From Candidatus Parcubacteria bacterium (GTDB lineage Bacteria > Patescibacteriota > Minisyncoccia > Phycocordibacterales > CAIZLB01), in NCBI GenBank assembly GCA_039795775.1, contig JBDKLC010000006.1, forward strand, positions 3,772 through 67,771: a stretch of DNA of 64,000 bases, given 5' to 3'. The translations under genes were made by a program, and so were the position numbers. This document shows positions 1-64,000 of the stretch, in pieces. The notes beneath the pieces were generated by a model. The model saw nothing but the letters and a program-made list of their open reading frames with translations, had not been told where the DNA came from and made no database searches. Numbering within the stretch: the stretch's first letter is position 1; the number at the start of each line of letters is the position of its first letter.

Positions 1-225
1 AATCGCTTCAATACATTCTTCATTCAAATACAACTTTTTTGGATTAAGCTTTTGAATATGTGGGATGGAGAAATGATCACCGTGAATATGAGATACCAGC
101 ATCGCATCAACAGAAACACCGTCGAGCTTTTCACTAGGTGTATAACTTCCAACATCAACAGCAAGCTTATACCCTGCGTTTGTTTCGATAATGAAAGCTG
201 ATTGTTCGAGTTGTGTGATTTTCAT
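1..225 (-). CDS. MBL-fold metallo-hydrolase, N-terminal part only (gene continues beyond window start)
   Basis: Minus-strand translation from ATG near 225 reads MKITQLEQSAFIIETNAGYKLAVDVGSYTPSEKLDGVSVDAMLVSHIHGDHFS. The HxHxDH motif is typical of the metallo-beta-lactamase fold. The ORF runs off the window edge. Confidence 0.5.
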   Translation of the reverse strand, partial: MKITQLEQSAFIIETNAGYKLAVDVGSYTPSEKLDGVSVDAMLVSHIHGDHFSIPHIQKLNPKKLYLNEECIEAI

Positions 226-246
226 ATTTAAATACTATCATTTGTT

Positions 247-1515
247 ATGGGTAGTGCGCTAGCCTCACTATTGATTTATTCAATATTTTGTGGTATTGTC
301 TGTTCCGAACCCCTAGACCTTTTTAATCCACATATGTATACCTATCCTCTACTTCAGAGAGTCTTTGAACTCTACGAGGAGGTAGAGCTCGGTAACGTGC
401 TCCTCCTCTCCTGTCAGCATCTCCTGGAACCGCAACTCCAGATGTATCGTCACCTTCTTTCTCTTGGGCTCAAACCCGAGAACTGCGTGATTGTCGGTAA
501 GAACTACTCGACGAACACGGAAGTGATGCAAGAACTTGTCGCTGCGGGCTGCGTCGTTGCTCCCTTCAGTGATACGTTTGAAGCACTACAATCATTCGAC
601 GACTGGTTTAATCAAAAGCTTATGTCATTTGTGCGAGAAGAAATTCTCAAACGACCGATGAAAAGCTACAGCAAAATCATTATTCTCGACGACGGCGGCT
701 TTATGCACCTTGTCGTGAACGAACTTTGCCCGAACTTCACCAATATCGTTGGTATCGAACAGACGTCATCTGGACATCATCGCATCACCAAAGCAGGTGT
801 TCACTTTCCTGTCATTTCGGTCGCACGATCCTATCACAAGCTGCATTATGAGTCGCCGTATATCGCCCGCAATGGCGAACAGCGACTGCTCGATCGCATT
901 CAAAGACAGGGATTGAAAAACCCTCGTGTCTTAGTCTTTGGTCTTGGCGCCATCGGTCGGCAGATTGCTGGTCGATTGCTCTTAGTTGAGCAGTTTGAAG
1001 GATACGTCACTGATCCCAACATAGAGCGTATTCGTTCTGGAGTTGGTGACGTTGCAAACAGAGGTGTCTTCGACCTCCTAGAGAAAGATCATTATCTTCC
1101 TCATGGCGAACTACTTCAACGGATCGGGGACTTCAATCTTCTGATTGGTTGCACCGGTTCATCTGTCCTTCACTCAAGCGACATAGATGCGCTTCATCCA
1201 GAAGCAATGCTGATTAGCATGTCATCGTCTGACAGAGAGTTTCCTTCACAAGCATTTCGGTGCCAAGGCGGAACTGTCCATCAAGACTATATCAATGTCG
1301 GTCGAACTCTGATTAACGCTGGCTTTCCCATCACCTTCGATGGAAAAGGACATGCCATGCCACCAGAGCAGATCGAACTCACTATTTCGCTTCTCATGAT
1401 TCGACTCCTTCAAGAGGTTTCGGATGCTCGTCTTCATTTGCCTTCTGTCGTGAGTCAAATTCACGCACTCTGGCAACCGGATACGGATTCACACATGTGG
1501 AGCATTAACACTTAA
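247..1515 (+). CDS. Divergent S-adenosyl-L-homocysteine hydrolase (SAHH)-fold NAD-binding protein
   Basis: Aligns by eye to SAHH blocks. LLLSCQHLLEPQLQMY...GCVVAPF matches IAGCLHMTIQTAVLIETL...GIPVFAW. GIEQTSSGHHRI matches GVSEETTTGVHRL, and FPVISV matches FPAINV. A Rossmann motif VFGLGAIGRQIAG stands in the GYGDVGKG position. GC (about 50%) is higher than the surrounding DNA. Catalytic residues could not be verified. Confidence 0.5.
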   Translation: MGSALASLLIYSIFCGIVCSEPLDLFNPHMYTYPLLQRVFELYEEVELGNVLLLSCQHLLEPQLQMYRHLLSLGLKPENCVIVGKNYSTNTEVMQELVAAGCVVAPFSDTFEALQSFDDWFNQKLMSFVREEILKRPMKSYSKIIILDDGGFMHLVVNELCPNFTNIVGIEQTSSGHHRITKAGVHFPVISVARSYHKLHYESPYIARNGEQRLLDRIQRQGLKNPRVLVFGLGAIGRQIAGRLLLVEQFEGYVTDPNIERIRSGVGDVANRGVFDLLEKDHYLPHGELLQRIGDFNLLIGCTGSSVLHSSDIDALHPEAMLISMSSSDREFPSQAFRCQGGTVHQDYINVGRTLINAGFPITFDGKGHAMPPEQIELTISLLMIRLLQEVSDARLHLPSVVSQIHALWQPDTDSHMWSINT

Positions 1516-1550
1516 CAGCCCCGATTGAAACGGCTTTCAAATAGTTTCAG

Positions 1551-1582
1551 TCCGCGTAGCAATGCTACGCGGATTTTTGTTT
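1551..1582 (+). terminator. Rho-independent terminator (hairpin ccgcgtagca/tgctacgcgg followed by a T-tract)
   Basis: A perfect 10-bp stem, then tttttgttt, immediately after the stop of the 247..1515 gene. Confidence 0.5.
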
Positions 1583-2045
1583 ATGAAATAAGAGGCAACC
1601 AGTCTTCTTGTCTTGAACAAGTAGCATTAAAAGATTCAATTGCTTGCATGCGTATTTCTTTATCTTGAACTTGATTGAGAGTAACTCCCGCTTGTTCAAA
1701 TCTATGCCGAGATAGTTGCGACGCATGCGGATCAGACGCGGCATATACGACATGCTTAACACCAGCTAGAATGAGATTGGTTGTACAGTCCCCCATCTTT
1801 TCCCCTTTGCCTCCTGGAGTCCGAGATCCACACGGTTCTACTGTTGTATACACGATATCGTCTTTTTGAATACTGTCACCAACTTTTTGAAGGAGTGCAT
1901 ATTCAGCATGAACACTATCATTAGTACTTACAGCTTCCCCAAGAATATAGCTGTCTCTCACAAGACATGCTGCTACTACTCCGTTTTTGTCGTCGGAGGT
2001 TTCGATGAGAGAAAATAACCGTGTGAATATTTCTTGTTCAGTCAT
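1581..2045 (-). CDS. Cytidine/deoxycytidylate deaminase family protein (RibD-like deaminase domain)
   Basis: Zinc-binding motifs HAEYALL and VEPCGSRTP...C (H-A-E ... EPC...RTP..C) are characteristic of the CDA fold. Confidence 0.55.
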   Translation of the reverse strand: MTEQEIFTRLFSLIETSDDKNGVVAACLVRDSYILGEAVSTNDSVHAEYALLQKVGDSIQKDDIVYTTVEPCGSRTPGGKGEKMGDCTTNLILAGVKHVVYAASDPHASQLSRHRFEQAGVTLNQVQDKEIRMQAIESFNATCSRQEDWLPLIS

Positions 2046-2059
2046 AAAAGCCTTTATAC

Positions 2060-2395
2060 TTAGAATAACTTTCCTCCAATCATAGGCTCCCCCTTATCTG
2101 GTGTGATTAAAATAACTTTACCATCTGCGTCGGGAACGCCGAGCGTGAGTACTTCCGATTCGAAAGGACCAACTCGTCGTGGAGGAAAATTGACTACACC
2201 AAGCACGAGTTTGCCCACGAGCTCTTCTTTTGTATACAGAGCTACTATTTGAACTGAAGAATTCTTAATTCCAATCTCCGGACCAAAATCAATCTTCAAT
2301 TTGTATGCCGGTTTCTTTGCTTCAGGAAAATCGTTTACTTCAATAACCTTTCCTGTTCTTATGTCTAATTTCAAAAAGTCTTCAATGGTTGCCAT
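2060..2395 (-). CDS. tRNA-binding domain protein (CsaA/Trbp111/EMAP-like)
   Basis: An 111-aa protein carrying the typical signature DIRTGKVIEV...KPAYKLKIDFG...VQIVA...LVGKLV. Confidence 0.65.
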   Translation of the reverse strand: MATIEDFLKLDIRTGKVIEVNDFPEAKKPAYKLKIDFGPEIGIKNSSVQIVALYTKEELVGKLVLGVVNFPPRRVGPFESEVLTLGVPDADGKVILITPDKGEPMIGGKLF

Positions 2396-2410
2396 ATGTG
2401 TGTTAATTAA

Positions 2411-3184
2411 TTATATATTCTTTCTACAAACAAAAATAAAGCTCGCCGGGACTTTTTCAGCTTTCTGAAAAGAGTAGTATTTTGAAGGGTCATCATGGCC
2501 ACGGCTCATATTCTTTGGGGCTGGCTCATGATAAGCAATGATATCAAATCCAGCATTTCGGAGAAGTTGAAACCACGTTGATGTCTTTCTGTATGTTATA
2601 TGAACAGTCGTTCCCTCTTTTTTCCAATCTTTTCGCACAAGTGGAGTTTCATCATGATACGCATGTGCGACAACATATTTTCCTTCTTCATAACTAACAT
2701 CTGTAAACAGACTGTGGTCCCAACTCCAAATGAATAACCCACCTTTATGTAGATATGAAGCGATATGTCTCAGTGTTGTTTCTGGGTCAGAAGTCCATCC
2801 AAGTGCATACACCGAGAACACAAGATCAACTGTTGGAATAGTTAATTTATCTTCCATTCTTCCTTTTATGAGATGCACTCTACCCTCTTCAATCTCTTTT
2901 TTATTAAAGCGCTCAGCTTCTTTGAGCTGAACTGAAGAAATATCTACACCGTATACAGCACGTGCGCCGTTGTCTGTAAGGTATTTAATAGACCGTCCAC
3001 TTCCGCAACCCACTTCGAGAAAGGTTTTACCCTTTATTTCAGGGATAAGATTGAGGTCATCTCCGATACCAAATGGTCCCCACACCGGCAGAGCGCTTGC
3101 TTCAGTAAAGTGATCGGCTACCGCATCCCATGTTTTTTCGTTTTCTGAGGTGATATTTTGCATAGGTAAATTATAGTACCGCAT
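2411..3184 (-). CDS. Class I SAM-dependent methyltransferase
   Basis: Motif I LEVGCGSGRS, followed by a conserved acidic residue and a motif II-like VDLVFS. Confidence 0.7.
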   Translation of the reverse strand: MRYYNLPMQNITSENEKTWDAVADHFTEASALPVWGPFGIGDDLNLIPEIKGKTFLEVGCGSGRSIKYLTDNGARAVYGVDISSVQLKEAERFNKKEIEEGRVHLIKGRMEDKLTIPTVDLVFSVYALGWTSDPETTLRHIASYLHKGGLFIWSWDHSLFTDVSYEEGKYVVAHAYHDETPLVRKDWKKEGTTVHITYRKTSTWFQLLRNAGFDIIAYHEPAPKNMSRGHDDPSKYYSFQKAEKVPASFIFVCRKNI

Positions 3185-3759
3185 TAAATCATATCTGCGA
3201 TATCTAATTCCATCATTTTTATAATCTCTTCAAAAAGGAGTGGAAACTCTGTATATCCTGCAGCAGTATTCAAATGTCTCCCTTGTGCAATTGTGATTAA
3301 TTCAGCTCCAAGATAATCTCGCATTTCTTCAGCTTGAGCATAGGGTACGTGCTGATCATTATCAGAGCTTATTGCAACAAGTTTTTTTACAGATTTTTTT
3401 ATCTTTTCTTTATCAAGAGGAATTTGTGTAAATTCATCTAATTCTGAAAAATGTATTGGACTAATAAAACCAGCAACAAGTACAGCACCCCCTACTTTTA
3501 TATCATCAGGAAGTGTTTCAATATAATGAAGGATAGTACTACACCCCAAACTATGACCTACGAAATAAGTATCTTCATTAGGATCTTTTACTATAGATTG
3601 CATATAAGAAACCCACTCTGCCTTCTGTGGTGTATCTGTATGCGGCATAGCTGGAACAACTACATCAATAGTATGTTTTTCGAGCTGCATTTTGAGCCAT
3701 GGGAACCAGTTGCTGTCTGGATGACCTCCATACCCATGAACGATATAGACTTTTTTCAT
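3184..3759 (-). CDS. Alpha/beta-hydrolase fold serine hydrolase (YdeN/RBBP9-like)
   Basis: A 191-aa protein. Nucleophile elbow GHSLG, N-terminal VYIVHGYGG, and a family-typical length. Confidence 0.6.
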   Translation of the reverse strand: MKKVYIVHGYGGHPDSNWFPWLKMQLEKHTIDVVVPAMPHTDTPQKAEWVSYMQSIVKDPNEDTYFVGHSLGCSTILHYIETLPDDIKVGGAVLVAGFISPIHFSELDEFTQIPLDKEKIKKSVKKLVAISSDNDQHVPYAQAEEMRDYLGAELITIAQGRHLNTAAGYTEFPLLFEEIIKMMELDIADMI

Positions 3760-3794
3760 GAGTAGATTATATCAAATCTGAGAACCCTCTCGCT

Positions 3795-5312
3795 TTATTC
3801 TGCCTTTTGTTTTTCTATAGCCTTATCCACTTCATCCAAATCACTCTCAATTGCCTCTTTAATTTCTTTTTCTTCCTTTGATAGAGTACGAGTATGTCGA
3901 GTACGTTGTAATATCTCGAGATGCTTTTCAAGTCGTTTTTTCAATGAGATAAGTACTTTTGTTGTATCTCCTTTCACCAACGCATTACGTGTTATAAATT
4001 TGTTTCGAAGCTTCGTATAGTGACGTCCGAGTTTGAATGCACCCAGTATCAATATTATAAGTCCACATACCGTTATGATCGCAAAGTAGATGGCAGGGAT
4101 ACTGAATGACCCAACAGTAATGAGTAGTGGTTGTTCAGATGAAGTAGTTGGCTGTACTGGTTCTGGCAAGCGATTCACCATAGGTGATACATTGAAAGTT
4201 CCGAGAGCATCGACACTATTACCAGCACGATCGAACGCGAGCAATTTTACGGTATTGTCACCAACAGTATTTACTTCAATACTGTACTTCCCGTTTACAA
4301 ATTCTGAAGAAGGAACCTGCTTCATCAATACATCATTGACGAATATTTCATAGTGATCCAATCCAGAAGTTTCGTCTACGATATCAGAGTCAATATTCAA
4401 CACTCTCTTTTGTTCATCATAAGAAAATGTGACGTCATTCTTTTGTGGAACAATACTATCTATTCGAGCAATGTATGTACTTGTTGGACCCCACACCCCA
4501 TCTTTACGTGCTCGAACTTTGAAATACCATGTTCCATCTTTCAAATCCTGAACTGATTTTTGATTTATAGCTGGACTATACGCTACTCGAGGTGACCCAG
4601 ACGTATTATTATCAATACCCGTTTGTACTGCGTCTACTCCTGTCGGTACTTTCCATCTAAACAAAGGATTGTTATCTTTGTACCATAATTCCTGAGAAGG
4701 ATGCGTTGGTGATGTAATTTGCAAAGATGCAGTTGAAAGAGCTGATGATGGAGCAGGAGTTGGTGCTGGAGTTGGAGTTGGAATAACAGGAACTGCAGGC
4801 TCCTCCTTCTTATCAATAGCTATTGTTTTACCTCTTTTACTTGTAAGAACGTCAGTACCTAGGCCGTCATTTGCTCGAATAGCTGCATCTGAAAAAATAA
4901 GATCAGCTTTACCTGGAGCCTTAGCTTTTACAACAATAGATAACGCTGTGCCGTTTGAACCTGTGAATCCAGGAGTTGGAACGCCCCCATTGAAGGTAAT
5001 AACGCCTGTTAAATTTGAATATGATGGTTCTTCTACCCACAAAGAAAATACCGAACTACCTTTGCTTACAGAAACTACTTCTAACAAATCTTTTGGGAAG
5101 ATGATTTTTGCTTCTGCGTTGTTTATTGCAACACCTTCTGAATTTATCACCACAGACAAAGTCATAATGCTTCCAGGTGACAATGTAGCAGCATTTGAAT
5201 TGATCTGCATTGTCGCAGCATCAGCACTACTGTATCCAAAACAGAATATAAGAACAGCGAGTAGAGTTATGAGATGTGCTATTTTATTTTTTATCATTTT
5301 TTTTAAGTCCAT
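3795..5312 (-). CDS. Membrane-anchored cohesin-domain protein with FN3/Ig-like middle region, Pro/Thr linker, C-terminal TM helix and coiled-coil tail
   Basis: An N-terminal signal peptide. The domain ATMQINSNAATLSPGSIMTLSVVINSEGVAINNAEAKIIFPKDLLEVVSV...ALSIVVKAKAPGKADLIFSD matches the type-I cohesin pattern (PGDTVRIPVRF...VLEIIEIEPG...ATIVAKVKEGAPNGLSVIKF). A PTPTPAPTPAP linker and a C-terminal hydrophobic helix LITVGSFSIPAIYFAIITVCGLIILILGAF are present. The start overlaps the upstream gene, consistent with translational coupling. Confidence 0.55.
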   Translation of the reverse strand: MDLKKMIKNKIAHLITLLAVLIFCFGYSSADAATMQINSNAATLSPGSIMTLSVVINSEGVAINNAEAKIIFPKDLLEVVSVSKGSSVFSLWVEEPSYSNLTGVITFNGGVPTPGFTGSNGTALSIVVKAKAPGKADLIFSDAAIRANDGLGTDVLTSKRGKTIAIDKKEEPAVPVIPTPTPAPTPAPSSALSTASLQITSPTHPSQELWYKDNNPLFRWKVPTGVDAVQTGIDNNTSGSPRVAYSPAINQKSVQDLKDGTWYFKVRARKDGVWGPTSTYIARIDSIVPQKNDVTFSYDEQKRVLNIDSDIVDETSGLDHYEIFVNDVLMKQVPSSEFVNGKYSIEVNTVGDNTVKLLAFDRAGNSVDALGTFNVSPMVNRLPEPVQPTTSSEQPLLITVGSFSIPAIYFAIITVCGLIILILGAFKLGRHYTKLRNKFITRNALVKGDTTKVLISLKKRLEKHLEILQRTRHTRTLSKEEKEIKEAIESDLDEVDKAIEKQKAE

Positions 5313-5913
5313 ACTTCAAAATAAGTGCGAGAAGAACAACGACTAATGAAATAATTATAGCATAATTATTTTTACTAGAATTAACTGGAACTGTATTTAT
5401 TTGCTTTTGTTGATTTTGTTTATCTTTGTCGATAGTAATATCGAGAGATTTTGAAGAAACAACTTCTTTTGTCCCTTTTCCATCGTTGAGATATGCGCTG
5501 CCATTTATATATGAAAGAGTAAGAGGGCCAGAAACCGTTGGAGAAAGACGAAGTCTAAAAAGGAGTCCTTCTTTGTCAAAACCTCCGGGCACTCCTCCCG
5601 CAAAACTAATAGATCTTTTTTCTGCATCGTACTGTGGAGGAGTTGGCCACATTGGCAAAACTGATTGGCCATTTTCTATCTGAACTGACACATTGTCTGA
5701 TGCTGCTCCGGAAAGTTGTATTTCACCATCAACAACGTTCAGTCTCTTTGATTGTGGGTCAATACGAATTTCAACAATTGTCGCTGGATCATTTGCATTT
5801 ACGTTTTGAACCTCATGAAAGGTTAACTCAGCAGCAATTATACTCTGTGGAATGCAGATAAAGCACAGTACTAAGATACCGCTAATAAAATAATTTGAAC
5901 GTACGTTGGACAT
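5284..5913 (-). CDS. Small membrane-anchored cohesin-like protein (signal peptide, beta-sandwich domain, C-terminal TM helix)
   Basis: Signal peptide, then SISFAGGVPGGF...LLFRLRLSPTVSGPLTLSYINGSAYLNDG. This resembles the paralog at 3795..5312 (ITFNGGVPTPGF) and cohesin C-terminal strands. A C-terminal TM segment AIIISLVVVLLALIL is present. The start lies 3 nt after the stop of the giant gene. Confidence 0.45.
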   Translation of the reverse strand: MSNVRSNYFISGILVLCFICIPQSIIAAELTFHEVQNVNANDPATIVEIRIDPQSKRLNVVDGEIQLSGAASDNVSVQIENGQSVLPMWPTPPQYDAEKRSISFAGGVPGGFDKEGLLFRLRLSPTVSGPLTLSYINGSAYLNDGKGTKEVVSSKSLDITIDKDKQNQQKQINTVPVNSSKNNYAIIISLVVVLLALILKYGLKKNDKK

Positions 5914-5915
5914 TG

Positions 5916-8900
5916 TTATTGTTTTTTAAATGCAATTGGAGTCTTCCCCCACTGGTAAAGCAAAATCGAGAAGTCTACTGAATCAACCTTTCCATCACGG
6001 TTTATATCAACACCCTGATTTTTGAATGGTGCAGAAGTTTTCCAGAATGCGAGCATTATAGAGAAATCAACTGAGTTTACCTTACAATCACCATTCAAGT
6101 CAGCTCCAGTAATCGCACATTTCATACCGGTTGGAATTGGTATTGATACTGGTGCTGGAGATGATCCGCCTCCTCCCCCGCCACCACTTCCTCCTGTGCC
6201 ACCTGTTGGTGGAGTAACTGGAGTAGTTGTAACAGCGGTGAATGATTGATTCGCTGAAGAAGAATCTGAACCGAAGAGTACCTTGAAGTGGAAGTAGTAA
6301 TTACCCGCAACAGGCACAGTTGAATTGAGTGTTGTATCGAAGTTTGCACCTGGCTGAATTAATTTTGCTGCTGTTGAACTAAAGATATCATCACCACCTC
6401 CACATTCATTTGATGAAGAATCAGTCACGCACCATGTATATTGATATTCATACGCAATAGAACCTTCGTTTGTTATTCGTACGTTTGTTGAAATTGTCGG
6501 AACAACAAGACTAGAGAAGCTCTGAATCAAAACTTGTGCAGGTGCACCTGGTGTGGCACTTACTATAGATGAAGCTGTACTTGTTCCAATAACATTCTTT
6601 GCACTAATTCTAAAGTCATATGAATTATCATTTGAGAGACTTGTGACTGTTGTTGCAGGAGTTGTTCCTACACCATCATTAAATACAGCCCATGTGCCTC
6701 CCGATGATAATTTGTATTCAATAACATAATCTGTAAGTGCTGAGCCTCCATTTGATATTGGTGCAGTCCACGAAAGATCTATACTGCTGTCTTGTACTGT
6801 TGCAGCAAGGTTTGTTGGTGCGCCTGGAATAGTCGCTGGTGTGACGCCACCACTTGAACCTGAAGACACACTTGTTCCAAGTGCATTTGTTGCTGTCACT
6901 GTGAATGTATATGTTACGCCATTTGTAAGACCATTCATGACAATTGAGTTTGTCGAACTTGTTGCTGTAAAGCCACCTGTGTTTGATGTCACTGTGTAGT
7001 ACTGAATCGCTGATCCATTTGAAGCTGGTACTGACCATGTCACACCGGCACTTTGATCACCAATTGTTGCGGCTACGTTTGTCGGCGCATCAGGTACAGT
7101 GGCTGGTGTTACTGAGTTTGAAACCACAGACGCTGTACTTGTACCAAGTGCGTTTGTTGCTGTCACTGTAAATGTATATGCCTGGCCATTTGTAAGACCA
7201 GTCACAGTTATTGGTGAACTTCCTCCTGATGCAGTGAAGCCACCAGTGTTTGAAGTCACGGTATATGAAGTGATCGCAGAACCTCCGTTTGAAACTGGTG
7301 GTGTAAATGTAATTGTTGCTTGGCCGTTTCCGCTCACGGCTGTGACACTTGTTGGCGCATCAGGCGCTGTAGCTGGTGTCACTGAGTTTGATGCCACAGA
7401 GGCTGTACTTGTTCCAAGTGCATTTGTTGCTGTTACTGTAAAGGTGTATGTTGTTCCATTACTAAGTCCACTTACAATCGCACTTGAAGTTGTTGTTGTA
7501 GCGATAAATCCACCAGTATTTGATGAAATAGTGTAAAGAGTGATCGCAGAACCTCCATTTGAAACTGGTGCTGTAAATGAAATTGTTGCTTGACCATTTC
7601 CTGAGACAGCTGTTACCGATGTTGGAGCATCAGGCACGGTGGCTGGTGTTACTGAGTTTGATGCCACTGAGGCACTACTTGTTCCCACAGCGTTTGTTGC
7701 AGTAACAGAGAAAATATATGCTGTACCATTTGAAAGTCCTGTAATTGTGATTGGAGAGTTACCACCAGACACACTAAAGTTTCCAATATTTGAATTCACT
7801 GTGTAGTACAAAATAGTTGATCCACCATTTGATACTGGTGGTGTAAATGTAATTGTTGCTTGGCCGTTTCCTGAGACAGCACTTACAGATGTTGGAGCAT
7901 CAGGCACTGTCGCTGGTGTCACAGAATTTGAAGTTCCAGATACTGTACTTGTTCCCACAGCGTTTGAAGCTGTCACAGTAAATGTATATGTTGTGCCATT
8001 ACTAAGTCCTGTAATAGTGATTGGTGAATTTCCACCTGTTGCAGTGAAGCCACCAGTGTTTGATGTCACTGTGTAATACGTAATTGCAGAACCTCCGTTT
8101 GAAACTGGAGCTGTAAATGAAATTGTTGCTTGGCCATTACCACTCACGGCTGTGACACTTGTTGGTGCATCAGGAACAGTGGCTGGTGTTACAGAATTTG
8201 AAGTTGCAGATGGTGTACTTGTTCCCACACTGTTTGTCGCTGTAACAGTGAATGTATATGTTGTTCCGTTTGTAAGACCTGTGATTGTGATTGGTGAACT
8301 TCCGCCTGTCGCTGTAAATCCTCCGACATTTGATGTCACAGTATATGAGGTAATCGCTGAACCTCCATTTGATACTGGTGCATTGAACGTGATAGTTGCC
8401 TCCCCATTTCCACGCACAGCTGTAACACTTGTTGGTGCGTCAGGAACTGTGGCTGGTGTTACTGAGTTTGAAGCCGTTGAACTCGCACTTGTTCCCACCG
8501 CATTATTTGCTGTGACAGTAAATGTGTATGTTGTTCCATTTGAAAGTCCTGTCACAACAATCGGTGATGAACCTCCTGTTGCGGTAAAGCCTCCAATATT
8601 TGATGTCACCGTGTATGAAGTGATCGCTGCGCCTCCATTTGAAACAGGAGCAGTGAATGAAATTGTTGCTTCGCCGTTGCCTCGTACTGCACTTACACCT
8701 GTTGGTGCACCTGCAACAGTTGCTGGTGTTACTGAGTTTGAAGTTGCAGATTGAGTACTTGTTCCGTATGCATTACTTGCTGTGACAGTGAATGTGTATG
8801 TTGTTCCGTTTGTAAGTCCAGTGATTGTGATTGGTGACGAACCGCCTGTTGCTGTAAAGCCACCTGTGTTTGAAGTCACTGTGTAATATGTAATGGCTGA

Positions 8901-11900
8901 ACCACCATTTGAAACAGGAGCAGTGAATGAAATTGTCGCTTCACCATTTCCTGAGACAGCACTTACGCCAGTTGGTGCACCTGGAGTAGTTACAGGCATA
9001 ACAGAATTTGATGCAATTGATGGAGAACTTGTTCCGACTGCATTTGTTGCTGTCACAGTAAAGTTATATGTTGTGCCGTTTGTTAGACCTGTTACAACCA
9101 CTGGTGATGCTCCGCTATGCACTACAAATCCTCCTGTGTTTGAAGATACTGTGTAATAAAGTACGGATGAGTATCCATCACTTGCTCCTGGTGTGAATGT
9201 TACTGTAGCTTCTCCATTCCCAGCTGTTGCAACACCAATAGTAGGTGCATCTGGAACAGTGGCTGGTGAAATTGAATTACTTGCAACTGATGCTGAGCTT
9301 GTACCCACAGCATTCGTTGCTGTCACTGTGAATGTATATGCCTGACCGTTTGTAAGACCAGTCACGATGAGTGGTGATGAAGTACCGGATGTTGTAAGTC
9401 CACCTGTATTTGAAGTAACTGTGTAGTACAAGATACTTGATCCGCCATTTGAAACAGGAGCAGTGAATGAAATTGTTGCTTGGCCATTTCCTCGAACAGC
9501 AGTGATGCTTGTTGGTGCATCAGGAACTGTCGCAGGAGTTACAGAATTTGAAGCTGTTGATGCAGTACTTGTTCCAACACCATTTGTTGCTGTCACTGTA
9601 AATGTGTATGCCTGACCATTTGTAAGACCTGTGATTGTACGTGGTGAACCATTACCTGAAGCTGTAAATCCTCCAGTGTTTGAACTTACTGTGTAATACG
9701 TAATCGCTGAACCTCCGTTTGAAACCGGTGGTGTAAATGTGATTGTGGCCTGACCATTTCCTGAAACAGCTGTGGCCCCAGTTGGAGCATCAGGAACAGT
9801 AGCTGGTGTCACAGAATTTGAAACTGAAGATGCAGTGCTTGTTCCTGCACTATTTGTCGCTGTTACAGTAAATGTATATACCTGACCGTTAGTGAGACCT
9901 GTCACAACAATCGGAGATGAACCTCCTGTTGCTGTAAAGCCTCCAGTGTTTGATGTCACTGTGTAATATGAAATTGATGCTCCTCCATTATCAACTGGTG
10001 GTGTAAATGTAATTGTCGCCTGGCCATTTCCTGCTACAGCGGTTACTCCTGTTGGTGCATTTGGCACTGTCGCTGGTGTTACAGAATTTGTTGTGGCAGA
10101 TGCAGTACTTGTTCCAGCCGCATTAGTTGCTTTCACTGTAAATGTATATGTCTGACCGTTTGTGAGACCTGTCACAACAATCGGTGATGATCCGCCTGTT
10201 GCTGTAAATCCTCCAGTGTTTGATGTCACTGTGTAGTACAAGATACTTGATCCACCGTTTGATACTGGTGGTGTAAATGTGATTGTGGCCTGACCATTTC
10301 CACCAGTTGCTGTTCCAATTGTTGGTGCATCAGGGATAGTCGCTGGAGTGACAGCATTACTTGTTGCAGAAGAAATACTTGTTCCGTTTGCATTTGTTGC
10401 TGTGACTGTGAATGTATATGTTGTGCCGTTTGTTAATCCTGTGATTGTAATTGGTGATCCTCCACTTGTTGCAGTAAAGCCACCAGGACTTGATGTAACT
10501 GTGTAAGATAAAATTTGTCCCCCTCCAGTGTTTGCTGGTGGAGTGAATGTGATTGTTGCTTGGCCATTTCCTGCTACAGCAACAATATTTGTTGGAGCAT
10601 CTGGTGCAACTTGATAATTAAAATATGGATATGTGACTGCCTCATCAATGTTCCAAATTGGAAGAGTTGTGAAATCCCAATTCGTAAATGTCGCCTGAGC
10701 TTCCATCTGTGTCGTTGTCTTTCCAGAAGTGTTTGTAGGAGTTGTCGCATTTCCTGCTCCATCTGTTTTTCCAGAAGTTGTAGTATCCCAATAACTTGAT
10801 GCCCATGTTCCACTTACTGGGTTACCTACAATTCCTCCTGCATATTGAAGTAACCCAGATGAACCTGTTGCACCTGTACTTCCATTACTTCCTCCTGTTC
10901 CACCAGTTCCTGCACTACCTCCGGCACCTCCGACTGCTCCAGAAGTTTTTGTTGCTGTCGGAACACCAGCTGAGTATGCATTAGTAACAAGAGAAGTTGC
11001 ATGACTTCCCAAAAGCCCTCCGACAAATGCACTAGCACCTGCACCTCCGATTGTTCCGTTTCCTCCGTTACCATTTGCTCCAGCAATTCCTCCTCCAGCT
11101 GCTCCGCCGTTTCCACCAGCGCCACCGGCCCCTCCAAATCCAGCAGACCCTGCTGTTGCAGTAACGTTACCAAGAGCATATGCGTTTGTAATTGTTCCAG
11201 TGTTATCTCCAACAAGTCCTCCTCCTGTCACAGCACCACCAGCGCCTCCAGTACCTCCAGATAAACCTGGTTGACCAGCACCACCGTTACCTGAACCACC
11301 AGATCCGCCCACACCTCCACTGCCTCCTTTTCCTCCAGTTCCTCCAGCAGCACCATTTCCTCCTGTCATTGTTACTGTTGTTGATGCATAGCTGTTACTA
11401 AAAGATCCAGTAGAAATGTTAGAACCAATAAGTCCTCCGGCAATACTTGCTCCACCAGTTCCTCCACCTGATCCTCCAGCGGCAGCTCCTCCGGCTCCTC
11501 CGGCAAGAGTTCCACCATTTCCTCCAGTTCCAGATGTACCTCGTACCCCTGCCGCTCCTCCGTTGCCTCCAACTGTTGTAACGGTGCCAGCTGTCCAAGA
11601 ATTTGATACAACTCCAGCCGTAAAGTTATAACCGATAAGACCTCCAGCATGTAATGCACCACCGTTTCCTGCATCTGCAGTTACACCTTGGTTACCACCT
11701 GCACCTCCAGCACCTGTTGCTCCACCAGTTCCTCCGTTACCTCCATTTCCTCCGTTTCCGCCCGCGCCTCCAGTAGCACCAGTAACTGAAACAGCACCAA
11801 CTGAGTAAACCGTTGAAATTGTACCGAGGTTATACCCTGTAAATCCACCACCGTATTTAACACCGCCAGCAGCACCAGTAGCACTTGCACCGGCATTAGC

Positions 11901-14900
11901 TCCAGCGCCTCCATTTCCTGCAAAAACACCGTTACCACCATTTCCTCCGTTACCAGCGATTCCACCGTTTCCTCCTGCTCCGCCAGAAAGTGTCAAACTT
12001 CCTGTTGAGTATGAATCTTTAACAATTCTTGTTGTTTCGTTTCTACCAATAAATCCTCCACCATACCCAATACCACCAGCACCTCCAGATGTTGCAGCTC
12101 CACCAAGACCACCGTTTGCTCCAGCGCCTCCTGATCCGACAGCACCGTTTGCACCGTTACCTCCTGTGCCTCCAGTACCTCCAGTTCCGGCAGTTCCAAC
12201 TACATTTGAAGTTGAATACGAGTTGAGCTGAACTGTTCCGTCATTTCTACCAATAAGTCCTCCAACATATAAAGTACCAGCAGCTCCTGCAGCACCAGCT
12301 GAACCACCCGCACCTCCAGTCGAAGCGATTCCTGCGGCCCCTCCATTTCCACCTGTTCCTCCTTGTCCACCGTTACCACTTGTTCCTGTTACAGTTGTAC
12401 CAACAGCATAACTTGTAGTAATCGTGTTTAAAGCGTTCACGTTGTACCCAATAAGACCACCAGCATAACTATCACCGCCAGCTCCGGCTGCACCACCAGT
12501 AGCTCCTGGCCCACCAATACCAGCACTCAAAGATGCATCAGCACCATTTCCACCTGTTCCTCCTTGTCCACCATTTCTTGCAAGTGATGTAACACTTCCT
12601 GTTGCATACGAATTCAAAATAACTCCGGTTGCAGCATTAATTCCAACAAGTCCTCCGGCATACGATGCTCCTCCGGCTCCAGTTGTTCCAACGGTTCCTC
12701 CCGCAGCACCTGTTGTTACTGTTCCACTCGTACTTGCTCCTCCGGCTCCACCAGTTCCTGCAGTACCAACATTTCCACTTGTTGATGTGACATTTCCTGT
12801 TGCATAAGAAACACTTTCAATAATTCCTCCACCAGCAAGAGCGGCTGTTCCATTTGTTCCAATAAGTCCACCGGCATATGCAGCACCTCCAGCTCCAGAT
12901 GCACCTCCGGCTCCACCAACACCTCCAATAGCTGCTGTTCCACCAGCGCCACCAATCACACCATTAGCACCATTTCCACTAGCACCTCCCACAGCATTTA
13001 CTGCACGTGTTGAATAACTTGTTGTAATTTGTAAGTTGTTACTTGCTGTTGCATTGGCTTGTCCAACAAGTCCTCCAGCATATGCTGCTCCTCCAGCAGC
13101 ACTCGCACCAGATGCACCTGTTGCTCCTCCCGCAGCGGCGACTGCTCCTCCTGCCGTTGATGTTCCTGCGCTTCCGCCATTTCCTGATGCACCACCAGTT
13201 GCAGTAACACTTCCTGTTGTTGAGTAATTATTCACATAATGAATAAATCCAGTTGTAACGCTTGTTAGTCCGACGAGTCCGCCAGCGTCAGCTTCACCTC
13301 CAATACCTGACGCTCCTCCAGCCCCGCCAGCACCACCGATTGTTCCTCCTGTTCCACCGTTTCCACCTAAGTTTCCAGTTGCACCAACACCACCTCGAGC
13401 ACTCACTAAACCTGTTGAATACGAACCCGTAATATCACTTTGTGCAGGCGTTGTCGTGATTCGGTGAATACCAATAAGTCCACCGGCATATGCAGCACCT
13501 CCAGCAGGTGGAGTAAGTACAGCTCCACCTCCCGCTCCTCCAGCAGCACCAGATGCTGACGCTCCACCATTTCCACCAGTTCCTTGAGTTCCTCCATTAC
13601 CTCCAGTTGAACTTGCGAATCCTGTTGCATAAACAGATATGTAATCAATTGAACCAGTTGTTAAGTTGCTGAATCCAACAAGTCCACCGGCATCAGCCTC
13701 ACCACCCACTCCGGCAACACCACCCAAACCTCCAGTTGCACCTGCGTGTGTAGAACTTCCCGTAGAACCATTTCCTCCAACACCTCCAGCACCACCGTTT
13801 CCACCAGTTCCACTTGTAACAGAAATATTTCCAGTAGCATAAGAATTGTTAATCTGCATCACTTGCGTTGTTCCTGTGATACGACCAACCAAGCCGCCAC
13901 CATATGTAGCAGCACCCGCGCCTCCAACCCCTCCAACCCCAGCAACAGCAGCGGTTCCACTTGACTGACCTGAACCTGATGTACCTCCTGTTCCTCCCGC
14001 GCCTCCATTTCCTCCGTTACCACCTGTTACAGAAATATGTACGGTTGAATATGAACCTCCTTGAATTGATCCTATTGTTGAAAGATAATCACCGACAAGC
14101 CCACCGAACGCACGGATACCTCCAGCACCTCCTGCGCCGCCAACAGCACCCACACCTCCGTTGTTTGCTCCAACACCGGCTCCACCGTTTCCTCCAGTAC
14201 CTCCGTTGCCTCCGTTTTGTTCAGTTCCTGAAATAGTTAACGTGTCAGCATATGAAGATGTGATAACTCCAGAACTAAATCCAATAAGTCCTCCAGCAAA
14301 AGCTCCAGATGATGCGCCTCCGACACCCGCAGTACCAAGACCTCCAGCTCCACCAACGCCGCCAGCTGCAAGTCCTGAACCTCCGTTTCCTGCATTTCCA
14401 CCATTTCCTGCTGATCCACCTGTAACTGTGATATTACCTTTTCCTGAGCCAGCATCGAAACTAGCGTAGGAAGAAATAACATCAGCTGTTGAATATCCAG
14501 CGAGACCTCCAGCATAAATAATTCCAGACGCACCTCCTGCGCCAGGTACACTTCCTGCAGCTCCAGTGTTTGCACCTGCAGAAATACCAGCAGATCCATT
14601 TACACCAGAACCACCTGTCACTATCAATGAAGTTTTTGAAAATGACGCAGCTTCAATAACACCGGTTGTATATCCAACAAGTCCTCCTGCATATACTGCA
14701 CCTCCGGCGCCTCCAGCTGCTCCCGCACCTCCAACACCATAAACTGCACTACCAGTTCCAATTCCACCTGTTCCTCCAAGAGCCGCAGCTCCACCATTTC
14801 CACCTGTTGCAGTTACCGTTCCTGTTTGTGCGTAACTTGTAGTAATAGTTCCCAAAATATTTTGACCAACAAGACCTCCGGCTTGCACTGATGCAGCAAG

Positions 14901-17900
14901 TGTAATAGCAGCTGCACCTCCAGCTCCTCCTGCACCTCCCGCACCTCCAATATGGTTTGTACCTAATGATCCATCACCACCTGCTCCACCAACGCCTCCA
15001 GCTCCTCCGTTACCACCGACAGCAGTCACGCTGGTTGTGGCGTACGAATTTGTAATACTTGCAGAAACAGCTGTAACACCATTTCTACCAACGAGTCCTC
15101 CAACAGAAACTGCACCACCAACACCTCCAGCTGCACCTGTACCTCCAGCTGCAGCAGTACCGTTTGTAATAGATCCCGAAGCACCTCCGGCTCCACCGGC
15201 ACCACCATTTCCTCCATTTCCACTTGTTGCAGTAACAGAACCACCAACATGATATGAGTTCAAAATTGCAGATGTGTTGTCACCAACCAATCCTCCGGTG
15301 AAGTTAACACCTCCAGCTGCGCCAATAGTTCCAGAGGTTCCAGCTGTACCAGCTACAGAAGAACCCCCAGCTCCTCCTGCACCTCCGGCACCTGAGTTTC
15401 CTCCGTTACCTGATGTTCCTTGTATAGTTCCTGATGAAAATGAATTAACAATATCACCTGAAGTTACTAAGCCAACCAACCCTCCAGTATATGACGCACC
15501 TCCAAGACCAGCTCCACCTCCAGCTCCTCCGGCACCTCCAACTTGTCCAGCTCCACCAGTTGCACCTGCTCCACCATTTCCGGCATTTCCTCCGTTACCT
15601 GCAACAACCGTAACATTTCCAGATGCTGTAGATGATGCAATTGCAACAAGTGTGTTTGTAAAACCAACAAGTCCTCCACCATATGCAAATCCTCCAGCAC
15701 CTCCAATACCACCGTTACCACCAGCTCCTCCGACAACAGCACTTATTGCAGCAGCACCCGCGCCTCCAACTTGTCCTGTTCCACCGTTACCACCATTAAC
15801 TGTGATATTCCCTGTAGCATATGAATTTACAATATTTTGTGCAGCACCAGAGTTGTAACCTTCAAGTCCTCCTGCATAAACAGCAAGACCGACAGCACCA
15901 CCTCCACCTCCAGCTCCTCCAGTACTTCCAGCTGCACCGTTTACACCTGCAACTCCTGCGCCTCCGGCTCCTCCATTTCCTGATGTTACTGTGACGTTGT
16001 TTGTTGAATAGACTGTATCGATAAGTACAGATACAAGTGAACTAAATCCAATTGCGCCGCCAGCATACACTGGACCAACAACACCGCCAGTTCCTCCTGC
16101 ACCTCCTACTCCATTTCTTCCACTTCCAGACCCACCAACTCCTCCCGCACCTCCGGTTGCTCCGACACCACCATTTCCTCCAACTGTAACAGTGATAGTG
16201 CCCCCAGTTGCACTAGATTTTTGAATATTACCGTTTCCTTGCCCAACAAGTCCTCCAATATATACTGCGCCTCCAGAAGATCCGGCGCCTCCCGCACCTC
16301 CAATTCCTCCCGCGTGACCTCCTGTGCCGAGAGATCCGTTGCCTCCAACTCCACCAACTCCACCATTTCCTCCATTTCTTCCAACAGCAGTTAGACTTCC
16401 AATAACTACTGAATCAACAATTACTCCTGAGTTATCACCCGCAAGTCCTCCTATATATGCAGCGCCACCGATACCACCAGCACCTCCGGCTCCGCCAGTT
16501 GCACCAGCACCAGCAGCAATATTTCCTGATGCTCCCGCATTTCCTCCAGTACCTCCAGTTCCAGGAACTCCACCCAACGCAGTAATAGATGTAATTGTAT
16601 AAGTCACATCATGAATTACTCCGGCATTAAATCCGAGTATTCCACCACTTGCAGCAAGTCCACCGTTTCCTCCAGCACCAGCTGCACCTCCAACACCTCC
16701 AATTGCGCCAGCTGTACTTCCGCCATTTCCTCCGTTACCTCCTGTAGCTCCGTTTCCACCAGCTCCTCCAAGAGAAGCTACTGTTCCTGTTGTATTTGGA
16801 ATTGAGATTGTTGTACCGAGTACAGTGTCGTTACCAATAACGCCTCCCGCATACGCTGCGCCTCCTGTAAAACCTGATCCACCTCCAACACCCGCAACTC
16901 CAACGACACCAGCGCCACTTGCTCCGCCATTTCCTCCGACACCACCGTTTCCTCCGGCGCCTCCATTTGCATACACACTTCCACTTGCATATGAATCAGA
17001 TGCAACTGATCCCGAGTTAAAACCAACGAGACCTCCTGCAGCTGCGACACCTCCAGAAACTCCGGCACTCCCTGCTACACCTGTACCTCCACTGAACGCA
17101 CCAGTCGAAGAACCTCCTGAACTACCTGCAAGACCATTTGCACCAGCACCTCCAGTCGATGTTGCGTTACCACTCGCGTATGACGCTCCTTGAATAATTC
17201 CGTTTGTAGAGTTGAATCCAATCAAACCACCTGCATATGCGACACCACCCACGTTTGTTCCTGCTGCACCAGCTGCACCTCCTGCTCCTCCAGCAGAAAA
17301 GCTACTTGCTCCACCGTTTCCTCCAGAACCGTTTGAACTTCCAGCGCCACCAGTTGCAATAGCATTTCCTGTTGCGTAAGAATTATTTATTACACCTGTA
17401 TTGATTCCCACAGCGCCTCCGGCATAACTCGCTGCACCAACAACACCAATACCACCAGTACCTCCAACTGCGCCTGTTCCTGCCGCACCACCATTTCCTC
17501 CAACACCTGAAGTTCCAGAAGTAGAACTCGCAAGTATAAATGAGTGAGAATTATTTATTGTTCCCGCAGAGTTAAAAGCAATTATTCCTCCGGCGTATCC
17601 AATGGCGCCAGCTCCACCTGCTCCACCAGTTCCACCGATTGCACCAAGCGCTCCTGTTCCAGCAGTTCCTCCAGCGCCTCCATTTACTCCGGCTCCTCCG
17701 TTACCTCCAATAACAGTTGCAGCTCCAGATTCAATATATGTATTTATAATAATTGCTGTGTTTAATCCTGCGATACCTCCGGCATATCCAACTGCACCCG
17801 CACCACCAGCACCTCCAGCGGCTCCTGCAGCACCAGTACTTGAAGATCCTCCTGTAGCATTACTTCCACCAAGCCCTGCTGCTCCTCCATTTGCTCCAGC

Positions 17901-20900
17901 AGAAGCTGTAGCAGAAATAATTCCACTTGCGTAAGAATTTTGAATTGTGTTTGTGTTGTTACCGACAATTCCTGCAGCATATGCAATTGCTCCTGCACCT
18001 CCGGCTCCACCGGCACCACCCACGGCTCCTGCACCAACAAATGTTCCTACTGATGCTCCACCGTTTCCACCAATTCCTCCAACCTGAGCAATTCCGGCAA
18101 CTGAAGTTATATTTCCAGTTGAATATGAAGAAGCTTGAATAACACCAGCACTCTGTCCAACAACACCACCTGCTGTTGAAACGGCGCCAGCACCGCCCGC
18201 ACCGGCTGTTGCACCAACACCTCCCGCAAAGTTTGTTCCACCAACACCACCATTTCCTCCGTTACCAGCAGTACCTCCATTACCAGCATCCACAATAATA
18301 TTGCCTGTATTGTAACTTGCAGAAACAGTTCCCAACACGATGTTACCTGCAACACCTCCACCAAAAGCAGCACCGCCAGTTCCTCCAGCAGCTCCTGCTC
18401 CACCTGCACCTCCAGTGTTTGAAGTTCCAGCACCACCATTTCCTCCGTTACCACCAGCTCCACCGTTTCCTCCATAAGCTGTGATAGTACCTGATGAATA
18501 TGAATTTGAAATTTCACCGTTGTTCAAAAAACCAACAACACCTCCAACATATGAAATACCTCCAGTTGATCCAACACTTCCAGCAACTCCTGCAACACCC
18601 GTAGTAAATGAATACCCATCACCACCACTTGCACCTGCACCTCCGGCACCAGATGTACCTGTTACGTCTCCTGTTGAATATGAATTTAAAATAGATGTTC
18701 CTGTATTGTGTCCAACCACACCACCGGCATAAACGATTCCTCCTCCGACAGCAGCTCCTGCTGCACCTCGTGTACCTCCAGTCCAAGCACCTCCAGCACC
18801 TCCCACTCCCGCAGCACCGCCCGCTCCTGCTGTTCCAGTGATTGCACCTGTTGTATGAGAACTATTAATTATAGAAAGAGTGCTGTTACCTGCAATTCCA
18901 CCAATATATAAAATACCTGCAGCCCCTCCGGTACCTCCAGCAAGTCCAGCGAGTCCTGTCTGTGCAGCGACTCCAGTTCCACCTGTTCCACCAGCACCGG
19001 CTTGGCCAGTCACAGCATTTGTAGACGAAGTATTTTGAATTACTCCCGTATTACTTCCAACAAGGCCTCCAGCATATGTAGCAACTACAGCAGCAGATCC
19101 TCCAGTTCCAGATGCACCTCCGGCACCAGATGTACCAGCTGAACCTTTTGCTCCTCCTGCTCCACCTATTCCACCAGTTCCTCCAGCACCACCAGTCACA
19201 GTAACAAGTCCAGTAGTTGAACTTGCAGAAGTAATTATTCCAGAATTTAATCCAACAAGTCCACCCGCATATGCTGCTCCTCCAGCTCCACCGTTTCCTG
19301 CGGCACCTCCAGCACCTCCAGTTCCAGAAGTTGTTAATGCAGCACTACCTCCTGCACCTCCGGCTGTTCCGTTTTTTCCAGCAGAACCTGTAGCAGTAAC
19401 AGCACCCGTTGCATAAACAGTAGATGATGCACCAGTAATAACTCCTGAAATACCATTTTGTCCAACCAATCCTCCGGCGTATGCAATTGCTCCAGCTCCA
19501 CCAGCACCTCCGGCTGCAGTTCCACTTGATGCTGCAACAGCTACTGAAGCTGCTGCTGATGCACCACTTGCGCTACCGGCTGAACCATTACCCGGTGTTC
19601 CACCAAATGCTTGCACAATACCTGTTGCATAACTTCCGTTCAGGATTGTGCCAGAGTTGTTTCCAGCAAGACCTCCGGCATACGCTGTTCCAGCTGCTCC
19701 ACCAGCAGCTCCTAATGCACCAAGCCCACCAATGTTTGCACCTCCGACACCAGTTCCAGCGTTACCTCCGTTACCAGCTGTTCCTGCATTTCCTCCCGCT
19801 CCACCTCTTGCTGTTACATTTCCAGTACTAAAAGAAGTTGAAACTGTTCCCGCTTGAATCCATCCGACAATTCCACCGACATATGCAATGTTACCCGCAC
19901 CGGCGCCTCCGGCTGCACCTCCGGCTCCACCGATACCAGTTCCAACTCCTGCAACAGAACCGTTTCCTCCATTTCCTGCGTTACCACTTGCACCTCCAGC
20001 TCCACCTGTTCCAACAACTGTTGCAGAACTTGTTGCAGTTGTAATACTTCCTTGTTGAGAATATCCGACAACACCTCCAACATATGCAAGACCTCCGGTT
20101 GCAGCAGCGTTGTTTGCCGCCGCTGCACCAGTTCCTCCTGTAGTTGCACCGGTTGTTGTGTTACCTCCGTTTCCACTATTTCCTCCGGCACCTCCTGATC
20201 CTCCTACACCGTTAATAGTTCCGGCAACACTTACATTTGTAATTGTTCCTGTGTTGTATCCAACCAAACCTCCCAAATACAAAGTTGCTCCAGCAGTACC
20301 GGCTCCACCAGCTGTACCACTTGTCGGTGTTGCACCATCTGATCCGTTTGTACCGGTTGTACCAACTGTGCCTGCAGTACTTGTGGCAGAAATAGAAACA
20401 CCAGAGAGAGTTACATCTTTAATAAGGTTTGTAGAATATCCAAAAAGACCGACATAACTCGACGTTGTTGTACTGATATACAAATTATTAATCGCAAAGT
20501 TGTTACCATCAAAAATACCTGCAAATGGAGTTGCGACGTTACCGATTGGATCAAACCCAACACCAGAACTCCAACCACTTGTAGTAGCGGCATCAATATT
20601 GTTATTGAGTTTAAATGAGCTCGACAAGTTTGTCTTCATTCCCTGCAAACCATACACATCAAAAACAATAAATGGATCTGAACTGATTCCAATTCCTGTA
20701 TATCGTCGGAATGTTCCAGCTGTGATAGAAAAACTTCCTGATACTGACAATGTGTTTGTTCCAGGATCAGTGGCAGTAAAAGTCGCCGCAGAAACTTGTG
20801 CATAGTTTCCAGATTGTCCTCCGGAATTTGTAATTGTAAGGTTAGCGTTTTGGAGAATAGTGCCTGTAAAACCATTAATAGTGAGAGAGCCTATAGTTCT

Positions 20901-22175
20901 CGCACTATCTATAGTAGCTGTCACAGCCGCGCCTCCTGATGTAGCATCGAAGAAAACGTTTGTTGTGGCATCAGGCAAGTTACCAGCTCCTGGCGCACCA
21001 CCCGATGTTGCTGCCCAGTGGTTTGCAGCATCAGACCAGTTTCCAGAGCCACCAACCCAATACGCATTTGCTGGTGGGTCAGTAATAAAATCGATATCTA
21101 CATTTCCAATAACTTTTAAATCAAATACGTCTGTCGATGTAGCAAGTCCAGAAAGATTGATTCGATACTTACCGTCCTGGTTAATAGTTGCAAATGTTCC
21201 GACGAGTGTTCCATCGAGTGTATACACTTCTATAGTTGCTGGTAGATTTGCATCCGTTGGTCGTGCATACAATGTTATGTCTCTTGTACTATCAAGTGGT
21301 TGTTCAAAAGTAACACGTACATACTGACCATCTAAAATACTTACATAATTTCCATCGCGCACTCCCACACCTGAGAAAATATCTTCAATACTATTTTTAT
21401 CTGCATCAAGTCGCAATGCATTCGAAATTAAAATAATCTGGAAAGTTTGTGTTGAAAGGTGTGGAACAATCCATGCGAGGTGATCAATATATCCATCACC
21501 ATCTTCATCAGTTGCGACAAACTGAATGTCTTCATTTCCATTGTTCTGCCATTTAATTTTTATCTGACTTTCTTGACCCACTTTAAAAATTTCTGGTATT
21601 TCTGTTTTTACAGGAACATCAGTCAAGTGTGCAATTAAGTCTTGTTCTGGTGTCGACGCAACAACCACAACTTTTCCGGCTGCATTATTTTCTTCTGTGA
21701 TGATTACTGATGATGTTGCAAAACTTGTTGTAGTGGTTGCACTTGTTGAAGTTGTTGAAGTTGACTCAAATGAACCGCCTGCAGTTACCCCATTAGAAAT
21801 AGGTGCAGATGAAGTAGACATTAAAAGTGCACTTTCTGTACTTGTTGAAATATCTTCTGCTGGAGTTGATGTAGAACTTGAAGAACTGTTTTCAGTAGGT
21901 GTCGATGTTGCTGTAGATGTAGAGATATCTCCAGTGTTTTCAGTTGTTGTAACTGGAGTGTCTGACACATCTGAAGTGTCAGAAGTGTCTTCTGCTGGAG
22001 TTGTCGGTTCAGGTACAGAAACAGTGTCAGTCGCTGGTGAAGAAACTTCAGGCACAGTTGCTTCTACGACAGGAGTTGGATCTTCTTCAGCAAATGCGGT
22101 AGAGAAAAAACCGCAAAATATAATTGCTGAGATTAAAAAAACAAATAACTTTTTGCGACGTGTCTGTGCGTGCAT
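5916..22175 (-). CDS. Giant secreted surface fibre/adhesin-like protein (5,419 aa): signal peptide, Ser/Thr/acidic stalk, beta-helix-like N-domain, ~50 GLUG-like Gly-rich repeats, 15 FN3 repeats, unknown beta module, C-terminal dockerin
   Basis: A single uninterrupted ORF. The N-terminus MHAQTRRKKLFVFLISAIIFCGFFSTAFA is a signal peptide. Repeats follow the pattern Y[AV]GG[LIV][VIA]G.N.G.I.NSY[AS]TG.V, spaced by GGAGG/GNGG runs. Fifteen ~90-aa repeats follow the form PDAPT..TAV.GNGQATI.FT.PVSNGGS.I..YTVTSNTGGFTATGG.SPI.ITGL.NG..YTFTV.A.N..GTS. The last ~65 aa read DLNGDCKVNSVDFSIMLAFW...DINRDGKVDSVDFSILLYQW, a duplicated Ca-binding dockerin signature. Confidence 0.85.
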   Translation of the reverse strand: MHAQTRRKKLFVFLISAIIFCGFFSTAFAEEDPTPVVEATVPEVSSPATDTVSVPEPTTPAEDTSDTSDVSDTPVTTTENTGDISTSTATSTPTENSSSSSTSTPAEDISTSTESALLMSTSSAPISNGVTAGGSFESTSTTSTSATTTTSFATSSVIITEENNAAGKVVVVASTPEQDLIAHLTDVPVKTEIPEIFKVGQESQIKIKWQNNGNEDIQFVATDEDGDGYIDHLAWIVPHLSTQTFQIILISNALRLDADKNSIEDIFSGVGVRDGNYVSILDGQYVRVTFEQPLDSTRDITLYARPTDANLPATIEVYTLDGTLVGTFATINQDGKYRINLSGLATSTDVFDLKVIGNVDIDFITDPPANAYWVGGSGNWSDAANHWAATSGGAPGAGNLPDATTNVFFDATSGGAAVTATIDSARTIGSLTINGFTGTILQNANLTITNSGGQSGNYAQVSAATFTATDPGTNTLSVSGSFSITAGTFRRYTGIGISSDPFIVFDVYGLQGMKTNLSSSFKLNNNIDAATTSGWSSGVGFDPIGNVATPFAGIFDGNNFAINNLYISTTTSSYVGLFGYSTNLIKDVTLSGVSISATSTAGTVGTTGTNGSDGATPTSGTAGGAGTAGATLYLGGLVGYNTGTITNVSVAGTINGVGGSGGAGGNSGNGGNTTTGATTGGTGAAAANNAAATGGLAYVGGVVGYSQQGSITTATSSATVVGTGGAGGASGNAGNGGNGSVAGVGTGIGGAGGAAGGAGAGNIAYVGGIVGWIQAGTVSTSFSTGNVTARGGAGGNAGTAGNGGNAGTGVGGANIGGLGALGAAGGAAGTAYAGGLAGNNSGTILNGSYATGIVQAFGGTPGNGSAGSASGASAAASVAVAASSGTAAGGAGGAGAIAYAGGLVGQNGISGVITGASSTVYATGAVTATGSAGKNGTAGGAGGSAALTTSGTGGAGGAAGNGGAGGAAYAGGLVGLNSGIITSASSTTGLVTVTGGAGGTGGIGGAGGAKGSAGTSGAGGASGTGGSAAVVATYAGGLVGSNTGVIQNTSSTNAVTGQAGAGGTGGTGVAAQTGLAGLAGGTGGAAGILYIGGIAGNSTLSIINSSHTTGAITGTAGAGGAAGVGGAGGAWTGGTRGAAGAAVGGGIVYAGGVVGHNTGTSILNSYSTGDVTGTSGAGGAGASGGDGYSFTTGVAGVAGSVGSTGGISYVGGVVGFLNNGEISNSYSSGTITAYGGNGGAGGNGGNGGAGTSNTGGAGGAGAAGGTGGAAFGGGVAGNIVLGTVSASYNTGNIIVDAGNGGTAGNGGNGGVGGTNFAGGVGATAGAGGAGAVSTAGGVVGQSAGVIQASSYSTGNITSVAGIAQVGGIGGNGGASVGTFVGAGAVGGAGGAGGAGAIAYAAGIVGNNTNTIQNSYASGIISATASAGANGGAAGLGGSNATGGSSSTGAAGAAGGAGGAGAVGYAGGIAGLNTAIIINTYIESGAATVIGGNGGAGVNGGAGGTAGTGALGAIGGTGGAGGAGAIGYAGGIIAFNSAGTINNSHSFILASSTSGTSGVGGNGGAAGTGAVGGTGGIGVVGAASYAGGAVGINTGVINNSYATGNAIATGGAGSSNGSGGNGGASSFSAGGAGGAAGAAGTNVGGVAYAGGLIGFNSTNGIIQGASYASGNATSTGGAGANGLAGSSGGSSTGAFSGGTGVAGSAGVSGGVAAAGGLVGFNSGSVASDSYASGSVYANGGAGGNGGVGGNGGASGAGVVGVAGVGGGSGFTGGAAYAGGVIGNDTVLGTTISIPNTTGTVASLGGAGGNGATGGNGGNGGSTAGAIGGVGGAAGAGGNGGLAASGGILGFNAGVIHDVTYTITSITALGGVPGTGGTGGNAGASGNIAAGAGATGGAGGAGGIGGAAYIGGLAGDNSGVIVDSVVIGSLTAVGRNGGNGGVGGVGGNGSLGTGGHAGGIGGAGGAGSSGGAVYIGGLVGQGNGNIQKSSATGGTITVTVGGNGGVGATGGAGGVGGSGSGRNGVGGAGGTGGVVGPVYAGGAIGFSSLVSVLIDTVYSTNNVTVTSGNGGAGGAGVAGVNGAAGSTGGAGGGGGAVGLAVYAGGLEGYNSGAAQNIVNSYATGNITVNGGNGGTGQVGGAGAAAISAVVGGAGGNGGIGGAGGFAYGGGLVGFTNTLVAIASSTASGNVTVVAGNGGNAGNGGAGATGGAGQVGGAGGAGGGAGLGGASYTGGLVGLVTSGDIVNSFSSGTIQGTSGNGGNSGAGGAGGAGGSSVAGTAGTSGTIGAAGGVNFTGGLVGDNTSAILNSYHVGGSVTATSGNGGNGGAGGAGGASGSITNGTAAAGGTGAAGGVGGAVSVGGLVGRNGVTAVSASITNSYATTSVTAVGGNGGAGGVGGAGGDGSLGTNHIGGAGGAGGAGGAAAITLAASVQAGGLVGQNILGTITTSYAQTGTVTATGGNGGAAALGGTGGIGTGSAVYGVGGAGAAGGAGGAVYAGGLVGYTTGVIEAASFSKTSLIVTGGSGVNGSAGISAGANTGAAGSVPGAGGASGIIYAGGLAGYSTADVISSYASFDAGSGKGNITVTGGSAGNGGNAGNGGSGLAAGGVGGAGGLGTAGVGGASSGAFAGGLIGFSSGVITSSYADTLTISGTEQNGGNGGTGGNGGAGVGANNGGVGAVGGAGGAGGIRAFGGLVGDYLSTIGSIQGGSYSTVHISVTGGNGGNGGAGGTGGTSGSGQSSGTAAVAGVGGVGGAGAATYGGGLVGRITGTTQVMQINNSYATGNISVTSGTGGNGGAGGVGGNGSTGSSTHAGATGGLGGVAGVGGEADAGGLVGFSNLTTGSIDYISVYATGFASSTGGNGGTQGTGGNGGASASGAAGGAGGGAVLTPPAGGAAYAGGLIGIHRITTTPAQSDITGSYSTGLVSARGGVGATGNLGGNGGTGGTIGGAGGAGGASGIGGEADAGGLVGLTSVTTGFIHYVNNYSTTGSVTATGGASGNGGSAGTSTAGGAVAAAGGATGASGASAAGGAAYAGGLVGQANATASNNLQITTSYSTRAVNAVGGASGNGANGVIGGAGGTAAIGGVGGAGGASGAGGAAYAGGLIGTNGTAALAGGGIIESVSYATGNVTSTSGNVGTAGTGGAGGASTSGTVTTGAAGGTVGTTGAGGASYAGGLVGINAATGVILNSYATGSVTSLARNGGQGGTGGNGADASLSAGIGGPGATGGAAGAGGDSYAGGLIGYNVNALNTITTSYAVGTTVTGTSGNGGQGGTGGNGGAAGIASTGGAGGSAGAAGAAGTLYVGGLIGRNDGTVQLNSYSTSNVVGTAGTGGTGGTGGNGANGAVGSGGAGANGGLGGAATSGGAGGIGYGGGFIGRNETTRIVKDSYSTGSLTLSGGAGGNGGIAGNGGNGGNGVFAGNGGAGANAGASATGAAGGVKYGGGFTGYNLGTISTVYSVGAVSVTGATGGAGGNGGNGGNGGTGGATGAGGAGGNQGVTADAGNGGALHAGGLIGYNFTAGVVSNSWTAGTVTTVGGNGGAAGVRGTSGTGGNGGTLAGGAGGAAAGGSGGGTGGASIAGGLIGSNISTGSFSNSYASTTVTMTGGNGAAGGTGGKGGSGGVGGSGGSGNGGAGQPGLSGGTGGAGGAVTGGGLVGDNTGTITNAYALGNVTATAGSAGFGGAGGAGGNGGAAGGGIAGANGNGGNGTIGGAGASAFVGGLLGSHATSLVTNAYSAGVPTATKTSGAVGGAGGSAGTGGTGGSNGSTGATGSSGLLQYAGGIVGNPVSGTWASSYWDTTTSGKTDGAGNATTPTNTSGKTTTQMEAQATFTNWDFTTLPIWNIDEAVTYPYFNYQVAPDAPTNIVAVAGNGQATITFTPPANTGGGQILSYTVTSSPGGFTATSGGSPITITGLTNGTTYTFTVTATNANGTSISSATSNAVTPATIPDAPTIGTATGGNGQATITFTPPVSNGGSSILYYTVTSNTGGFTATGGSSPIVVTGLTNGQTYTFTVKATNAAGTSTASATTNSVTPATVPNAPTGVTAVAGNGQATITFTPPVDNGGASISYYTVTSNTGGFTATGGSSPIVVTGLTNGQVYTFTVTATNSAGTSTASSVSNSVTPATVPDAPTGATAVSGNGQATITFTPPVSNGGSAITYYTVSSNTGGFTASGNGSPRTITGLTNGQAYTFTVTATNGVGTSTASTASNSVTPATVPDAPTSITAVRGNGQATISFTAPVSNGGSSILYYTVTSNTGGLTTSGTSSPLIVTGLTNGQAYTFTVTATNAVGTSSASVASNSISPATVPDAPTIGVATAGNGEATVTFTPGASDGYSSVLYYTVSSNTGGFVVHSGASPVVVTGLTNGTTYNFTVTATNAVGTSSPSIASNSVMPVTTPGAPTGVSAVSGNGEATISFTAPVSNGGSAITYYTVTSNTGGFTATGGSSPITITGLTNGTTYTFTVTASNAYGTSTQSATSNSVTPATVAGAPTGVSAVRGNGEATISFTAPVSNGGAAITSYTVTSNIGGFTATGGSSPIVVTGLSNGTTYTFTVTANNAVGTSASSTASNSVTPATVPDAPTSVTAVRGNGEATITFNAPVSNGGSAITSYTVTSNVGGFTATGGSSPITITGLTNGTTYTFTVTATNSVGTSTPSATSNSVTPATVPDAPTSVTAVSGNGQATISFTAPVSNGGSAITYYTVTSNTGGFTATGGNSPITITGLSNGTTYTFTVTASNAVGTSTVSGTSNSVTPATVPDAPTSVSAVSGNGQATITFTPPVSNGGSTILYYTVNSNIGNFSVSGGNSPITITGLSNGTAYIFSVTATNAVGTSSASVASNSVTPATVPDAPTSVTAVSGNGQATISFTAPVSNGGSAITLYTISSNTGGFIATTTTSSAIVSGLSNGTTYTFTVTATNALGTSTASVASNSVTPATAPDAPTSVTAVSGNGQATITFTPPVSNGGSAITSYTVTSNTGGFTASGGSSPITVTGLTNGQAYTFTVTATNALGTSTASVVSNSVTPATVPDAPTNVAATIGDQSAGVTWSVPASNGSAIQYYTVTSNTGGFTATSSTNSIVMNGLTNGVTYTFTVTATNALGTSVSSGSSGGVTPATIPGAPTNLAATVQDSSIDLSWTAPISNGGSALTDYVIEYKLSSGGTWAVFNDGVGTTPATTVTSLSNDNSYDFRISAKNVIGTSTASSIVSATPGAPAQVLIQSFSSLVVPTISTNVRITNEGSIAYEYQYTWCVTDSSSNECGGGDDIFSSTAAKLIQPGANFDTTLNSTVPVAGNYYFHFKVLFGSDSSSANQSFTAVTTTPVTPPTGGTGGSGGGGGGGSSPAPVSIPIPTGMKCAITGADLNGDCKVNSVDFSIMLAFWKTSAPFKNQGVDINRDGKVDSVDFSILLYQWGKTPIAFKKQ
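5919..6130 (-). other. Dockerin module (two calcium-binding repeats) at the C-terminus of the giant protein
   Basis: DxNxDGxVNSxDxxxL appears twice, separated by about 22 aa, with a Gly-rich linker upstream. Confidence 0.6.
6560..10640 (-). repeat. Tandem coding repeat array: 15 fibronectin-III-like units, 270-bp period, high inter-unit nucleotide identity
   Basis: The string ggtgcatcagg(a/c)acagt(g/c)gctggtgt(t/c)ac recurs every 270 bp (about 6826, 7096, 7366 ... 10593). The protein carries 15 in-frame FN3-like units. Confidence 0.8.
10810..20460 (-). repeat. Gly-rich GLUG-like repeat array (~50 units of ~40-60 aa) encoded by GGN-codon-rich DNA
   Basis: About 50 occurrences of the YAGGLVG.N.G.I core are separated by GGAGGAGG/GNGGNGG tracts. 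The plus strand is correspondingly CCN-rich, which generates spurious Pro/Ala ORFs. Confidence 0.75.
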
Positions 22176-22342
22176 TTATATCCCTAATTATAACAGTAAA
22201 ATGCTTGTTATATATGGATAAAACAGCACAAATTTTATATATTTTGTGGATAAATCAGGATAATTTCTTGTTATTCCTTAAAAATGTCAGAGAATCCAAA
22301 AAAATGTGTGTAAAGTGTGAATAAAAAATTAAAATTACACTC

Positions 22343-22915
22343 TTAGGCAAGAAGGCGACCTTCAAAATACTTGTTTTCAATTTTACTTATTGCAGTACTA
22401 AAGTCTGTGGAAGATATAATTTCAAATGCTTTCTCTTCAAAAGGTTTAAAACTTACAGGGAGAATATTTATGAGTTTTTCGGAGATTAATTCTTCTTTTA
22501 AAATAGGACTTTTTATATGACCCAGTCTGAGTAAATACCACGTTGCGACAAACAATGAGCAAGGATATTTCTTTGCTCGTACATAGTCTGAAACTTGCTC
22601 TTTTAATTTGTCGTCTTTAATCAAAGAAAGAGTTTCATCGCATGAAGGAATAAGTTGTGATTCTCTTAAGATTAGATCTGCTTCAAAACCTTGTTCTTTA
22701 AGCCAACCAGTGAAAGTTGCATAATCAAAAGAAGGATCAGGAAAAGAATAATCATCAACCATTACCACTAAAGAAATTTTTTTTTGGTGTTCTTCTGTAA
22801 CGCTATTTAATATTTCAAGAGAAAACTTTTGTTCGTCGCCAATATGATTGTTGGTATAGATATGTGCGTACTCGATTGAGATGTCTTTGTTCATTGTTAA
22901 AATCTTAACATACAA
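22343..22915 (-). CDS. Hypothetical protein
   Basis: A 190-aa ORF with coding-like composition and no recognisable motif. Confidence 0.35.
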   Translation of the reverse strand: MYVKILTMNKDISIEYAHIYTNNHIGDEQKFSLEILNSVTEEHQKKISLVVMVDDYSFPDPSFDYATFTGWLKEQGFEADLILRESQLIPSCDETLSLIKDDKLKEQVSDYVRAKKYPCSLFVATWYLLRLGHIKSPILKEELISEKLINILPVSFKPFEEKAFEIISSTDFSTAISKIENKYFEGRLLA

Positions 22916-22917
22916 TA

Positions 22918-23619
22918 TTAATTGACTCGGTCTAGTTTATTTTTATTCTTTAATAAACTCAAATTGAAATAAAGGGATATCACCATGAACAAAACTAGCA
23001 CAAAGCCTAGTGATGGTTCTGGAGTCCAAGCTGTGCATATACTCAAAATAATAAGGACAATATTTAGTATAGAGATGAAACCAAAGTAAGATTTAAAATC
23101 TTTAATCCTTAGCATTTTTAAGTTATAAGAAGGTGTGTAACTCCGGTATCTAAAGAAAGTATGCAATGTAAACAAGAACAAGAGTACTATGAGCATAATT
23201 GATGCTGACATAAGTGGAATTGCTATTGAATCTGCCCAGTGTGCAAAAGCACCTCTCATTTGATCAACAATAATACTAGCAACGTACCAAAAGGTATATG
23301 TGCACGAGGCAATGACTCCCCAAAAAAACAGAATCATTTTTGAAGAGGGTGACTTTATCTCCTTTTTATGAACAACCATAATTAGCAATACAGATATCAG
23401 CAACAAAACTAATGAAAACTCTTGCATGGCATACTTCTCAGTTAAATAAGAATCTCTTAAATCCCAATATTTTCTAGAACCATCTTCTGATGAAAGTTGT
23501 AAATACTTCTCCTCAAATTCAGACTCGTTTGTATACGGCTTTAAAGTTAACGAGTAAAGAAAAGCAAAAGTACTCAATAACACCAGTGCAATTAATATTG
23601 TTTTTAAATATTTTTTCAT
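22918..23619 (-). CDS. Hypothetical polytopic membrane protein
   Basis: 233 aa with five or six hydrophobic helices. Confidence 0.4.
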   Translation of the reverse strand: MKKYLKTILIALVLLSTFAFLYSLTLKPYTNESEFEEKYLQLSSEDGSRKYWDLRDSYLTEKYAMQEFSLVLLLISVLLIMVVHKKEIKSPSSKMILFFWGVIASCTYTFWYVASIIVDQMRGAFAHWADSIAIPLMSASIMLIVLLFLFTLHTFFRYRSYTPSYNLKMLRIKDFKSYFGFISILNIVLIILSICTAWTPEPSLGFVLVLFMVISLYFNLSLLKNKNKLDRVN

Positions 23620-23712
23620 GATTCTTAATTTTAGTATACCTACTGGATTATAGTTAAGTCCTATACATCGTGCTGGCTCGAAACCGTGGACTTTGCCGGA
23701 ACCTATATGTCA

Positions 23713-24228
23713 CTACATCATCTCTTCAGTTTTTATTTTATTAATCAGAGGTACACGAGATAATTTTACTGAAAACTTATCTGATAGTTCAATATCATGC
23801 GTAGTATGATGAGGTCTCTTAGTTTCAATTACATTCTCCCCTTTTTCTGTAAGTGAATTTACGAGCTCTTCATAAGAAACCCCATTACCCAAAATTTCCA
23901 CATGATCAAATGAATTAATCTGACTGTTGTCAGGTTTTTGATCCGACAGTTCAAGAAACCAAAGAGTCCCACATGTTGTTTCAATTCCTTTCTTAAGTTT
24001 AATTACTGCTATTCGTCTATTAGAAATTATTGATTGATATATAAAATAACTTTCAGATTCTAGTAACTTTCTTATTGATTCAAAAGTTTCTGAGCTGCCA
24101 CACTTATAGCAAAAGTGATCAACTAGTACCGTTGACTCTAAAGAGTTTTTTTCAATAAAGGTATTGAATGTGGTAATAAGACTTGAAGATTGATTATAAA
24201 AATCTTGAATCGTTTTTATTTCTTGCAT
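23713..24228 (-). CDS. Hypothetical protein (possibly VOC/glyoxalase-like fold)
   Basis: 171 aa. The pattern DHFCYKC...FIYQS...RRIAVIKL...LWFLEL...FDHVEI is vaguely VOC-like but unverified. Confidence 0.3.
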   Translation of the reverse strand: MQEIKTIQDFYNQSSSLITTFNTFIEKNSLESTVLVDHFCYKCGSSETFESIRKLLESESYFIYQSIISNRRIAVIKLKKGIETTCGTLWFLELSDQKPDNSQINSFDHVEILGNGVSYEELVNSLTEKGENVIETKRPHHTTHDIELSDKFSVKLSRVPLINKIKTEEMM

Positions 24229-24306
24229 AGTAGTAAGTATATCAGACCTTCATATAGGATATGGGGGGTATATTAGAACCATTTTATATTGTCTCTAGAT
24301 ATTCCC

Positions 24307-24711
24307 TTACTTTTTCAAGTTAGAAATAATTGCCCCAACAAGGGATACGAGTACACCAACCATAAATACAACACCTGCAAATATAGTTTGTGGAGTATTA
24401 AGATCCTGATTTAAAATTGGACCGTTAATAAAAACAACTAAAAATCCAATCCCGCATAAAATCATGCCTAAAAATACTACTGTTTTTGATGTCCATTTAC
24501 CTTTTTCAAAACTTTGAAAAAATAAACCTAAACCTAGTATTCCCATTCCTAAAGAAAACAACACTCCCGTAAGCATAATAAGCGGAGTCAGAGTATGTTT
24601 GTCACCTTTAGTTATTATAAAGTTTATAAAACCTAAGAGAAAGGATAATAAAATTAGTCTAACACCGTATATAGGTACATTTTTCATATTTAGTTTTAAA
24701 CAGTATATCAA
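24307..24711 (-). CDS. Hypothetical small membrane protein (4 TM)
   Basis: 134 aa and strongly hydrophobic. Confidence 0.4.
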   Translation of the reverse strand: MIYCLKLNMKNVPIYGVRLILLSFLLGFINFIITKGDKHTLTPLIMLTGVLFSLGMGILGLGLFFQSFEKGKWTSKTVVFLGMILCGIGFLVVFINGPILNQDLNTPQTIFAGVVFMVGVLVSLVGAIISNLKK

Positions 24712-24726
24712 ACCTAAAACCTATTT

Positions 24727-24890
24727 GGGGAGACTAGGGCTCGGTCACAGGTCTCGCAGACATGCTGCTCGCCTGCGACCCAGCCTCCTTGCCGCGCTTC
24801 GCCGATGTTATTAAGTCCAAAGTATACATCGTGCCGGCTCACTGCGCGACTTCGTCCGGCTTTCTCGCCGTCAGTCTTTCAGAGCAAAAA
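24727..24890 (-). repeat. tRNA-associated ~200-bp element, copy 1. It ends in a 15-nt duplicate of the tRNA-Gln 3' end (GAGCCCTAGTCTCCC) preceded by CCTGTGACC and a conserved ~55-nt core.
   Basis: The core ggtcacaggtctcgcAgacatgcTgctcgcctgcgacc(ca)gcctcctt is near-identical to 39843..39896. The flanking duplicate matches tRNA-Gln positions ~58-73. Confidence 0.5.
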
Positions 24891-24892
24891 TA

Positions 24893-24916
24893 AAAACCGC
24901 TAGGTTAGCGGTTTTT
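24893..24916. terminator. Bidirectional rho-independent terminator hairpin (aaaaaccgcta ggt tagcggttttt)
   Basis: A perfect 8-bp GC-containing stem flanked by an A-run and a T-run, directly 3' of tRNA-Gln. Confidence 0.5.
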
Positions 24917-24923
24917 ATTTTGC

Positions 24924-24997
24924 TGGCTGGGAGACTAGGGCTCGAACCTAGATTAATGGATCCAGAGACCATTGTCCTACCATTAGACGATCTCCCA
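24924..24997 (-). tRNA. tRNA-Gln (anticodon CTG)
   Basis: Minus-strand TGGGAGATCGTCTAATGGTAGGACAATGGTCTCTGGATCCATTAATCTAGGTTCGAGCCCTAGTCTCCCAGCCA. U1:A72, a cloverleaf fold, anticodon loop CUCUGGA, a TTCGAGC T-loop, and an encoded CCA. Confidence 0.75.
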
Positions 24998-25176
24998 ATG
25001 TTATTTTGTTGTCTGTACGGTCGTCGGATGCGGTTGTACAAGGGCTTGCTGGCTTAGTATTGAGGCCGTTCTTCCCTTTTCCACCGACGGATACAGTGAG
25101 AACAGAATACCGTTTTTTTGTCGAAAAATCAACTTATGCATTCATCGTACTTACTGCTTCATTAAAAACTGAAAAA

Positions 25177-25201
25177 GGCGGCGCTCCGGAGGAGCGCCGC
25201 C
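25177..25201 (-). terminator. Rho-independent terminator downstream of ftsX (GGCGGCGCTCC-GGA-GGAGCGCCGCC plus T-tract on minus strand)
   Basis: An 11-bp GC-rich stem. On the minus strand it is followed by tttttcagttttt. Confidence 0.55.
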
Positions 25202-25234
25202 TTTTCCCTTTGTAAAAAATGTAACTTTTACTTC

Positions 25235-26164
25235 TTACACCTTGAGATATTTCTTCACGGCGAGATAACTTGATACCGCACCAAGGAAAAGTCCGGCACC
25301 TGTCACGATAAGGAAGAGCTGACCAAAGTTACCGCCATAGTATTCGAAGAGGTTGAGACCTGTTCCCATTTTGAGTGTGAGCGGACCAATCCAATACGTG
25401 AACGGATAGAGCAAGATAAGCGTCACGAGCGCAGACACAAATCCATACATGAGACCTACTGTTACGAATGGACCTCGAATAAATGCTTCACTGGCACCCA
25501 CGAGTCGCATCACAGCAATTTCTTCTCGGAAGATATAAATAGCCAGTCGGATCGTGTTGAATGTAATAAGCACAGATACAAGAACGAAGAATCCAATTAC
25601 AATCGCACCGAGTCGTCGAGACGCATCAATGATTCGTGAAAGAGCATCAATGGCCTGCTTGTTTTGTGTGTAGTTGATTCGATCAATTACTTTTACGTTG
25701 TTTGCTGCATCAGAATCAATTCGTGTCTGAAGATAATTTACGATTTGTTCGTACTGAGAAGGATCTTTTGCTCGCACGTTGAGGTTGGCACCAAGAGGGT
25801 TTTCACTGAGCTCGTCGAGTGCAGAAAGTGTGAGTGAGTCACTTACATGTCGTTCTCGAAACTGCTTGAGGGCATCTTCTCGAGATGTATATCCGATAAG
25901 TGCTACCTGTGGCAATGTCTGAAGTGTTCGCTGCAATTCTCGCACATCGTCTTCCGTCGCTGATTTTACAAAGTACACGTTGATATCTACTTTATCTTTG
26001 ATACCTTCGAGTGTTGATCCAAGAAGCGCACCGATAAACATAACCGAAGCAATTACTGAAAGAGTCACAGTCATCACAAGTACAGACGCAAGCGATACAT
26101 ATCCGTTTCGCCAGAAACTGACAAACCCAGCTCGCACTACTCGTTTTATTTTAGTCCAGAACAT
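25235..26164 (-). CDS. ftsX: Cell division ABC transporter permease FtsX
   Basis: 309 aa. An N-terminal cytoplasmic segment and first TM, a large periplasmic loop, and three C-terminal TMs. It sits immediately downstream of ftsE. Confidence 0.8.
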   Translation of the reverse strand: MFWTKIKRVVRAGFVSFWRNGYVSLASVLVMTVTLSVIASVMFIGALLGSTLEGIKDKVDINVYFVKSATEDDVRELQRTLQTLPQVALIGYTSREDALKQFRERHVSDSLTLSALDELSENPLGANLNVRAKDPSQYEQIVNYLQTRIDSDAANNVKVIDRINYTQNKQAIDALSRIIDASRRLGAIVIGFFVLVSVLITFNTIRLAIYIFREEIAVMRLVGASEAFIRGPFVTVGLMYGFVSALVTLILLYPFTYWIGPLTLKMGTGLNLFEYYGGNFGQLFLIVTGAGLFLGAVSSYLAVKKYLKV

Positions 26165-26190
26165 AATGGTCGTTTAATTATTTGAAATAG

Positions 26191-26871
26191 CTATAAATGA
26201 TACTTTCCTTCTGCACTGTCTTCGATGATTCGACCATTTTTCATTGAAATAACTCGCTTACCCAAGTTCTCAATCACGCCAACGTTGTGAGTAGTGAGGA
26301 GAATTGTTGTTCCGAGATCATTGATCTTTTTCAAGATCTGAATGATTTCGTAGGTGTTGGCTGGATCAAGGTTGCCTGTTGGTTCATCGGCAATGATGAA
26401 ATCAGGCTGGTTGACGATGGCTCGTGCGATAGCAACACGCTGCTTCTCACCTCCAGAAAGCTGGTGTGGGAAGTTGTGCATTTTTCGGCCGAGGTCTACG
26501 AGCTCGAGGACATGTGGCACATCAGAGGCGATTTCTTCGTCTGATCGTCCAGCTGCTTCCATAGCGAAAGCAACGTTTTCGTAGGCAGTCTTATCTGGCA
26601 AAAGTCGGAAGTCCTGAAATACTGTACCGATTCGTCGTCGGTACTGATTCATTTCTTTTCGTCGGAGCGAATGGATATCTGTATCTTCGAAGAATACGAT
26701 TCCTTCTGTTGGCTCTTCTTCAGCCAAGATCATTTTGAGTAAGGTTGTTTTGCCGGCACCAGAGTGACCAACAATAGAGACGAATTCCCGTGGCTTGATG
26801 TTCATTGAGATGTTATCAAGAGCGAGTGAATTGTCTTTGTATAATTTTGTAACTTTATCAAATAAGAGCAT
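26191..26871 (-). CDS. ftsE: Cell division ATP-binding protein FtsE (ABC ATPase)
   Basis: Walker [13 protein letters not shown] signature [14 protein letters not shown], and Walker B FIIADEPT. The likely start is MLLFDKV (the ORF-track start at 26910 is probably 13 codons too long). Confidence 0.8.
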
Positions 26872-26965
26872 GAATACAGTATATAAAGATACGCCAAAAG
26901 GCACAACCACAAAAAAGCCTCTTAGTAGAGGCTTTTTACAGATATATTGAGGGTCGTAACCACTA

Positions 26966-27184
26966 CTACGGGGTTACATAACATCGGTGGGCGATAAGTT
27001 CTGATCGTGCTTGTTCAGGAGAATAGTTCTGTGAACGAATATTTGTACATACCCATCTATCGTGCTGTATAAAAAAATCCAAAACAGAGCGTCCAGATGG
27101 TGTTATCAACATCCATACACCGATTGCGATGCAAAGAAGAACAATGCCTACAATCACTTTATTTTTGTTATTGTTTGATTTCAT
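26966..27184 (-). CDS. Possible small membrane protein (72 aa)
   Basis: A single predicted TM (VIVGIVLLCIAIGVWMLI), intergenic between prfB and ftsE. Weak support. Confidence 0.25.
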   Translation of the reverse strand: MKSNNNKNKVIVGIVLLCIAIGVWMLITPSGRSVLDFFIQHDRWVCTNIRSQNYSPEQARSELIAHRCYVTP

Positions 27185-27191
27185 ATACGGT

Positions 27192-28094
27192 TTAAAGATT
27201 TTTTTCAGCTTCGATAAATTCGTCTATGTCCCCGTTCAACACTTTATCTATATTTCCTGTCTCCATGTCTGTTCGATGATCTTTGACCATCTTGTATGGG
27301 TGCATGACATACGAACGAATTTGATTTCCCCATTCGATGTCGGTTGTTTTACTAATATACATTCCCTTCTCTTTTGCAGCTCGTTCTTGTTCACGGAGTG
27401 TATAAATTTTTGCTTTCAAAATTGCGAGAGCTTTTTCTTTGTTCTGAGCTTGTGATCGTTCGGCTGTGGCGTGCACTGACAGTTTTGTTGGCTTATGCAC
27501 AATGCGGACGGCTGTCTCACGTTTGTTCACGTTCTGGCCTCCTGGACCTCCGGCTCGCGCAAATGAAATTTCGAGTTCGTCTTCTGGGATCTCAAGATCA
27601 TCCTGTTTTTCAAACTTAGGTACAACTTCTACCATCGAGAATGATGTGTGACGAAGCTGCTTTGAGTTGAATGGAGAAAGTCGTACAAGTCGATGTACAC
27701 CGGATTCATGTTTGAGTGTTCCATACACGTTTTTACCTGACACTTCAAACATAATATTTCGAAAACCACCATGATCATTTTGATGTTCATGAATGATAGC
27801 AGCTCCCCACCCTCGTTTTGCAATGTACTTTGAATACATTTCAAAAAGGATCCGTGAGAAGTCTTCTGAATCATCACCTCCCGCTCCAGAGAAAATAGTG
27901 ATGATAGCTCCTCCTGCATCGTAAGGACCGCCGCCATCCTTGCGTGCTTTAAGCTCCTGAAGTTCTTTGATGGCTGCCTGAGCTGCATCTTTATTATTCC
28001 AAAAATCAGCCTCAAGCATCCGCGCTTCAATTTCCTCGATGCGCTGTTCTATTTCGTTTTTCTTGCCTTCTTTAGGTTCTTGAGTGTCTGTCAT
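27192..28094 (-). CDS. prfB: Peptide chain release factor 2, short form without programmed frameshift
   Basis: The SPF tripeptide (RF2-specific) and GGQ (ARAGGPGGQNVNK) are present. It is a single ORF with its ATG 24 nt after the upstream gene stop. The N-terminal domain is about 65 aa shorter than E. coli RF2. Confidence 0.85.
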   Translation of the reverse strand: MTDTQEPKEGKKNEIEQRIEEIEARMLEADFWNNKDAAQAAIKELQELKARKDGGGPYDAGGAIITIFSGAGGDDSEDFSRILFEMYSKYIAKRGWGAAIIHEHQNDHGGFRNIMFEVSGKNVYGTLKHESGVHRLVRLSPFNSKQLRHTSFSMVEVVPKFEKQDDLEIPEDELEISFARAGGPGGQNVNKRETAVRIVHKPTKLSVHATAERSQAQNKEKALAILKAKIYTLREQERAAKEKGMYISKTTDIEWGNQIRSYVMHPYKMVKDHRTDMETGNIDKVLNGDIDEFIEAEKNL

Positions 28095-28118
28095 AAATAA
28101 AATCGAGAGATTATAGTC

Positions 28119-28679
28119 TTATCTTAGCTTACGTGGGTCCATTTTTCCAACAAGGTCCTCTATGGCTTTTTCGAGGTCAGTTTCCGATCCGCTATTTTCA
28201 ATAGTATAGTCAGCTGCATCGATCACCTCACTTGCAACGTTTTTATCTTTTCTTTCACTTTCATTTTCTCGCTTCAAAAACTCTTCTTTTGTAAGATTTT
28301 CAATAAATCCCCGTTTTTGTGTCCATCGAGTAAACCGCACTTGATCAATAGTCTTAATATAAATAAGTACAAAGTTCGCATGCTCTCTAAAATATTCAAT
28401 GTCAGCAAATCGCTGGATGTCTTCCACAATCGCTGATCGTTCTTCTTCTGCAAGAATTTCTTCTCTTTTTGTCTGACCAAGAGAATATCTAAACAGCTTT
28501 AACTTTTCTGACAAAAGTTTTGCAGCTGTTGTTTTTCCAGACGCAGAAAGACCACACACTCCAATGATGTTTTTCACCCGACCTAGTGCATGTGCTTTTG
28601 AATAAAACATAAATAATTTTTTTCCGTGCGAATATGAATTTGAATGTGAAAATGTGAATCTGGTGATAATATGACCCAA
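28119..28679 (-). CDS. P-loop nucleotide kinase-like protein (dephospho-CoA kinase/adenylate-kinase superfamily)
   Basis: Walker A GVCGLSASGKTTAA. The likely true start is at MFYSKAHALGRV. Specific substrate not determinable. Confidence 0.4.
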   Translation of the reverse strand: MGHIITRFTFSHSNSYSHGKKLFMFYSKAHALGRVKNIIGVCGLSASGKTTAAKLLSEKLKLFRYSLGQTKREEILAEEERSAIVEDIQRFADIEYFREHANFVLIYIKTIDQVRFTRWTQKRGFIENLTKEEFLKRENESERKDKNVASEVIDAADYTIENSGSETDLEKAIEDLVGKMDPRKLR

Positions 28680-28783
28680 GTTTGTACCTAGTTAAAAGTA
28701 TGAATAATTCCTACTTTTTACTGGGTAGCTGTGCATATTATTTTTTACATATTAATTTACTGGCTCGTCACAAACTAGTTGCT

Positions 28784-29260
28784 CTAGTTACTCACCTTCG
28801 CAATCCCAATATTTTTAAGAAAAACTTCGAACTTTTTGAGCATTTCTTCATGATATGTTTTTGCTTCGTTTGCGAGACTTGAAATCTTATCGTGAAGTGT
28901 TCCCTCTCCAATACCTTCTACAAGTGCCCAGTGCACAATCGCTGCCCCCTCAAAAAAGCCAGACCATTCAGACAACTCAGCTGCGTTATCCCATTGGTCT
29001 TTAACATACATGTCTCGCATAGCTCGAAGCTTGTCAGCTGTCGCAGCTGCTTTAGCTTCAGTAACAGAAGCAACACCATACTCTTCTGCCATTACCATAA
29101 TTGATCGTTCGTGCTGGTTATTTCGTTCTGACCACAGCGCCATCTCTTCTTCTGACAAAATCATACCGAAACCAGCTCGTCCCTTCTGGAGAGTCTCATT
29201 ACTGACCTGCGCAAACGCCAATACTTCCCCTAACTTTTTTGCTGAAAATTCGTTTAACAT
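28784..29260 (-). CDS. Hypothetical protein
   Basis: A 158-aa ORF, helical and acidic, with no motif recognised. Confidence 0.35.
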   Translation of the reverse strand: MLNEFSAKKLGEVLAFAQVSNETLQKGRAGFGMILSEEEMALWSERNNQHERSIMVMAEEYGVASVTEAKAAATADKLRAMRDMYVKDQWDNAAELSEWSGFFEGAAIVHWALVEGIGEGTLHDKISSLANEAKTYHEEMLKKFEVFLKNIGIAKVSN

Positions 29261-29337
29261 ATGTTGAAGATTAATGTACCCGCATCATACCGTATAGACA
29301 GAGCCAACAGCAAGGGCGTATGGACCAGCACTTACGG

Positions 29338-31896
29338 CTAACTTAAGACGATACTCTTCATTATTTGAAGTATAACCGGCTTAAGGAGCTCGAAGTTTTC
29401 TATGTCGTTGTTATATTCAATATGGTATACCTGCTTCTTATACACGAATTCAGACACTTCTGACTTTTGAGTGATATATGTTAGACCGTTATCATAAGTC
29501 ACCAACTTTTTTGTCACATACACATTGGCAGTATTTCCAACAACGGGTCCTCTGTACTGTAAAATCACCTCTGTATCAGCGTCCTTTTTTTGCTTAAATT
29601 GTTCATCTAAGATTGATAAATTACCTCCTGATGAATCATTAAATATATGTATAAAAAGCGACGGAGTAAGATGCCTTTTTTCCTTTACTACAGGTGCAGC
29701 AATCAAAATAGCTTTAGAGTAAGCACTTTGAATATACGTACTAAGTTCCCAACCTGGAGGGTATACGAAACTAATCGGATGTACAGAATCTTTATACGAT
29801 TTTGGGTCTGATATTGTAACCTCAGTTGGTGTTTCATCTATTGTCTTAATTTCATTTGGTTTTGAAGAATAACTCAACTGATCAGTTATCACTCTCGATA
29901 GAATTGCAACAGTTATAAATATCCAATAGGCGTTTAATCCTATAAATCTTCCTGCTCCTTGATATACAAGACCAACTCCATAGTTACTTGCAGCAATTTT
30001 TGAAACATCGTCTTTTACTTTTTGAAGATCAGCTTCTTTGATAAATCGAGATTGCTTTGGGATAAATTCAGATACAACGTTTATAGTTCTGAACGAAGCT
30101 TTTTTTGTATTTTCAAATCGGAAATACTCGTTGTCTATCTTTGTATTTTTCAGCGTTTCTTTTTCGTTTCGTGCAATAAACAAATCTGATGTGATTTTGA
30201 GTGTTCGTCGAGCAGGAAATGCAAAGAAACTATCACATGGTGCGTCTTTAAAACTAAACTGTTTTATAGGATCAACATTTATTTGATAGTAAAACTTAAA
30301 TACTTTATATTTCGAAATAGTTTGGTATGGGCTTACAATCGATGTCTTGTATTCAACAACAAGTTCATTCTTTTTCTTATCATCAGATACAATAATGTAC
30401 GATGTATCTTTGAATAGTTGTTTTAAGTCTTTATCTTCTGTATATGACAATAAAGAAAATACTCTATTATTTTCATATTGAAGTAATTCTTCCTTACTAT
30501 TTCTTTTAAACTCGAGGCGTATTGCATCAGCAGACTCTCTACGATATGTAGAGACTGTATGTATTGTCCCCTCTGTCTTTTTTAGAACAATATCTGTATG
30601 TTGTTCTACATTTAACCCTGTTTCTTTTCTTTTATCCTTATACTTCAAATCAGAGTCTTTTTCTATAACAAGATAGTACGAGAAAAATGGTTCTGATCGA
30701 TATTCGAGCTGGCCATACTTTTCTGATTGTGTTGGATCAACAAAATAATATGATTCATTGTGTTTAATTCGCACAATAGCGTGATTGAATACAAATGGAG
30801 ATGGCAAACACAGAGACAAAAAGTAATCAGACTGATAATTTACCCAGACAATATCAGCATGTACACCTATAGACTTGAGCAAATCTACAAGGGCTTGAGA
30901 CGTAGCTTTGCAGTCTCCTGATTTATCTTGGATAGTTTTAGATGTCCGTTGAGGAATATGACGATGCATGACATACGCATCGTATAAATAGACAACATCA
31001 TTTTGTACAAACTCAATACATTTTTGAATTTTGTCATCTATAGATTCCTGAGGATTGCTCAAGTTGAGCATCGCGTACTCCTTTGTATCTACAAAATCAT
31101 CATTTACCCCATCTTTCTCGTGTAATTCATATACATCTCGAGCAATATCTTTCCATGTCGTTGTCGTTGAGATACTAATCCATGGCACATACTCATCTTT
31201 TTTGTATTCTACTTGAGTAGACTGAAGACTATACTCAAACGTGTTTCCTTTTTTTAGAAAAGTATGCGGCTCAGCAATGACAACTCCCTTTTCATCTCGA
31301 AAAAAGTTCTTTGCCACAGTGAGTTCCTCTTCTCGTTCGTTTGTACACGAGAAATAAAACTGCTTAAAATATCCAGCACCAGCTGGGAGGAACCTATTAT
31401 GATTGAAATACTTTTTATCTATATAATGGTCGTCAGTAAAATCGGTTGTAAGAGTAGACTCAACAACAATACTATCGTGTAGGCGAATATCATTTACAGT
31501 ACAGTGAACTTTCTTTGAGTTATGAATAGACCCAAATCGTGAATCTTTTTCATCATCAAAGACACGCACAACACAATCTTCTGATTTATCGATAATTTCA
31601 CCGTTTCGAACAACGAGAAGTTTGTGTATTTTTAAAGATTGGTTATCTAACAATACAAATTCTTGTATAGATTCTTGCTGTAAAATCTCTGGACTCGTAA
31701 GTCCTCGTATAGATACTGTATACGACTCGTTATTTTTATTTGTTGTCTTGATACATTCTTTATACATGTAGTACAAAGACTTACCTGCAAATTTAAGTTC
31801 CTTCGTTGCTTCTGTATCAACAACCAAATTTAAAATATCTTCATTCGATAATGCAAAGATACGAGACGATGCTTCAGAAAAAATATTGTGTTTCAT
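29338..31896 (-). CDS. Transglutaminase-like cysteine protease superfamily protein (DUF3857-type N-region)
   Basis: 852 aa. Core motif SGDCKATSQALVDLLKSIGVHADIVWVNY (the Cys nucleophile context G.C...A....LL...G), a downstream NHAIVRI (His), and FVDPTQ (Asp). Confidence 0.6.
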   Translation of the reverse strand: MKHNIFSEASSRIFALSNEDILNLVVDTEATKELKFAGKSLYYMYKECIKTTNKNNESYTVSIRGLTSPEILQQESIQEFVLLDNQSLKIHKLLVVRNGEIIDKSEDCVVRVFDDEKDSRFGSIHNSKKVHCTVNDIRLHDSIVVESTLTTDFTDDHYIDKKYFNHNRFLPAGAGYFKQFYFSCTNEREEELTVAKNFFRDEKGVVIAEPHTFLKKGNTFEYSLQSTQVEYKKDEYVPWISISTTTTWKDIARDVYELHEKDGVNDDFVDTKEYAMLNLSNPQESIDDKIQKCIEFVQNDVVYLYDAYVMHRHIPQRTSKTIQDKSGDCKATSQALVDLLKSIGVHADIVWVNYQSDYFLSLCLPSPFVFNHAIVRIKHNESYYFVDPTQSEKYGQLEYRSEPFFSYYLVIEKDSDLKYKDKRKETGLNVEQHTDIVLKKTEGTIHTVSTYRRESADAIRLEFKRNSKEELLQYENNRVFSLLSYTEDKDLKQLFKDTSYIIVSDDKKKNELVVEYKTSIVSPYQTISKYKVFKFYYQINVDPIKQFSFKDAPCDSFFAFPARRTLKITSDLFIARNEKETLKNTKIDNEYFRFENTKKASFRTINVVSEFIPKQSRFIKEADLQKVKDDVSKIAASNYGVGLVYQGAGRFIGLNAYWIFITVAILSRVITDQLSYSSKPNEIKTIDETPTEVTISDPKSYKDSVHPISFVYPPGWELSTYIQSAYSKAILIAAPVVKEKRHLTPSLFIHIFNDSSGGNLSILDEQFKQKKDADTEVILQYRGPVVGNTANVYVTKKLVTYDNGLTYITQKSEVSEFVYKKQVYHIEYNNDIENFELLKPVILQIMKSIVLS

Positions 31897-31920
31897 TATG
31901 TTGTGTCTTTTTTATACAAG

Positions 31921-31993
31921 AGCCAATGACCAGGATTGAACTGGCGACCTCGCCCTTACCAAGGACGTGCTCTACCAACTGAGCTACATTGGC
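31921..31993 (-). tRNA. tRNA-Thr (anticodon GGT)
   Basis: Minus-strand GCCAATGTAGCTCAGTTGGTAGAGCACGTCCTTGGTAAGGGCGAGGTCGCCAGTTCAATCCTGGTCATTGGCT. Anticodon loop TTGGTAA. No encoded CCA. Confidence 0.8.
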
Positions 31994-32002
31994 GTCTTGG
32001 CA

Positions 32003-33181
32003 TCATACCGTATATCCCAAATTGGCAGCAAGGGCTTTGAGTTGCTCTGCCGGATCAGTCACCGCGTGCAAGAAGTGCTGCACTTCATCGTATCGATCCA
32101 TTGCCGCTACAACATTGGCGTCAAACTTGTTATACATGTCAGAAAGAGTTTGTTTAATTTGATCTGCTTTTGGACTCGAATTAATAATTTCATTCGAAGC
32201 TATAATCTCTGCAAAGTTAATTTTTTGCCACAAAAAGAATTGCACTTGGGAACGAATCCATGAAGACATATCTGCAACAATCTCTACTTTTCGAGAATCT
32301 GGTATCTGATCTATACCTTTTGCCAACTCATATCGTGTAAGGTCTCGAGTTTCTTGATATTCAGCATTTCCTTTTTGTAACACGTCTGTTTCATCTACAA
32401 CTCCACTATAAGCAAGGTCACCAAGTGCCACAGAAAGCGCAGGGAGAGAACTTTTTGGTGTGAGATGTTTCTGATAAAAACGGAAAGCTTTATTTCCTTC
32501 TTCGAGATACGGTTTCAAATCATCAATTCCAATTTCTCTATCTGAAGCTATTACTTTTATATCAGAAGGAACTGCTTTAGGTTCTACGGCTGGATATGTA
32601 GCACCTATAGCTTCGACTATGCCATCTTTGACGTGCTGATTGTATACCTCACCGTTAGGATCAATCCGCGAAACGATTTCAATTGTTTCGTTGGCGCTTG
32701 CTCGTTCGTTCCCTACTGGTTCAGGACCAATACCTGTCGGTTGTCCTTCAGAGAATTGTCGTGGCCATAATTGCTGTGGCACTTCTCCCGGAGCAAATCC
32801 TCGAAATCGCATTCTATTTCCGTATGCAGGATTTTTAATAAGACCAGTTGAGCTAGGCAAATCGAGATATCTGTTTGCGATTGATATGTAGTTGATCACA
32901 ACATCGTGACCTCGCGCTGTTGTATGTCGAATGACATCATCATCTTCTGTTACAAGTAGTGGATCAACCTCCTTGATAGCATCAAGCGTACGTTTTGACC
33001 TCTCATCTACTTCATATGAATGTGTAGGATTATGAAATTCTTCTGTAGAAAACCGTTCATGTAGCCGTCGATCAAGTTCTATATCTACTGCACCAATAAT
33101 CTCTCCACGTCGTCCCTCTTGGTTTTCTAGCGTAAGGCCATTTGGCGTTGATTCAGTTTGTGCGGATTCATGAGAGACCAT
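32003..33181 (-). CDS. Hypothetical cytoplasmic protein (elevated GC)
   Basis: A 392-aa ORF with no TM and no recognisable motif. Its stop lies 9 nt from the 5' end of tRNA-Thr. Confidence 0.4.
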   Translation of the reverse strand: MVSHESAQTESTPNGLTLENQEGRRGEIIGAVDIELDRRLHERFSTEEFHNPTHSYEVDERSKRTLDAIKEVDPLLVTEDDDVIRHTTARGHDVVINYISIANRYLDLPSSTGLIKNPAYGNRMRFRGFAPGEVPQQLWPRQFSEGQPTGIGPEPVGNERASANETIEIVSRIDPNGEVYNQHVKDGIVEAIGATYPAVEPKAVPSDIKVIASDREIGIDDLKPYLEEGNKAFRFYQKHLTPKSSLPALSVALGDLAYSGVVDETDVLQKGNAEYQETRDLTRYELAKGIDQIPDSRKVEIVADMSSWIRSQVQFFLWQKINFAEIIASNEIINSSPKADQIKQTLSDMYNKFDANVVAAMDRYDEVQHFLHAVTDPAEQLKALAANLGYTV

Positions 33182-33227
33182 ATATGTGTATAGCTATGAA
33201 ATAACATACATTATACCCTTGGGCACT

Positions 33228-33872
33228 TTATTGCACCAACTCGTGATCGTCTTTGAAAAGTCTATCCAATACACCGTGGATGATGTTTGAACTTGCTGGC
33301 AAAATGTTGAAAATGATAGCAATTGTAAAGAGGACGATAGAAATCGATGTATTCCAGTAACTAAGCAAAATAGAGAGACATGCTGCAAATACAGGGAAAA
33401 TGATTCGAATATACCCACTTCGACGGTCGGCATGAGTGATAGGAGCTTTTTCGATGTGGTTGTTTTTTTCAATATGAATTCTCATGGCAAGAAGTGTAAG
33501 GCCGATTACAATGATGTTGATACCGTACACAAAGATAGCTACATGTGTCGAACTATAGTGACCGAGAAGATCTGCAGAAAATGGTACAAGTGTAATGAAC
33601 AAAAAGAAAAGCGCGTTGTAGTTTGCAAGACCTACACTAAGCGTCTTTGCATACACTGATGTAAGAAAATGGTGAGCTCGCCAATATGTAAAAAGAAGAG
33701 CAAACGTCAAAATAAAAATAAGAAGTGATGGTGCTACGTGAGAAAGTGCCTGCAACAACGAAATGTCATTCACTTCACCTAAAAGTACAGGGATTTTTAA
33801 TTCAAATGCGAGCAAAGTCATAATGATGGCAAAGATTCCATCTGCCAATCCATCGAGGCGTTGTTGTTTCAT
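33228..33872 (-). CDS. TMEM175/DUF1211-family membrane protein (putative K+ channel homolog)
   Basis: The N-terminal motif RLDGLADGIFAIIMTLLAFE matches the family signature R.E.FSDGVFAIA.TLL. Six predicted TM helices. Confidence 0.55.
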   Translation of the reverse strand: MKQQRLDGLADGIFAIIMTLLAFELKIPVLLGEVNDISLLQALSHVAPSLLIFILTFALLFTYWRAHHFLTSVYAKTLSVGLANYNALFFLFITLVPFSADLLGHYSSTHVAIFVYGINIIVIGLTLLAMRIHIEKNNHIEKAPITHADRRSGYIRIIFPVFAACLSILLSYWNTSISIVLFTIAIIFNILPASSNIIHGVLDRLFKDDHELVQ

Positions 33873-33890
33873 GAAATTATTTTATCACAA

Positions 33891-35123
33891 TTATACTATT
33901 TCGTGAGGCTTCTGCTGAAGTTTTCTGAGCGCTCGTCTTTTTTTATAGAGTTTAAAGTTATTTACAATAGTAGCAATACCAACTACAGCAAACGGAATAA
34001 GGACGGTGATATATCGGTTGATATCGATGCGGCTAAGTTCAGCCCTATATATAATTACAATAAATACAACTGACGCCACACCGAGAATTTTCAAATATCT
34101 ATTTCCAAAGAAAAGTCCAAGGATTCCGATTATAGTAAGTGCAGACCAAACGATGATCCCAGATGCAGGATCGACAAGTGAAGAAAAGACAAAGTTCTGA
34201 TTAGCAACAATACTGCTTATGCCGCCTTGGAAAAGAGCAACATCGAACGGGTTACCAAATCGCCAGAAGTTATATCCAAGAAGAACAATACCTGGAACTG
34301 CAACACCAAGAAGAAGTGCCGGGAGTTTTCTTCGACTCGGCGTGCAGAGTAGTCCAATACTAACTACCGCCAGAAGAATCACGCATTCAAGACGTGTAAG
34401 AACAAGAAATCCCATACCCAAACCTGCGAAGAATGCCGATGTAGATGGAATCTCCATATATGAGCGTGTATACCAATACACGAAAACAGCAGATAAGCCT
34501 ACAGCAGTAAGTGTTGCATATATAGGTGTCTGTATCACTGCCATAAGGAGTGCTGGTGATGTAAGTACCATAAGTGTCACAATGACTTGTGCATTCACTT
34601 CTTGATATATATGTTTCAGTGTCCCAAGCATTGTTTTGAGACCAACGAATAAGAAAAGATAACTCGTAAAGAGAAGTGCGAAGATAATGACCCAATCATA
34701 CTTCCCTCTATAGTCACCTATATAGAAATTTTTGAAGAAAATATCATGTACAAAATGCTGACGAAGTGGAAAACCAATCTGCATTTGTTGCTCGTTTGAA
34801 ACATCAAGAGTTGCAGCACCATCAAATGGCATATCAATATCTAGAGTCACTATTCTCGGTTCTATAAATGTTGAGACAAGATAGTATGTTGGTAGTGCAA
34901 GTAGTGGATATCCAGGTGACCGTTCGTTTTCTAACGACAGGTTTGGAACAATACTCACTTCATCTGGATCAACGATATTTTTTAGAGTTGAATAATAATC
35001 TACAGAATCGTTAGTAATATTTGCTGTTGCAAAAAAGCCAATAGCTCCGAGCAGAGCCACACAGAGAAGTATATATACCCATGTCCATCGTTTTGTAGGT
35101 GGAGGTACAGCAGTAGGATTCAT
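33891..35123 (-). CDS. Polytopic membrane protein, possible GT-C-type glycosyltransferase
   Basis: 410 aa with about ten TM helices and an SPGYPLL loop motif reminiscent of PMT/ArnT-type enzymes. Weak. Confidence 0.3.
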   Translation of the reverse strand: MNPTAVPPPTKRWTWVYILLCVALLGAIGFFATANITNDSVDYYSTLKNIVDPDEVSIVPNLSLENERSPGYPLLALPTYYLVSTFIEPRIVTLDIDMPFDGAATLDVSNEQQMQIGFPLRQHFVHDIFFKNFYIGDYRGKYDWVIIFALLFTSYLFLFVGLKTMLGTLKHIYQEVNAQVIVTLMVLTSPALLMAVIQTPIYATLTAVGLSAVFVYWYTRSYMEIPSTSAFFAGLGMGFLVLTRLECVILLAVVSIGLLCTPSRRKLPALLLGVAVPGIVLLGYNFWRFGNPFDVALFQGGISSIVANQNFVFSSLVDPASGIIVWSALTIIGILGLFFGNRYLKILGVASVVFIVIIYRAELSRIDINRYITVLIPFAVVGIATIVNNFKLYKKRRALRKLQQKPHEIV

Positions 35124-35127
35124 ACCC

Positions 35128-36372
35128 TTAGTATATCAAATATGTTTCTTTAAGATGCTGAATTGCTTTGTATGCTTCATCAATTCTACTTTTCGAAATA
35201 GCTCCTGCTTTCACTTGATCAAATACAATCTTACGTGCATCAAAAAACTCTCGAGGATTATACATTCCAATATTATTTGAAATCACCAATATATCTACAC
35301 CTGCATTTATCGCTCTTGTAAGAGCTTCTTTTTTTCCATAAAGCTTTGTGATAGCTCCCATATCCATATCATCTGATACTACCACTTGTGTCGTACATCC
35401 AGCGTCTTTCTTTAGTACATCAATATGCTTTTTTGAAAGTGTTGTTGGGTATTGTGCATCTACATTTTTGTTAAAGAGATGTCCCACCATTACCATTGGT
35501 ACACCCGCACTGCATGCTGATTTGAAGGGCTCCAACTCGTATGCCTTGTACGAAGAAGATATATCAACAAAACCTAAGTGTGTGTCAGCTTGTGAACTTC
35601 CATGCCCAGGAAAATGCTTCACTGCACTTATGATTCCCTGTTTTTGTAAACCACGATAGAAAGCTAGGCCTTTTGATACAACAACTTGTTCATCACTCGA
35701 AAACGATCTGTCTACTTTTCCAATCACTGGATTCGAAGGGTTAACGTTTACATCCAATACTGGTGCAAAGTTCATATTAAAACCGAGCTTCTTGAGAGTA
35801 CTGGCAAGATCAGATGCTGTTTGTTCTACCTTAGCATCTGACATTGTACCGAGTGCCTTTGCAGATGGAGTCTTTGTATACCCAGGTATAGACTTTAGTC
35901 GGCTCACAAGACCTCCTTCTTCATCAATAGCAACTATGAGTTTATGTTTAGCTTTTGCTTGTGCATCGCTAATAAGCGTTTGTACTTGTGTAAAATCCTG
36001 AATATTTCTTACATATTTTTTTGAGGGTGTATCGTAATCAAACAAAATAATTCCTCCAAGATTTGTTTCAGCCAACGCACGTTTCAGCTCAGGCGAATTT
36101 GAGTACTCGACTCCTCTAAATCCAATAATGAAAAGCTGATCAATTTTTGATAAAAGTTCTGCATCATCTTTTGCTCCTGATGAAATAGGTACGGATGTAG
36201 TTGCCGTAGATGAAGAAGCCATACTTCCTGTTGAAGGTATATATGCTATAGAGTCGATGATAGATCGGTCTTTGTCACGATATACAGCATATGCAGTTGC
36301 TATACCAACAAGCAACCCAACTATAAAAAGAGTTACCGCACCTTGTTTTTTTATAAATAAAATGAGACTCAC
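35128..36372 (-). CDS. nagZ: Beta-N-acetylhexosaminidase, glycoside hydrolase family 3 (NagZ-like), with N-terminal TM anchor
   Basis: GH3 motifs GGIILFDYD and KHFPGHGSSQADTHLGF (the KHFPGHG...D.H catalytic region). Confidence 0.75.
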   Translation of the reverse strand: MSLILFIKKQGAVTLFIVGLLVGIATAYAVYRDKDRSIIDSIAYIPSTGSMASSSTATTSVPISSGAKDDAELLSKIDQLFIIGFRGVEYSNSPELKRALAETNLGGIILFDYDTPSKKYVRNIQDFTQVQTLISDAQAKAKHKLIVAIDEEGGLVSRLKSIPGYTKTPSAKALGTMSDAKVEQTASDLASTLKKLGFNMNFAPVLDVNVNPSNPVIGKVDRSFSSDEQVVVSKGLAFYRGLQKQGIISAVKHFPGHGSSQADTHLGFVDISSSYKAYELEPFKSACSAGVPMVMVGHLFNKNVDAQYPTTLSKKHIDVLKKDAGCTTQVVVSDDMDMGAITKLYGKKEALTRAINAGVDILVISNNIGMYNPREFFDARKIVFDQVKAGAISKSRIDEAYKAIQHLKETYLIY

Positions 36373-36382
36373 AAAAATACTG

Positions 36383-36871
36383 TTATTGAGTAAAACTCGA
36401 TACCATATATTTAAACAGCTTTTCTACTCGATCAGTTTTTGAAATTTCATCTTTAAAGAACACCATAGCAGTGAAATCTTTTCCGAGATCTGCAGTCATA
36501 CGAGCAGTTATACCATTACAGAGATTTTTGATAGCAACACTCTTCCCCATCACATCTACACTTTCATCGTTGCCACAATTTTTCCATTCAGGACCATTTA
36601 CGATCGGAGATTTTGAAACGATGATGGAGTACGTATTATCAACAGACTGAAAAATCGCTTTAGCATTTTGATCAGCTAGAACACGAATATCGCTTGGAAA
36701 CTGAATTGAGTATATAGTGCCTTTAATGTCATGCTCTTTCCACTTTGGAGCATTTTCAGTTATATCGACATCCTGAGGTCCCGTGTGTGTGACAGATTTG
36801 TAAAGAAATACTGATCCCGCAGAAATGATAATGATTGCAATCGCCAAAATAATAGTGAGTTTTGTATCCAT
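36383..36871 (-). CDS. Hypothetical N-terminally anchored secreted protein
   Basis: 162 aa with a signal/anchor helix. Confidence 0.35.
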   Translation of the reverse strand: MDTKLTIILAIAIIIISAGSVFLYKSVTHTGPQDVDITENAPKWKEHDIKGTIYSIQFPSDIRVLADQNAKAIFQSVDNTYSIIVSKSPIVNGPEWKNCGNDESVDVMGKSVAIKNLCNGITARMTADLGKDFTAMVFFKDEISKTDRVEKLFKYMVSSFTQ

Positions 36872-36893
36872 GCGATTAGTATATCAATTTCAC

Positions 36894-37484
36894 TTAAATT
36901 TTGATAACCAGTCCATCTTTTAACTCAAAGATAAATGTTTTTGATACTCCTGTTTCTTCATCATGCATCACTACAGCGATAGCATCGTTGGGTGCGGTGA
37001 TAGAATCTACAATAATACCTGACCCAAGCTCTCTACTACCAAAGATCTCTACTTTATTATTCTCTTTTGTAAATACAAAAAGATGAGTTGTTGTACCGGT
37101 TGTTGCACATACACTCTTGAGAATTGCGAGTGCATACACTTTTTTATTTATCTTTGCATTGAGCAAATACCCAGAACCTGGAGTAGTTGTATCTATCGTA
37201 TTTTGACATGGCTCAGGCGCATCTTGGCGAGCAGCGAGTGCTATCGGGCCAACCATAATGTCTTTTAGGACAAACAGTGACGAGGTAGCTTGTGTCGTAG
37301 TTGCTACTACTGTGGTTGTTACAACTGCAGGAGTTGTAGTTGCTTTGAGTTGTTCGACTGTCTCTGTCAGTACTGCTGTCTCTGGATTTCTATTTTGCAC
37401 AACAATAGACGCAATCGCTGTACCGATAATAAGAGTAAGCACCACCGCAAGTACGATTCCAATAAACCCTTGTTGTGTTTTCAT
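36894..37484 (-). CDS. Hypothetical N-terminally anchored Thr-rich protein
   Basis: 196 aa, a TM helix then a TTT-rich linker. Confidence 0.35.
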   Translation of the reverse strand: MKTQQGFIGIVLAVVLTLIIGTAIASIVVQNRNPETAVLTETVEQLKATTTPAVVTTTVVATTTQATSSLFVLKDIMVGPIALAARQDAPEPCQNTIDTTTPGSGYLLNAKINKKVYALAILKSVCATTGTTTHLFVFTKENNKVEIFGSRELGSGIIVDSITAPNDAIAVVMHDEETGVSKTFIFELKDGLVIKI

Positions 37485-37508
37485 ATACCCAAATTATAGC
37501 AAACTGTA

Positions 37509-38000
37509 CTAACTACTACACTGCTCGTACGTAGCAACTATGTGCGTATCTGTAATATCGAATGTGTAATAGAGGTCAGACTTATGAGCACCTTCTTTGT
37601 ATTCTCTTTCATAACCAGCAAGCTGCCGTGTAAAGCCATCAATAAGCTGTGCACTCCCTTTAAACACACCGTCTTCACAAGTAAAGTTTTTTGTATTGTT
37701 ATCCAATATCAATGTTCGAATACGTGGACTTTGATTTACAAATCTCATTTCATTGCCACCTGGAGTCCACTTTGGATTATTAGTGAGAACATCAAGATCG
37801 ATAGACCACGATGCATCCCCTACTTTTTTAATTGTTGTAACAATTGCTGGTGTTTGTACAAATATCTGTTGTTCAGACAGTTCTCCCTGAACAGGTGTTG
37901 CCTTTTCTTGTCGTTGAGTTTGTGGACCTTGGGCTATGAGCCAGATAACAAGTACCGTAAGTACCATCGCAATGATCGTTTTGTAATTGATGAATTTCAT
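37509..38000 (-). CDS. Hypothetical N-terminally anchored protein
   Basis: 163 aa with an N-terminal TM. Confidence 0.35.
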   Translation of the reverse strand: MKFINYKTIIAMVLTVLVIWLIAQGPQTQRQEKATPVQGELSEQQIFVQTPAIVTTIKKVGDASWSIDLDVLTNNPKWTPGGNEMRFVNQSPRIRTLILDNNTKNFTCEDGVFKGSAQLIDGFTRQLAGYEREYKEGAHKSDLYYTFDITDTHIVATYEQCSS

Positions 38001-38028
38001 AGATATATCTAAGATAGCAAACTATTCT

Positions 38029-38814
38029 CTATACTTCACATACAGCATCTTCAGACAAATCAAATCCATCAACTCTCCATGAACTATCTTTACCTTCATG
38101 ATCGCTTTCTTTTGAAAGTTGAATAAGAATAGGTGCTTCTTCACCGTCTGGTGTAACAAATGATCCACACACGACAGCATCATTGTTTTTAATCTGAACT
38201 GAATTAAATGATGTACTTGTCGCTCCTGCAAATCTACCATTTGCATATTCCACGAAATCTTCCTCTGTCCCATGGTCTTTAAACATATCTGATGACTCAA
38301 CAAACGCTTCATGAATATTTCCAGTCGAAACATCTGTCATAAATTTTTCTGCAACCACAGATGGACTTCCTGCCCCCTTCGTTGCTTGGAAAAGTGAAAC
38401 TCCGGCTGTGGCAACAAACGTCACCATGAGCAATAACCAGATTCCAACGAAGATAAGAGCAATTTTATCTAACAATCGCTGTCGTTTTTCGAACTGTGCA
38501 AAATCTTTCCATTCCCCTGTCTCCCATGACATTTTTCTTCCTCTGAAAACTCCTTTGAAGTAGAAATAAATATTAACAAACGGAATACACATTAATATAC
38601 CTGGAACAATAAGATGGGTAGCAAAAAAGTAGATAGGCTGAAAAAAGATTGCGGCCCACGAAAACCGTTTTACAAAAGCTGCCTGTTCAGGAGTAAGAGC
38701 TGGTGTTGGTGATGAAGTAGGCACCTGTGTTGCAGCTGGTGAGGGAGCAGGTGTTGGTGCTACAGGAGTTGGTTGAGGTTCTACAGCCGGTGTTTGTTGT
38801 GCGTTTGGTTCCAT
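38029..38814 (-). CDS. Hypothetical membrane protein with Pro/Thr-rich N-terminus
   Basis: 261 aa with two TM segments. Confidence 0.35.
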   Translation of the reverse strand: MEPNAQQTPAVEPQPTPVAPTPAPSPAATQVPTSSPTPALTPEQAAFVKRFSWAAIFFQPIYFFATHLIVPGILMCIPFVNIYFYFKGVFRGRKMSWETGEWKDFAQFEKRQRLLDKIALIFVGIWLLLMVTFVATAGVSLFQATKGAGSPSVVAEKFMTDVSTGNIHEAFVESSDMFKDHGTEEDFVEYANGRFAGATSTSFNSVQIKNNDAVVCGSFVTPDGEEAPILIQLSKESDHEGKDSSWRVDGFDLSEDAVCEV

Positions 38815-38879
38815 AAATATGTATATTGAAATTAATGCATATATTGTACTACAAATTTATATCCAGTATATATCTTGAT

Positions 38880-39173
38880 CTAGATACCTGAGTGCGGAGT
38901 CTGTGGAGGTGGAGGTACTGTCGGATGAGAAACGATACCAAAGTATATTTTTTTTCTAAAAATAACGGTCAGGGTAATGTTTATAACTAGAGCAGCAATA
39001 AGAAATAGATCTTCAGTTGAGTCAGGCATATCTGTTACCGCTACGACTTCAATCAAACCTATTATCAAACCTGCAACAAAACACCATATAAAATAATACA
39101 AAATAAACACAGCTATATTTATCAGGCTTACTACTATTCTCTTTAATGCTGGTGGTGGGGTTATTTTTTCCAT
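38880..39173 (-). CDS. Hypothetical small membrane protein
   Basis: 97 aa with two TM. Confidence 0.3.
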   Translation of the reverse strand: MEKITPPPALKRIVVSLINIAVFILYYFIWCFVAGLIIGLIEVVAVTDMPDSTEDLFLIAALVINITLTVIFRKKIYFGIVSHPTVPPPPQTPHSGI

Positions 39174-39251
39174 ATACTTAAATAATACTATAGTTATTCA
39201 ATCTTTACATTATTTGTTGATGGTTCAGACCTTTACGATAGTCTAACTGAA

Positions 39252-39764
39252 TTAGACCTCTTCTTTAAAAGAATCAATAATCGATGTCGTAATCTCTTGC
39301 TTTCGAAGGTAACTACCTGGCAAAGAAACATTAAATTCAATACTAGTTCCCTGCTTAGGTAATCTAAACGTTAGCGTGTCTTCATCTTCAGAAAGATAAT
39401 ATCTTATACCGTTAGTATTACTTTTTTGTTTTTCCCAATAATCAGCTGGTACTTTTATTGATATCTCTTTCCAATCAACATACGCACTTAAAGGCCCATC
39501 AAAATATGAGCGAGGTTCTCTATAGCTTATTGAGCTTGAACTTACTCGTATTTCTTTTCTTTTACCCAAACTAGGATAATTGAAGCTAAAACTTGGTTTT
39601 ACATTTTTATACTGAAAGAAACTTGGATTCTCGCGTTGTATAAATGCAGGAAAAACTCCACCGTTATACATATACACACCTACAATTAGAATGAGCACAC
39701 TACCTAGTGCAAGTACAACTCTCCATACACCATTTGATGATTTCATATCTGTAAATAGTACCAT
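39252..39764 (-). CDS. Hypothetical N-terminally anchored protein
   Basis: 170 aa with an N-terminal TM. Confidence 0.35.
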   Translation of the reverse strand: MVLFTDMKSSNGVWRVVLALGSVLILIVGVYMYNGGVFPAFIQRENPSFFQYKNVKPSFSFNYPSLGKRKEIRVSSSSISYREPRSYFDGPLSAYVDWKEISIKVPADYWEKQKSNTNGIRYYLSEDEDTLTFRLPKQGTSIEFNVSLPGSYLRKQEITTSIIDSFKEEV

Positions 39765-39801
39765 GACTCTTTACTCAACTTTATATATAAAAGAAAAAAC
39801 A

Positions 39802-39828
39802 GGCTATTGCCTGTTTTTTCAAATGCGC
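39802..39828. terminator. Bidirectional terminator hairpin (aaaaaacaggctattgcctgttttttc)
   Basis: An 8-bp stem flanked by an A-run and a T-run. Confidence 0.45.
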
Positions 39829-39842
39829 GGTGAATGGGACTT

Positions 39843-39996
39843 GGTCACAGGTCTCGCCGACATGCGGCTCGCCTGCGACCCCGCCTCCTTCGTAGCAATT
39901 CGCTTCGCTCATATAGCTACTTCAGTCCGGCTTTCAAGTCCCTGTATCAACTCGTAGAAAATTAAAAGACCGAGCAGAAGCTCGATCTTTTAATTT
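39843..39996 (-). repeat. tRNA-associated ~200-bp element, copy 2. It ends in a 17-nt duplicate of the tRNA-Asp 3' end (AAGTCCCATTCACCGCG) preceded by CCTGTGACC and the conserved core.
   Basis: Core ggtcacaggtctcgcCgacatgcGgctcgcctgcgaccccgcctcctt. Two of the three differences from copy 1 are compensatory within a GC(A/C)G...C(T/G)GC stem. It shares tccggctttc and a post-tRNA hairpin with copy 1. Confidence 0.5.
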
Positions 39997-40073
39997 TGGC
40001 GCGGTGAATGGGACTTGAACCCACGACCTCTCCCGTGACAGGGGAGCGCTCTAACCAGCTGAGCTACCACCGC
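39997..40073 (-). tRNA. tRNA-Asp (anticodon GTC)
   Basis: Minus-strand GCGGTGGTAGCTCAGCTGGTTAGAGCGCTCCCCTGTCACGGGAGAGGTCGTGGGTTCAAGTCCCATTCACCGCGCCA. Anticodon loop CUGUCAC. CCA encoded. Confidence 0.8.
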
Positions 40074-40182
40074 ATGCGTTTATATCTCTATATACCAGAC
40101 AATACCCAAAAGGTATAGACTGTTTCGATATTATACATAAAATTCGGTATTTTCAAAGTATTCAAAGTAATAAAATGAAAAG

Positions 40183-40218
40183 CGCCGGCCCACGTCGAAG
40201 ACGTGTGGCCGGCGCCTG
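40183..40218 (-). terminator. GC-rich rho-independent terminator after the 40281..41468 gene
   Basis: The stem gcgccggccc.acg / cgtg.tggccggcgc is followed by ttttcatttt on the minus strand. Confidence 0.5.
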
Positions 40219-40280
40219 ATATTCACAGCAATATGCTCAGACTCCCCTGAGGAAGCCTCTGTTGGTTTTCGGTAAGCGGA

Positions 40281-41468
40281 CTACCCTTCCTTCTTCGGCG
40301 TTTTGCCGACGAACCGGATTGGCGGGCAAACCACCGTGGGTTTTTCCGAGTAGTAGTTCGGGCGGACCCAGTATCCAAACGAGTTAATCCAGATCATCTG
40401 ATCAGGGCGGAAGGTCAGAGAAACCAACGGTGGATTATTCTTGTCGTAGGTGCCAAATCGCCCCGTAAACTTGAAAGTCGTCGTTCCCTTGTCGAACTGC
40501 AGTGTGAGGCCTTTGAAGAGCACCTTAACGCGCCCCTCCGAAAGCTTAAACTGTGGCTTCACAGGTTTCGTGCCTTGGACGATGACGTTGTTGTCATCGA
40601 CGATTCGCACATCAACCAGACCGGCGAAGACTTTGGGGTCTTCGGTGTTCGAGACAAGCTCGAACTCCGGGTCGGTAACGGAGATTGCAGTCCCAGTTAC
40701 CTCGACAGACAGAGCGCCAAGCACAACAGGTTTGTTCGACGACACGATGGTCGGCGAAATATTTTGTTGTGCACTGACCACCACTCGCCCATATTGATAG
40801 CTATTGGGACCAACGCGGTGTTCGTTGCCATACATGACCGCGTCATACATCCAGCTGATCTCTGTGTTTTCATCGACGTCCAGATAGGACACCCACGACC
40901 GGAAATTCGTGCCAGTATACTGCCACGAGTTGAAGCTGACATGAGCATACACGACGTATGTCTTCTGAGCCGTAGCCGAAAAGACGAGATCGTTTTCGAT
41001 CGGGATTCGCGCATACTGCGTCACTGGTTCCACAGATGGAACCGGGACTTCAATGTATGCCAGGCCAACGCCGACAGGAACCGTAGTTGTTTGTTGATAG
41101 GGCAAGTTGAGATGCCCTACGACGCGGCTGCGGATGTTGTGGTAGGATTTAACACCTCCCGCTTTATCCGTAACATACGTCACGGTATCCTCCTCCGAGA
41201 CGACCATGAGCTGGTCGACGACGTTCGGCATGGATTCCAAGCCGATGTTGATGGCGTTGACTGACGAGGGTCCGCTTCCCTTTTCAAAGAGAATGCGGAG
41301 CACTTCGTGATAGGTGCCACCATATACGGTGGAACTTTCCGCTTGCGTGCCATTGACGACACGAAGCGTGCTGTTGGCGACGGCCGCGAACGGCGAAGCC
41401 AAGGTTACGAGGGCTGCGATGATCAGCGCAATGAAAGCGCTGAGGTTGACTTTGGGTTTTTTCTGCAT
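40281..41468 (-). CDS. Hypothetical secreted protein (within GC-rich island)
   Basis: 395 aa with a signal peptide (LVTLASPFAAVANS). Local GC of about 50-55% against the ~40% backbone. Confidence 0.45.
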   Translation of the reverse strand: MQKKPKVNLSAFIALIIAALVTLASPFAAVANSTLRVVNGTQAESSTVYGGTYHEVLRILFEKGSGPSSVNAINIGLESMPNVVDQLMVVSEEDTVTYVTDKAGGVKSYHNIRSRVVGHLNLPYQQTTTVPVGVGLAYIEVPVPSVEPVTQYARIPIENDLVFSATAQKTYVVYAHVSFNSWQYTGTNFRSWVSYLDVDENTEISWMYDAVMYGNEHRVGPNSYQYGRVVVSAQQNISPTIVSSNKPVVLGALSVEVTGTAISVTDPEFELVSNTEDPKVFAGLVDVRIVDDNNVIVQGTKPVKPQFKLSEGRVKVLFKGLTLQFDKGTTTFKFTGRFGTYDKNNPPLVSLTFRPDQMIWINSFGYWVRPNYYSEKPTVVCPPIRFVGKTPKKEG

Positions 41469-41727
41469 GATAAAAAACCGGCTTGGAGCCGGCGGTTGTT
41501 AGTTAACTTTGGGTTATACGTTTTGAAACGCCCAAGATTATCCACGACAGCTCCGAGCAATTGCTATGAAGTTGTAAAGGACAATAAAAAACCGCCATTC
41601 GGCGACTTACTTGAGCTGTATATATAATAGCACAAATGTGTATAAATGTAAATAGTACTATTTAAAGCATTGTTATAGACGTATTTTGACTAATCCACAC
41701 CACACCTTGACAACAGTTGACATGTGT

Positions 41728-41756
41728 CCTAATATATCTGGAGTAGGTTGTTGAAC
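41728..41756 (+). promoter_or_regulatory. Sigma70-like promoter (TTGACA-17 bp-TAATAT)
   Basis: A consensus -35 and a near-consensus -10 with a 17-bp spacer, about 300 nt upstream of the 42054 gene. Confidence 0.35.
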
Positions 41757-42053
41757 CTACATCGATTGAAAATTAAAGTTAGTAAACCCGGTCACACGGT
41801 TCCGCGGCGAAGTATACGACCCTCCCTTCCAAGGTCATTCTTCGCTCCTCAAACAAGTTTGGAAATCTATTTTGTAAATTTGTAGAGTGATAGCTCGCGA
41901 ATAATTGATAGTCTTTAGCTGCTATGCCATTTTGCATACACTTACGTTATTTTACGCGTACATTCAGCTGAAGAGTATCGGTTCTCTCTCAGTACAGATA
42001 CCGAAAGGTTCTGTTCTTAATCGAGGTATATAGCACATCACAATTACATAGGC

Positions 42054-42389
42054 ATGAAAAAAACCACAGTCATCAACTTGAGTCTCGTCTCAGTCGTCGC
42101 GCTTGCTTTGGCGGGATGCGATAGCAAACCCCAAGCACAAAACGATGATCTTGAGAAAGATCCAAATAAAGAAGCTCAACCCACACCTACCCCTACTCCT
42201 GCACCTTCCACTGCCGGTAACGGCTGGTGGTTCTGGAATAGCGGATCACACTCCGGCGTTTCCTCAGGAAGCGGAGTAACATCAGGTAGCGGAAACAGCG
42301 CCCCTTCGAGTGTCGGAAAATCTTCCGGCTCTTCCATCAGCCGCGGAGGCTTCGGTGGGTCTGCCCATGGTGGCAGCGTTGGTGCGTAA
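42054..42389 (+). CDS. Small Gly/Ser-rich lipoprotein
   Basis: Lipobox LALAGC after a signal peptide, then a low-complexity GS-rich body. Confidence 0.4.
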   Translation: MKKTTVINLSLVSVVALALAGCDSKPQAQNDDLEKDPNKEAQPTPTPTPAPSTAGNGWWFWNSGSHSGVSSGSGVTSGSGNSAPSSVGKSSGSSISRGGFGGSAHGGSVGA

Positions 42390-42431
42390 TGCACAACACA
42401 CAATCAACAACCAAAGAAAGGAATACACGAA

Positions 42432-43571
42432 TTGAAACGCATTGCAACGGAACCTCGCCAAGAGTGGCGACAAAAAGTAGAAGAAGCAGGTCTCATTTTT
42501 CACACGACGCCGGAAGGTGTCTACTGGAATGAGGCAGCTCACTACTCGTTCAGTATGGGTGAGGTCCTAATGCTCGAACAAGTAACCAACGACCTTCACG
42601 CCATGTGCCTTCAAGCGGCACAACACGTGATCGACAAAAACCTCTTTGCCCAACTGGGCATTCCTCCGAATGCGGCGGAACTCATCAAAGAAACATGGGA
42701 AGAGGAACCGCCTGCCATTTATGGGCGATTCGATCTCGCATACGACGGCATTCATCCGCCGAAAATGCTGGAATACAACGCTGACACACCGACAAGCCTT
42801 TTAGAGGCAGCGGTGGTGCAGTGGTTCTGGCTTCAAGAGCTTGATCCTGGAAGTTTGGCACAATTCAACTCAATTCATGAGCGACTCGTCGCAAAATGGA
42901 AAGAACTAAAAAGCTACATCAAGGGTTCAACACTCTATTTTGGCCACGCGGGAACGCACGAGGATATTATGACCATTGCCTACATCGCTAACACGGCGAT
43001 GGAAGCTGGTATTCATACGCAAGAAATTGCGATGAAAGATATTGGCTGGGAACGCCAACGTCATCACTTTGTCGACCTCAGTGGTCGGCAGATTGGAAGT
43101 ATCTTCAAGCTCTACCCGTGGGAGTGGCTTGTCCATGAAGAATTCGCACCGCAGCTCTCTGAGTCGCGCAAGAAAACACAATGGATTGAGCCTGCATGGA
43201 AAATGTTGCTGTCCAACAAAGGGATTCTCCCGATCCTCTGGCAACTTTTTCCCAACCATCCGAATCTGCTTCCCTGCTACTTCGGCGACCCTCATGGAAT
43301 GAAAGACTACGTGCGCAAACCTCTTCTCTCACGAGAAGGTGCAAACGTGGAAATTTACTCTAGCGGGACCATCGTCGAATCGCAGGGTGGTGACTATGGC
43401 GAAGAAGGATATGTGTGCCAAGCGCGCGCAGTTCTTCCTAACTTCAATGGAAATTATCCAGTTATTGGAAGCTGGGTCATTGACGGCGAAGCGGCTGGCA
43501 TGGGAATTCGTGAAGCAGACACCCTGATCACTGGAAACCTGAGCCGTTTCGTGCCTCACCGTATCGACTAG
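42432..43571 (+). CDS. Glutathionylspermidine synthase-like (pre-ATP-grasp, YgiC/YjfC family) protein
   Basis: 379 aa. The blocks RQEWRQKVEEAGLIFHT, YWNEAAHYSF, GRFDLAYDG...EYNADTPTSLLEAAVVQW and ILPILWQLFPNHPNLL are characteristic of the GSP synthetase C-domain family. Confidence 0.65.
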   Translation: MKRIATEPRQEWRQKVEEAGLIFHTTPEGVYWNEAAHYSFSMGEVLMLEQVTNDLHAMCLQAAQHVIDKNLFAQLGIPPNAAELIKETWEEEPPAIYGRFDLAYDGIHPPKMLEYNADTPTSLLEAAVVQWFWLQELDPGSLAQFNSIHERLVAKWKELKSYIKGSTLYFGHAGTHEDIMTIAYIANTAMEAGIHTQEIAMKDIGWERQRHHFVDLSGRQIGSIFKLYPWEWLVHEEFAPQLSESRKKTQWIEPAWKMLLSNKGILPILWQLFPNHPNLLPCYFGDPHGMKDYVRKPLLSREGANVEIYSSGTIVESQGGDYGEEGYVCQARAVLPNFNGNYPVIGSWVIDGEAAGMGIREADTLITGNLSRFVPHRID

Positions 43572-43610
43572 TCGAAAGGCTGTCGTATTCCGAAGAATCG
43601 GAAAAAACAA

Positions 43611-43645
43611 TTGGCCGCTCCAGCAATGGAGCGGCCTCTTTTTTA
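43611..43645. terminator. Bidirectional terminator (ggccgctcca-gcaa-tggagcggcc plus T-tracts)
   Basis: A perfect 10-bp stem between the GspS-like gene and the tRNA-Met 3' end. Confidence 0.5.
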
Positions 43646-43657
43646 TTGTTTTTATAT

Positions 43658-43733
43658 TGGTGTCAGGGGTGGGGATCGAACCCACGACCCCAGGCTTATG
43701 AGTCCTGTGCTCTACCGACTGAGCTACCCTGAC
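43658..43733 (-). tRNA. tRNA-Met (anticodon CAT), elongator-type
   Basis: Minus-strand GTCAGGGTAGCTCAGTCGGTAGAGCACAGGACTCATAAGCCTGGGGTCGTGGGTTCGATCCCCACCCCTGACACCA. G1:C72. CCA encoded. Confidence 0.8.
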
Positions 43734-43824
43734 ATGTGTGCATACTATAATATATAAGCCGTCTTTTCACAATATTTGGCCACTTGTTCTTTCGTATCCT
43801 GTGTATACATAAAAACACTCTACT

Positions 43825-43858
43825 GAAAGTCAGCAGAGTGTTTTTATGTAGTTGCCTA
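43825..43858. terminator. Hairpin terminator between the two CAT tRNAs
   Basis: aaaaacactctactga-aag-tcagcagagtgttttt, with one mismatch in the stem. Confidence 0.4.
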
Positions 43859-43870
43859 CGTAAATCTTGT

Positions 43871-43939
43871 TGCGGGGCCCGGATTTGCACCGGGGTCTAG
43901 AGGTTATGAGCCTCTCGAGATGCTACTTCTCTACCCCGC
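43871..43939 (-). tRNA. Atypical tRNA with CAT anticodon (Met/fMet/Ile2-type; short D-loop lacking GG, T-loop TGCAAAT, no CCA)
   Basis: Minus-strand GCGGGGTAGAGAAGTAGCATCTCGAGAGGCTCATAACCTCTAGACCCCGGTGCAAATCCGGGCCCCGCA. Acceptor, anticodon (AGAGG/CCTCT) and T (CCCGG/CCGGG) stems all pair. Only about 69-70 nt long. Confidence 0.5.
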
Positions 43940-44145
43940 TATCTTTCTTTTCACTTGTTCCATTCCATCGTGAATTGATTATTCCCGCAAGCTTCATATG
44001 AAGCTGCTACGGGAATAGGAATGTGTACACCAGTATATAAGCTTATTGGAAAAAATCAAGTCCCCTTCAAGTATCTCATCTACTAAAGAATTTGAAGAAC
44101 GGAGTTTTTGAAAAGATGTAAACCTGCTCCAAACTTAATTTATTT

Positions 44146-44224
44146 CACTGTGACACAAAATGCCATTTACACGACAGTGGTGTGGCACACACGTACCATA
44201 CAAGTCACATTTTATGACACCATG
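44146..44224. repeat. MITE-like palindromic element, degraded copy (words TGTGACACAAAATGCCAT ... CACATTTTATGACAC)
   Basis: About 70% identical to 46997..47075 over ~80 bp, with related terminal inverted repeats. Confidence 0.4.
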
Positions 44225-44282
44225 AATTTTTTGTGTTTTCTCTATCTTATATTCTCACCATTACTTACAGTTAAAAAAGTAG

Positions 44283-45029
44283 TTAAATAAAGAAAAACTC
44301 ATCAAACACCTTTTTGTACAATCGAATTGTTTCTTCAGCCTGCGAACGACTCAACTCAAATGAAGCACCTTCGTGAGCAATAATATTTCGCACTTTGTGC
44401 GCTCTCCATGCATTATCGAGTGACAAAAATGTATCGGGATTTGCTTGCTTCAACTTTTCTGCAATAGTTGGTCCTTGAAGCCCCATCTGGTCGAGCATGT
44501 CGTAGAGCATTATGTCAGCTTCGAGAATTGCCAACCGCCAGTCAGAACTACTTGTAGACTTCATGTTGTCTTCGATATGAACCCATCGAGGGTGTACAGG
44601 AAGAGCAACTTGGGCAATCGCAGGATTTGCTCCTTCAAATTTTGGCACACCAGCATCACTATTTTTGAACGTCTTGTGAGGAACTGCCGCCGCTTTTACA
44701 TCCATTTTCTTTTTGTATGCGTCAACAGTTTCTTGAAGTCGAAACTTTGTATAAAAAATAATCATTCCAAGAACGAGACACGCGAACACTGAAATATATG
44801 TCACTGTCGAAAAGAGATGTGACAAAAACGAAGAAACAGAATCCCACGCATTTTTCCATGTAGCACTACTACCAAAATGTATACCAAAGAATCCTAGGAC
44901 AGTTGGAAATGCTATAAAAATAATTGCAATACCAACAAGAGCAATGAAGAACAGCTCCCCCTCTACACCTGGAGAACCGGCAGGTTTTGGTGCTGGTTTT
45001 CCACCAGCTTTCTTTTTGTCATCGGCCAT
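44283..45029 (-). CDS. Hypothetical membrane protein with C-terminal helical domain (possible HEPN-like Rx4H motif)
   Basis: 248 aa. A Lys/Pro-rich N-tail and two TM. C-terminal ...AHKVRNIIAHEG. Confidence 0.4.
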   Translation of the reverse strand: MADDKKKAGGKPAPKPAGSPGVEGELFFIALVGIAIIFIAFPTVLGFFGIHFGSSATWKNAWDSVSSFLSHLFSTVTYISVFACLVLGMIIFYTKFRLQETVDAYKKKMDVKAAAVPHKTFKNSDAGVPKFEGANPAIAQVALPVHPRWVHIEDNMKSTSSSDWRLAILEADIMLYDMLDQMGLQGPTIAEKLKQANPDTFLSLDNAWRAHKVRNIIAHEGASFELSRSQAEETIRLYKKVFDEFFFI

Positions 45030-45101
45030 ATAGTGCTAAGTATATCAAAAATCTAGTGAGTACCGAACTGTTCGTAAGAAAATTTGGACGTATCCTTGAA
45101 C

Positions 45102-46529
45102 CTATCGAAGGGTTTCAAATTGTTTTCCAATCGCAAACAATATATCTTCTCGTGTATGTGGAGCCATAAACTGGATACCGAGTGGTAGATTCTTCCCTTC
45201 TACTTCTGTAAATCCAGATGGGATTGAAATTGCTGGCAAACCAACAAGGTTGGCTGTCACGGTGAATACGTCTTCGAGGTACATTTGGATAGGATCGTCT
45301 GTCTTCTCTCCTACTTTGAATGCTGGTGATGGAGCAGTCGGTGTGAGAATAACATCGACACTCGCAAATGCTTTTTTGAAGTCCGCTCGAATAAGATCTC
45401 GCACGATGTTGGCTTTGTTGTAGAACGCATCTGCGTATCCGGCTGAAAGCACGTATGTACCAAGCATGATACGTCGTCGCACTTCTTTTCCAAGAAGATT
45501 TCCTCGGGTAGAGAGATAGTCACCGAGCAAGTCAGCACCTGCCACTTTTGAGCCGTATTTGATACCGTCAAATCGGGCCATGTTTGAAGAAACTTCCGCT
45601 GGCATGATGACGTAGTATACGGCAAGAGAATATTTGATATGAGGAAGCGATACCTCTGTCACTTCTACTCCTGCTTTTTTGAGCTTTTCTACCGACTCAT
45701 TGAAATTTTGTACAACCGCAGGATGAAGACCTCCAACGTTTGTGAGTTCTGGAACAATACCCACTCTGATTTTTGCTGGTGTTTCTTTTGGAGAAAGTTC
45801 GGCATTAGTGAGCGATGTTGAGTCGAATCGGTCATTGCCTTTAATAATATTGAAAAGAGTTTCTGTTTCTTCTACGGTCTTTGCTGTTGGAGATACAACG
45901 TCGAGAGAAGAACCCATGGCCATGAGACCATGTCGTGATACTGCTCCGTATGTTGGCTTGAGACCTACTACTCCACAAAATGAGCCAGGCTGTCTGATTG
46001 AACCGCCTGTATCTGAACCAATTGATACAAGTGCTCCATTCATAGCGACTGATGCAGTAGAACCTCCAGATGTTCCTCCAGCAACTCGAGATGTATCGTG
46101 TGGATTTCTTGTTGGACCGTACGCAGAGTTTTCTGTAGATCCGCCCATGGCAAATTCATCCATGTTTACTCGTCCAATAAATACAGCTCCAGCATTCTTG
46201 AGTTTCTCGATAACAGTTGCATCGTATGGAGCTACATAGTGTTCGAGAATTTTTGAAGCAGCACCGGCGATTCGTCCTTTGATTGTAATGTTGTCTTTGA
46301 TAGACATTGGAATACCGAGAAGTGGACTCTTATCTCCTGCTGCTCGCTTCTTGTCAGCTTCTGCTGCCTGATCGAGCGCATCAGCAAACACTTCGAGGTA
46401 TGCGTTTACGTCTTTGTTTTTCTTTTCGATTTCTGCGAGATACATCTTTGTGAGGTCGACAGATGTAAGAGCCCCAGAGTTCATGAGGTCAAGTGCTTTT
46501 GAAATAGTGAGTGTTGTGAGGTCGATCAT
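45102..46529 (-). CDS. gatA: Glutamyl-tRNA(Gln)/aspartyl-tRNA(Asn) amidotransferase subunit A
   Basis: Amidase signature GGSSGGSAAAVA-like (GGTSGGSTASVA). 475 aa, with gatC directly downstream. Confidence 0.85.
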   Translation of the reverse strand: MIDLTTLTISKALDLMNSGALTSVDLTKMYLAEIEKKNKDVNAYLEVFADALDQAAEADKKRAAGDKSPLLGIPMSIKDNITIKGRIAGAASKILEHYVAPYDATVIEKLKNAGAVFIGRVNMDEFAMGGSTENSAYGPTRNPHDTSRVAGGTSGGSTASVAMNGALVSIGSDTGGSIRQPGSFCGVVGLKPTYGAVSRHGLMAMGSSLDVVSPTAKTVEETETLFNIIKGNDRFDSTSLTNAELSPKETPAKIRVGIVPELTNVGGLHPAVVQNFNESVEKLKKAGVEVTEVSLPHIKYSLAVYYVIMPAEVSSNMARFDGIKYGSKVAGADLLGDYLSTRGNLLGKEVRRRIMLGTYVLSAGYADAFYNKANIVRDLIRADFKKAFASVDVILTPTAPSPAFKVGEKTDDPIQMYLEDVFTVTANLVGLPAISIPSGFTEVEGKNLPLGIQFMAPHTREDILFAIGKQFETLR

Positions 46530-46557
46530 ATAAAAGAATGAGAAGATTCGTTAATAA

Positions 46558-46869
46558 TTAGTTGAGGATTTTTTTAACTTTTATATATCCGTCCTGTGAT
46601 TCAGGAGCAAGCTTCACAAGAGCATCTCGATCTGTATCGAGTGGTGCTGCGACATCATCTCGCAACATATTTCGGTGAGGATACTGGTCTGGAGTCTTAT
46701 CTTTTGTAGTATCTACATCAGCTGTGACATCTTTGATCTGCTCTACATATGCCAAAATAGAGTCGATTTCTTTAGTATATCGCTCTGCTTCTTCATCACT
46801 CAACTGCATTCGAGAAAGTGACGCTAATTTCTTTATATCTGCCTGTGTAATATTGCCTGAAGATGACAT
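46558..46869 (-). CDS. gatC: Glu/Asp-tRNA amidotransferase subunit C
   Basis: 103 aa. The typical N-terminus I.QADIKKLASLSRMQLSDEEAERY...ILAYVEQI. Confidence 0.75.
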   Translation of the reverse strand: MSSSGNITQADIKKLASLSRMQLSDEEAERYTKEIDSILAYVEQIKDVTADVDTTKDKTPDQYPHRNMLRDDVAAPLDTDRDALVKLAPESQDGYIKVKKILN

Positions 46870-46996
46870 ATATATGTATGACTACGTTTTATAGGCGTAT
46901 CATAGCACTATTTATAGATTTTTCTAAATGTAAGGCCTGAGTGAGATTTTTGCGATTCTCCACAGGTTTTTAGGGTCTTCTTTTTTCTCTTTAGAG

Positions 46997-47075
46997 CATA
47001 GTGTCACAAAATGTCATAAAAACGACATACCAATGACACTCCGGTGTTAGTTTTATGACATTTTGTGACACTATG
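46997..47075. repeat. MITE-like element with perfect 25-bp terminal inverted repeats (catagtgtcacaaaatgtcataaaa ... ttttatgacattttgtgacactatg) and a 29-bp spacer
   Basis: A perfect inverted repeat read directly from the sequence. It lies intergenic between the ligA stop and the gatC start. Confidence 0.55.
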
Positions 47076-47149
47076 CGAATTTATTCAAATTGCTTAACTC
47101 AATTTGCTTGATACAAATGTATATTTTAACGTTTATCTTTATTCAAGAT

Positions 47150-49761
<2,612 letters not shown>

Positions 49762-49762
49762 A

Positions 49763-50380
49763 TTATTTTTCGGCTTTCCAGTTAGTAAGAGTTTCTCTAA
49801 TCTTGAAAACGTTTTCAGTACCTCCAGATCTCCATTTCATTTCAACAGTAATGACTACTTCTGTATCTTGAGTCTCAATTCCTTGACGTTGTACTTTATT
49901 CAAATAAATTGTTCGTGAGAAAGGAGCGAGTGTCCCTGTGTATGTGGATCCACCAAAAAGTCCTGTACTTGTATCAAAGTTGAGTGGACCACACCCTGTC
50001 GATGCACACTGGAGAAATCCATATCCTGAACCTGAACCCGTTCGTACCATCGAGCATTTATTAATTTCAGAGTTGCTGTCGTTTATACATGGAATCTGTG
50101 CTGTAGTAACAACATCTGTAGTTGTAGCTATGCCATTCAACCACATATCAGGGTTTGATGGATATCTAAGAGCGTTTTGGTCTCGGGAATTTCGAATATA
50201 CTCAATAGCTTCTTGAGCGAGATAGAAAGCGGTCATTTGATCACGTGAGAAGTATGAAGATCGAAGTGACTGAGCTACGATTGAAAGTGGACCGGTAATA
50301 GCGATAACAAGAATAGAAATAGCTACTAATGTCTCAATGATAGTGAACCCTTTATTTTGCTGTATGTTCTTGTGCTTCAT
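49763..50380 (-). CDS. Type IV minor pilin (prepilin-type N-terminal cleavage/methylation domain)
   Basis: QNKGFTIIETLVAISILVIAI. Confidence 0.6.
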   Translation of the reverse strand: MKHKNIQQNKGFTIIETLVAISILVIAITGPLSIVAQSLRSSYFSRDQMTAFYLAQEAIEYIRNSRDQNALRYPSNPDMWLNGIATTTDVVTTAQIPCINDSNSEINKCSMVRTGSGSGYGFLQCASTGCGPLNFDTSTGLFGGSTYTGTLAPFSRTIYLNKVQRQGIETQDTEVVITVEMKWRSGGTENVFKIRETLTNWKAEK

Positions 50381-50381
50381 A

Positions 50382-51014
50382 TTAAATATTAAGAACTCGC
50401 TGTGAAATAAATGTTTGTAAATTGAATGTCGACACGGTTGTAGGATTCACCTTTGCTGTACCTCTAATAAGCAAAAACACCCCAGGCTGTTCAGCATTTG
50501 GATCACCCTGTGATGTATTTGGACTCTTTATATAAAATCTCATATCTGTAATGTTGATTTCTGGTGAAGTAACTTTACTATCAGCTCCGCAAGATCCCGC
50601 AGCAGTACAACTCTTTTTGAGAATATATCCTGGCGCATTTCCAGAAGGTGCAACGAATTCGTAGTGAACACTTCGTTCTGCTCCAGAAATAGTAGAAATG
50701 AGGTTGATGTAGTTGAGGGCTGTCGATGGACTACAATTGGATGGGATTGATTTTACCAAGTCTGTAATTGGGAATTCACTGTAGGCACATCGGTACTCAT
50801 ACCCTGTCTTGATATCTCGCACCATACTTTCAATAGCAAAACTCAAGTTGTTTGACACAGAGTTGATAGCTTGCGATTTTTTGTTTCCATCAATAACACT
50901 CATGATAACTCCAAGACTAATTGTCATTACAACAGCAAATAAACCAACTGAAACAAGCATTTCAATCAATGTAAATCCTTTTTGTGCTGTAGCTTTTTTA
51001 AAAGAGGTTTTCAT
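50382..51014 (-). CDS. Type IV minor pilin
   Basis: AQKGFTLIEMLVSVGLFAVVM. The start is probably MKTSFKK. Confidence 0.6.
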   Translation of the reverse strand: MKTSFKKATAQKGFTLIEMLVSVGLFAVVMTISLGVIMSVIDGNKKSQAINSVSNNLSFAIESMVRDIKTGYEYRCAYSEFPITDLVKSIPSNCSPSTALNYINLISTISGAERSVHYEFVAPSGNAPGYILKKSCTAAGSCGADSKVTSPEINITDMRFYIKSPNTSQGDPNAEQPGVFLLIRGTAKVNPTTVSTFNLQTFISQRVLNI

Positions 51015-51025
51015 AGGATTAACAA

Positions 51026-51691
51026 TTAAATACATTTACCACCTTCCTTCCCTTCTACACGAATCTGACCAGTCTGTTCTACTACGACAACTCGACAGTT
51101 ATCACCAGTAGGAGTTTTTATCACAATATATGCGGGACCAGAAAGATTAGTATCGATTCCTTCGTTGATGAGTACAGCGCTTCCACTAATATTTCCTCTG
51201 AGGAAAACAGCCTCTGGATTTGGTCGTTTAAAAATAATATTGATAAGAGTACTGTTACCAACACATTCTCCAGGAATAGCACCAATACACTGAGCAACGA
51301 TAGAGTTTCCTCGCTGGTTCTGAATTGTATAGACAGAAGATACTTCTGAAGGACCACTCACTCGCTGGTTGTTATCCTTGTCATTGAAGAGAGTCACTTG
51401 TCCTGGAGTTCGAGGGTCGAATGAAATACCGTATCCCCCTTCAAATCCCTGCGCCGCATCTGCTGCTCGTACACCAATACCATATGACTGAGTCTCCCGA
51501 ACGAGAAGTGCAATTTCATACGCGAGATTGGTGAGCAGAATATTGTTGTTGAGTTTGTTCTGATTGAAAAGTGCAATGGAAAGGATGAGACTGAAAATAC
51601 CAATTACCACAATAAGCTCGATAAGTGAAAAGCCTTTTTGAAGAGATGCAGCGGCTTTTTTTATGTTTGATGTAAGTGGAGAGAGCTTCAT
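51026..51691 (-). CDS. Type IV minor pilin
   Basis: LQKGFSLIELIVVIGIFSLIL. The start is probably MKLSPL. Confidence 0.6.
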   Translation of the reverse strand: MKLSPLTSNIKKAAASLQKGFSLIELIVVIGIFSLILSIALFNQNKLNNNILLTNLAYEIALLVRETQSYGIGVRAADAAQGFEGGYGISFDPRTPGQVTLFNDKDNNQRVSGPSEVSSVYTIQNQRGNSIVAQCIGAIPGECVGNSTLINIIFKRPNPEAVFLRGNISGSAVLINEGIDTNLSGPAYIVIKTPTGDNCRVVVVEQTGQIRVEGKEGGKCI

Positions 51692-51710
51692 GATATGAGG
51701 TACATATTCA

Positions 51711-52583
51711 TTAGAATAATGAAAGATGTGCAACTATATTATAGCTGAAAAAGTATACGATGAGGAGGCCTATTATGAGAAATGGAGCGAACGGAATTTC
51801 ACTTTTCATATTGAGAACAGACAGTCGAAATTTGAGACCAAGGAAATTGTGAGTGCGTGCACCTTTCAACAACTCTGCAAGAAGCAAAATAGCAATAGAC
51901 ACTACTGCTCCTACCCAAAATGCGAGCATGATTGCAGATGCTCCTGCTGTGAGTCCCAAGAACCACCCCATACCAAGTGCGAGCTTTGCATCTCCAAGGC
52001 CCATCCACTTTCCTCTTGAAAGAAGCCAGACGAGATAAAAAGGAAACGCCAGAAGTGGCCCAGCTCCGATAGTAGAAAGTGCAGGCACAACAAAACCAAG
52101 ACCACCGTGTGCTGACGCACCAAAGAACATATGTACAAATGCAATGAGTGCAAACGTATACGCAAACACATTTGGAATTATTTTGTGGCGCATGTCGTAC
52201 ACGAGAATAATAACGAGGACAGACATCTGAATGAGCGCATACACGAGCTCATACGCAAAGAGTGACGAAGCTCGTACCGCCATATCTGCATACTGTTGGA
52301 ATACACCAAAAAACAAGAGTCCAGTCAAAAGCTCAATTATCGGATACTGCCAAGAGATTTTACTTTTACATGTTCTACACTTCCCTCCTGTACTCAAAAA
52401 AGAAAAAAGTGGAATAAGATCATACCACTTGAGAGTCCGTCTACACGAAAAACATTGTGATCGTCCAAGAACAGTTCTTCCTGTGTTAAATCTATAAATA
52501 ACTACGTTAAGAAAACTACCAATAATAAGACCTAGTAATGCAAAATAAATAGAAAAAAAGATGTGCATGAAGTCATTATACAA
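51711..52583 (-). CDS. pilD: Prepilin peptidase (A24 family, PilD)
   Basis: An N-terminal Zn-binding tetra-Cys (CFSCRRTL...CRTCK) and multi-TM with conserved Asp-containing regions. Confidence 0.8.
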   Translation of the reverse strand: MYNDFMHIFFSIYFALLGLIIGSFLNVVIYRFNTGRTVLGRSQCFSCRRTLKWYDLIPLFSFLSTGGKCRTCKSKISWQYPIIELLTGLLFFGVFQQYADMAVRASSLFAYELVYALIQMSVLVIILVYDMRHKIIPNVFAYTFALIAFVHMFFGASAHGGLGFVVPALSTIGAGPLLAFPFYLVWLLSRGKWMGLGDAKLALGMGWFLGLTAGASAIMLAFWVGAVVSIAILLLAELLKGARTHNFLGLKFRLSVLNMKSEIPFAPFLIIGLLIVYFFSYNIVAHLSLF

Positions 52584-52638
52584 TAAAAGAAAAAACCGAG
52601 CATGCTCGGTTTTTTCCCAACAAAATCTTTAAGAGAGA

Positions 52639-53103
52639 TTATTTACAAGCTGTAGCACCTGTAAGTGTTGTTGTTGTTGTCGCAATAGCGTTACCACTAC
52701 TGTCTACACAATAACTACCACTTCCTGATGGCAAAGCTGCTGCTACTACCCAACTTGTAGCTGGAGCACCAGTAGAGATACAACTAACTGTTGTAGCACC
52801 GGCCTTGTATGTAGCGTTGATGAGGTTTGCAACACCGTTTGTTCCTCCGAATACTGTTGTCGCTGTTGATGTAGCGCCAGAACAAGCACCCGCAGTCTGA
52901 GCTGTTGTACCGTAGTTGTTACTACCTGAATAGTAAAGTTCTGCCTGTGCTCGCATACTTGAAAGCTGAGACTGTACGGCAGCGTCTTGACCCTTAGATC
53001 GAGCTGTTGTAAGTGAAGCCAAAACCACTGAAGAAAGGATACCGATGATGGCAATTACCACGAGAAGTTCGATGAGGGTAAAACCTTTATTAGTTGATCG
53101 CAT
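52639..53103 (-). CDS. pilA: Major type IV pilin (PilA-like)
   Basis: KGFTLIELLVVIAIIGILSSVVLASL, and a C-terminal Cys pair (YCVDSS...TACK) forming the D-region. Confidence 0.75.
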   Translation of the reverse strand: MRSTNKGFTLIELLVVIAIIGILSSVVLASLTTARSKGQDAAVQSQLSSMRAQAELYYSGSNNYGTTAQTAGACSGATSTATTVFGGTNGVANLINATYKAGATTVSCISTGAPATSWVVAAALPSGSGSYCVDSSGNAIATTTTTLTGATACK

Positions 53104-53211
53104 TTTTAAATATATTTATAACTTGATTAATCCGTTTCGATCCATGAGATCAAAGCGTGCACTAATTATACTAAACTTAGCCCTTCCTGCCCCCTGACGT
53201 GTGGATAACAC

Positions 53212-54420
53212 CTAGAGAGAAGATGATACGTTGTAGATAGGAATGAGTACTGAAGCCAAGAGAAAGCCTACGCCAAGACCGAGCATAACGATCATGAGTG
53301 GTTCGATAAGGTCTACCAATGTGTCTACTGCAGTAACCACTTCTCGCTGGTAGAACTTAGCGAGAGTCTTAAGAATACTACCGAGTTCTCCGGATTCTTC
53401 ACCAATCTTCATCATTTGCACCATAATACCTGGAACTTCTGCATGTCGAGCGACAGCATCAGAAAGTGCGGAACCCCCTTTCACCTGTTCGAGTACATCT
53501 GCCAAGATTTCTTCGAAGACATGGTTGTCTACTACTGAGCCCGTGAGTTCAAGAGCTTTTACAACTGGAATACCTGATGAAAGCATTGTGTCGAGGTTGT
53601 CAGCAATTCGTGACAAATATAATTTTCGATACAAGTTACCAATGTATGGTACTGAAATTTTAAATTGAGAAAATGCAATTTTGCCGGCTGTTGTTTGACT
53701 AAATCGGAAAAGAACGCCAAGCCCAACAACGAGCAATACAAGGAAGAACAAACCGTAGTCTACTAAAAAGTTACTAAGTGCAATTACGATTTTTGTATAT
53801 GTTGGAATTTCTTGCCCAGAACTAAGAATAATAGAACTGATCTTTGGGATTACAACTGTAAGCATCAATGCCATTACAGCGAAGAATGTTGAGATTACAA
53901 AGGCTGGATAGATAAGAGCGTTTTTTACTTTTGATGAAACTTCATAGTTTCGATCCATGTAATCGGCAAGATACTGGAATGTTTCGTCGAGCTTACCTGA
54001 TTCTTCTCCGGCTCGAACCATGTTCACATAGAATGTAGTGAACACTTTTGAGTGTTTTGCGAGTGCCGCAGAAATAGTCCCTCCTCCCTGCAAGTCATCT
54101 GACACCTGTGCCAACACTTTTCGAAGTGCCTTATTTTCAGTTTCAGAAGCTAGGAGTCGGAAAATTCGAAGTGCCGATACTTGCGCTGTAAAGAGTGTCG
54201 ACATCTGTCGCGACAAGATCACAACGTCTTTGTTTGAGACATGATCAAAGAATGAAATGTCTTTTGTAAGAAGACCGCCTTGATCGTCTGCAGATTTGAT
54301 AGTAGTGATTACAAGACCTCGTCTCTGGAGTGAGCTAATAGCCACATCGACGTTGATTGCATCGACTGAGCCTTCACTTTCTACTCCATTTTCATTTAGT
54401 GCCTTGTATTTGAATAACAT
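53212..54420 (-). CDS. pilC: Type IV pilus inner-membrane platform protein PilC (GspF family)
   Basis: 402 aa with a duplicated GspF domain architecture and three TM. Confidence 0.8.
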   Translation of the reverse strand: MLFKYKALNENGVESEGSVDAINVDVAISSLQRRGLVITTIKSADDQGGLLTKDISFFDHVSNKDVVILSRQMSTLFTAQVSALRIFRLLASETENKALRKVLAQVSDDLQGGGTISAALAKHSKVFTTFYVNMVRAGEESGKLDETFQYLADYMDRNYEVSSKVKNALIYPAFVISTFFAVMALMLTVVIPKISSIILSSGQEIPTYTKIVIALSNFLVDYGLFFLVLLVVGLGVLFRFSQTTAGKIAFSQFKISVPYIGNLYRKLYLSRIADNLDTMLSSGIPVVKALELTGSVVDNHVFEEILADVLEQVKGGSALSDAVARHAEVPGIMVQMMKIGEESGELGSILKTLAKFYQREVVTAVDTLVDLIEPLMIVMLGLGVGFLLASVLIPIYNVSSSL

Positions 54421-54464
54421 GTAATTCTTTGTTGTGTACGTTTATTCTAACCCACTATCACCTA

Positions 54465-55526
54465 TTACAAAAGTCTTTCCAAAATCTTTGGGTTGAGTGA
54501 ATGCTGGTATGCGTTTTCAATCGTGATTTCTCCCTTTCGAACGAGTTCTGCGAGTGATCGGTTCATATCAATCATACCTTCCTGAAGACCTGTTTCGATT
54601 ACAGTGTTGATTTCGTGAGTTCGCTTTTCTCGAATGAGGTTTGCTACCGCACTATTTGCGATAAGAAGTTCGTATGCAGGAATCATACCGCCTGAAATTC
54701 GAGGGATGAGTCGCTGTGAGAAGATACCAGTAAGAGAACTGGCAAGCTGAATTCGAATCTGATCTTGCTGGTTTGCTGGGAAGGAGTCGATGATTCGGTC
54801 GATAGTCTGGGCAGCGTTGTTTGTGTGGAGTGTTGAGAATACCAAGTGACCTGTTTCAGCAGCTGTTACAGCCGCTGACATTGTTTCGTGTCCTCGCATT
54901 TCCCCTACCAAAAGTACGTTTACGTCTTGTCGGAATACAGCAAGAAGACCTGCTGAAAAATCTTCTGTGTCGAGTCGTACTTCTCGCTGGTCGATGATTG
55001 CTTTCTTTTGTTCGTATACGTATTCGATAGGATCTTCAATTGTAATGATGTGCTCAGCTCGTTCCCGGTTGATGAGTTCAATCATGGCAGCAAGAGTTGT
55101 TGTCTTACCCATTCCCACTGGACCTACTACGAGGAAAAAGCCTTGCGACTTTCGTGCGAATGTCTCAAGAATTGGTGGAAGGTTGAGTTCTTCCATAGTT
55201 TTGATTTGCTTTGGGATAAGTCGGAGAACCGCACTTGGAAGACCTTGCTGATAAAATGCGTTACCTCGGAATCGAGCCTCAGATTTGTGTTCGTATGAAA
55301 AGTCTACTTCTTTCTTGTCTTTGAATCGTGCTGAATTTTTTTCACCAAGAAGAATTTCGAGATACTGATGAAGTGTCTCTGTGTCGAGAATATCTCGTTT
55401 TACGAGTGGAATAAGTGAACCTGATACACGGATATATGGATGTCGCCCTTCAGATAAGTGAAGATCTGATCCACCTTCTCGAATAACAATACTAAGTAAT
55501 TCTTCTAGTTGTGATTTGTAATCCAT
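54465..55526 (-). CDS. pilT: Type IV pilus retraction ATPase PilT
   Basis: 353 aa. GSDLHLSEGRHPYIRVSG, Walker A GPVGMGKTTT, and Asp/His boxes. Confidence 0.85.
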   Translation of the reverse strand: MDYKSQLEELLSIVIREGGSDLHLSEGRHPYIRVSGSLIPLVKRDILDTETLHQYLEILLGEKNSARFKDKKEVDFSYEHKSEARFRGNAFYQQGLPSAVLRLIPKQIKTMEELNLPPILETFARKSQGFFLVVGPVGMGKTTTLAAMIELINRERAEHIITIEDPIEYVYEQKKAIIDQREVRLDTEDFSAGLLAVFRQDVNVLLVGEMRGHETMSAAVTAAETGHLVFSTLHTNNAAQTIDRIIDSFPANQQDQIRIQLASSLTGIFSQRLIPRISGGMIPAYELLIANSAVANLIREKRTHEINTVIETGLQEGMIDMNRSLAELVRKGEITIENAYQHSLNPKILERLL

Positions 55527-55543
55527 ACGTTTTTTATTAGATC

Positions 55544-55936
55544 CTATTTCTTATTTTTAAGCATTCGAAGAACTTCTGAAACTACTTCTGACGGGATAGT
55601 TGTTGCTTTTACAATATATCCATCAATTCCGAGTCGTTTTGCTTTATCAATATCTGATGACTGACCCTGATTACTCAATATGAGTACTCGCGCCTCTTTT
55701 GCTAAATTTTCTTGTCTCATCTTTTCGAGTACCTCTAGACCATCCATTACGGGCATAACAATGTCGAGTACGATAGCGTCTGGTACAAATCCCCCTTCGA
55801 GTTTTGTTATGGCTTCGGCTCCATCGGAAGCTGTAGTTACAGCAAAATTCTCTTTTTGAAATTTGAGAGAGTACATGTTGAGAAGAAACTTATCATCGTC
55901 AACAATTAAAATTTTGTAAGGAATATCGCCGTTCAT
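55544..55936 (-). CDS. Stand-alone CheY-like response-regulator receiver (PilH/PilG-like)
   Basis: ILIVDDD...D57 equivalent in VLDIVMPVMDG...LSNQG...K. 130 aa with no output domain. Confidence 0.75.
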   Translation of the reverse strand: MNGDIPYKILIVDDDKFLLNMYSLKFQKENFAVTTASDGAEAITKLEGGFVPDAIVLDIVMPVMDGLEVLEKMRQENLAKEARVLILSNQGQSSDIDKAKRLGIDGYIVKATTIPSEVVSEVLRMLKNKK

Positions 55937-55960
55937 AATATGTGTAAATTATATCACAAG

Positions 55961-57679
55961 CTACACTTTATTCACTTCTTCGTATGGGATTTCTTTTCGA
56001 AGCGCTCTTATAATTGCATCTTCTTTCATTGTAATCATTCCCTTCTTTCGAAGATGCTCACTGATAGCGATTTCTGTTGCACCTGAGAGAATAATTTTTT
56101 CGAGTTCTTTGTCCATTTTGAACATTTCAAATACAGCCTGTCGTCCCTTTGTGCCCTTAGGACTTTCAGGAGTTGGGTTGATTCGATATACCTCGTCTGA
56201 TGTAGGAATTTCTGATTTAAATTCTTCTGGCAAATCTGCAAACTGCTTATCTATCATTATCTTGATACTGCCATCGATCTTTTCAGCTTTTACGGCAGGT
56301 GTATATGCTTTACCTACAAGTCGCTGAGCCATACCGAGAATGAGTGTAGGAGCAATAAGATACGGGTCGATGCCCATGTCGATAAGTCGTGGAACAATAC
56401 CTACAGAACTGTTGGTGTGGATTGTTGAAAATACCAAGTGACCTGTAAGAGCGGCTTGGATAGCCAACTGCGCAGTTTCTTTATCTCGAATTTCCCCCAC
56501 CATGATTACGTCAGGGTCCTGTCGGAGAGTTGTTCGAAGACCGGTAGCAAATGTATATCCAATTTCTGGATGTACCTGTGACTGACTCATACCTTCGATG
56601 TTGTATTCCACCGGGTCTTCAAGAGAAAGTACGTTCTGTTCTTCTCGATCAACTTCGTTGATCATTGAATACAATGTTGTTGTCTTTCCAGAACCTGTAG
56701 GACCTGAAATAAGAATGAGGCCATATGGTCGGTCGATGGCTTCGAGCACCATTTTGAGTGACCGTGGAGACATACCGAGCTCGGCGAGCTTCTGTACACC
56801 TTTTTGCTGATCAAGAATTCGCATTACCACTTTTTCTCCGTAGTATGTTGGGAATGTAGAAACTCGGAAGTCGATTTTTCGTCCTTCAATTCGTGCAGAA
56901 AATCGTCCGTCTTGAGGCTTTCGTTTTTCGTCGAGCTTCATGTTACAGAGAATTTTTATTCGAGCCACTACAGCATCATGTACTTTTGCTGGGAGTATAA
57001 GACTTGTATTAAGAACTCCATCCACTCGGAATCGTACTCGCACTCGCTCTCGCATTGCTTCGATGTGCACGTCAGATGCTTCTCCTTCGATAGCATATCG
57101 GAGAATAGTTGCTACGATTTTTGTAACTGGAGCATCTTCTATAATATTTGCAGTCCCCTGTTTTTGTGTTGTGAGTTCTTCGTCTCGAGTAAGTTCTACA
57201 TCGTCAGCAGAAAATTCACTTTCAAGGTCTGTGAGCGCTTTACTTACTTCTCCCGTAAGACCCTTATACATATTAATGATTCGTTCGAAATCATCTTCTG
57301 TAATTAAAAATACTTTAAAAGGAAGATTTATTTTAGCTGAAATAAAGTTCAACGCATCTCGCGCTTCAATGTTGTCTGGATCTACGAGGCCTACTTCGAG
57401 AACTCCATCTACCACTCCTAAAGGAGCAAACTTATAGTGAGTCGCCGATTCTTCTGGAATATATTTAAGAATTTCAAAAGGAATATCTTTGTCCCCTACT
57501 GACTTTGTAGGAATATGAAGATATTCGCCTTTTGCTTTTATGATGACTTGTGCTGCAATTCCACGATCTCGTAATACCTCTTCAACAGTTTTCCCAGAGG
57601 TCTGAGCTTCCTGAGAAATAAATTCCACATCATCTTTTGTAATTATGTCTTGTTGAGCAAGAATATTGAGAAAACTCAT
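55961..57679 (-). CDS. pilB: Type IV pilus assembly ATPase PilB (GspE family)
   Basis: 572 aa. An N-terminal GspE_N domain and Walker A GPTGSGKTTT. Confidence 0.85.
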   Translation of the reverse strand: MSFLNILAQQDIITKDDVEFISQEAQTSGKTVEEVLRDRGIAAQVIIKAKGEYLHIPTKSVGDKDIPFEILKYIPEESATHYKFAPLGVVDGVLEVGLVDPDNIEARDALNFISAKINLPFKVFLITEDDFERIINMYKGLTGEVSKALTDLESEFSADDVELTRDEELTTQKQGTANIIEDAPVTKIVATILRYAIEGEASDVHIEAMRERVRVRFRVDGVLNTSLILPAKVHDAVVARIKILCNMKLDEKRKPQDGRFSARIEGRKIDFRVSTFPTYYGEKVVMRILDQQKGVQKLAELGMSPRSLKMVLEAIDRPYGLILISGPTGSGKTTTLYSMINEVDREEQNVLSLEDPVEYNIEGMSQSQVHPEIGYTFATGLRTTLRQDPDVIMVGEIRDKETAQLAIQAALTGHLVFSTIHTNSSVGIVPRLIDMGIDPYLIAPTLILGMAQRLVGKAYTPAVKAEKIDGSIKIMIDKQFADLPEEFKSEIPTSDEVYRINPTPESPKGTKGRQAVFEMFKMDKELEKIILSGATEIAISEHLRKKGMITMKEDAIIRALRKEIPYEEVNKV

Positions 57680-57691
57680 GTAGTATTTATA

Positions 57692-58129
57692 TTATCTTGG
57701 TCTAGTTGTTCGACTTGTTGATGCTGTAGTTGTTCCTTGAGCGCTAATAGTAAATCCGTTTGTAGAAGAACCACTTGCTGATACTTCTGTATCATTCTGA
57801 CCTAGTGGAGCAAATGGGTTTGGTCGACCTGCTGGTTGTGGAATAAGTTCTCGACTGAAGTCTACAAGACTAAGGTATGCCGGGTCAGAAAAGATATCTA
57901 CATTGAATCGAATATTTTGAATGGCCAAAAGTTGATTAACGAATTCTCGTCCAGGACCTTCACTCGCAGATGTATTACCTCCTGTACTTGCTGTCTGTGA
58001 TGTTCGAACAAGTGCATTCGAACTTGTTGCGCTCGATGCTGGCATAAATTTTGTGTATGCAAGAAAAGCAATAACAACAAGTATCACGATGAGAATCAAG
58101 TATTTAAATTTTGAAAGTGTTGCCATCAT
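57692..58129 (-). CDS. Pilus-biogenesis-associated membrane protein (PilP-like?)
   Basis: 145 aa. An N-terminal TM, a Ser/Thr linker, and a C-terminal NPFAP motif. Call is by position. Confidence 0.3.
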   Translation of the reverse strand: MMATLSKFKYLILIVILVVIAFLAYTKFMPASSATSSNALVRTSQTASTGGNTSASEGPGREFVNQLLAIQNIRFNVDIFSDPAYLSLVDFSRELIPQPAGRPNPFAPLGQNDTEVSASGSSTNGFTISAQGTTTASTSRTTRPR

Positions 58130-58130
58130 G

Positions 58131-58667
58131 TTATTTGAGCCAATAAGTTTGTAATGTCACACCAAAATCGTACTTTCCATCTCGTGTTGATGCAAAAGAA
58201 AGTGATGTTACATCTACCAATCGGAGACTACTTTCCAAATCTCGAAGGAACGCAAGGAAGTTGTCGTATCCTGTGTTGATTGTAAAAGCCAATGAAATAG
58301 AGCCGAACTTATTGCCGTCTGGACCAAGGCCGTCTCCTCTGTTTGTAGACCCTTCGTTGATTCGAGTGTTTTTAATATTTACACCATATTTTGCTGCGAT
58401 GTTGTTGATATCGATAATGAGACCGACATTTTCAACGCCATCAGGAAGAAGCTTCTTTACCTTCTGGATATCAATTTCTGAAATCTGGTTTCGTTCCTGT
58501 GTGAGAGTTTCTCGCACCGCTCGAAGCTGGGCAGCTTTTTTGTTGGCTTCTTGAATTTTCTTTTGCTCGTTATCTTTGAGCTTTGTAGCCTGATACTGCG
58601 GATTAGTAAATCCAATGAATAATCCGACTGATGCCAATATGAAGATGATAGGTAAAAAGAGTCTCAT
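58131..58667 (-). CDS. pilO: PilO-like pilus assembly protein
   Basis: An N-terminal TM, then a coiled-coil and a C-terminal domain. Call is by position in the pilMNO order. Confidence 0.45.
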   Translation of the reverse strand: MRLFLPIIFILASVGLFIGFTNPQYQATKLKDNEQKKIQEANKKAAQLRAVRETLTQERNQISEIDIQKVKKLLPDGVENVGLIIDINNIAAKYGVNIKNTRINEGSTNRGDGLGPDGNKFGSISLAFTINTGYDNFLAFLRDLESSLRLVDVTSLSFASTRDGKYDFGVTLQTYWLK

Positions 58668-58668
58668 A

Positions 58669-59298
58669 TTATTGTGTTGGTTGAATAGTTCCTGGGATAG
58701 CTGCTCCTCTATCCTTTATTGATTTGTAATATGACACGAGAGTTGGATCAACTGATGCTGAAAAACTGAATGTGACGTTACCACTCTGGTCGAGATTCAA
58801 ATCACCAAAAATAGGACTTCGGAATACGTTTCGAAGAGAAGGATCAGTAAAGGCTCGTGACTGGAGAGCAACTGTTTCATAACTTGTAGCCTGTCCTTTC
58901 ATAGACATAGTTACTTTTCCTCCTCCAGCATTTACGAAGCTAAAGTCATTGAATCGAACATTTTTGAGGGTTGTTCCAGAAAGCACTGTAAATACATTTG
59001 AAACAGCAACGTGCTGTTTGAGAAGTACATCTACAGAAGAGATTCTATCGTTGAGACGTGTGAGTTCTTGGATAGTTGTAGGATCAAAAGCATTTTCATT
59101 TCGTTCAAGCTGCTTCTTCCCTTCTGAAATAGATGTATCAACATACTGACCATAAAGAAATACTCCTCCACCTGCTGCCAAGCTAGCAATCAATACGATA
59201 AATGAAATTACAAACAACAAACCTGAGCCCGAAGAATGTCGGACTGAGTCAGTAACTGGTTGTTTTGGTATGAACGATGTTTGGAACTTTGTTTCCAT
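58669..59298 (-). CDS. pilN: PilN-like pilus assembly protein
   Basis: A short cytoplasmic N-tail, a TM, then a coiled coil. It follows pilM. Confidence 0.45.
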   Translation of the reverse strand: METKFQTSFIPKQPVTDSVRHSSGSGLLFVISFIVLIASLAAGGGVFLYGQYVDTSISEGKKQLERNENAFDPTTIQELTRLNDRISSVDVLLKQHVAVSNVFTVLSGTTLKNVRFNDFSFVNAGGGKVTMSMKGQATSYETVALQSRAFTDPSLRNVFRSPIFGDLNLDQSGNVTFSFSASVDPTLVSYYKSIKDRGAAIPGTIQPTQ

Positions 59299-59378
59299 GA
59301 ATTTTGTACAACACTAGTATATCACTTTCTTATCACAGCATTCAACACAATTATGCTAGGTTTTCCACTCTTTTGGAA

Positions 59379-60506
59379 TTATCCGAGTTCTTGGAGCTTT
59401 CGGAGTGCAACTCCAATAGCAACAGCGAACTCCAAGCCTGTAGCAAGAAGCACGTCTTCGAGGAATGCTGGTGTTTCTACTTTTGCAAACGGATTTCCGA
59501 TCTCAACTTCTGTTTGGAAGTTTGCTCGAGCAAGTTCCACTACCCCTTTCATGGCCACTCCACCTCCGGTGAGAATTACTTTACTGATAGTTTTATTAAA
59601 TTTCTTTTGATAGTTGAGGAATACACTGTTTGCTTCTGAGAAAATAAAATCAAGTGTGAGAGAAATAATTTCGTATACGTCTTTTTCATTTGCAACTTTA
59701 CCTGTACCAAGTTCTCGCTTGATTTGTTCTGCTCGCTCGAATGGAATATTCAAGCCTTTTGAAATACTGATCGTGATATCCTGTGAACCTTTGTTGATAA
59801 CGTGTGAATACTTTACTACACCTCGCTCGAGTACATAGAGTTTTGTAGAAGATGCACCAAGGTCAAATACCATCACCGGTGTAGTTTCACCAGAAAGGAG
59901 CGCACGTGTAGCACTAAACATTTCAATTTCAAAGAATGTTGTTTTGAGTTCGGCTAACTTCACAATAGATGTGTAATTACTAAGAATCTCGTTATGAATA
60001 GAAACCACAAGTACTTGGAGTTTTTGTTTTGCCAAAATGTCTGCCTGTTTCTTTTCGTCTTCATTTTCGACGAAGTCCAGTGCGGAGTCAGATTCATTTG
60101 GTACTACCCACCAGTCCAGTGTTACTTCACTAATTGGTACTGGAATATACTTTCGGGCTTCAAGAGGGATCATTTCCTGGAGCTGTTTGTCAGACACCTT
60201 AGGCATATCGATGAGCGATACGAGACTTGATCGGAATGGAATAGACATTCCACTTGATGTAGATGTTACGTTTGATTCTTTGAGAACATCTTTGATAGCT
60301 TCTGCAATTTTTTCAGGAGGCAAGTTTGTGACTTGGCCAACGACAAAATTTCCATAGGGACCAAGGGCAAGTTCACCATATGTTTCGAGGACAGCTCGCC
60401 CCTTCTTCTTGCGCAGCTGAACAACCTTGATTGATGATGCCCCTATGTCTATTCCTATTACGCTTTCATCCATTTTCTTGAAAATATTTTGAAAAAAATT
60501 TGCCAT
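59379..60506 (-). CDS. pilM: Type IV pilus assembly protein PilM (actin-like ATPase fold)
   Basis: From MANFFQNIFKK: VIGIDIGASSIKVVQL, and a PilM/FtsA-like fold. The ORF track extends 81 codons further upstream, which is probably not translated. Confidence 0.7.
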   Translation of the reverse strand: MANFFQNIFKKMDESVIGIDIGASSIKVVQLRKKKGRAVLETYGELALGPYGNFVVGQVTNLPPEKIAEAIKDVLKESNVTSTSSGMSIPFRSSLVSLIDMPKVSDKQLQEMIPLEARKYIPVPISEVTLDWWVVPNESDSALDFVENEDEKKQADILAKQKLQVLVVSIHNEILSNYTSIVKLAELKTTFFEIEMFSATRALLSGETTPVMVFDLGASSTKLYVLERGVVKYSHVINKGSQDITISISKGLNIPFERAEQIKRELGTGKVANEKDVYEIISLTLDFIFSEANSVFLNYQKKFNKTISKVILTGGGVAMKGVVELARANFQTEVEIGNPFAKVETPAFLEDVLLATGLEFAVAIGVALRKLQELG

Positions 60507-60555
60507 GACATCTCTAGAATGCAGTTCATCATTAGTATATACCACCAATGACATA

Positions 60556-61281
60556 ATGAGAATACGATTTTTCCAACATATCCTACATATCAAAGAGTAC
60601 ATTGAGACTCTCTTGTTTGGTGTACCACGCCATTCAAAAACAAAAATACCTATATATAAGGTATGCCCACGAGAGCGTTTGCGACACCACAGTGATACAT
60701 ATATATGTACGTCCTCACCAAAAACCCTACCTACTACGGTACAGAGCATACTTCCCTATCAACACGAAGAGGTGAAACAAACATTGTGGGCCTTCAAATA
60801 TACTAACGATATAACAGCCACATTGTATCTTGCTGAAATGATGTGCGATGAACTTATAGACTATTTTTCCTCACGAATACTTCATTCGTTTAATTTTCCT
60901 ATCGCCTATATTTTTACTATTCCTTCATCTTCTTTTCATAATGGAGAACGCAATTGGGACCAGATGTGTAAGCTCATGCAGATGATGAAGCGATTTCCTG
61001 AATGCAAAAACTTTTTTGCTCAGTATGAAAAAGCTTTTGCACCTTTGCCTATTTCACATTCGTCTGTCGCTGCACAGCACACTCTCAACCGTTCTCTGCG
61101 TATAGCTTCTGCTTCACAGAGATTTAGCCTCTCTGACATATCAACGCTGGGTCAACATGCACACATCATCATTCTTGATGACGTCACCACAACAGGCTCA
61201 ACTCTCGCATATGCAAAACATCTCTGTACAGAAGTGAGCAGAGATGTGAGCCATATTCATTGTTTTGCTATCGCACACTAA
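60556..61281 (+). CDS. comF: ComF-family phosphoribosyltransferase-domain protein
   Basis: C-terminal PRTase motif HIIILDDVTTTGSTL. It is divergent from pilM. The start was chosen at MRIRFF (the ORF-track start at 60505 would overlap the pilM start). Confidence 0.55.
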   Translation: MRIRFFQHILHIKEYIETLLFGVPRHSKTKIPIYKVCPRERLRHHSDTYICTSSPKTLPTTVQSILPYQHEEVKQTLWAFKYTNDITATLYLAEMMCDELIDYFSSRILHSFNFPIAYIFTIPSSSFHNGERNWDQMCKLMQMMKRFPECKNFFAQYEKAFAPLPISHSSVAAQHTLNRSLRIASASQRFSLSDISTLGQHAHIIILDDVTTTGSTLAYAKHLCTEVSRDVSHIHCFAIAH

Positions 61282-61305
61282 ACACTATCGCACCAAAACA
61301 AAAAT

Positions 61306-62256
61306 TTATTTCAAAAGCATTAACAACATTGTTGGATTGTGACGGAAGAAGAGAACCGTACCAGCAAGTACACCAAACATAAGGAGAAAACCGAGAATAC
61401 CTGTGCCGAGGTATACCCATTTGTCTTTTTTTGTCGCAGTAATCGTCACTCCCTTCTTTGCAATCTGATACTTACTGAAGAGAACAGAAAGATATACTGC
61501 TGTAAACATCGGGAAGAAAATCTGATATGCCAAGTTCAAAAGACCAGAAAGACCGACTGAGACTTTTTCAGTGAGACGAAGAATAAAGCTCAATACAATA
61601 CTAACGACAAAAAGAATACTCATATATCCAAGTGTTTTCCACCAGTTACCTCGAACATATTCTCTACTCTTGAGCAATGCTGCCATACCTCTCTCTCCTT
61701 CTACAAGGAATGTAAATATCCAGAACACAAAGAAGATACTAAATATAACTGCCGGAATAACAAAGAAAACAAATGAACCACATATAATGATACCTAACAA
61801 AAGGGAGAGCCAAATGAATGGAAAGAATCTGCTTTTGTTTTCGAGAAATGCTTGTTTGATTGGAATTTGAACCGGAGAAATTGCCTGTGTGTAGAGAGCG
61901 AGCATACTCCATACAGTGACAGCTATGATAGCAAGGCCAGCAATTCCAAGTGGAATAAATACACCAAAAGGAAATTTTAAATCTGACATTGTGTGCACAG
62001 AAAGTGTGCTAAAGAGACTTGGAAACAAGATAAAAAGAATGACGAGAAGAAGGCCAATGACTAGTACAGATATAACTGGAATAGCCGCAAGCAATGTAAA
62101 AGACCAGAATCGTGCTTTGATTCGAGCCCACGTTTCATTCATCACTTCATCGATAGTTGGCAAAGAGGCAGCGTCGACTACAGGAGTCGGAGCTGGTGTC
62201 TCTGTTGGTGTCTTTTCTACAGTGTCTACAATAATTGGTGCTTCTTGTTCGCTCAT
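61306..62256 (-). CDS. Hypothetical polytopic membrane protein
   Basis: About 316 aa from MSEQEAP, with six or seven TM. Confidence 0.4.
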   Translation of the reverse strand: MSEQEAPIIVDTVEKTPTETPAPTPVVDAASLPTIDEVMNETWARIKARFWSFTLLAAIPVISVLVIGLLLVILFILFPSLFSTLSVHTMSDLKFPFGVFIPLGIAGLAIIAVTVWSMLALYTQAISPVQIPIKQAFLENKSRFFPFIWLSLLLGIIICGSFVFFVIPAVIFSIFFVFWIFTFLVEGERGMAALLKSREYVRGNWWKTLGYMSILFVVSIVLSFILRLTEKVSVGLSGLLNLAYQIFFPMFTAVYLSVLFSKYQIAKKGVTITATKKDKWVYLGTGILGFLLMFGVLAGTVLFFRHNPTMLLMLLK

Positions 62257-62375
62257 ATATATAGTATTAGGGTTACGAAAATAGTATCGCATGTTCCAAA
62301 AAAATATGCTATGGTATTGGCACAATTGCGCTATTAAAGCCCTAGGCAGAGGCGCATTGTAGAGAGAGGTAATCT

Positions 62376-62468
<93 letters not shown>

Positions 62469-62641
62469 GTCTGTGCAAGGTTCGTTCACGAACCTGAACA
62501 GACATATAGGATTGTGGGGATTCGAAAGCCGGAACGAATTGCCAATGTCGCAACAGCGACTGGCACAAGTGAGGCGGGGTCGCACAAAATTTCTGTAAGA
62601 AATTTATGTGTGACCGAATCCTTTGTTACAATAAAATATAC

Positions 62642-62731
62642 GGAGGAATGGATGAGTGGTTTAAATCAACGGTTTACTAAACCGTCGAGCCTTAATTGGC
62701 TCCGTGAGTTCGAATCTCACTTCCTCCGCCA
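62642..62731 (+). tRNA. Type II (Ser-like, G73) tRNA with anticodon loop UUACUAA, i.e. anticodon ACU in standard numbering
   Basis: GGAGGAATGGATGAGTGGTTTAAATCAACGGTTTACTAAACCGTCGAGCCTTAATTGGCTCCGTGAGTTCGAATCTCACTTCCTCCGCCA. Every stem pairs: 3-bp D, 5-bp anticodon ACGGT/ACCGT, variable GAGCC/GGCTC, T GTGAG/CTCAC. CCA encoded. Confidence 0.6.
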
Positions 62732-62770
62732 AATAAGAAATCCTCAAAGGGGTCATACACCCTAACAATT

Positions 62771-63382
62771 ATGAGTTTTTATAAAAAATACATCCTGCCC
62801 AAATATCTTAACTGGGTAATGAAGAACAAAAATTTAGAAAAGCATCGAAGGGATGTTGTTTCTGAGTTATCTGGTACGGGACTTGAAATAGGTTTTGGGT
62901 CTGGGCTTAACCTTCCTTATTATAAAAATGTAACAAAATTATACGCTCTTGATCCTTCTAAAGAGCTCTTTGAATTAGCTCATAAAAATATTGAGACAAA
63001 CTCATTCCCAATAGAGCACCTCCCGAATACAGCAGAGCATATTCCCCTTCCTGATAATAGTCTTGATTTTGTTGTTTCAACCTGGACTCTTTGTAGTATT
63101 CCTAAACCAGAAGCTGCATTAAAAGAAGTCTTTAGAGTTTTAAAGAACACGGGGAAATTTTCTTTTATTGAGCATGGCAAATCACCAAAAACATCTATTT
63201 CTAAAATACAAAATCTACTCACACCACTTTCAAAGCGTGTTGCTGGTGGATGCCACATGAACAGAGATATTGAAAAGATCATCTTTGATGCCGACTTCAC
63301 CATGCAGAAAATCAATAAATTTTCTAAAAAGACAAAACCTCTCGGATTCATGTACAAAGGTGCCGCTATTGCAAAAAAGTAG
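62771..63382 (+). CDS. Class I SAM-dependent methyltransferase (type 11-like)
   Basis: 203 aa. The Gly-rich motif I LEIGFGSGLN, a conserved acidic LDPS, and a motif II-like FVVST. Confidence 0.55.
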   Translation: MSFYKKYILPKYLNWVMKNKNLEKHRRDVVSELSGTGLEIGFGSGLNLPYYKNVTKLYALDPSKELFELAHKNIETNSFPIEHLPNTAEHIPLPDNSLDFVVSTWTLCSIPKPEAALKEVFRVLKNTGKFSFIEHGKSPKTSISKIQNLLTPLSKRVAGGCHMNRDIEKIIFDADFTMQKINKFSKKTKPLGFMYKGAAIAKK

Positions 63383-63427
63383 CTCGAGCTGCATTATTCT
63401 TTATACTCAACTCACATCATTAACTTT

Positions 63428-63625
63428 ATGAATACATACTTAAAAACATTCATCCTGTCAGCCTTACTCGTAACCTTTGTAGCTCATCCGGCTTTAGCAA
63501 AAACCACATATCAGACTGTGCCTACAGGAGCTACAGCGAAATGCAAAGACGGTACATATAGTTTCAGCAAAAACCATAAAGGTACATGCTCACACCACAA
63601 AGGAGTTTTGAAGTGGTATAAATAA
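63428..63625 (+). CDS. DUF3761-family small secreted protein
   Basis: A signal peptide, then CKDGTYSFSKNHKGTCSHHKGV..W, the family's conserved core. Confidence 0.5.
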   Translation: MNTYLKTFILSALLVTFVAHPALAKTTYQTVPTGATAKCKDGTYSFSKNHKGTCSHHKGVLKWYK

Positions 63626-63667
63626 TAAATTTTTCTAACTATAATTAGAAAAGAATTTATTTTATCA

Positions 63668-63910
63668 ATGAAAATCTTCGTCAAAGCAAAGACCGGTCAA
63701 AAAGAAAATAAAATCATTCCTCCAGCATTGCGACTTATCCCTGAAGATGAGGAGTGGTACACTATTTCCGTAAAAGAACGGCCCATAAAAGGCATGGCAA
63801 ATGACGCTATGATAAAACTTATCGCAGAACATTTTGATGTATCTCGATCTCAAGTCGAACTTATTTCCGGAGCAATTTCAAAGAGAAAAGTATTCGAAAT
63901 TAAAAAATAA
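63668..63910 (+). CDS. DUF167/YggU-family protein
   Basis: 80 aa. The pattern I.V.ERP.KG.AN..LI..LA..F.VS.S.V.LISG..SK.K.FEI is typical of YggU. Confidence 0.55.
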   Translation: MKIFVKAKTGQKENKIIPPALRLIPEDEEWYTISVKERPIKGMANDAMIKLIAEHFDVSRSQVELISGAISKRKVFEIKK

Positions 63911-63920
63911 ACCAATATCA

Positions 63921-64000
63921 ATGAACAACATCAAAACAATCTATATCCCCCTACTCGGAATTCTGTCGAGCGTCGTTGCTTTTAACTTAGCAAACTCAGC
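63921..64000 (+). CDS. Partial ORF encoding a signal peptide / membrane protein (continues beyond window)
   Basis: MNNIKTIYIPLLGILSSVVAFNLANS... The ORF runs off the window end. Confidence 0.25.
   Translation, partial: MNNIKTIYIPLLGILSSVVAFNLANS

Follow-up and report, generated by a model that had tools for sequence, protein, structure and literature searches.

The DNA analysed here, a 64-kb stretch that we call the window, comes from a metagenome-assembled genome annotated as Candidatus Parcubacteria, in agreement with the CPR-like source that an initial annotation of the sequence had suggested. Three open reading frames lie on the minus strand at the coordinates where that annotation had placed them; they encode a giant protein of 5,419 amino acids and two small membrane proteins of 209 and 505 amino acids (Table 1). 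The tight coupling of the two small genes to the giant gene was also found: the stop codon of the giant is separated by a gap of 2 nt from the ATG of the 209-aa gene, and the 209-aa and 505-aa genes overlap by 29 nt, or by 14 nt when counted from the second ATG. No link to the cohesin-dockerin system described below was seen for the two genes that precede the giant (22343..23619), the promoter and terminator scans were uninformative, and the Rfam and tRNA scans gave nothing related to the three-gene cassette.

Table 1. Features of the three-gene locus, with positions in the window and residues of the encoded proteins.
Feature	Position	Strand	Basis
Giant-protein gene (cargo)	5916..22175	-	Uninterrupted 16.3-kb ORF, 5,419 aa; ORF list and sequence
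Giant: Sec-type signal peptide, residues 1-29 (RRKK, hydrophobic core, AFA|EE)	22089..22175	-	Sequence, hydropathy
Giant: GLUG-like Gly-rich array, ~52 repeats of ~60 aa, residues ~561-3800	10776..20495	-	Motif spacing, Pfam Glug
Giant: FN3 array, 15 modules, residues ~3861-5235	6471..10595	-	Profile matches, 90-aa period
Giant: C-terminal dockerin, residues 5353-5419	5919..6119	-	Pfam, PDB sequence matches
Cohesin 1 gene, 209-aa type-I membrane protein	5284..5913	-	ORF, model, hydropathy
209-aa protein: predicted cohesin-fold domain, residues 28-161	5431-5832	-	AlphaFold model, Foldseek
209-aa protein: TM segment, residues ~184-203	5305-5364	-	Model, hydropathy
Cohesin 2 gene, 505-aa type-I membrane protein	3795..5312	-	ORF, model, hydropathy
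505-aa protein: predicted cohesin domain with N65 and R146, residues 33-166	4815..5216	-	Model, fold match, covariation
505-aa protein: two beta-sandwich stalk domains resembling DUF7743/FN3 and Big_13, residues ~197-375	4188..4724	-	Profiles, model
505-aa protein: transmembrane helix, residues ~397-428	4029..4124	-	Model, hydropathy
505-aa protein: conserved, charged, helical cytoplasmic tail of 77 aa, residues 429-505	3798..4028	-	Model, hydropathy, orthologues

The giant had been described as a GLUG/FN3 protein exported by Sec, and its signal peptide and both repeat arrays were recovered. Its hydropathy profile shows a single hydrophobic segment, that of the N-terminal signal peptide, and no other TM segment. 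The GLUG-like repeats follow the consensus YAGGLVGxNxGxIxNSYxTGxVT plus a Gly-rich stretch and probably form a beta-solenoid shaft; the local GC content of 0.50 and GC skew of -0.36 result from this repeat stretch. Pfam Glug (PF07581) scored above its cut-off on a 159-aa fragment (24 bits vs 20.5, three stretches). Pfam and NCBIfam searches with long pieces of the giant (1000-2800 aa) missed the motif, probably because of the composition filter of HMMER. The FN3 modules, 15 in number, keep a strict 90-aa period. No catalytic domain was found in the giant by a Pfam-type profile search, which bears out the non-cellulolytic character claimed for it.

The gene is highly repetitive, and in some related assemblies the ORF that precedes the cohesin genes is shorter (for instance 358 aa in L008, 856 aa in L019), perhaps through collapsed repeats or frameshifts, so that the giant ORF might be regarded as an assembly artefact or a decaying pseudogene. 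However, no stop breaks the 16.3-kb reading frame, which starts with a proper signal peptide and closes with the C-terminal module, its repeats are divergent, and orthologues from independent metagenomes were called at 5301 and 5075 aa and share both the dockerin and the genes downstream. We consider this explanation extremely improbable. Because the FN3 repeats are only 72% alike at the DNA level and independent orthologues exist, the giant ORF is not an assembly artefact.

Dockerin and cohesin modules

The C-terminus of the giant carries a duplicated dockerin, including both of the segments that the initial annotation had quoted. This module scored 36.9 bits (E 4.3e-9) with Pfam Dockerin_1 (PF00404, type I), well above the cut-off of 22.9, and phmmer matched it to the PDB sequences 2yik (5e-6), 2y3n_B (1e-5) and 1daq (4e-4). 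Its two Ca-binding segments, DLNGDCKVNSVD-FSIMLAFW and DINRDGKVDSVD-FSILLYQW, are arranged in tandem with about 22 residues each, and each is followed by a predicted helix, FSI[ML]L..W. In both segments, the Ca ligands D1/N3/D5/N-D9/D12 are kept in 69-77 of the 77 orthologues. This is the sole dockerin in the 64-kb window, and the matches of a word-indexed homologue search with this module alone were all contig-edge fragments.

For the two small proteins, the cohesin assignment was decided by fold comparison, not by sequence searches. When the AlphaFold model of the 209-aa protein (pLDDT 86.9) was compared with the PDB by Foldseek, the top 49 matches were all cohesins (E ~1e-5, target TM up to 0.74). 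In the 505-aa model, residues 33-166 matched type-I cohesins with TM 0.71-0.79, rmsd 2.5-3.2 Å and identity up to 23%, and the top fold match of this protein was 2w1n (cohesin plus FN3). Both small proteins are thus predicted by their models to adopt the cohesin fold, a nine-stranded jelly-roll beta-sandwich, and the type-I cohesin-like sandwich proposed for them agrees with these best PDB matches.

On the sequence side, the 505-aa protein scored 19.3 bits (E 0.0014) with Pfam Cohesin (PF00963), below the cut-off of 24.1, and the 209-aa protein gave no match. The profile check suggested by the initial annotation therefore succeeded for the dockerin and failed for the cohesins of the window. 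Orthologues of the 505-aa protein pass this cut-off (27.6 and 25.5 bits), and hhalign recognises the 505-aa and 209-aa cohesins as homologues of one another (99%, E 5.8e-18). When the small proteins were compared with PDB sequences by HMM search, as single sequences and as family profiles, all cohesin matches were sub-significant; with the family profiles, cohesins were among the top matches at E of only 0.06-0.35.

Each small protein was thought to consist of a signal peptide, a cohesin-like sandwich and one C-terminal TM anchor, and these elements were present in both, but the description was incomplete for the 505-aa protein, which also has two further beta-sandwich domains and the 77-aa tail. 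By hydropathy, the 505-aa protein has a signal-like segment at its N-terminus and a single C-terminal TM segment. The 209-aa protein consists, in order, of a signal peptide, the cohesin-fold domain, a linker of ~20 aa, the TM segment and a basic tail, and the invariant residues of its family lie on strands 3, 5, 6 and 8 (strands numbered by order); the dockerin-binding face of cohesins is formed by strands 8-3-6-5.

Recurrence and covariation of the dockerin-cohesin pair

Within the Parcubacteria group, the cassette is near-universal and spans many candidate phyla. Of 80 species-level loci from this group, 76 have a dockerin-ended ORF upstream of one to three cohesin genes, and in 72 of those 76 the ORF lies within 400 nt of them. 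The cytoplasmic tail of the 505-aa type is conserved across related loci. The length of the cargo ranges from about 290 to >5,000 aa, and in many lineages the cargo is merely ~290-600 aa of Ig-like domains. All 10 upstream proteins that were sampled (about 290 to 1575 aa) passed the Pfam Dockerin_1 cut-off, and their N-terminal parts differ (Big_6, Big_13, MG2). A published description of the cassette was not found in a literature search with cohesin and dockerin terms. One Nomurabacteria locus (L078) encodes an adaptor-like protein with cohesin and dockerin together.

Considering that the cohesin and dockerin modules are closest to type I, and that the adaptor-like protein of L078 combines both, a true cellulosome-type complex for polysaccharide degradation was weighed. 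On the other hand, neither the giant nor any of the 10 sampled orthologous cargos yielded a glycoside hydrolase, a CBM or any other catalytic domain, each anchor protein has one cohesin with no multi-cohesin scaffoldin, and the 64-kb window has a single dockerin. We judge the chance of such a complex to be negligible.

Position 10 of the dockerin, the recognition position in both segments, covaries with N65 and R146 of the 505-aa cohesin. Dockerins with S/S at this position are paired with N,R in cohesin 2 in 40 of 42 cases, those with I/L/V are paired with A,L (20/20), and those with A are paired with S,R (3/3). A dockerin Ser goes with Asn at the N65 position of the cohesin, Leu/Ile with Ala, and Ala with Ser. 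Among the 518 columns scanned, which comprised cohesin 1, cohesin 2 and the stalk domain, N65 is the sole column with perfect separation of the three classes and low entropy within each class; the statistical weight of this covariation is limited because the three states fall into three clades and represent ~2-3 evolutionary transitions.

N65 is located on strand 3 of the cohesin-2 domain. Its counterpart in C. thermocellum CipA cohesin 2 (1OHZ) is Asn37, and that of E67 is Asp39, in a local hhalign alignment that is weak and covers strand 2/3 only (E 0.0044, 44 columns), the global mode having given nonsense. R146, at the end of strand 8, was assigned as the strand-8 equivalent by manual motif alignment only. 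In the C. thermocellum cohesin, Asn37, Asp39, Gly123 and Ala125 contact the Ser/Thr motif of the dockerin, and a cohesin mutant made hydrophobic at these residues (N37L, D39T, G123L, A125L) bound a dockerin mutant in which Ser/Thr had been changed to Ala/Leu (PMC5772552). The natural switch from Ser to hydrophobic residues in the Parcubacteria pairs has the same direction as those mutants.

The two small proteins had been proposed as alternative tethers, and an equivalent role of the two was not supported, as clear specificity covariation with the dockerin was seen only for the 505-aa type. For the 209-aa cohesin, the covariation was no stronger than that of the stalk-domain control, in a comparison where one candidate position was fixed by the scan pattern that had found the loci.

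These results also bear on the possibility that the dockerin-like module binds no neighbouring cohesin and is a Ca2+-binding or glycan/wall-binding module instead, the small membrane proteins being merely co-transcribed as independent surface proteins or as assembly/secretion helpers. Such a reading would fit the sub-threshold Pfam scores of the window's cohesin-like domains and the Saccharibacteria protein SEML1_0315, which has a dockerin domain and is essential, yet has no cohesin neighbour. It would also fit the strongly conserved loop motifs FxGGxPxGF and NDGxGT of these cohesin-like families, which are not known from classical cohesins. However, the adjacency of dockerin and cohesin genes is near-universal, the cohesin fold was matched, and the three-state covariation of position 10 with the Asn37-equivalent residue was shared by none other of the 518 columns. 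Accordingly, we regard the absence of binding as improbable.

Proposed tethering and comparison with known systems

In our interpretation, to which we give a probability of roughly three in four, the three genes form a surface-display cassette that is based on a cohesin-dockerin pair of non-cellulosomal type. The cohesin-dockerin tethering put forward in the initial annotation gains support from the dockerin-to-cohesin gene order and from the interface-specific covariation. In the best reading, a variable, non-enzymatic surface protein is tethered, and the 505-aa protein would be its main receptor. The giant, which itself lacks a membrane anchor, an LPXTG motif and an SLH domain, would be exported by Sec, and its Ca2+-binding dockerin would plug into the cohesin module that forms the outermost part of the 505-aa protein. 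This receptor would rise on its two beta-sandwich domains and a Pro/Thr linker above one TM helix and the conserved cytoplasmic tail, and the plug would hold a fibre ~100 nm long on the cell, made up of an N-terminal tip domain, the GLUG-like shaft and the 15 FN3 modules. Recognition may take place through the canonical type-I interface, where position 10 of either of the near-identical dockerin segments would touch the cohesin at N65 on strand 3 and near R146 on strand 8. Binding would depend on Ca2+. The 209-aa protein would be a second, membrane-proximal cohesin, which most likely takes hold of the dockerin while the C-terminus is emerging from the translocon, or else binds to the second, symmetric face of the dockerin.

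The biological role is likely adhesion to a host cell or a substrate because the cargo has no catalytic domains. With the same tethering, the cassette could serve as a general component of the envelope or surface layer, for example by anchoring a surface-lattice or spacer protein, and not for host attachment. The near-universal occurrence of the cassette and the conserved tail of the 505-aa protein are in line with such a component, and the short Ig-like cargos of many lineages look structural and not like specialised adhesins. However, the size and domains of the cargo vary widely between lineages, as expected of adhesins under diversifying pressure, no evidence for lattice-forming domains was found, and the cargo contains GLUG and FN3 arrays, which are typical of adhesin-like surface proteins. 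We therefore hold the envelope role to be rather unlikely, at a chance well above that of the absence of binding.

Starting from the tethered adhesin, a wider picture can be drawn, which we offer tentatively and as a whole. The cassette might be a conserved, modular plug-and-socket mount of the Parcubacteria group for host-contacting surface proteins, in which the cargo (290 to >5,000 aa) is freely exchangeable. A single position of the dockerin, together with one or two residues of the cohesin, would set the specificity, in three naturally occurring codes (Ser↔Asn/Arg, Leu/Ile↔Ala/Leu and Ala↔Ser/Arg). The cohesin close to the membrane might capture the emerging C-terminus, while the distal cohesin bears the load and reports via its cytoplasmic tail.

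Parcubacteria-group bacteria are mostly uncultured and have small genomes, and to our knowledge their attachment to hosts or surfaces is largely unknown. The cassette is a strong candidate for holding large surface proteins because it recurs across many related uncultured lineages, and it would represent a widely conserved molecular handle that consists of a TM-anchored cohesin receptor, a dockerin plug and a variable cargo. Recombinant domains would allow the proposed tethering to be tested without a culture of the organism, and the natural three-state specificity code provides built-in mutational predictions. Protein engineering might also gain orthogonal cohesin-dockerin pairs from the cassette, which would extend cohesin-dockerin biology to the display of giant non-enzymatic fibres on membrane anchors in monoderm ultra-small bacteria.

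Among known systems, the type I pairs of C. thermocellum, namely CipA Coh2/Xyn10B Doc (1OHZ) and those of the single-cohesin anchors OlpA and OlpC (3ul4, 4dh2), share the same fold (TM 0.65-0.79), the duplicated Ca-binding segments, the proposed recognition at positions 10/11 and a near-symmetric dockerin, as well as the counterparts of N65 and E67 in CipA Coh2. In contrast, the sequence identity is only ~10-23%, the window cohesins are sub-threshold in Pfam, and the cargos of C. thermocellum are enzymes whereas the Parcubacteria cargo is non-enzymatic. OlpA and OlpC are bound to the wall through SLH domains and are not membrane-anchored. Cohesin-dockerin pairs outside cellulose degradation are known from the glycosidase/toxin complexes of C. 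perfringens (2w1n, 2jh2, 2vo8, 2ozn) and from the Archaeoglobus fulgidus cohesin (2xdh). Pairs of that type join soluble secreted enzymes, whereas in Parcubacteria a TM-anchored receptor would hold a giant non-catalytic fibre, and the genes form a fixed operon in a cassette conserved across the whole superphylum.

The 'dockerin-type' giants of Omnitrophota resemble the present giant in having dockerin-related Ca-binding repeats, in occurring in ultra-small bacteria and in their proposed role in attachment. They differ in exceeding 30,000 aa, with many internal dockerin/TSP3 repeats and a C-terminal TM anchor of their own, and the passages considered describe no separate membrane cohesin receptors (bioRxiv 10.1101/2023.11.21.568195). 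Within Patescibacteria, SEML1_0315 of the epibiont Southlakia epibionticum, an envelope protein rich in Ig/FN3 domains, contains a dockerin domain and is essential in co-culture (PMC10633639). This saccharibacterium belongs to a different class from the window organism; membership of SEML1_0315 in the same cassette was ruled out, its neighbours being a hydrolase and a tRNA, with no adjacent cohesin genes.

A precedent for the tethering of an adhesin is provided by R. flavefaciens, where CttA-XDoc is bound to the surface-anchored ScaE (PMC5301203). As in ScaE/CttA (and ScaB), a non-enzymatic, adhesion-type protein with a C-terminal dockerin would be held by a single-cohesin protein, both partners are encoded in the same gene cluster (PMC5301203), and the ScaE cohesin (2zf9) was among the fold matches of the 209-aa model. 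Sortase links ScaE covalently to the wall (LPXTG), whereas the Parcubacteria anchor is a TM helix, and CttA has an X-module and dockerin insertions, whereas the Parcubacteria dockerin is a plain, symmetric type-I-like module. Finally, the R. flavefaciens system works in a cellulose context, whereas the Parcubacteria cassette has none and comprises two cohesin proteins with a cargo of up to 5,419 aa.

The giant protein and its dockerin

The three open reading frames of the initial annotation were all found exactly where it had placed them, and their features are collected in the table.

Features of the giant gene, its neighbours and related sequences (positions along the window, except for locus L078)
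Feature	Position	Strand	Description
Giant (cargo) gene	5916..22175	-	one unbroken translation, 5,419 residues
Signal peptide			giant N-terminus; Sec-type; sole hydrophobic segment of the entire protein (hydropathy)
N-terminal region			Ser/Thr-rich stretch after the signal peptide, then a region without assigned domain
Repeat region			~52 repeats of ~60 aa, YAGGLVGxNxGxIxNSYxTGxVT plus Gly-rich stretch (motif spacing)
FN3 array			15 modules, strict 90-aa period
Linker region			between FN3 array and dockerin; small beta-rich region and poly-Gly linker
Dockerin tail	5919-6140		giant C-terminus
209-aa protein (cohesin 1)	5284..5913	-	
505-aa protein (cohesin 2)	3795..5312	-	
Cytoplasmic tail of 505-aa protein	3798-4028	-	residues 429-505; 77 residues, conserved, highly charged, helical
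GC-rich segment	10000-20000		GC 0.50 vs ~0.39 elsewhere; GC skew ~-0.36
tRNA-Ser	62376-62467	+	
tRNA-Ser	62642-62731	+	
~250-aa ORF of L078	9523-10269		Ca. Nomurabacteria chromosome CP060229.1; similar ORFs at L067, L083, L086

The repeats of the giant reached the Pfam GLUG cut-off only in the scan of a short fragment; when long pieces were scanned, the GLUG motif was not detected. Domain scans found no catalytic domains in the giant, nor in ten sampled orthologous cargos. The GC rise and skew of the GC-rich segment are due entirely to the Gly (GGN) codons of the minus-strand repeats; the segment is not a foreign island. The giant frame is unlikely to be an assembly artefact: it is unbroken, its FN3 repeats are just 72% alike at the DNA level, and independent metagenomes contain orthologues, called at 5,301 and 5,075 aa, that share its C-terminus and are followed by the same two genes. 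Elsewhere in the window, ARAGORN assigned the unusual anticodon ACT to one of two adjacent tRNA-Ser genes and the normal GCT to its neighbour.

The C-terminal dockerin already proposed for the giant passes the Pfam gathering score (36.9 bits vs 22.9), can be aligned to the solved cellulosomal dockerins 2yik, 2y3n_B and 1daq, and is the single dockerin motif pair in the 64-kb window. In a set of 77 dockerins, both segments show near-invariant Ca2+ ligands and a near-invariant helix DFSI[LM]L..W, and position 10 of each segment is the chief variable site. This is the classical recognition position, represented by Ser11 and Ser45 in the Xyn10B dockerin of C. thermocellum (PMC5772552). As a separate observation, exactly two cysteines are present in 53 of the 77 dockerin tails and none in 24. 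The Cys columns are shared by 36 tails (one lies 4 residues ahead of segment 1, the other 2 residues ahead of segment 2), which suggests that this pair may serve as an optional disulfide staple; the giant's tail has two Cys at other positions.

The two membrane cohesin proteins

The predicted coupling of the giant to its downstream genes agrees with their spacing, as only 2 nt lie between its stop codon and the start of the 209-aa gene, which the 505-aa gene in turn overlaps by 29 nt. Both small proteins have the expected N-terminal signal-like segment and single TM helix. Their assignment as cohesins was borne out in part by profile searches: the 505-aa protein fell below the Pfam cut-off (19.3 vs 24.1 bits) and the 209-aa protein had no match, whereas some orthologues of the former pass, and one is named 'cohesin domain-containing protein' by NCBI. 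The two proteins are homologous over ~155 residues (BLASTP E 3e-6; hhalign 99%, E 5.8e-18). The cohesin-type beta-sandwich proposed for both was matched by their AlphaFold models. For the 209-aa model (pLDDT 86.9), the top 49 Foldseek PDB matches are all cohesins. The N-terminal domain of the 505-aa model (pLDDT 79.6) superposes on type-I cohesins with TM 0.71-0.79 and rmsd 2.5-3.2 Å, and the best overall match is 2w1n, a C. perfringens cohesin-FN3 construct. By sequence alone these proteins are weak cohesins, and the fold is settled by the predicted models.

The cohesin of the 209-aa protein lies ~20 residues from the membrane; that of the 505-aa protein is at the far end, beyond a Pro/Thr linker and two beta-sandwich domains. 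The first cohesin protein of most other lineages has ~300 aa, with an extra DUF7743-like domain between cohesin and TM helix. Compared with orthologues of ~290-320 aa, this domain is lost from the 209-aa protein in the window's clade, and the loss places its cohesin near the membrane. The cytoplasmic tail of the 505-aa protein (consensus LLKKRLEKHLEILQxTRHxRILTKEEKxIKEAIExDLDEVD) matched no family; for a surface anchor, such a conserved intracellular tail may indicate a link to some component of the cell interior. In several proteins of 600-970 aa (P0241, P0250, P0257, P0286 and others), two stretches each match the 209-aa cohesin profile. The overlapping cohesin genes may have fused in these cases; alternatively, the gene calls may have run on through the overlap.

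Distribution of the cassette and covariation at position 10

Cassette proteins are on record from a 'Candidatus Parcubacteria bacterium' MAG, and in a 1.84-billion-protein library 5,804 cluster representatives (50% identity, E ≤ 1e-3) belong to the 209-aa family. A scan that took a single genome for each GTDB species gave 80 loci, with titles that include Wolfe-, Zambryski-, Nomura-, Kaiser-, Wildermuth-, Falkow-, Kerfeld- and Moranbacteria and Paceibacteria; Kerfeldbacteria and Nomurabacteria, the two titles checked, sit within NCBI's Parcubacteria group. Several contigs with this cassette (L022, L024, L054, L060, L066, L073, L077 and others) bear the titles Flavobacteriaceae, Gammaproteobacteria, Pirellulales or 'uncultured Candidatus Saccharibacteria'; judged by the genes they contain, they are probably Patescibacteria contigs that were mis-binned or given a coarse label.

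When HMMs from our alignments were run over all stop-to-stop ORFs of these loci, 76 of the 80 proved to have a dockerin-ended ORF upstream of their first cohesin gene, at a distance of <400 nt in 72, mostly with an overlap or a gap of a few nt. Among the remaining four, two border the end of a contig, and in one the dockerin match is below threshold. Two cohesin genes are present in 51 loci and three in 12. All ten upstream proteins sampled from distant loci independently passed the Pfam Dockerin_1 cut-off; these cargos range from 288 to 1,575 aa and have differing N-terminal parts (Big_6, Big_13, MG2, DUF4215). Accordingly, what is conserved is the arrangement: a secreted cargo that varies but ends in a dockerin, and behind it the membrane cohesins. 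In the giant, this cargo has been enlarged in a lineage-specific way, and cargos in the window's closest relatives extend past the 6-kb flank examined.

Some Nomura- and Kaiserbacteria cassettes also have, downstream of the cohesin genes, a ~250-aa ORF with a cohesin-like N-terminal domain. The ORF of L078 passes Pfam Dockerin_1 (25.3 bits) and scores 19.7 bits with Pfam Cohesin; with our own HMM, those of L067 and L083 gave only weak dockerin matches and that of L086 none. A dockerin cargo gene lies ~1.6-3 kb upstream at all four loci, with one gene without assignment between. A protein with both modules would follow the logic of an adaptor scaffoldin.

Mutual information was screened in 65 dockerin/cohesin-1/cohesin-2 triples, with the stalk domain as control. 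The top score with the dockerin was 0.51 for cohesin 2 and about half that for cohesin 1 (0.23) and for the control (0.25). The highest-scoring pairs join position 10 of both dockerin segments with N65 and R146 of cohesin 2. Ser in both segments goes with Asn and Arg at these residues (40/42 loci), Ile/Leu/Val with Ala and Leu (20/20) and Ala with Ser and Arg (3/3). Across 518 columns of cohesin 1, cohesin 2 and stalk, N65 is the sole perfect separator of the three classes that is conserved within each. Since each of the three states corresponds to one clade in a neighbour-joining tree, the pattern represents only ~2-3 independent transitions. The 209-aa cohesin showed no clear covariation with the dockerin in the 65 triples, where one candidate position was fixed by the locus-search pattern.

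In a short, weak local hhalign match (E 0.0044) of the cohesin-2 family to CipA cohesins, N65 falls on Asn37 and E67 on Asp39 (1OHZ sequence and numbering from PDB); by manual motif alignment, R146 would adjoin the equivalents of Gly123/Ala125. These four cohesin residues contact the dockerin Ser/Thr motif, and a hydrophobic cohesin mutant (N37L, D39T, G123L, A125L) bound a Ser/Thr-to-Ala/Leu dockerin mutant (PMC5772552). The natural switch, from Ser with Asn/Arg to Leu/Ile with Ala/Leu, is in the same direction. Both dockerin segments keep identical recognition residues and switch jointly, which points to a possible dual binding mode or to two cohesins engaged at once.

Tethering model and comparison with known systems

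The cohesin folds, the 76/80 synteny and the position 10 covariation support the initial proposal that membrane cohesins tether a dockerin-ended fibre, and we give this mechanism of cohesin-dockerin surface display a probability of about 0.75. The giant, without an anchor of its own, would be exported by Sec and held non-covalently, presumably in a Ca2+-dependent manner, by the distally placed cohesin of the 505-aa protein. The 209-aa cohesin, always present in the cassette, may catch the dockerin when the giant's C-terminus emerges from the translocon, or bind the dockerin's second face, roles suited to its position close to the membrane. Considering that the cargos have no catalytic domains, their role is most likely structural or adhesive. 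A specific function in host attachment is plausible, but we put it at somewhat less than even odds.

The dockerin and cohesin domains are not new, since public annotation pipelines already label fragments of the cassette proteins 'dockerin type I repeat-containing' and 'cohesin domain-containing'. We found no paper uniting dockerin, cohesin and Parcubacteria, nor such a cassette in titles and abstracts on dockerin with Patescibacteria or the candidate phyla radiation; as a conserved unit, with a membrane-anchored architecture and a specificity code, the cassette appears to be undescribed in the literature searched. An essential dockerin-domain protein of a saccharibacterium is mentioned in passing (SEML1_0315, PMC10633639), and its gene neighbourhood contains no adjacent cohesin genes. 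Omnitrophota 'dockerin-type' giant proteins carry their own anchor, according to a preprint (bioRxiv 10.1101/2023.11.21.568195).

A cellulosome is rejected, because the cassette has no multi-cohesin scaffoldin, enzymes or CBM, in line with the non-cellulolytic use initially suggested. In structure, its nearest relatives are type-I cohesins, among them the single-cohesin anchors OlpA and OlpC and non-cellulosomal modules from C. perfringens and Archaeoglobus. In function, the nearest precedent is ScaE-CttA of R. flavefaciens: CttA, an adhesion protein, ends in an (X-)dockerin, to which the sortase-anchored, single-cohesin protein ScaE from the same gene cluster binds (PMC5301203). The cassette differs from these known systems in its TM anchoring, its two or three cohesin genes, its conserved cytoplasmic tail, its cargo of up to 5,419 aa and the non-cellulolytic, ultra-small bacteria that carry it.

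What the first reader, a model, noticed from the sequence alone, without database searches (positions are those of the whole stretch)
10810..20460. About 50 GLUG-like glycine-rich repeats forming a roughly 3,200-aa low-complexity fibre
The core Y[AV]GG[LIV][VIA]G.N.G.I.NSY[AS]TG.V recurs about 50 times, each followed by GGAGGAGG/GNGGNGG tracts of variable length. This resembles the GLUG motif of IgA1-protease-like and large adhesin proteins, but the copy number is extreme. Variable Gly-linker lengths suggest ongoing expansion and contraction. The region is preceded by a W.GG.G.W....NW....P...D...F beta-helix-like segment. The fold (beta-helix, beta-roll or collagen-like) is not obvious.
Basis: seen in the sequence. 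Interest (0 to 1): 0.6.

Follow-up and report, generated by a model that had tools for sequence, protein, structure and literature searches.

The report
Fixed 49-unit GLUG/glycine-hairpin surface fibre
The repeats are real and lie inside one 5,419-residue secreted protein of a tiny "candidate phyla radiation" bacterium; they are not a shifting low-complexity tract but an old stalk of 49-50 units whose number and glycine-rich spacers are conserved across at least 16 related species.

Summary
Window 10752-20465 (minus strand) encodes 49 clear units plus one degenerate unit, spaced 65.5 ± 3.8 aa, inside one 5,419-aa ORF (5916-22175). The protein runs: signal peptide, N-terminal domain, repeat array, cap, 15 fn3 domains, type I dockerin.

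The GLUG link is supported: 33 of 49 isolated cores hit Pfam Glug, and the unit profile hits IgA1 protease in the PDB.

- About 50 copies is not extreme. Ordinary GLUG arrays reach 40-56 cores.
- The array is not expanding or contracting. Units share at most 68% DNA identity. In 16 orthologous Patescibacteria genomes the array has 48-49 units that align one to one. The Gly-rich spacers are as conserved as the cores.

What is unusual is the unit. A GLUG rung is followed by a 31-aa spacer made of two (GGX)n arms with strong period 3. AlphaFold2 models the spacer confidently as neither helix nor strand. The best PDB match is weak: polyproline-II-bundle antifreeze proteins.

Two membrane-anchored cohesin-fold proteins are encoded immediately downstream, and this gene order is conserved in the one relative checked.

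Best reading: a fixed-length surface stalk docked to the cell by dockerin-cohesin binding. It is a new variant of a known kind.

The parts
5916..22175 (-). Whole gene: 5,419-aa secreted giant protein
   Evidence: Single ORF. The same 5,419-aa gene is called on JGI contig Ga0451679_0000001.
22089..22175 (-). N-terminal signal peptide, aa 1-29 (RRKK, hydrophobic stretch, AFA/EE)
   Evidence: Read directly from the translation. No predictor was run. The hydrophobic stretch is long, so an uncleaved signal anchor is not excluded.
21081..21680 (-). Conserved N-terminal domain, about aa 166-365 (EIFKVGQE..KIKWQNN..HLSTQTF)
   Evidence: Shared with many Patescibacteria proteins, including ones that lack GLUG repeats. 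No Pfam family.
20466..21080 (-). Lead-in segment starting with the WVGGSGNW...NVFFD motif, about aa 366-570
   Evidence: Motif at aa 373. Aligns to the pre-GLUG part of a Planctomycetota GLUG-motif protein, P0031. Its fold was not modelled.
20289..20465 (-). Degenerate unit 0, aa 571-629 (YVGLFGYSTNLIKDV... plus a Gly/Thr-rich spacer)
   Evidence: Read from the translation. Falls below my HMM threshold.
10752..20288 (-). Array of 49 units, aa 630-3808. Each unit is a GLUG core of about 33 aa plus a spacer of about 31 aa made of two (GGX)n arms.
10617..10799 (-). Cap after the last unit, aa 3793-3853 (SSYWDTTTSG ... NWDF ... YPYF)
   Evidence: The YWD...SG motif was found by pattern in 13 of the 18 orthologous ORFs examined. 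In the 10 where both motifs were found, it lies 3,380-3,424 aa from the W motif. No Pfam hit.
6531..10616 (-). 15 fibronectin type III domains spaced 90 aa apart
   Evidence: Pfam fn3 E 5.8e-121, 15 stretches. Motif spacing of 90 aa. 270-nt DNA tandem repeat, 13.5 copies, 72% matches.
5961..6101 (-). C-terminal type I dockerin, two Ca-binding-type repeats (DLNGDCKVNSVDF / DINRDGKVDSVDF)
   Evidence: Pfam Dockerin_1 E 4.1e-9, 36.9 bits, cut-off 22.9.
5284..5913 (-). Downstream gene 1: 209 aa, with signal peptide, cohesin-like domain and C-terminal membrane anchor
   Evidence: Translation. hhalign to the cohesin-domain family of gene 2: probability 94.4%, E 9e-8.
3795..5312 (-). Downstream gene 2: 505 aa, with signal peptide, cohesin-fold domain, Pro/Thr linker, two beta-sandwich domains, TM helix and cytoplasmic helices
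   Evidence: AF2 model pLDDT 79.5. Foldseek: cohesin-fn3 module 2w1n E 3e-12; single cohesins 1g1k TM 0.74 and 2vn6_A TM 0.71. Pfam Cohesin in 8 of 30 family members. One homolog is named 'cohesin domain-containing protein' by NCBI.

Best explanation
The region encodes the stalk of a giant cell-surface fibre of a Patescibacteria (Paceibacteria/Parcubacteria-type CPR) bacterium.

Each of the 49-50 units has two parts. The first is a GLUG core that folds into short beta-strands, one rung of a beta-solenoid as in ordinary GLUG arrays. The second is a 31-aa insertion at the corner between rungs. The insertion has two (GGX)4-5 arms joined by a short variable turn. It most likely forms an antiparallel hairpin of polyglycine-II/polyproline-II helices that packs against the hairpins of neighbouring units.

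The number of units is fixed by selection, so the array acts as a rod of defined length rather than a variable tract.

The protein is exported by the Sec pathway. Its C-terminal dockerin binds the cohesin domains of the two membrane-anchored proteins encoded immediately downstream. The 15 fn3 domains and the 49-unit rod then hold the conserved N-terminal domain away from the cell, probably for contact with a host cell or a surface.

Shown here: the repeats, the GLUG relation, the period-3 spacers, the conservation of unit number and spacers, the dockerin, the cohesin fold of the neighbour, and the conserved gene order in one relative.

Inferred: the PGII hairpin geometry, rigidity, actual dockerin-cohesin binding, orientation, and an adhesive role.
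For: Anatomy of the gene.

GLUG relation of the cores.

The spacer is structured, not filler:
- Per-position Gly profile of GG-x triplets in two arms, positions 30-46 and 52-64.
- Period 3, z = 19 at lag 3.
- Spacer identity between orthologs is 57-83%, equal to that of the cores, against 45% between units of the same protein.
- The AF2 model of 4 units has pLDDT 86.3 and pTM 0.81. Spacers score about 90 and are assigned neither helix nor strand.
- The best PDB match is a nine-PPII-helix antifreeze bundle, 7jjv (E 3.2e-3, probability 0.69), with the snow flea AFP also listed.

Fixed length: W-motif-to-cap distance was measurable in 10 orthologs and is 3,380-3,424 aa (3,422 here); the unit count is 48-49 in all 16 orthologs. 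Cumulative register offsets never exceed 27 aa.

Old repeats: no DNA tandem array, at most 68% DNA identity between units, longest near-exact repeat about 32 nt.

Anchoring: dockerin; cohesin fold in the neighbour; second cohesin-like neighbour. The order giant gene, ~206-aa gene, ~571-aa cohesin gene is conserved in GCA_046350775.1. Homologs of the cohesin protein lie on the same contigs as other orthologs of the giant gene.
Against: No coordinates were available, so the PPII backbone geometry, the packing of the hairpins and the rise per unit were never measured.

All fold matches are weak: none reaches E <= 1e-3, and TM-scores are below 0.3.

The AF2 alignment had only 12 rows, all taken from the same protein.

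Dockerin-cohesin binding is inferred from domain types and gene order only. The window's own 505-aa protein scores below the Pfam cohesin cut-off (19.3 against 24.1 bits).

The N-terminal hydrophobic stretch might be an uncleaved anchor, which would change the topology.

One lineage (L003) carries 62 units through an old block duplication, so the length is not absolutely invariant.

Nothing here shows what the fibre binds.
Confidence: 0.6

Rival explanations
1. One reading: a hypervariable low-complexity tract whose Gly linkers and copy number are still expanding and contracting by slippage or recombination, as a contingency or antigenic-variation locus.
For: Short 18-nt GGXGGX micro-repeats occur in the DNA. 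Spacer lengths differ between units, 24-38 aa. One relative has a block duplication of about 13 units.
Against: There is no unit-length DNA tandem array. Units share at most 68% DNA identity and neighbours are barely more alike than distant units. There are 48-49 units in all 16 orthologs, with one-to-one register and the same position-specific spacer lengths. The block duplication in L003 is itself old, with copies 71-87% identical.
Confidence: 0.04
2. The Gly-rich spacers are flexible, elastomeric or disordered tethers (like GGX silk or elastin-type segments) between small beta nodes. The fibre would then be an extensible spring or brush, not a rod.
For: 47.5% Gly and almost no charged residues. 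No regular secondary structure was assigned. GGX motifs occur in elastic silks (my own knowledge, not tested here).
Against: The spacers are conserved position by position as strongly as the cores. Their lengths are conserved. AF2 confidence in the spacers is about 90. The strict two-arm triplet register fits a packed PGII hairpin better than a random coil.
Confidence: 0.15
3. A plain continuous beta-solenoid in which each 65-aa unit makes about three rungs. The Gly-rich part would supply two extra rungs and there would be no PGII helices.
For: 65 aa is about 3 x 22 aa. Beta-helix proteins (tailspikes, pectinases, the B. ovatus putative IgA1 protease 3n6z) appear among the weak fold matches.
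Against: The model has no strands in the spacers. The spacer periodicity is 3, not the 2 expected for strands. The best fold match is a PPII bundle.
Confidence: 0.12
4. The flat Gly-rich faces bind ice or another crystalline or polymeric surface, as in springtail antifreeze proteins. The fibre would be an ice- or mineral-binding adhesin.
For: The best structural match is a springtail antifreeze PPII bundle. The outward X residues are A, N, T and V.
Against: The match is weak (E 3e-3, TM 0.28). Going only by the labels in the record titles (pond, groundwater, Lake Baikal), the orthologs do not look specific to cold habitats. No functional data exist.
Confidence: 0.03
5. Assembly artefact: a collapsed or inflated repeat.
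For: A second assembly (Logan contig L002) breaks inside this gene, within its C-terminal 468 aa, outside the GLUG array. Many database homologs are truncated at contig ends.
Against: The longest near-exact DNA repeat in the array is about 32 nt. More than 16 independent assemblies give the same 48-49-unit array in an open frame.
Confidence: 0.02

Closest known systems
Canonical GLUG-motif arrays (Pfam PF07581), as in streptococcal IgA1 protease/Zmp N-terminal regions and many giant 'GLUG motif-containing' surface proteins
   Same: The core sequence GGLVG.N.G.I..SY.TG.V matches the Pfam model and IgA1 protease in the PDB. Tandem arrays of tens of copies occur in very large secreted proteins. 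A W..GG.G.W lead-in is shared with a Planctomycetota GLUG protein.
   Different: Canonical arrays have a 27-28-aa period with no spacer. All 150 top-scoring representatives are of that kind. Here every core is followed by a conserved 31-aa (GGX)n hairpin-like insertion, giving a 65-aa period. No peptidase domain is present.
Polyglycine-II / polyproline-II helix bundles: snow flea and springtail antifreeze proteins (2pne, 3bog, 7jjv), and the PGII-sandwich model of mycobacterial PE_PGRS domains (PMC9436101)
   Same: Gly-rich triplet repeats with Gly in two of three positions, in arms of 4-5 triplets. [quoted passage not shown] Period 3 is strong. The segments are confidently modelled with neither helix nor strand. 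The best PDB fold match is 7jjv.
   Different: Here the Gly arms are short hairpins inserted regularly into a beta-solenoid repeat, not a free-standing bundle or sail. No sequence-family link to PGRS was detected. The fold match is weak. PGRS domains are polymorphic and tolerate large indels, whereas this array is length-conserved.
Cohesin-dockerin anchoring, as in cellulosomes and other surface assemblies of Firmicutes
   Same: A type I dockerin at the C-terminus. A cohesin-fold domain on adjacent membrane-anchored proteins.
   Different: The cargo is a structural fibre, not an enzyme. The host is a CPR bacterium. The cohesins are very divergent in sequence, below the Pfam cut-off in this genome. 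Binding is untested.
Giant repeat adhesins with extender regions (e.g. Salmonella SiiE, Marinomonas ice-binding adhesin MpIBP); comparison from my own knowledge
   Same: Multi-thousand-residue secreted proteins in which tens of tandem repeats project a terminal binding module from the cell. SiiE fragments appear among the fold matches of the neighbouring anchor protein's Ig-like domains.
   Different: Those extenders are Ig-like domains exported by type I secretion in diderm bacteria. Here the extender is a GLUG/Gly-hairpin solenoid plus fn3 domains, with a Sec signal and dockerin anchoring.

Membership tests
GLUG motif (Pfam PF07581) | Sequence match to the Pfam Glug HMM at or above the gathering score (20.5 bits) | tested here: met
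   The first unit scores 29.3 bits alone and 24.8 bits within a 900-aa piece. 33 of 49 isolated cores match at E <= 1, best 6.8e-7. The 1,000-aa pieces of the middle of the array gave no hit at E <= 0.01; I suspect, but did not test, that composition correction for the Gly-rich spacers is the reason.
GLUG motif (Pfam PF07581) | Head-to-tail arrays with a period of about 27-28 aa (one rung per motif, no spacer) | tested here: not met
   The period here is 65.5 ± 3.8 aa. The 150 best representatives have median periods of 26-39 aa, mostly 27-28, and no Gly-rich spacers.
GLUG motif (Pfam PF07581) | Beta-solenoid fold of the motif | tested here: inconclusive
   AF2 places 4 short strands in each core. 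Beta-helix proteins and 3n6z are only weak fold matches (E > 0.6). No coordinates were available to inspect.
PGII/PPII helix bundle (springtail antifreeze proteins, PE_PGRS model) | Gly-rich triplet repeat with period 3 | tested here: met
   P(non-Gly at i+3 | non-Gly at i) is 0.746 against 0.526 in shuffles, z = 19. The signal persists at lags 6 and 9. The per-position profile shows GGx triplets.
PGII/PPII helix bundle (springtail antifreeze proteins, PE_PGRS model) | Left-handed PPII backbone and side-by-side antiparallel packing of the helices | not testable with these tools
PE_PGRS family (Mycobacterium) | N-terminal PE domain and homology of the PGRS region | tested here: not met
   No PE or PGRS-related Pfam hit anywhere in the protein. 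The organism is a Patescibacterium.
Collagen-like triple helix | Long uninterrupted G-X-Y runs, usually Pro-rich | tested here: not met
   Gly runs are 13-17 residues long and are interrupted every 65 aa by a beta core. There are only 12 Pro in 3,179 residues. The Pfam Collagen model scores only E 0.24 in the one piece scanned at a relaxed threshold (aa 170-634), with the match at aa 602-629 in the Gly/Thr-rich spacer that precedes the first full unit.
RTX beta-roll | GGXGXD nonapeptides with Ca-binding Asp | tested here: not met
   Asp is 0.9% of the array. The periodicity is 3, not 9 with a conserved Asp. An RTX structure appears only at E 5.9.
Cohesin-dockerin system | Type I dockerin (duplicated Ca-binding segment) on the cargo protein | tested here: met
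   Pfam Dockerin_1, 36.9 bits against a cut-off of 22.9.
Cohesin-dockerin system | Cohesin domain on a scaffold or anchor protein | tested here: met
   Foldseek of the AF2 model: 2w1n E 3e-12; 1g1k TM 0.74, rmsd 3.6 Å; 2vn6_A TM 0.71. Pfam Cohesin in 8 of 30 homologs. By sequence, the window protein itself is below the cut-off.
Cohesin-dockerin system | Specific Ca-dependent binding between the two modules | not testable with these tools
   Only adjacency and conserved gene order are shown.

The most novel reading that the evidence does not exclude
The unit may be a composite fold not yet described. It would be a beta-solenoid spine in which every rung carries a polyglycine-II hairpin. The 49 hairpins would stack into one continuous PGII sheet or 'fin' along the rod. 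The strictly conserved count of 49 would make the rod a molecular ruler that sets the distance between a CPR episymbiont and whatever its tip domain contacts.
Probability: 0.3. Interest if true: 0.75.

Novelty: new variant of a known kind. Interest (0 to 1): 0.55.

Why it matters
Patescibacteria are ultra-small bacteria, mostly uncultured and thought to live attached to other cells. Almost nothing is known about their surface structures. This gene takes up about 16 kb of a very small genome, and its architecture is conserved in about 30 species-level genomes, so it is probably important to their way of life.

Structurally, polyglycine-II elements are rare and have been solved only in a few small proteins. 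A regular GLUG-plus-PGII repeat would be a new way to build a long rod and a useful test case for structure prediction.

A strictly conserved number of diverged repeats is also uncommon in giant adhesins. It points to selection on physical length.

The dockerin-cohesin pairing suggests that this anchoring system is used outside cellulosomes to mount fibres on CPR cells.

Tried and rejected
1. A word-indexed homolog search with a 6-unit query gave only 4 short hits, which I attribute to the Gly-rich content of the query.

2. An alignment of overlapping 6-unit windows (A2) was unusable, because MAFFT aligned the identical overlaps out of register. It was replaced by 12 non-overlapping 4-unit blocks (A4).

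4. PDB sequence searches with the 505-aa neighbour, alone and as a profile, found no cohesin. The fold comparison did.

5. An exact look-up showed the giant protein is not in the 15-billion-protein collection. Neither it nor its full-length orthologs appear in the representative search, although the giant would score 1,171 bits with the same profile. The absence of the Gly-spacer architecture from the top 150 therefore cannot be read as rarity in nature.

6. Collagen, RTX beta-roll and PE_PGRS membership were considered and rejected (see the membership tests).

7. The plus-strand ORFs inside the region (for example 15274-15858) were treated as by-products of the biased composition and not pursued.

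8. Literature searches for the GLUG motif, and for Patescibacteria with cohesin and dockerin, found nothing describing this protein.

Full report
**What is there.** The flagged region lies wholly inside one minus-strand ORF, window 5916-22175, encoding 5,419 aa. The strongly negative GC skew of the plus strand across 10-20 kb reflects the many GGN glycine codons on the coding strand. One more degenerate copy sits at aa 571-629. The start-to-start spacing is 65.5 ± 3.8 aa, range 56-74. Cores are 32-40 aa. Spacers are 24-38 aa (mean 31), 47.5% Gly and 21% Ala.

**Layout of the protein**:
- a signal peptide;
- a Ser/Thr-rich stretch;
- a conserved N-terminal domain;
- a lead-in beginning with WVGGSGNW...NVFFD at aa 373;
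- the array;
- a cap (SSYWDTTTSG...NWDF...YPYF);
- 15 fn3 domains spaced 90 aa apart;
- a small unassigned domain;
- a Gly/Ser linker;
- a type I dockerin (36.9 bits, cut-off 22.9).

The array has only 62 charged residues in 3,179, no Cys and 12 Pro.

**Are the cores GLUG?** Yes. Scanned in 1,000-aa pieces, only the first part of the array hit Pfam Glug. I suspect, but did not test, that the Gly-rich spacers trigger composition correction. When the 49 cores were scanned alone, 33 matched PF07581, best E 6.8e-7, and the first core scored 29.3 bits against a cut-off of 20.5. A profile of the whole unit hits the S. pneumoniae IgA1 protease chains in the PDB (E 0.0075). A Planctomycetota 'GLUG motif-containing protein' (P0031) aligns to the lead-in. 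It shows the ordinary layout, with cores every 28-29 aa and no spacer.

**Is about 50 copies extreme?** No. The unit profile matched 20,903 of 1.84 billion representative proteins at E <= 1e-3. Dozens of giant proteins in the top 150 have 40-56 cores by my HMM, and up to 82 matched stretches by the tool's count. All 150 have median periods of 26-39 aa, mostly 27-28, and none has Gly-rich spacers. One caveat applies. The library does not contain this protein, and it did not return any of its full-length orthologs, although the giant would score 1,171 bits. The unusual unit cannot be called rare in nature on this evidence.

**The spacer.** The spacer is what differs from ordinary GLUG arrays. 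Aligned over 48 units it has a clear position-specific profile. Positions 30-46 read GG-x five to six times, with x mostly N, A or T. Positions 47-51 are a variable turn where the indels lie. Positions 52-64 read GG-A four times. Non-Gly residues recur at lag 3 with probability 0.746, against 0.526 in shuffles (z = 19), and again at lags 6 and 9.

AlphaFold2 on four units, using 12 non-overlapping four-unit blocks of the same protein as the alignment, gave pLDDT 86.3 and pTM 0.81. Each core has four short strands. The spacers have confidence around 90 but are assigned neither helix nor strand. Foldseek against the PDB found nothing at E <= 1e-3. The best match was the nine-polyproline-II-helix springtail antifreeze protein 7jjv (E 3.2e-3, probability 0.69). 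The snow flea antifreeze protein and various beta-helix enzymes and tailspikes rank lower. The viral library gave nothing.

Two arms of 4-5 Gly triplets are close to the 3-4 triplets per helix described for PGII sandwiches in PE_PGRS models (PMC9436101). I therefore read the spacer as an antiparallel PGII hairpin inserted at the corner between successive GLUG rungs. This step is inferred. I had no coordinates and could not measure dihedrals, packing or rise per unit.

**Is the array in flux?** No.
- Tandem Repeats Finder sees no unit-length DNA array here, only 18-nt GGXGGX micro-repeats. It readily detects the 270-nt fn3 array.
- Units share on average 57% DNA identity and at most 68%. At protein level they share 45% on average. 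Neighbours are only marginally more alike than distant units.
- The longest near-exact DNA repeat is about 32 nt.

A scan of one genome per species with the N-terminal domain found 79 loci. Nearly all record titles name Patescibacteria lineages or unclassified bacteria; two short contigs carry other labels. Thirty of the 31 best loci carry the same 65-aa-period array. The more distant loci share only part of the N-terminal domain and have no GLUG cores.

In the 16 orthologs with enough flanking sequence and an uninterrupted frame, the inferred unit number is 48-49. In the 10 of them where both motifs were found, the distance from the W motif to the cap is 3,380-3,424 aa (3,422 here). In nearly all, the shortest period is also 56 aa. 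Global alignments of eight of them put every unit opposite its counterpart, with cumulative offsets never above 27 aa. Core identity is 54-83% and spacer identity 57-83%. The spacers are thus as constrained as the cores, and orthologous units are far more alike than paralogous ones.

One exception was found. A frameshift-ridden contig of GCA_037975565.1 carries about 62 units, which are the same series with units ~11-23 duplicated as a block. The two copies are 71-87% identical in DNA, so the event is real but old. Misassembly of the window is very unlikely.

**Context and anchoring.** The window is chromosomal DNA, with scattered tRNAs and housekeeping genes. The 505-aa neighbour is 100% identical to a protein of a 'Candidatus Parcubacteria bacterium' MAG.

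Two genes lie immediately downstream on the same strand, with overlapping or abutting ends. One encodes 209 aa and the other 505 aa. Each has a signal peptide, a related beta domain and a C-terminal membrane anchor. The 505-aa protein has only a sub-threshold Pfam Cohesin hit, but 8 of 30 homologs hit Cohesin. One homolog is named a cohesin-domain protein by NCBI. The AF2 model (pLDDT 79.5) matches a cohesin-fn3 module (2w1n, E 3e-12) and single cohesins (1g1k, TM 0.74, rmsd 3.6 Å; 2vn6_A, TM 0.71).

The order giant gene, ~206-aa gene, ~571-aa cohesin gene recurs in GCA_046350775.1, whose giant is only 59% identical in the N-terminal domain. Other cohesin homologs lie on contigs that also carry giant orthologs.

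**How it most likely works.** The protein is exported by Sec. Its C-terminal dockerin binds the cohesin of one or both membrane-anchored neighbours. The 15 fn3 domains and the 49-50-unit GLUG/Gly-hairpin rod form a stalk of fixed length. The conserved N-terminal domain also occurs on other Patescibacteria surface proteins with different stalks. It sits at the far end, where it could contact a host cell or substrate.

The steps shown are the domain identities, the conservation and the gene order. Binding, orientation, rigidity and an adhesive role are inferred. I put about 0.6 on this overall picture. I am more confident that the array is a structured, length-conserved extracellular element. 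I am less confident about the PGII geometry and the adhesive role.

**Comparison and novelty.** The cores belong to the GLUG family by sequence, but the array fails the family's usual 27-28-aa head-to-tail layout. The spacers behave like PGII/PPII bundle elements in sequence pattern, but membership of that structural class could not be tested. Collagen, RTX and PE_PGRS membership are rejected. The anchoring resembles cellulosomal cohesin-dockerin pairs, but with a structural fibre as cargo. I class this as a new variant of a known kind, of moderate interest. It would be more interesting if the composite solenoid-plus-PGII fold and the ruler function were confirmed.

Noticed in passing
window 62642-62731 (+), next to 62376-62467 (+): ARAGORN reports a tRNA-Ser with anticodon ACT beside a tRNA-Ser(GCT). 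Rfam confirms a tRNA at that position (56 bits). An A at position 34 outside tRNA-Arg is unusual in bacteria.
   Followed up: no
window ~40000-44000: A GC-rich island (0.49 against about 0.39 elsewhere) is bounded by tRNA-Asp and two tRNA-Met genes. It holds a 395-aa secreted protein with no Pfam hit. It also holds a plus-strand 379-aa ORF, one of very few plus-strand ORFs in a mostly minus-strand window, that looks by eye like a glutathionylspermidine-synthase-type ATP-grasp enzyme. It may be acquired DNA.
   Followed up: partly
window 6531-10616 (-): The 15 fn3 domains sit at 90-aa spacing and still form a detectable 270-nt DNA tandem array (72% matches). The fn3 part is therefore younger or more homogenised than the GLUG array in the same gene. 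The second assembly (L002) breaks within the C-terminal 468 aa of this gene.
   Followed up: partly
L003 (GCA_037975565.1, JBBCBH010003404.1) 4982-17100: The orthologous gene is broken into dozens of small ORFs by frameshifts and has about 62 units. The cause is an old block duplication of units ~11-23, with copies 71-87% identical in DNA. Whether the frameshifts are sequencing errors or pseudogenisation is unknown.
   Followed up: partly
window 21081-21680 (-) and loci L035-L082: The N-terminal domain (EIFKVGQE..KIKWQNN..HLSTQTF) is a module found in about 50 further Patescibacteria loci that lack GLUG repeats. Some carry other C-terminal domains, for example P0018 with PF09603. It has no Pfam family and its function is unknown.
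   Followed up: partly
window 29338-31896 (-): An 852-aa protein has only a weak transglutaminase-core hit (E 2.7e-4, below the cut-off).
   Followed up: no
protein libraries (not a window feature): The giant protein is absent from the 15-billion-protein collection by exact look-up. Neither it nor its full-length orthologs are returned by the representative search. Giant biased-composition ORFs of this family seem to be missing from those libraries.
   Followed up: partly

Follow-up and report, generated by a model that had tools for sequence, protein, structure and literature searches.

In the classic geometry of genomic islands at tRNA genes, the 3' part of the tRNA, from the T-loop onward, is present as a direct repeat. 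Known omega RNAs overlap their nuclease gene, and in Crenarchaeota position 56/57 of the tRNA is a site of non-canonical introns. To our knowledge, there is no described analogue of a folded RNA that stands beside many tRNA genes and bears the 3' half of each. The literature on delocalised crRNAs, TAM/T-loop, CPR ncRNAs and tRNA-like three-way junctions yielded no description of such an RNA, and TIGR-Tas, which uses 36-nt tandem guides, proved to be unrelated.

Here, we describe such elements in a stretch of 64,000 nucleotides from a Candidatus Parcubacteria MAG contig (the window, whose numbering is used for all coordinates). The window carries three copies, which follow tRNA-Gln, tRNA-Asp and tRNA-Ser(GCT), respectively. 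We propose tentatively, and with a probability somewhat short of even, that they belong to a new paralogous family of small structured RNA genes that act as RNA. We call them 'tRNA-tail RNAs'; the family is apparently undescribed.

Copies in the Window

Every copy consists of a three-way-junction scaffold of 70-120 nt that ends in ...GUGACC. The closing helix P1 takes its 3' strand from the neighbouring tRNA, of which everything from T-loop nucleotide 57 to the 3' end is copied; this copy is paired with the 5' strand, and a two-hairpin domain replaces T-loop nucleotides 54-56. J1/2 has the sequence GAAA, P2 begins with GCC-GGA...GA-GGC and is capped by a variable hairpin whose tip is often UGAGC-GNA-GCGAA, and P3 has the form GGGGUCG...GUGACC. 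A further hairpin (hairpin A) separates the tRNA from the element. Copies 1 and 2 lie on the minus strand. The features are as follows:

24924..24997, minus: tRNA-Gln(CTG), cognate of copy 1 (ARAGORN; Rfam tRNA model, 58.8 bits)
24884..24923, minus: copy 1, hairpin A between tRNA and element, palindromic and terminator-like, 40 nt, GCAAAATAAAAACCGCTAACCTAGCGGTTTTTATTTTTGC (from the sequence)
24864..24883, minus: copy 1, 5' strand of closing helix P1 (..AGACUGACGGCGAG), which pairs with the tRNA-derived 3' strand (single-sequence fold, consensus fold, pair counts)
24743..24863, minus: copy 1, scaffold AAAGCCGGAC..., with a long variable extension of P2 and an alpha-type P3 ending in GUGACC
24781..24743, minus: copy 1, core GGGTCGCAGGCGAGCAGCATGTCTGCGAGACCTGTGACC
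24742..24728, minus: copy 1, 3' segment GAGCCCTAGTCTCCC, identical over 15 nt to tRNA-Gln positions 57-71
39997..40073, minus: tRNA-Asp(GTC), cognate of copy 2 (ARAGORN; Rfam tRNA model, 67.3 bits), listed with a promoter-like site at 40156..40128
39958..39996, minus: copy 2, hairpin A (AAATTAAAAGATCGAGCTTCTGCTCGGTCTTTTAATTTT; from the sequence, kept in locus L026)
39935..39957, minus: copy 2, 5' strand region, in which GGGACUUG pairs with CAAGUCCC of the 3' segment (folds)
39843..39934, minus: copy 2, scaffold with the P2 tip UGAGC-GAA-GCGAA and an alpha-type P3 (pair counts)
39825..39842, minus: copy 2, 3' segment AAGTCCCATTCACCGCGC, identical over 18 nt to tRNA-Asp positions 57-74
39793..39820, minus: terminator B after copy 2 (terminator scan)
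62376..62467, plus: tRNA-Ser(GCT), cognate of copy 3 (ARAGORN)
62511..62631, plus: copy 3, with 5' strand GGGGAUUC, a variant P2 and a beta-type P3 (covariance model R1, 64.4 bits, E = 3.5e-18)

A sequence-only reading of this DNA had reported a shared core joined to a duplicate of the tRNA 3' end at tRNA-Gln and tRNA-Asp. Core and duplicate are real at both loci, but the third, more divergent copy had been overlooked, and the duplicate begins at canonical position 57 rather than at about 58. If the shared C is counted it begins at 56, which extends the match of copy 1 to 16 nt. The 39-nt core has two matches in the window versus 0.00 expected from shuffles, and 11-mers from the 3' ends of tRNA-Gln and tRNA-Asp recur in the window only at the sites of copies 1 and 2. 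The core of copy 2 (39881..39843) equals that of copy 1 except for one compensated pair, and copy 1 has a GC-rich segment between hairpin A and the core. Covariance model R1 scores 90.2 bits for copy 1 (24727..24877) and 124.3 bits for copy 2 (39827..39948). In copy 3, the junction GUGACC/GAAUCC lies at 62615/62616 and only 6 nt of the tRNA are kept in the 3' segment; P1 is upheld by G.U pairs and an extension, and the fold has a z-score of -5.8. Walking the source contig revealed no further copies.

A Family Placed Behind tRNA Genes

DNA patterns, spurious antisense ORFs and the covariance model identified approximately 27 copies on about 20 metagenomic or MAG contigs, so far only from Parcubacteria/Paceibacteria-type CPR bacteria. 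Nearly all lie behind tRNA genes, and the refuting case named in the sequence-only reading, a core confined to two loci with no tRNA association elsewhere, clearly fails. The copies adjoin at least 14 kinds of tRNA, namely Gln, Asp, Ser (four anticodons), Ile (two anticodons), Trp, Val, Tyr, Glu, Arg, Leu and Gly. Each element is preceded by a tRNA gene with its hairpin, in the same orientation as the element and at a distance of 69 to 86 nt. The apparent lack of an adjacent tRNA in L026, L027 and L029 is due to insertions that later separated the tRNA from hairpin A.

Every copy is joined exactly at T-loop position 56/57 to positions 57 to 73-76 of the upstream tRNA, and in all copies the run of tRNA identity starts right after the T-loop GTTC. 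The match is perfect over 15-20 nt in 14 of 25 copies. Hairpins in the style of hairpin A also follow tRNAs without an element. The gap between hairpin A and the scaffold measures only 10-25 nt, and neither ARAGORN nor Rfam detects a second tRNA in it. The tail ends at N73-CA or CCA, after which about half of the copies have a hairpin; terminator B is missing from several. The insert is 150-210 bp long and contains no ORF. As the sequence-only reading held, no protein is encoded: only spurious antisense ORFs are open across the core. A small ORF behind AAGGAGG was rejected because its spacing is 22 nt and it is missing from beta- and gamma-type P3.

A P1-closed three-way junction that precedes a terminator and a gene, as in about half of the copies, resembles a cis-regulatory leader (riboswitch or attenuator) in which P1 and terminator B would form the expression platform of the downstream gene. 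However, the genes that follow the copies are unrelated (a membrane protein and YecM, a 170-aa protein, a pilin-like protein, another tRNA), and no consistent class of downstream gene was found among the loci examined. The leader reading also has to accommodate the copies that lack terminator B and leaves the tRNA identity unexplained, which makes it very improbable.

RNA Fold and Covariation

The consensus fold has standard pairs in 84.5% of cells, versus 76% in shuffles and 30-46% when the partners are slid. Both-sided changes occur at 13 pairs, and 4 of 6 pairs in P2b covary. At the base of P3, one G.U pair is invariant (20/20 sequences), which fixes the RNA strand as tRNA-sense. Divergent variants fold in the same way, into a three-way junction whose z-scores range from -3.1 to -5.8.

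Moreover, P1 is specific to its tRNA, with a 5' strand that has co-evolved with the tRNA-derived 3' strand: at the variable positions of P1, 55 of 90 cells pair compared to a permutation mean of 42.6, and only 6 of 5000 permutations reach the observed value. The first 8-12 nt of the 3' segment are paired with the 5' strand, and these include T-loop nucleotides 57-60, which, unlike in a tRNA, are paired in P1. Only L018-E1 and L022 have a perfect acceptor-like part of P1; most copies form only 5-10 bp. L018-E2 has a tail that is not that of the tRNA beside it but still pairs with the 5' strand of the copy, and in both this copy and copy 3 the tRNA identity is lost and P1 is kept.

The insert flanks pair with each other in the manner of tRNA exon halves, which raises the question whether the elements are intron-like or split tRNAs, with a conserved insert at 56/57 of a second, truncated tRNA copy that would be removed or joined in trans. 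L018-E1 even retains two 5' strands of tRNA-Ser exactly, that of the acceptor (GGAGACG) and that of the T-stem (GAGGG). However, D and anticodon arms are missing from the upstream 'exon' of every copy, which hence offers no decodable tRNA product, an intact tRNA stands next door, and the pairing of the 5' strand with loop nucleotides 57-60 does not follow tRNA geometry. Considering in addition that there is no apparent bulge-helix-bulge motif and that the hosts are bacteria, we give this reading very little credence.

Several likenesses to known RNA motifs were discarded. The junction strands do not fit a hammerhead-like core. The resemblance of GAGAAAGCCGG to RNase P P4 lacks the pairing partner and any Rfam signal. 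A canonical k-turn in P2 was dismissed as the bulge is not next to the tandem G.A pairs, and the motif is missing from L025 and the Ser copy of L006.

Selection, Descent and Module Exchange

Purifying selection acts on the scaffold and on the tRNA copy, and both are vertically inherited. Between L004 and L030, two orthologous Trp loci, scaffold identity is approximately 95% with compensated changes in P2b, and 17 of 18 nucleotides of the 3' segment agree, whereas the 5' and downstream spacers cannot be aligned. The compensatory changes, the invariant G.U pair and the 95% conservation of the orthologous scaffold indicate selection on an RNA. Furthermore, 3' segments follow the differences between the tRNAs of different genomes, including the unpaired T-loop positions 59 and 60 (for example, Ile-tat in L006 and L029, and Gln in the window and L031). 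Copies also swap P3 modules, sometimes duplicate into arrays, and in some cases decay. The Asp copy of the window is identical to that of L026 save for a swapped 24-nt distal P3, and the type of P3 is alike within a genome (Gln and Asp copies of the window, both L006 copies, both L032 copies). Decay is clear in L021, in the second unit of L036 and in L034.

These decaying copies are what would be expected of a passive remnant, that is, a leftover of tRNA duplication or an inert integrase scar devoid of RNA function. Covariation, the invariant G.U pair, the conservation of the scaffold above that of its flanks and the same junction at 14 or more tRNAs all speak against it, and we consider this the least credible of the readings discussed here. 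The covariation and conservation data likewise contradict the tRNA gene duplication remnants that the sequence-only reading had named as an alternative, and together with the 5'/3' strand covariation they support its option of a structured RNA gene.

The headline of that reading, the footprint of a site-specific integrase, is not shown. Neither the 30 window proteins scanned nor any neighbourhood examined yielded an integrase, the junction falls at one and the same nucleotide in at least 14 tRNAs, and the tRNA copy is itself selected and lies within an RNA fold, unlike a passive attR scar. Overall, the sequence-only interpretation is thus partly supported. A broader form of the idea is a non-autonomous mobile element that inserts at the tRNA T-loop by means of a recombinase encoded elsewhere, with the RNA serving the propagation of the element. 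Either a free form 'scaffold + tRNA 57-76 + hairpin A' would recombine with the tRNA gene, or a staggered cut would create a duplication of 16-20 bp. Integrase action or target duplication predicts the empty-site junction GGGTTC/AAGTCCCATTCACCGCGCATTTGAAAAAACAGG, and a circle would carry the junction ...CCTGTGACC/AAGTCCCATTCACCGCGCCAAAATTAAAAG.

Many aspects of the loci agree with a mobile element. The direct repeat of the 3' end matches the geometry of tRNA islands, and a tRNA-style terminator comes after the distal copy, as would be expected of the original tRNA end. At four loci (L004, L006, L023, L025), the distal copy bears CCA and the functional tRNA gene does not. Arrays have more decayed distal units (L018, L021, L032, L036), elements behind the same tRNA carry different scaffold subtypes in different genomes, and tRNA 3' ends in these genomes host other insertions (L029, L026, L027). 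On the other hand, neither an integrase nor a transposase occurs in any neighbourhood searched, and the use of one junction nucleotide at 14 or more tRNA species goes beyond ordinary integrases. The element would have to carry a tRNA-specific copy of the 3' end plus a complementary, equally tRNA-specific 5' strand. Vertical inheritance with selection on the 'scar' (L004/L030), the self-paired tail of L018-E2 that is not that of the adjacent tRNA, and the likeness of hairpin A to native terminators of element-free tRNAs are further points against it. No empty site or excised form was found; relatives for this search were chosen via FtsX and YecM homologues (L013, L014, L042-L048), among which synteny is not conserved, and the strain variants L017 and L040 carry the element. 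L017 differs from copy 1 solely by a 16-nt deletion in the P2 tip. Taken together, we regard a mobile element as unlikely, albeit far from implausible.

Searches for Partner Genes and Relatives

Pfam searches of 30 window proteins gave no match to an integrase, to OrfB_IS605 or to any other nuclease, and an all-against-all BLAST of the ORFs from about 20 loci revealed no shared or plausible partner protein. A 395-aa ORF upstream of tRNA-Asp encodes a secreted protein rather than a TnpB. At the thresholds applied to Rfam 15 (gathering and E-value), only tRNA models match; the best sub-threshold matches to the Asp copy are unrelated sRNAs with E >= 0.01, far under gathering scores. Blastn against phage and plasmid collections found nothing. 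A strict P3-core pattern had no match in metagenome contigs and 0 or 1 random match in viral contigs, and 8 of its 10 matches in genome contigs are random and GC-rich.

These searches bear on the possibility that the elements encode guide RNAs, in which the scaffold carries a 15-20 nt 3' guide for a TnpB/Cas12-like, CAST-like or bridge-RNA-type partner encoded elsewhere. Such a complex would read the DNA of the tRNA gene and use the invariant T-loop GTTC as 5' TAM/PAM. The conserved scaffold, with a hairpin abutting the variable 3' segment, is reminiscent of a guide RNA, and the segment equals a DNA target with the constant 5' flank GTTC. The P3 type is homogenised within genomes, similar to repeats that are matched to a cognate protein. 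Identity is kept at T-loop positions that are unpaired within the tRNA, which favours reading by a complementary strand. However, the PAM-proximal 8-12 nt are locked in P1 by the co-evolving 5' strand, the target would be the intact neighbouring tRNA gene and hence self, and copies with decayed guides retain the structure. In the loci examined, no tnpB, iscB, cas12, tns or IS110 gene was found near any copy, and the window and related loci are devoid of cas12k, tnsB, tnsC and tniQ. The range of spacings is also at odds with the fixed spacing of a CAST-like system. A guide function in this strict sense appears improbable.

Possible Roles of tRNA-Tail RNAs

For the tRNA-tail RNAs, we favour a role as mimic of the 3' half of the cognate tRNA. 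The RNA may be made by read-through of the tRNA transcription unit, or an unrecognised promoter may drive it; given that hairpin A is terminator-like and that no sigma-70-like promoter is predicted between it and the element, transcription itself is something we infer. The RNA would then be freed at hairpin A, and its 3' end might be matured in tRNA style, as suggested by the same layout of N73-CA followed by a hairpin after the tRNA and after the copy. In trans, it could act as a cognate-specific mimic or companion of the tRNA 3' half, with the scaffold binding a putative factor and P1 plus tail presenting the 3' strand of the acceptor/T-arm of one tRNA. New copies possibly originate at the DNA level, by recombination of an existing copy with a tRNA gene at the T-loop junction (...GACC/GA versus ...GTTC/GA).

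Some observations sit less comfortably with mimicry. Most copies have an imperfect acceptor-like part of P1, so the RNA is not a faithful minihelix mimic, and a pure mimic need neither adjoin its cognate tRNA nor match positions 59 and 60. The retention of P1 despite the loss of tRNA identity (copy 3, L018-E2) suggests that the identity may reflect the birth of a copy and not its function. Alternatively, the RNA might be part of RNA-programmed, T-loop-specific recombination or homing, or a per-tRNA companion that senses or repairs the cognate tRNA. Its protein partner, recruited by the scaffold, would be encoded elsewhere in the tiny genome, and the P1 strands, sense and antisense to tRNA 57-68, would read the tRNA gene or the tRNA. 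This homing or companion reading would explain the fixed 56/57 junction, the identity at unpaired T-loop positions and the homogenised P3 'handle'. It would amount to a new class of RNA-guided system for which the universal T-loop is the landing mark, and we nevertheless judge it rather unlikely.

If tRNA-tail RNAs are functional RNAs, they would hint at a further layer of tRNA biology, be it mimicry, surveillance, processing or repair, in ultra-small CPR bacteria with minimal genomes. If they are mobile or RNA-guided, the universal T-loop GTTC would serve as landing mark of a compact system that can be retargeted naturally, with at least 14 specificities already seen in nature. Either way, a new RNA family is defined, with alignment A5 and model R1 usable for a census, and tRNA-tail RNAs account for spurious 'hypothetical protein' calls in public CPR annotations.

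Comparison With Known Systems

Islands at tRNA genes (tyrosine integrases, T-loop sublocation, P4-like) share with the elements the flanking direct repeat of the tRNA 3' end, the intact tRNA and the tandem arrays. They differ in that the inserts described here measure only 150-210 bp, come with no integrase and use one junction nucleotide at 14 or more tRNAs, and in that the 'attR' repeat is selected within a conserved fold and paired with a co-evolving strand. Omega RNAs of TnpB/IscB and PATE-like IS200/IS605 derivatives likewise have a structured scaffold that spans the junction of element and flank, and a 15-20 nt 3' segment equal to DNA beside a short constant motif (here GTTC). In contrast to these, no tnpA or tnpB is near, the 3' segment is partly paired, the duplicate of the 'target' lies upstream, and there is no Rfam or sequence similarity.

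Homing crRNAs of type V-K CAST are encoded downstream of a tRNA gene and match its 3' part with their 3' variable part. The elements have no cas12k, tnsB, tnsC, tniQ, Tn7 ends, CRISPR repeat or fixed spacing, and one homing spacer contrasts with dozens of paralogs for different tRNAs. Archaeal non-canonical introns (including those at 56/57) and split tRNAs resemble the elements in the conserved insert at a fixed T-loop position in many tRNA contexts and in flanks that pair like tRNA stems. Here, however, the host 'tRNA' is truncated, the organisms are bacteria, no bulge-helix-bulge is seen and an intact tRNA lies upstream.

Finally, the tRNA-like domain of tmRNA, the bacterial Y-RNA-like YrlA, plant dicistronic tRNA-snoRNA genes and the 3' external spacers of tRNAs are comparable in their location within or beside tRNA transcription units. 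RNAs that mimic or are linked to tRNAs also have acceptor/T-arm-like sequence and a tRNA-style 3' end, and may recruit tRNA-processing enzymes. In tRNA-tail RNAs, by contrast, only the 3' strand (57-76) is tRNA, as an exact copy of the neighbour, a two-hairpin domain stands in for nucleotides 54-56, and each genome holds many cognate paralogs.

The tRNA-Tail RNA Element in the Window

The window lies on a contig of 190 kb from a Candidatus Parcubacteria MAG (JGI 3300043397) and carries copies of a conserved, paralogous structured RNA in tRNA sense, whose closing helix and tail are an exact copy of the 3′ half of the neighboring tRNA from position 57 onwards. Behind tRNA-Gln, a 40-nt palindromic hairpin is followed by a GC-rich stretch, the core and the tRNA repeat.

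24997..24924, minus strand: tRNA-Gln(CTG), head of the copy 1 locus
24781..24743, minus strand: core of copy 1, GGGTCGCAGGCGAGCAGCATGTCTGCGAGACCTGTGACC
24742..24728, minus strand: tail of copy 1, GAGCCCTAGTCTCCC, equal to canonical positions 57-71 of tRNA-Gln
40073..39997, minus strand: tRNA-Asp, head of the copy 2 locus, arranged like the tRNA-Gln locus
39881..39843, minus strand: core of copy 2
39842..39825, minus strand: tail of copy 2, AAGTCCCATTCACCGCGC, 18 nt equal to positions 57-74 of tRNA-Asp
39820..39793, minus strand: second terminator of copy 2
62511..62631, plus strand: copy 3, more divergent, behind tRNA-Ser(GCT) (62376..62467)

A sequence-only reading had described an insert at tRNA-Gln ending in a duplicate of that tRNA's own 3′ end, and a shared core beside tRNA-Asp with a tail of tRNA-Asp; both descriptions are borne out. 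The 39-nt core has two matches in the window against 0.00 expected, and the two cores are identical apart from one compensated hairpin pair (A-U against C-G), hence the observation is real. The two loci named are genuine, but copy 3 had been overlooked. Its helix P3 is of the beta type, and its tail retains only GAATCC of tRNA-Ser(GCT). A tRNA-Ser with anticodon ACT (A34; 62642-62731, plus strand) begins 10 nt past the match of copy 3 to R1, the covariance model of the element. For a bacterial tRNA-Ser, A34 in the gene is uncommon; it could be converted to inosine by deamination.

Distribution of the Family

A relaxed core pattern applied to 185,579 species genomes yielded two genuine relatives, located behind tRNA-Ile(TAT) (L006) and tRNA-Trp (L004). 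Read antisense, the GC-rich element contains an open frame that is occasionally annotated by gene callers. Public "hypothetical proteins" of 38-45 aa (P0121-P0123) lie antisense to the element in the window (24762-24893, plus strand) and in the related loci L017 (1065-1181) and L018 (2147-2284). These gene calls are annotation artefacts that served as handles for further copies: a search with the peptide MRLACDPASF... led to L017, a strain variant, and to L018, where two copies stand in tandem downstream of tRNA-Ser. With a pattern taken from the scaffold's 5′ half, 17 genuine metagenomic loci were retrieved, and R1, which was built on 20 sequences and gives E-values that are rough by design, recovered additional copies including arrays. 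The collection comprises about 27 copies in all, so the condition set to refute the sequence-only reading, a core at just two loci and no tRNA association elsewhere, does not hold; their cognates are Gln, Asp, Ser (GCT, CGA, TGA), Ile (TAT, GAT), Trp, Val, Tyr, Glu, Arg, Leu and Gly.

Three loci (L026, L027, L029) seemingly lack a tRNA, as later insertions separate it from the hairpin. In L029, 1 kb separates the element from its upstream cognate tRNA-Ile, and GCACAAA occurs on both sides of the inserted DNA (~960 bp, 178-1100, with a 123-aa ORF). The insertion in L027 (2470-7517) is an island with restriction-endonuclease-like, Fic and large helicase-like genes, and L026 has another one (940-1060); like that of L029, both sit just 3′ of the tRNA, ahead of hairpin A. 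The very 3′ terminus of the tRNA is thus an integration hot spot of its own in these genomes.

Anatomy and Fold

In every copy, the tRNA is followed by the long palindromic terminator-like hairpin A, 10-25 nt, the scaffold and the tRNA-derived segment, 3′ of which a second terminator is often present. GAAAGCCGGA opens the scaffold and GUGACC closes it. Immediately after it comes, in every copy, the base of tRNA position 57, which in the real tRNA directly follows the universal T-loop GTTC. Of 25 copies, 14 have a tail that matches the tRNA over an unbroken 15-20 nt; others show one or two mismatches or indels or keep only 5-7 nt.

The fold is a three-way junction, in which P1 pairs the 5′ strand with the tRNA-derived 3′ strand. 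P2 consists of GCC/GGC, the internal loop GGACUGAAG/CGAAGGA, a covarying stem and, at its end, either the tip UGAGC-GNA-GCGAA or an extension that varies; minimal versions lack the internal loop or the tip. The base of P3 (GGUCG/UGACC) is conserved and its distal part is interchangeable among three types (alpha, beta, gamma). In the consensus fold, 84.5% of cells are paired, compared to 76% in shuffles and 30-46% with slid partners. Thirteen pairs are altered on both sides, four of the six pairs of P2b covary, and divergent members share the fold (z-scores -3.1 to -5.8). A G.U pair is invariant (20/20 sequences) and would read as a C-A mismatch on the opposite strand, indicating that the RNA is tRNA-sense. 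At the variable positions of P1, 55 of 90 cells pair versus 42.6 when permuted, a value of 55 being reached by 6 of 5000 permutations; the pairing of P1 is specific to the tRNA copy of the same element. In the array unit L018-E1, the 5′ side is exactly the acceptor 5′ strand plus the T-stem 5′ strand of tRNA-Ser.

A subclass (L034, 6703-6821; L032, 388-535) has an added covarying hairpin between GGAGGC and P3 (GGCGAUCAGAGGAUCGUGCC and GGCAAUCACAGGAUUGUGCC, respectively), giving a four-way junction. Long palindromes with perfect stems of 15-20 bp, including A and T tracts, follow the tRNA genes of this genome even where the element is absent. Two are found 3′ of tRNA-Met genes in the window.

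43734-43868, minus strand: palindrome 3′ of a tRNA-Met gene
43580-43657, minus strand: palindrome 3′ of the other tRNA-Met gene

A short string 3′ of tRNA-Met2 (GAAAG...GUGGCC followed by AAAU) could be the remnant of a deleted element.

Evolution of the Element

The Trp loci L004 and L030 are orthologous; their tRNAs are 92% identical, and both the sequences flanking hairpin A and a promoter-like box downstream are conserved. Their scaffolds are ~95% identical with compensated changes and their tRNA-derived segments match at 17 of 18 positions, whereas the spacers on either side, 5′ of the scaffold and downstream, are not alignable. Scaffold and tail are therefore under purifying selection and vertically inherited, and an inert scar is rejected on these grounds. 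Together with the compensatory base changes and the invariant G.U pair, selection supports the structured RNA gene that the sequence-only reading had listed as one option. The integrase footprint that it had also proposed is not demonstrated: the junction falls on one and the same nucleotide for no fewer than 14 tRNAs, the element itself contains a repeat-complementary strand and no integrase is near any copy in the neighborhoods examined; a standard att site is rejected by the first two observations.

Tails track tRNA differences between genomes, even at the unpaired T-loop positions 59 and 60. The Asp copy of the window equals L026 from hairpin A to the tail, save 24 nt of distal P3 swapped from alpha to beta, and P3 types tend to match within one genome, which points to exchange among paralogs. 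Same-tRNA elements of different genomes can bear different scaffold subtypes. In the arrays (L018, L021, L032, L036), distal units are more decayed. In copy 3 and L018-E2, tRNA identity is gone past 6-7 nt and a long P1 is kept via G.U pairs and new complementarity.

Proposed Mechanism and Alternatives

We tentatively favor a joint mechanism of expression from the tRNA unit, tRNA-like maturation, 3′-half mimicry and T-loop recombination, which appears plausible but somewhat short of probable. The tRNA transcription unit would be the source of the RNA; promoter prediction gave the element no sigma-70-like promoter of its own. Hairpin A, with its perfect 15-20 bp stem, might act as a bidirectional terminator that leaks or as a site of RNase III-type processing. 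The RNA 3′ end may be matured in tRNA style, since "N73-CA then hairpin" follows tRNA and copy alike. The RNA might be specific for its cognate tRNA, whose 3′ half it would mimic or accompany, with the scaffold as a binding module for a putative factor, and new copies might be born by recombination at the T-loop junction.

The main rival, a mobile element that is non-autonomous, targets the T-loop and uses its RNA for its own propagation, is rather unlikely, and a guide-RNA reading is more doubtful still. A DNA- or strand-reading mechanism is kept alive by tail identity at unpaired positions, cognate adjacency, arrays and the CCA pattern (at four loci, the distal copy has CCA and the functional tRNA gene does not). 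Neither integrase, transposase, TnpB/IscB/Cas12 nor reverse transcriptase genes are near any copy examined, and no recurrent protein family was found in the neighborhoods, so that an element with a nearby partner gene is rejected. A typical omega RNA or crRNA is rejected as the seed part of the putative guide is paired, no nuclease gene overlaps it and the adjacent tRNA gene would be self-targeted, and a CAST-like system because the tRNA-to-element spacing is variable (69-86 nt). The absence of D and anticodon arms rules out an intron of a usable tRNA, and downstream genes of no one class rule out the leader of a consistent gene class.

Other Features of the Window

A single 5419-aa ORF (5916-22175, minus strand) probably encodes a giant, repetitive protein of the cell surface. 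In its center (~11-20 kb), the GC content is 0.50-0.53 with a GC skew near -0.35, whereas the surrounding sequence has a GC content of 0.32-0.45. A block of raised GC (0.47-0.51; 40001-44000) includes the two tRNA-Met genes as well as two protein genes and may be acquired DNA.

40281..41468, minus strand: 395-aa secreted protein without Pfam match
42432..43571, plus strand: glutathionylspermidine-synthase-like gene

A type IV pilus/T2SS-like cluster (53212-60749, minus strand) encodes PilM, PilO, two T2SSE ATPases, T2SSF and a response regulator. Such clusters are typical of CPR episymbionts.

Relation to Known Systems

Searches of Rfam 15, of phage and plasmid records, of IMG/VR and of the searchable literature brought up nothing resembling the element. 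We found no family or system with its defining features. tRNA-gene islands, omega RNAs, V-K homing crRNAs, tRNA-like ncRNAs and archaeal T-loop introns each share only one or two traits with it.

Follow-up and report, generated by a model that had tools for sequence, protein, structure and literature searches.

Behind many tRNA genes of candidate-phyla-radiation (CPR) bacteria (Patescibacteria) lies a short, gene-less element that carries a covarying fold on the tRNA-sense strand. Its junction with a duplicated tRNA 3' part falls at C56, the duplication is a DNA-level one, the 5' arm of each element matches its tRNA, the family is widely spread, and its units turn over among close strains. The family is apparently specific to CPR bacteria, fast-changing and undescribed. 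In the explanation that we favor, and to which we give roughly an even chance, it is a non-autonomous mobile element that targets the T-loop DNA of tRNA genes and is recognized as a folded single strand.

Three copies of the element in the window

The window – the whole 64,000-nucleotide stretch that was analyzed – belongs to a Candidatus Parcubacteria MAG and contains seven tRNA genes (identified by ARAGORN and Rfam). Three of the seven, for Gln, Asp and Ser(GCU), carry an element, in each case on the strand of the tRNA, and a search with covariance model R1 (described below) puts the number of copies at exactly three. Each element is roughly 100–150 bases in size, rich in hairpins and without genes, and is followed by a distal repeat of the last 7–19 bases of its tRNA. 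An earlier, sequence-only reading had counted two copies: those at tRNA-Asp and tRNA-Gln are real, but the one at tRNA-Ser(GCU), 62514-62627 (+), had been missed. The span given there for the Asp element (39843-40073) does contain it but stops short of its end, since the 19-nt repeat of the tRNA continues from 39843 to 39825. The parts of the Asp copy, and the two other copies, are as follows.

40073-39997 (-): tRNA-Asp(GUC), intact, CCA encoded (ARAGORN; Rfam tRNA, 67.3 bits)
40017-39999 (-): proximal copy of the direct repeat, within tRNA-Asp, C56 to C74 (repeat search)
39996-39958 (-): terminator-like hairpin and T-run between tRNA-Asp and the element, AAATTAAAAGATCGAGC-TTCT-GCTCGGTCTTTTAATTTT (sequence reading; terminator scan in part)
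39942-39933 (-): 5' arm ("anti-T" word) GGGACTTGAA, the 5' strand of closing helix P1 (sequence, minimum-energy fold)
39931-39881 (-): P2 (GCC/GGC) around internal loop GGA/GA and hairpin P3, then junction GG (fold, invariant columns of alignment A1, pair counts)
39880-39843 (-): hairpin P4 (repeat match to the Gln copy, fold, pair counts)
39843-39825 (-): distal direct repeat CAAGTCCCATTCACCGCGC of tRNA C56 to C74, 19 nt (repeat search)
39820-39793 (-): strong intrinsic terminator directly past the distal repeat (terminator scan)
24884-24728 (-): Gln copy, behind tRNA-Gln(CUG) at 24997-24924 (covariance model, 48 bits)
62514-62627 (+): Ser copy, behind tRNA-Ser(GCU) at 62376-62467 (covariance model, 76 bits)

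The anti-T word of the Asp copy is the reverse complement of the T-loop and T-stem of tRNA-Asp (TTCAAGTCCC), with an exact 8-nt complement at offset 0, and the columns of P1 covary. The core that follows this word consists of AGCCGGA, the P3 hairpin, GA-GGC-GG and P4, in that order. P3 contains tandem G.A and has the mini-hairpin GAGCGAAGCGA as its tip; the lower stem of P4 (GGUCGCA/UGUGACC) includes a G.U wobble and a bulged A, while its upper stem is variable. The first 8 nt of the distal repeat form the 3' strand of P1. In the Gln copy, GCCGGA (24860-24855) is followed by a long P3, by P4 (24780-24743) and by a 16-nt repeat of the tRNA, CGAGCCCTAGTCTCCC (24743-24728); P1 is here built with tandem G.A (GGCGAG/CGAGCC). 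Behind tRNA-Ser(GCU) there is a hairpin at 62468-62504, then the anti-T word GGGGATTCGAA (62516-62526), an AT-rich P4 and a repeat of just 7 nt (CGAATCC, 62615-62621), which is exactly the P1-paired part.

That the element at tRNA-Asp is a further copy of the one at tRNA-Gln, as had been observed earlier, is confirmed by a 31-nt segment of P4 (39850-39880), which matches 24750-24780 with two mismatches; the number of such matches expected by chance is 0. The three core differences previously described fall within a shared core of about 48 nt, ggtcacaggtctcgc[c/a]gacatgc[g/t]gctcgcctgcgaccc[c/a]gcctcctt. Two of them are indeed a compensatory pair in the upper stem of P4 (on the tRNA strand, GCCG/CGGC in Asp vs. 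GCAG/CUGC in Gln), and the third lies within the 2-nt junction between P2 and P4. The word TCCGGCTTTC, noted before as common to both copies, is present at 24855 and 39926 and occurs a third time at 62524, on the other strand (0.04 occurrences expected).

A second tRNA-Ser gene (62642-62731, +; 56 bits as a tRNA) stands 15 nt past the repeat of the Ser copy. ARAGORN assigns it the anticodon ACU, in the loop TTACTAA, and an unmodified-looking A34 is unusual in a Ser tRNA. Elsewhere in the window, a giant ORF (5916-22175, -) encodes 5419 aa with 25% Gly plus Ala, Thr and Ser; it contains 9-nt-periodic and 270-nt tandem repeats, a signal-like N-terminal segment and dockerin-like C-terminal repeats, and has a GC content of ~50% vs. 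~39% around it. The segment 40100-43600, between tRNA-Met (43658-43733) and tRNA-Asp, is likewise GC-rich (49% vs. ~39% elsewhere) and holds a glutathionylspermidine-synthase-family gene (42432-43571, +) and an unknown 395-aa ORF; its end is a GC-rich palindrome at ~40172-40215. It is possibly acquired DNA; a repeat search found no tRNA-Met repeat bounding this segment (40.1-43.6 kb).

A family behind many tRNA genes

Further copies were collected by pattern scans. A scan of species-representative genomes led to two Saccharibacteria MAGs, and a scan of metagenome contigs to 39 loci, about seven of which are false hits in GC-rich coding DNA. Twenty-eight distinct copies were aligned (alignment A1), the structure drawn by hand was tested, covariance model R1 was built, and all loci were searched with it; this search added copies that the pattern had missed, and the model-based alignment (A2) contains 38 distinct copies. 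The unit is ~95–190 nt in size and ORF-less throughout the family. Its hosts are Parcubacteria/Paceibacteria (including Zambryskibacteria) and Saccharibacteria contigs; locus L001, for example, is from Saccharibacteria, L022 from the Parcubacteria group, L040 from Zambryskibacteria and L041 from Paceibacterota. L021, L038, L040, L050 and L056 come from Hainich groundwater and related samples.

The family is found behind at least 13 tRNA specificities. Occupied tRNAs include those for Arg, Gly, Ser, Glu, Ala, Val, Asp, Gln, Leu, Trp, Tyr and Met, and one cut copy may follow tRNA-Phe or another tRNA. Most of the 39 model hits lie 8–90 nt behind a tRNA on the same strand; the remainder either stand second or third in a tandem array or are truncated at the end of a contig. 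In most family members a hairpin and T-run of the canonical terminator type stand between the tRNA and the element. Cores are more alike within one genome than between genomes, and the tRNA-matching arms differ (window Asp and Gln copies, L013, L021, L041).

Several variants depart from this plan. Members of one sub-family (L011, L020, L038, L040 and units 2 and 3 of L041) use the first bases of the tRNA trailer in place of the T-loop. At L001/L017, L009 and L028 the element joins directly onto a tRNA 5' part that breaks off in the T-loop or, in one case, in the anticodon loop, and an intact gene for the same tRNA adjoins. Units have accreted in tandem behind a single tRNA at L021, L041, L048 and L050. 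The tRNA-Ala(GGC) of L021 (1195-1265, -), which bears a three-unit array, has an unusual T-loop, TGCGACT, with G at position 55, and the 5' arms of the L021 elements match this variant loop. In CPR contigs (L033, L038 and others) many tRNA genes encode only N73-C or no CCA while others on the same contig encode the full CCA, and several tRNA terminator stems start within the acceptor 3' strand or the CCA.

A covarying fold on the tRNA-sense strand

The element has four parts: a 5' word, the invariant junction bases GCC-GGA...GA-GGC-GG, the hairpins P3 and P4, and the direct repeat of the tRNA. The 5' word pairs with the T-loop and T-stem of the tRNA, and the direct repeat pairs with the 5' word, thereby closing the fold (P1). 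P4 keeps its G.U wobble and bulged A; otherwise both P3 and P4 are variable. The Asp and Ser copies have the same minimum-energy architecture, in which P1 is followed by a GAAA joiner, P2 (GCC/GGC) bearing P3, GG, and P4 stacked on P1. Fold z-scores are -2.4 for Asp, -3.9 for Gln and -5.65 for Ser. The upper part of P4 is GC-rich in Asp and Gln and AT-rich in Ser, and yet the fold is identical, with the bulged A and GGUCGCA/UGUGACC retained.

Over the 38 distinct copies of A2, 84.4% of cells in the proposed helices are paired, compared to 31–41% when partners are slid by 1–3 columns. The covariation score is 0.46, compared to 0.145 in shuffles (0 of 500 reach 0.46), and in 24 of 27 pairs both partners have changed. 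Because the search pattern prescribed the lower stem of P4 and the GAGGC word, ascertainment accounts in part for the lack of variation there in copies derived from the pattern. Two observations go beyond ascertainment: the G.U wobble is present in 36 of the 38 copies though the pattern permitted C or T at this position, and copies that came from the model, outside the pattern's selection, conform to the others. The sequence-only reading had argued from its compensatory pair that the core is no neutral junk but works through its structure, as a structured RNA or as a recombination site, and had named an alignment of all genomic copies with R-scape or a covariance model among its checks. A single compensatory pair in two copies is weak by itself; the claim holds because of the massive covariation among the 38 family members.

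Mismatched cells and recurrent modules bear on the question of strand. Among mismatch cells of P4, 19 are G.A or A.G vs. two A.C or C.A, and the module CGAGC/GCGAG, in which G-C pairs flank a tandem G.A, is found repeatedly in P3 and P4 and also in P1. The motif GCGNAGC occurs 17 times in the sense orientation, in 13 of the 38 elements, and never in antisense (~2.5 expected; maximum of 9 in 300 shuffles). As DNA this motif forms a hyper-stable mini-hairpin, the RNA version being much less stable, and it is found naturally at single-stranded DNA priming sites (PMC13037366). Tips of this kind predict a fold that is far more stable as DNA than as RNA. Together, the retained G.U, the common tandem G.A and the sense-only GCGNAGC show that the conserved, covarying fold belongs to the tRNA-sense strand, either as RNA or as single-stranded DNA.

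Strong conservation of structure, including invariant junction bases, also speaks for the main rival to a mobile element: a non-coding RNA useful to the host, produced from the tRNA transcription unit as a trailer-derived small RNA or acting in cis as a switch. We consider such an RNA somewhat unlikely. As a switch, the 5' arm would have two alternative partners, the 3' part of the tRNA itself and the downstream repeat. A further version draws on the fuller copies (L008, L006, L015, L041, L012), whose 5' arm also complements the acceptor 3' strand and which have an extra hairpin, H, at the 65/66 junction: their closing helix would mimic the acceptor/T minihelix of a tRNA, which tRNA-processing enzymes could mature or bind. 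This idea fits the position of H in L008, L006, L015 and L041, since 65/66 is the point at which the body of a tRNA departs from its acceptor/T stack. A host RNA is also consistent with the constant placement of the element on the tRNA strand, 8–90 nt behind the tRNA, and with the setting of the Asp copy between a promoter-like site upstream of the tRNA and the strong terminator after the repeat. In most copies, however, a terminator intervenes between tRNA and element and leaves no room for a separate promoter, and for a trailer-derived small RNA these terminator-like hairpins argue for low read-through at most. Occupancy is moreover partial (three of the seven window tRNAs). With respect to the minihelix, the acceptor-like helix is fully Watson-Crick (the G3.U70 of Ala becomes A-U in L008) and can cover both the discriminator and the CCA; mimicry for aminoacylation is thus unlikely.

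The duplicated tRNA 3' end

The direct repeat begins precisely at C56, which is also the final C of GUGACC, in at least 20 copies. It is perfect over 7–30 nt, with unrelated sequence beyond. In eight copies it ends at nt 73–75; in others it extends into the trailer (30 nt in L003, 28 nt in L012, ~45 nt in L013, and also L021). Since trailer sequence is included, the duplication must have been made on DNA or on a precursor and not from the mature tRNA. As the element has the tRNA 3' part on either side of it, the tRNA gene stays intact: all upstream tRNAs were called as intact.

Elements that integrate into tRNA genes classically leave a restored tRNA and a direct repeat that reaches from the T-loop to the tRNA end. 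Copies could accordingly be attL/attR scars, CIME-like remnants of islands or prophages whose integrase used the tRNA T-loop, with hairpins that have no role of their own. To the restored tRNA can be added the tandem accretion seen at L021, L041, L048 and L050. We nevertheless regard scars as very improbable: between the repeats of ~40 copies there is no integrase and no gene of a phage or island, all inserts are of a similarly tiny size and contain the same conserved core, and covariation, a retained G.U and strand-specific motifs are not features that random deletion remnants can produce.

The ends of the repeat are equally relevant to a SINE-like retroelement, in which a read-through transcript with a tRNA-derived tail anneals to nicked T-loop DNA and serves as the template for target-primed synthesis by a reverse transcriptase acting in trans. 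Such a mechanism predicts that the 3' junction is fixed and that the 5' end and the length of the duplication vary, and the junction is indeed fixed at C56 while the 5' region and the length of the repeat (7 to ~45 nt) vary. An unencoded CCA follows the distal repeat in L018, L033 and L015/L022, where the tRNA gene is without CCA; in L033 the full CCA is encoded in none of four tRNA genes. The Asp and Gln copies of the window show the opposite CCA pattern, however, no reverse transcriptase was seen near any copy, and the longest repeats (L003, L012, L013) include genomic trailer that is absent from mature tRNA. A SINE-like origin appears quite improbable. A more general proposal, that mature, CCA-tailed tRNA is the source of every distal repeat, was dropped, as three copies fit it, two reverse it and young copies include trailer.

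The anti-T word could in principle be a copy of the tRNA's own 49–59 segment. This proposal, too, was dropped: it fits palindromic TTCGAA loops but fails for tRNA-Asp (TTCAAGT). In the window Gln copy and in L029 the arm is not a plain complement of the tRNA and pairs via tandem G.A, which looks like structural selection and not templated copying. In old copies (the window Ser copy with 7 nt, L010 and L019 with 11 nt each, and L008) only those bases of the repeat that pair with the 5' arm survive, and such survival shows selection on P1. The persistence of exactly the P1-paired bases where the repeat has decayed counts in favor of a host RNA, and it is a point against insertion as the explanation of the element, because it indicates long-term purifying selection on the fold, as for an RNA useful to the host. 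On the other side, the sequence-only reading had passed over three features, and it is these that speak for an insertion element: the third copy, the duplicated tRNA 3' end, and the pairing between this repeat and the 5' word.

Unit turnover at a tRNA-Met locus of close strains

The tRNA-Met locus of L022 was recovered from seven further contigs by means of the neighboring D-glycerate dehydrogenase gene (one cluster at 90% identity). L046 has one unit. L048 has two, with identical 47-nt 5' arms and repeats and different P3 and P4. L050 has three, two of them identical over 144 nt, which indicates recent unequal recombination between repeats. Hairpin tips are replaced wholesale between close strains. 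Differences in unit number, nested copies and swapped tips are unlike a housekeeping RNA and weigh against a host-useful one.

In L022, L053, L054 and L056 a complete element of ~93 nt, belonging to another sub-type (the L022 type, with the P4 stem CCUACAGG/CCUGUAGG), is nested in the 5' arm of a unit with a mutated P2. The nested junctions read GTGAGG|...|TCGAA, compared to GTGAGGGATCGAA in units without an interruption. The nested copy lies inside a T-loop-like word, its left edge corresponding to G53 and its right edge to T55/C56; the left edge matches that of copies fused to a tRNA 5' part, and the right edge matches that of copies trailed by a tRNA 3' part. Read from these junctions, the nested copy is the most direct evidence for insertion, with ends that are imperfectly resolved (2 nt of the target are missing). 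It is also the only clean insertion: unequal crossing-over alone can explain the change in copy number at tRNA-Met. Every strain compared has at least one unit, no empty tRNA-Met site was found among them, and a route to an empty site through ftsX orthologues was fruitless, synteny behind ftsX not being conserved; neither an empty site nor an excised form was recovered, which likewise counts against insertion. In the more distant genome of the window, an elongator-type tRNA-Met (43733-43658) is without an element.

Free-standing LAGLIDADG genes and one HNH gene are found directly beside tRNA genes that bear arrays of the element:

L041 5937-6758: LAGLIDADG/HNH gene
L048 4539-5207: LAGLIDADG/HNH gene
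L048 3374-3826: LAGLIDADG/HNH gene
L050 3522-4169: LAGLIDADG/HNH gene
L053 3603-4289: LAGLIDADG/HNH gene

The 3' ends of these genes overlap the start of the next tRNA, and the gene is absent in the single-unit strain L046. LAGLIDADG proteins of the two lineages are just 28% identical. Their placement could be a coincidence, or could reflect a homing endonuclease that acts on tRNA genes.

Searches for partner genes and known families

Pfam searches of the window neighbors returned no mobile-element protein, the products being FtsX, YecM, a methyltransferase, a glutathionylspermidine synthase and unknowns. An all-vs-all comparison of 623 ORFs from the loci gave no recurrent family beside elements, and among the loci examined no recombinase, transposase, reverse transcriptase or TnpB/IscB-like gene adjoins any copy. 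Genes for NYN-domain proteins (PIN-like RNase, LabA/DUF88) lie within ~1 kb of elements in two independent lineages and were not seen near most copies:

L004 1357-1953: NYN-domain gene
L034 1681-2118: NYN-domain gene
L041 7351-7890: NYN-domain gene

As candidates for a linked gene, NYN, LAGLIDADG and HNH were all rejected, since they occur near some copies (L004/L034, L041, L048, L050, L053) and not near most.

At the Rfam 15 gathering threshold the whole window gave tRNAs only, and relaxed searches, at E ≤ 10 for the Asp copy and E ≤ 5 for two arrays, gave no family that recurs over element copies. Hammerhead, hairpin ribozyme and standard k-turn were excluded by reading the junction (there is no CUGAUGA between helices, and the bulge is 1 nt, not 3 nt). 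A small peptide encoded in P4 was also considered, an SD-like GGAGG and an ATG giving ORFs of 14 aa (Asp) and 9 aa (Gln); it was rejected because the spacing is ~20 nt and no ORF of this kind exists in the Ser copy. With respect to a phage origin, a scan of viral contigs gave a single hit, a false one inside a coding region. Full-text literature searches found no description of such an element.

How the element would move

As a non-autonomous mobile element, the unit would insert at T-loop-like DNA (GG..TCGA), with one sub-family inserting at the 3' end of the tRNA. The conserved multi-helix junction, as a single strand of sense polarity, would be the cis-acting structure for a machinery encoded elsewhere, and after insertion the flanking repeats would drive tandem amplification through unequal recombination. 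A more specific proposal, which we put forward tentatively and hold to be doubtful, is that the family is a class of gene-less mobile elements with a reprogrammable "address" in their own folded strand, the 5' arm and the tRNA-derived tail together specifying the T-loop. The tRNA would then be left undamaged because its 3' part is rebuilt, and insertion would be served by a trans-acting enzyme or by the element's own catalysis. If this is true, CPR bacteria would possess an insertion system that is nucleic-acid-guided and targets tRNA genes. The re-matching of the 5' arm to a new tRNA stands outside all four readings – mobile element, host RNA, SINE-like retroelement and att scar – and is the most interesting point; it counts against the first of them.

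Comparison with known systems

The element resembles integrative elements of the tRNA T-loop (tyrosine-integrase att sites) in the duplication of the tRNA 3' part (from C56 in at least 20 copies, the tRNA being restored), in the intact tRNA and in its tandem units. No integrase or kilobase cargo is found between the repeats, however, the insert being 95–190 nt without an ORF, and the covarying single-strand fold, the tRNA-complementary arm and the at least 13 tRNA specificities are unlike such elements.

A second likeness is to integron attC and the attP(+) of CTX phage, with which it shares a strand-specific bulged hairpin that is read by structure (putatively so here), arrays at a fixed site, and a basal helix that spans the crossover point and whose 3' strand belongs to the neighboring or target DNA. 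Neither A1 nor A2 contains an R''/R' consensus (RYYYAAC/GTTRRRY), and there is no intI or attI and no cassette ORF. Unlike attC, the element has a basal helix that is specific to the tRNA, and its hairpin is interrupted by a conserved side arm (P2-P3).

PATEs and REP sequences derived from IS200/IS605 and moved by HUH Y1 enzymes are also short, ORF-less and strand-specific, lack terminal inverted repeats, have an imperfect hairpin (here with G.U and a bulged A) abutting the junction, and are fixed in orientation to a short target word. The present element differs in its long target duplication and in its target-complementary arm of 8–20 nt, and no TnpA, TnpB or RAYT was seen at the loci. MITE-like repeats (Correia, BOX, RUP, ERIC) are likewise small, non-coding, intergenic and strain-variable, with stable hairpins. 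In the element there are no shared terminal inverted repeats, P1 being the sole end-to-end complementarity and differing at every tRNA, and the duplication, of 7 to ~45 nt, is not of fixed length. Its location exclusively behind tRNA genes, its tRNA-derived closing helices and its conserved junction with covarying hairpins are further differences from MITE-like repeats.

Finally, bacterial tRNA group I introns and small ribozymes have in common with the element a multi-helix, RNA-like junction at tRNA genes and a guide-like arm that pairs with tRNA sequence beside the junction. The element is too small for a group I core, the functional tRNA is uninterrupted, and no intron or ribozyme family of Rfam gives a hit even at E ≤ 10.

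Significance

CPR bacteria have tiny genomes with little non-coding DNA, and a conserved, structured element of fast turnover fills the space behind many of their tRNA genes. On either reading, mobile element or host RNA, partial tRNA copies and duplicated 3' ends could pass for pseudogenes or att sites in annotation; the covariance model is ready for a census. If the element is a functional RNA, it would represent a new tRNA-linked class of RNA in a major and poorly known branch of bacteria. If it is mobile, its design is an unusual one, with no gene of its own, an arm matched to the tRNA, an exact junction at C56 and a rebuilt tRNA 3' end, and finding the enzyme could reveal a new form of structure- or guide-based DNA targeting.
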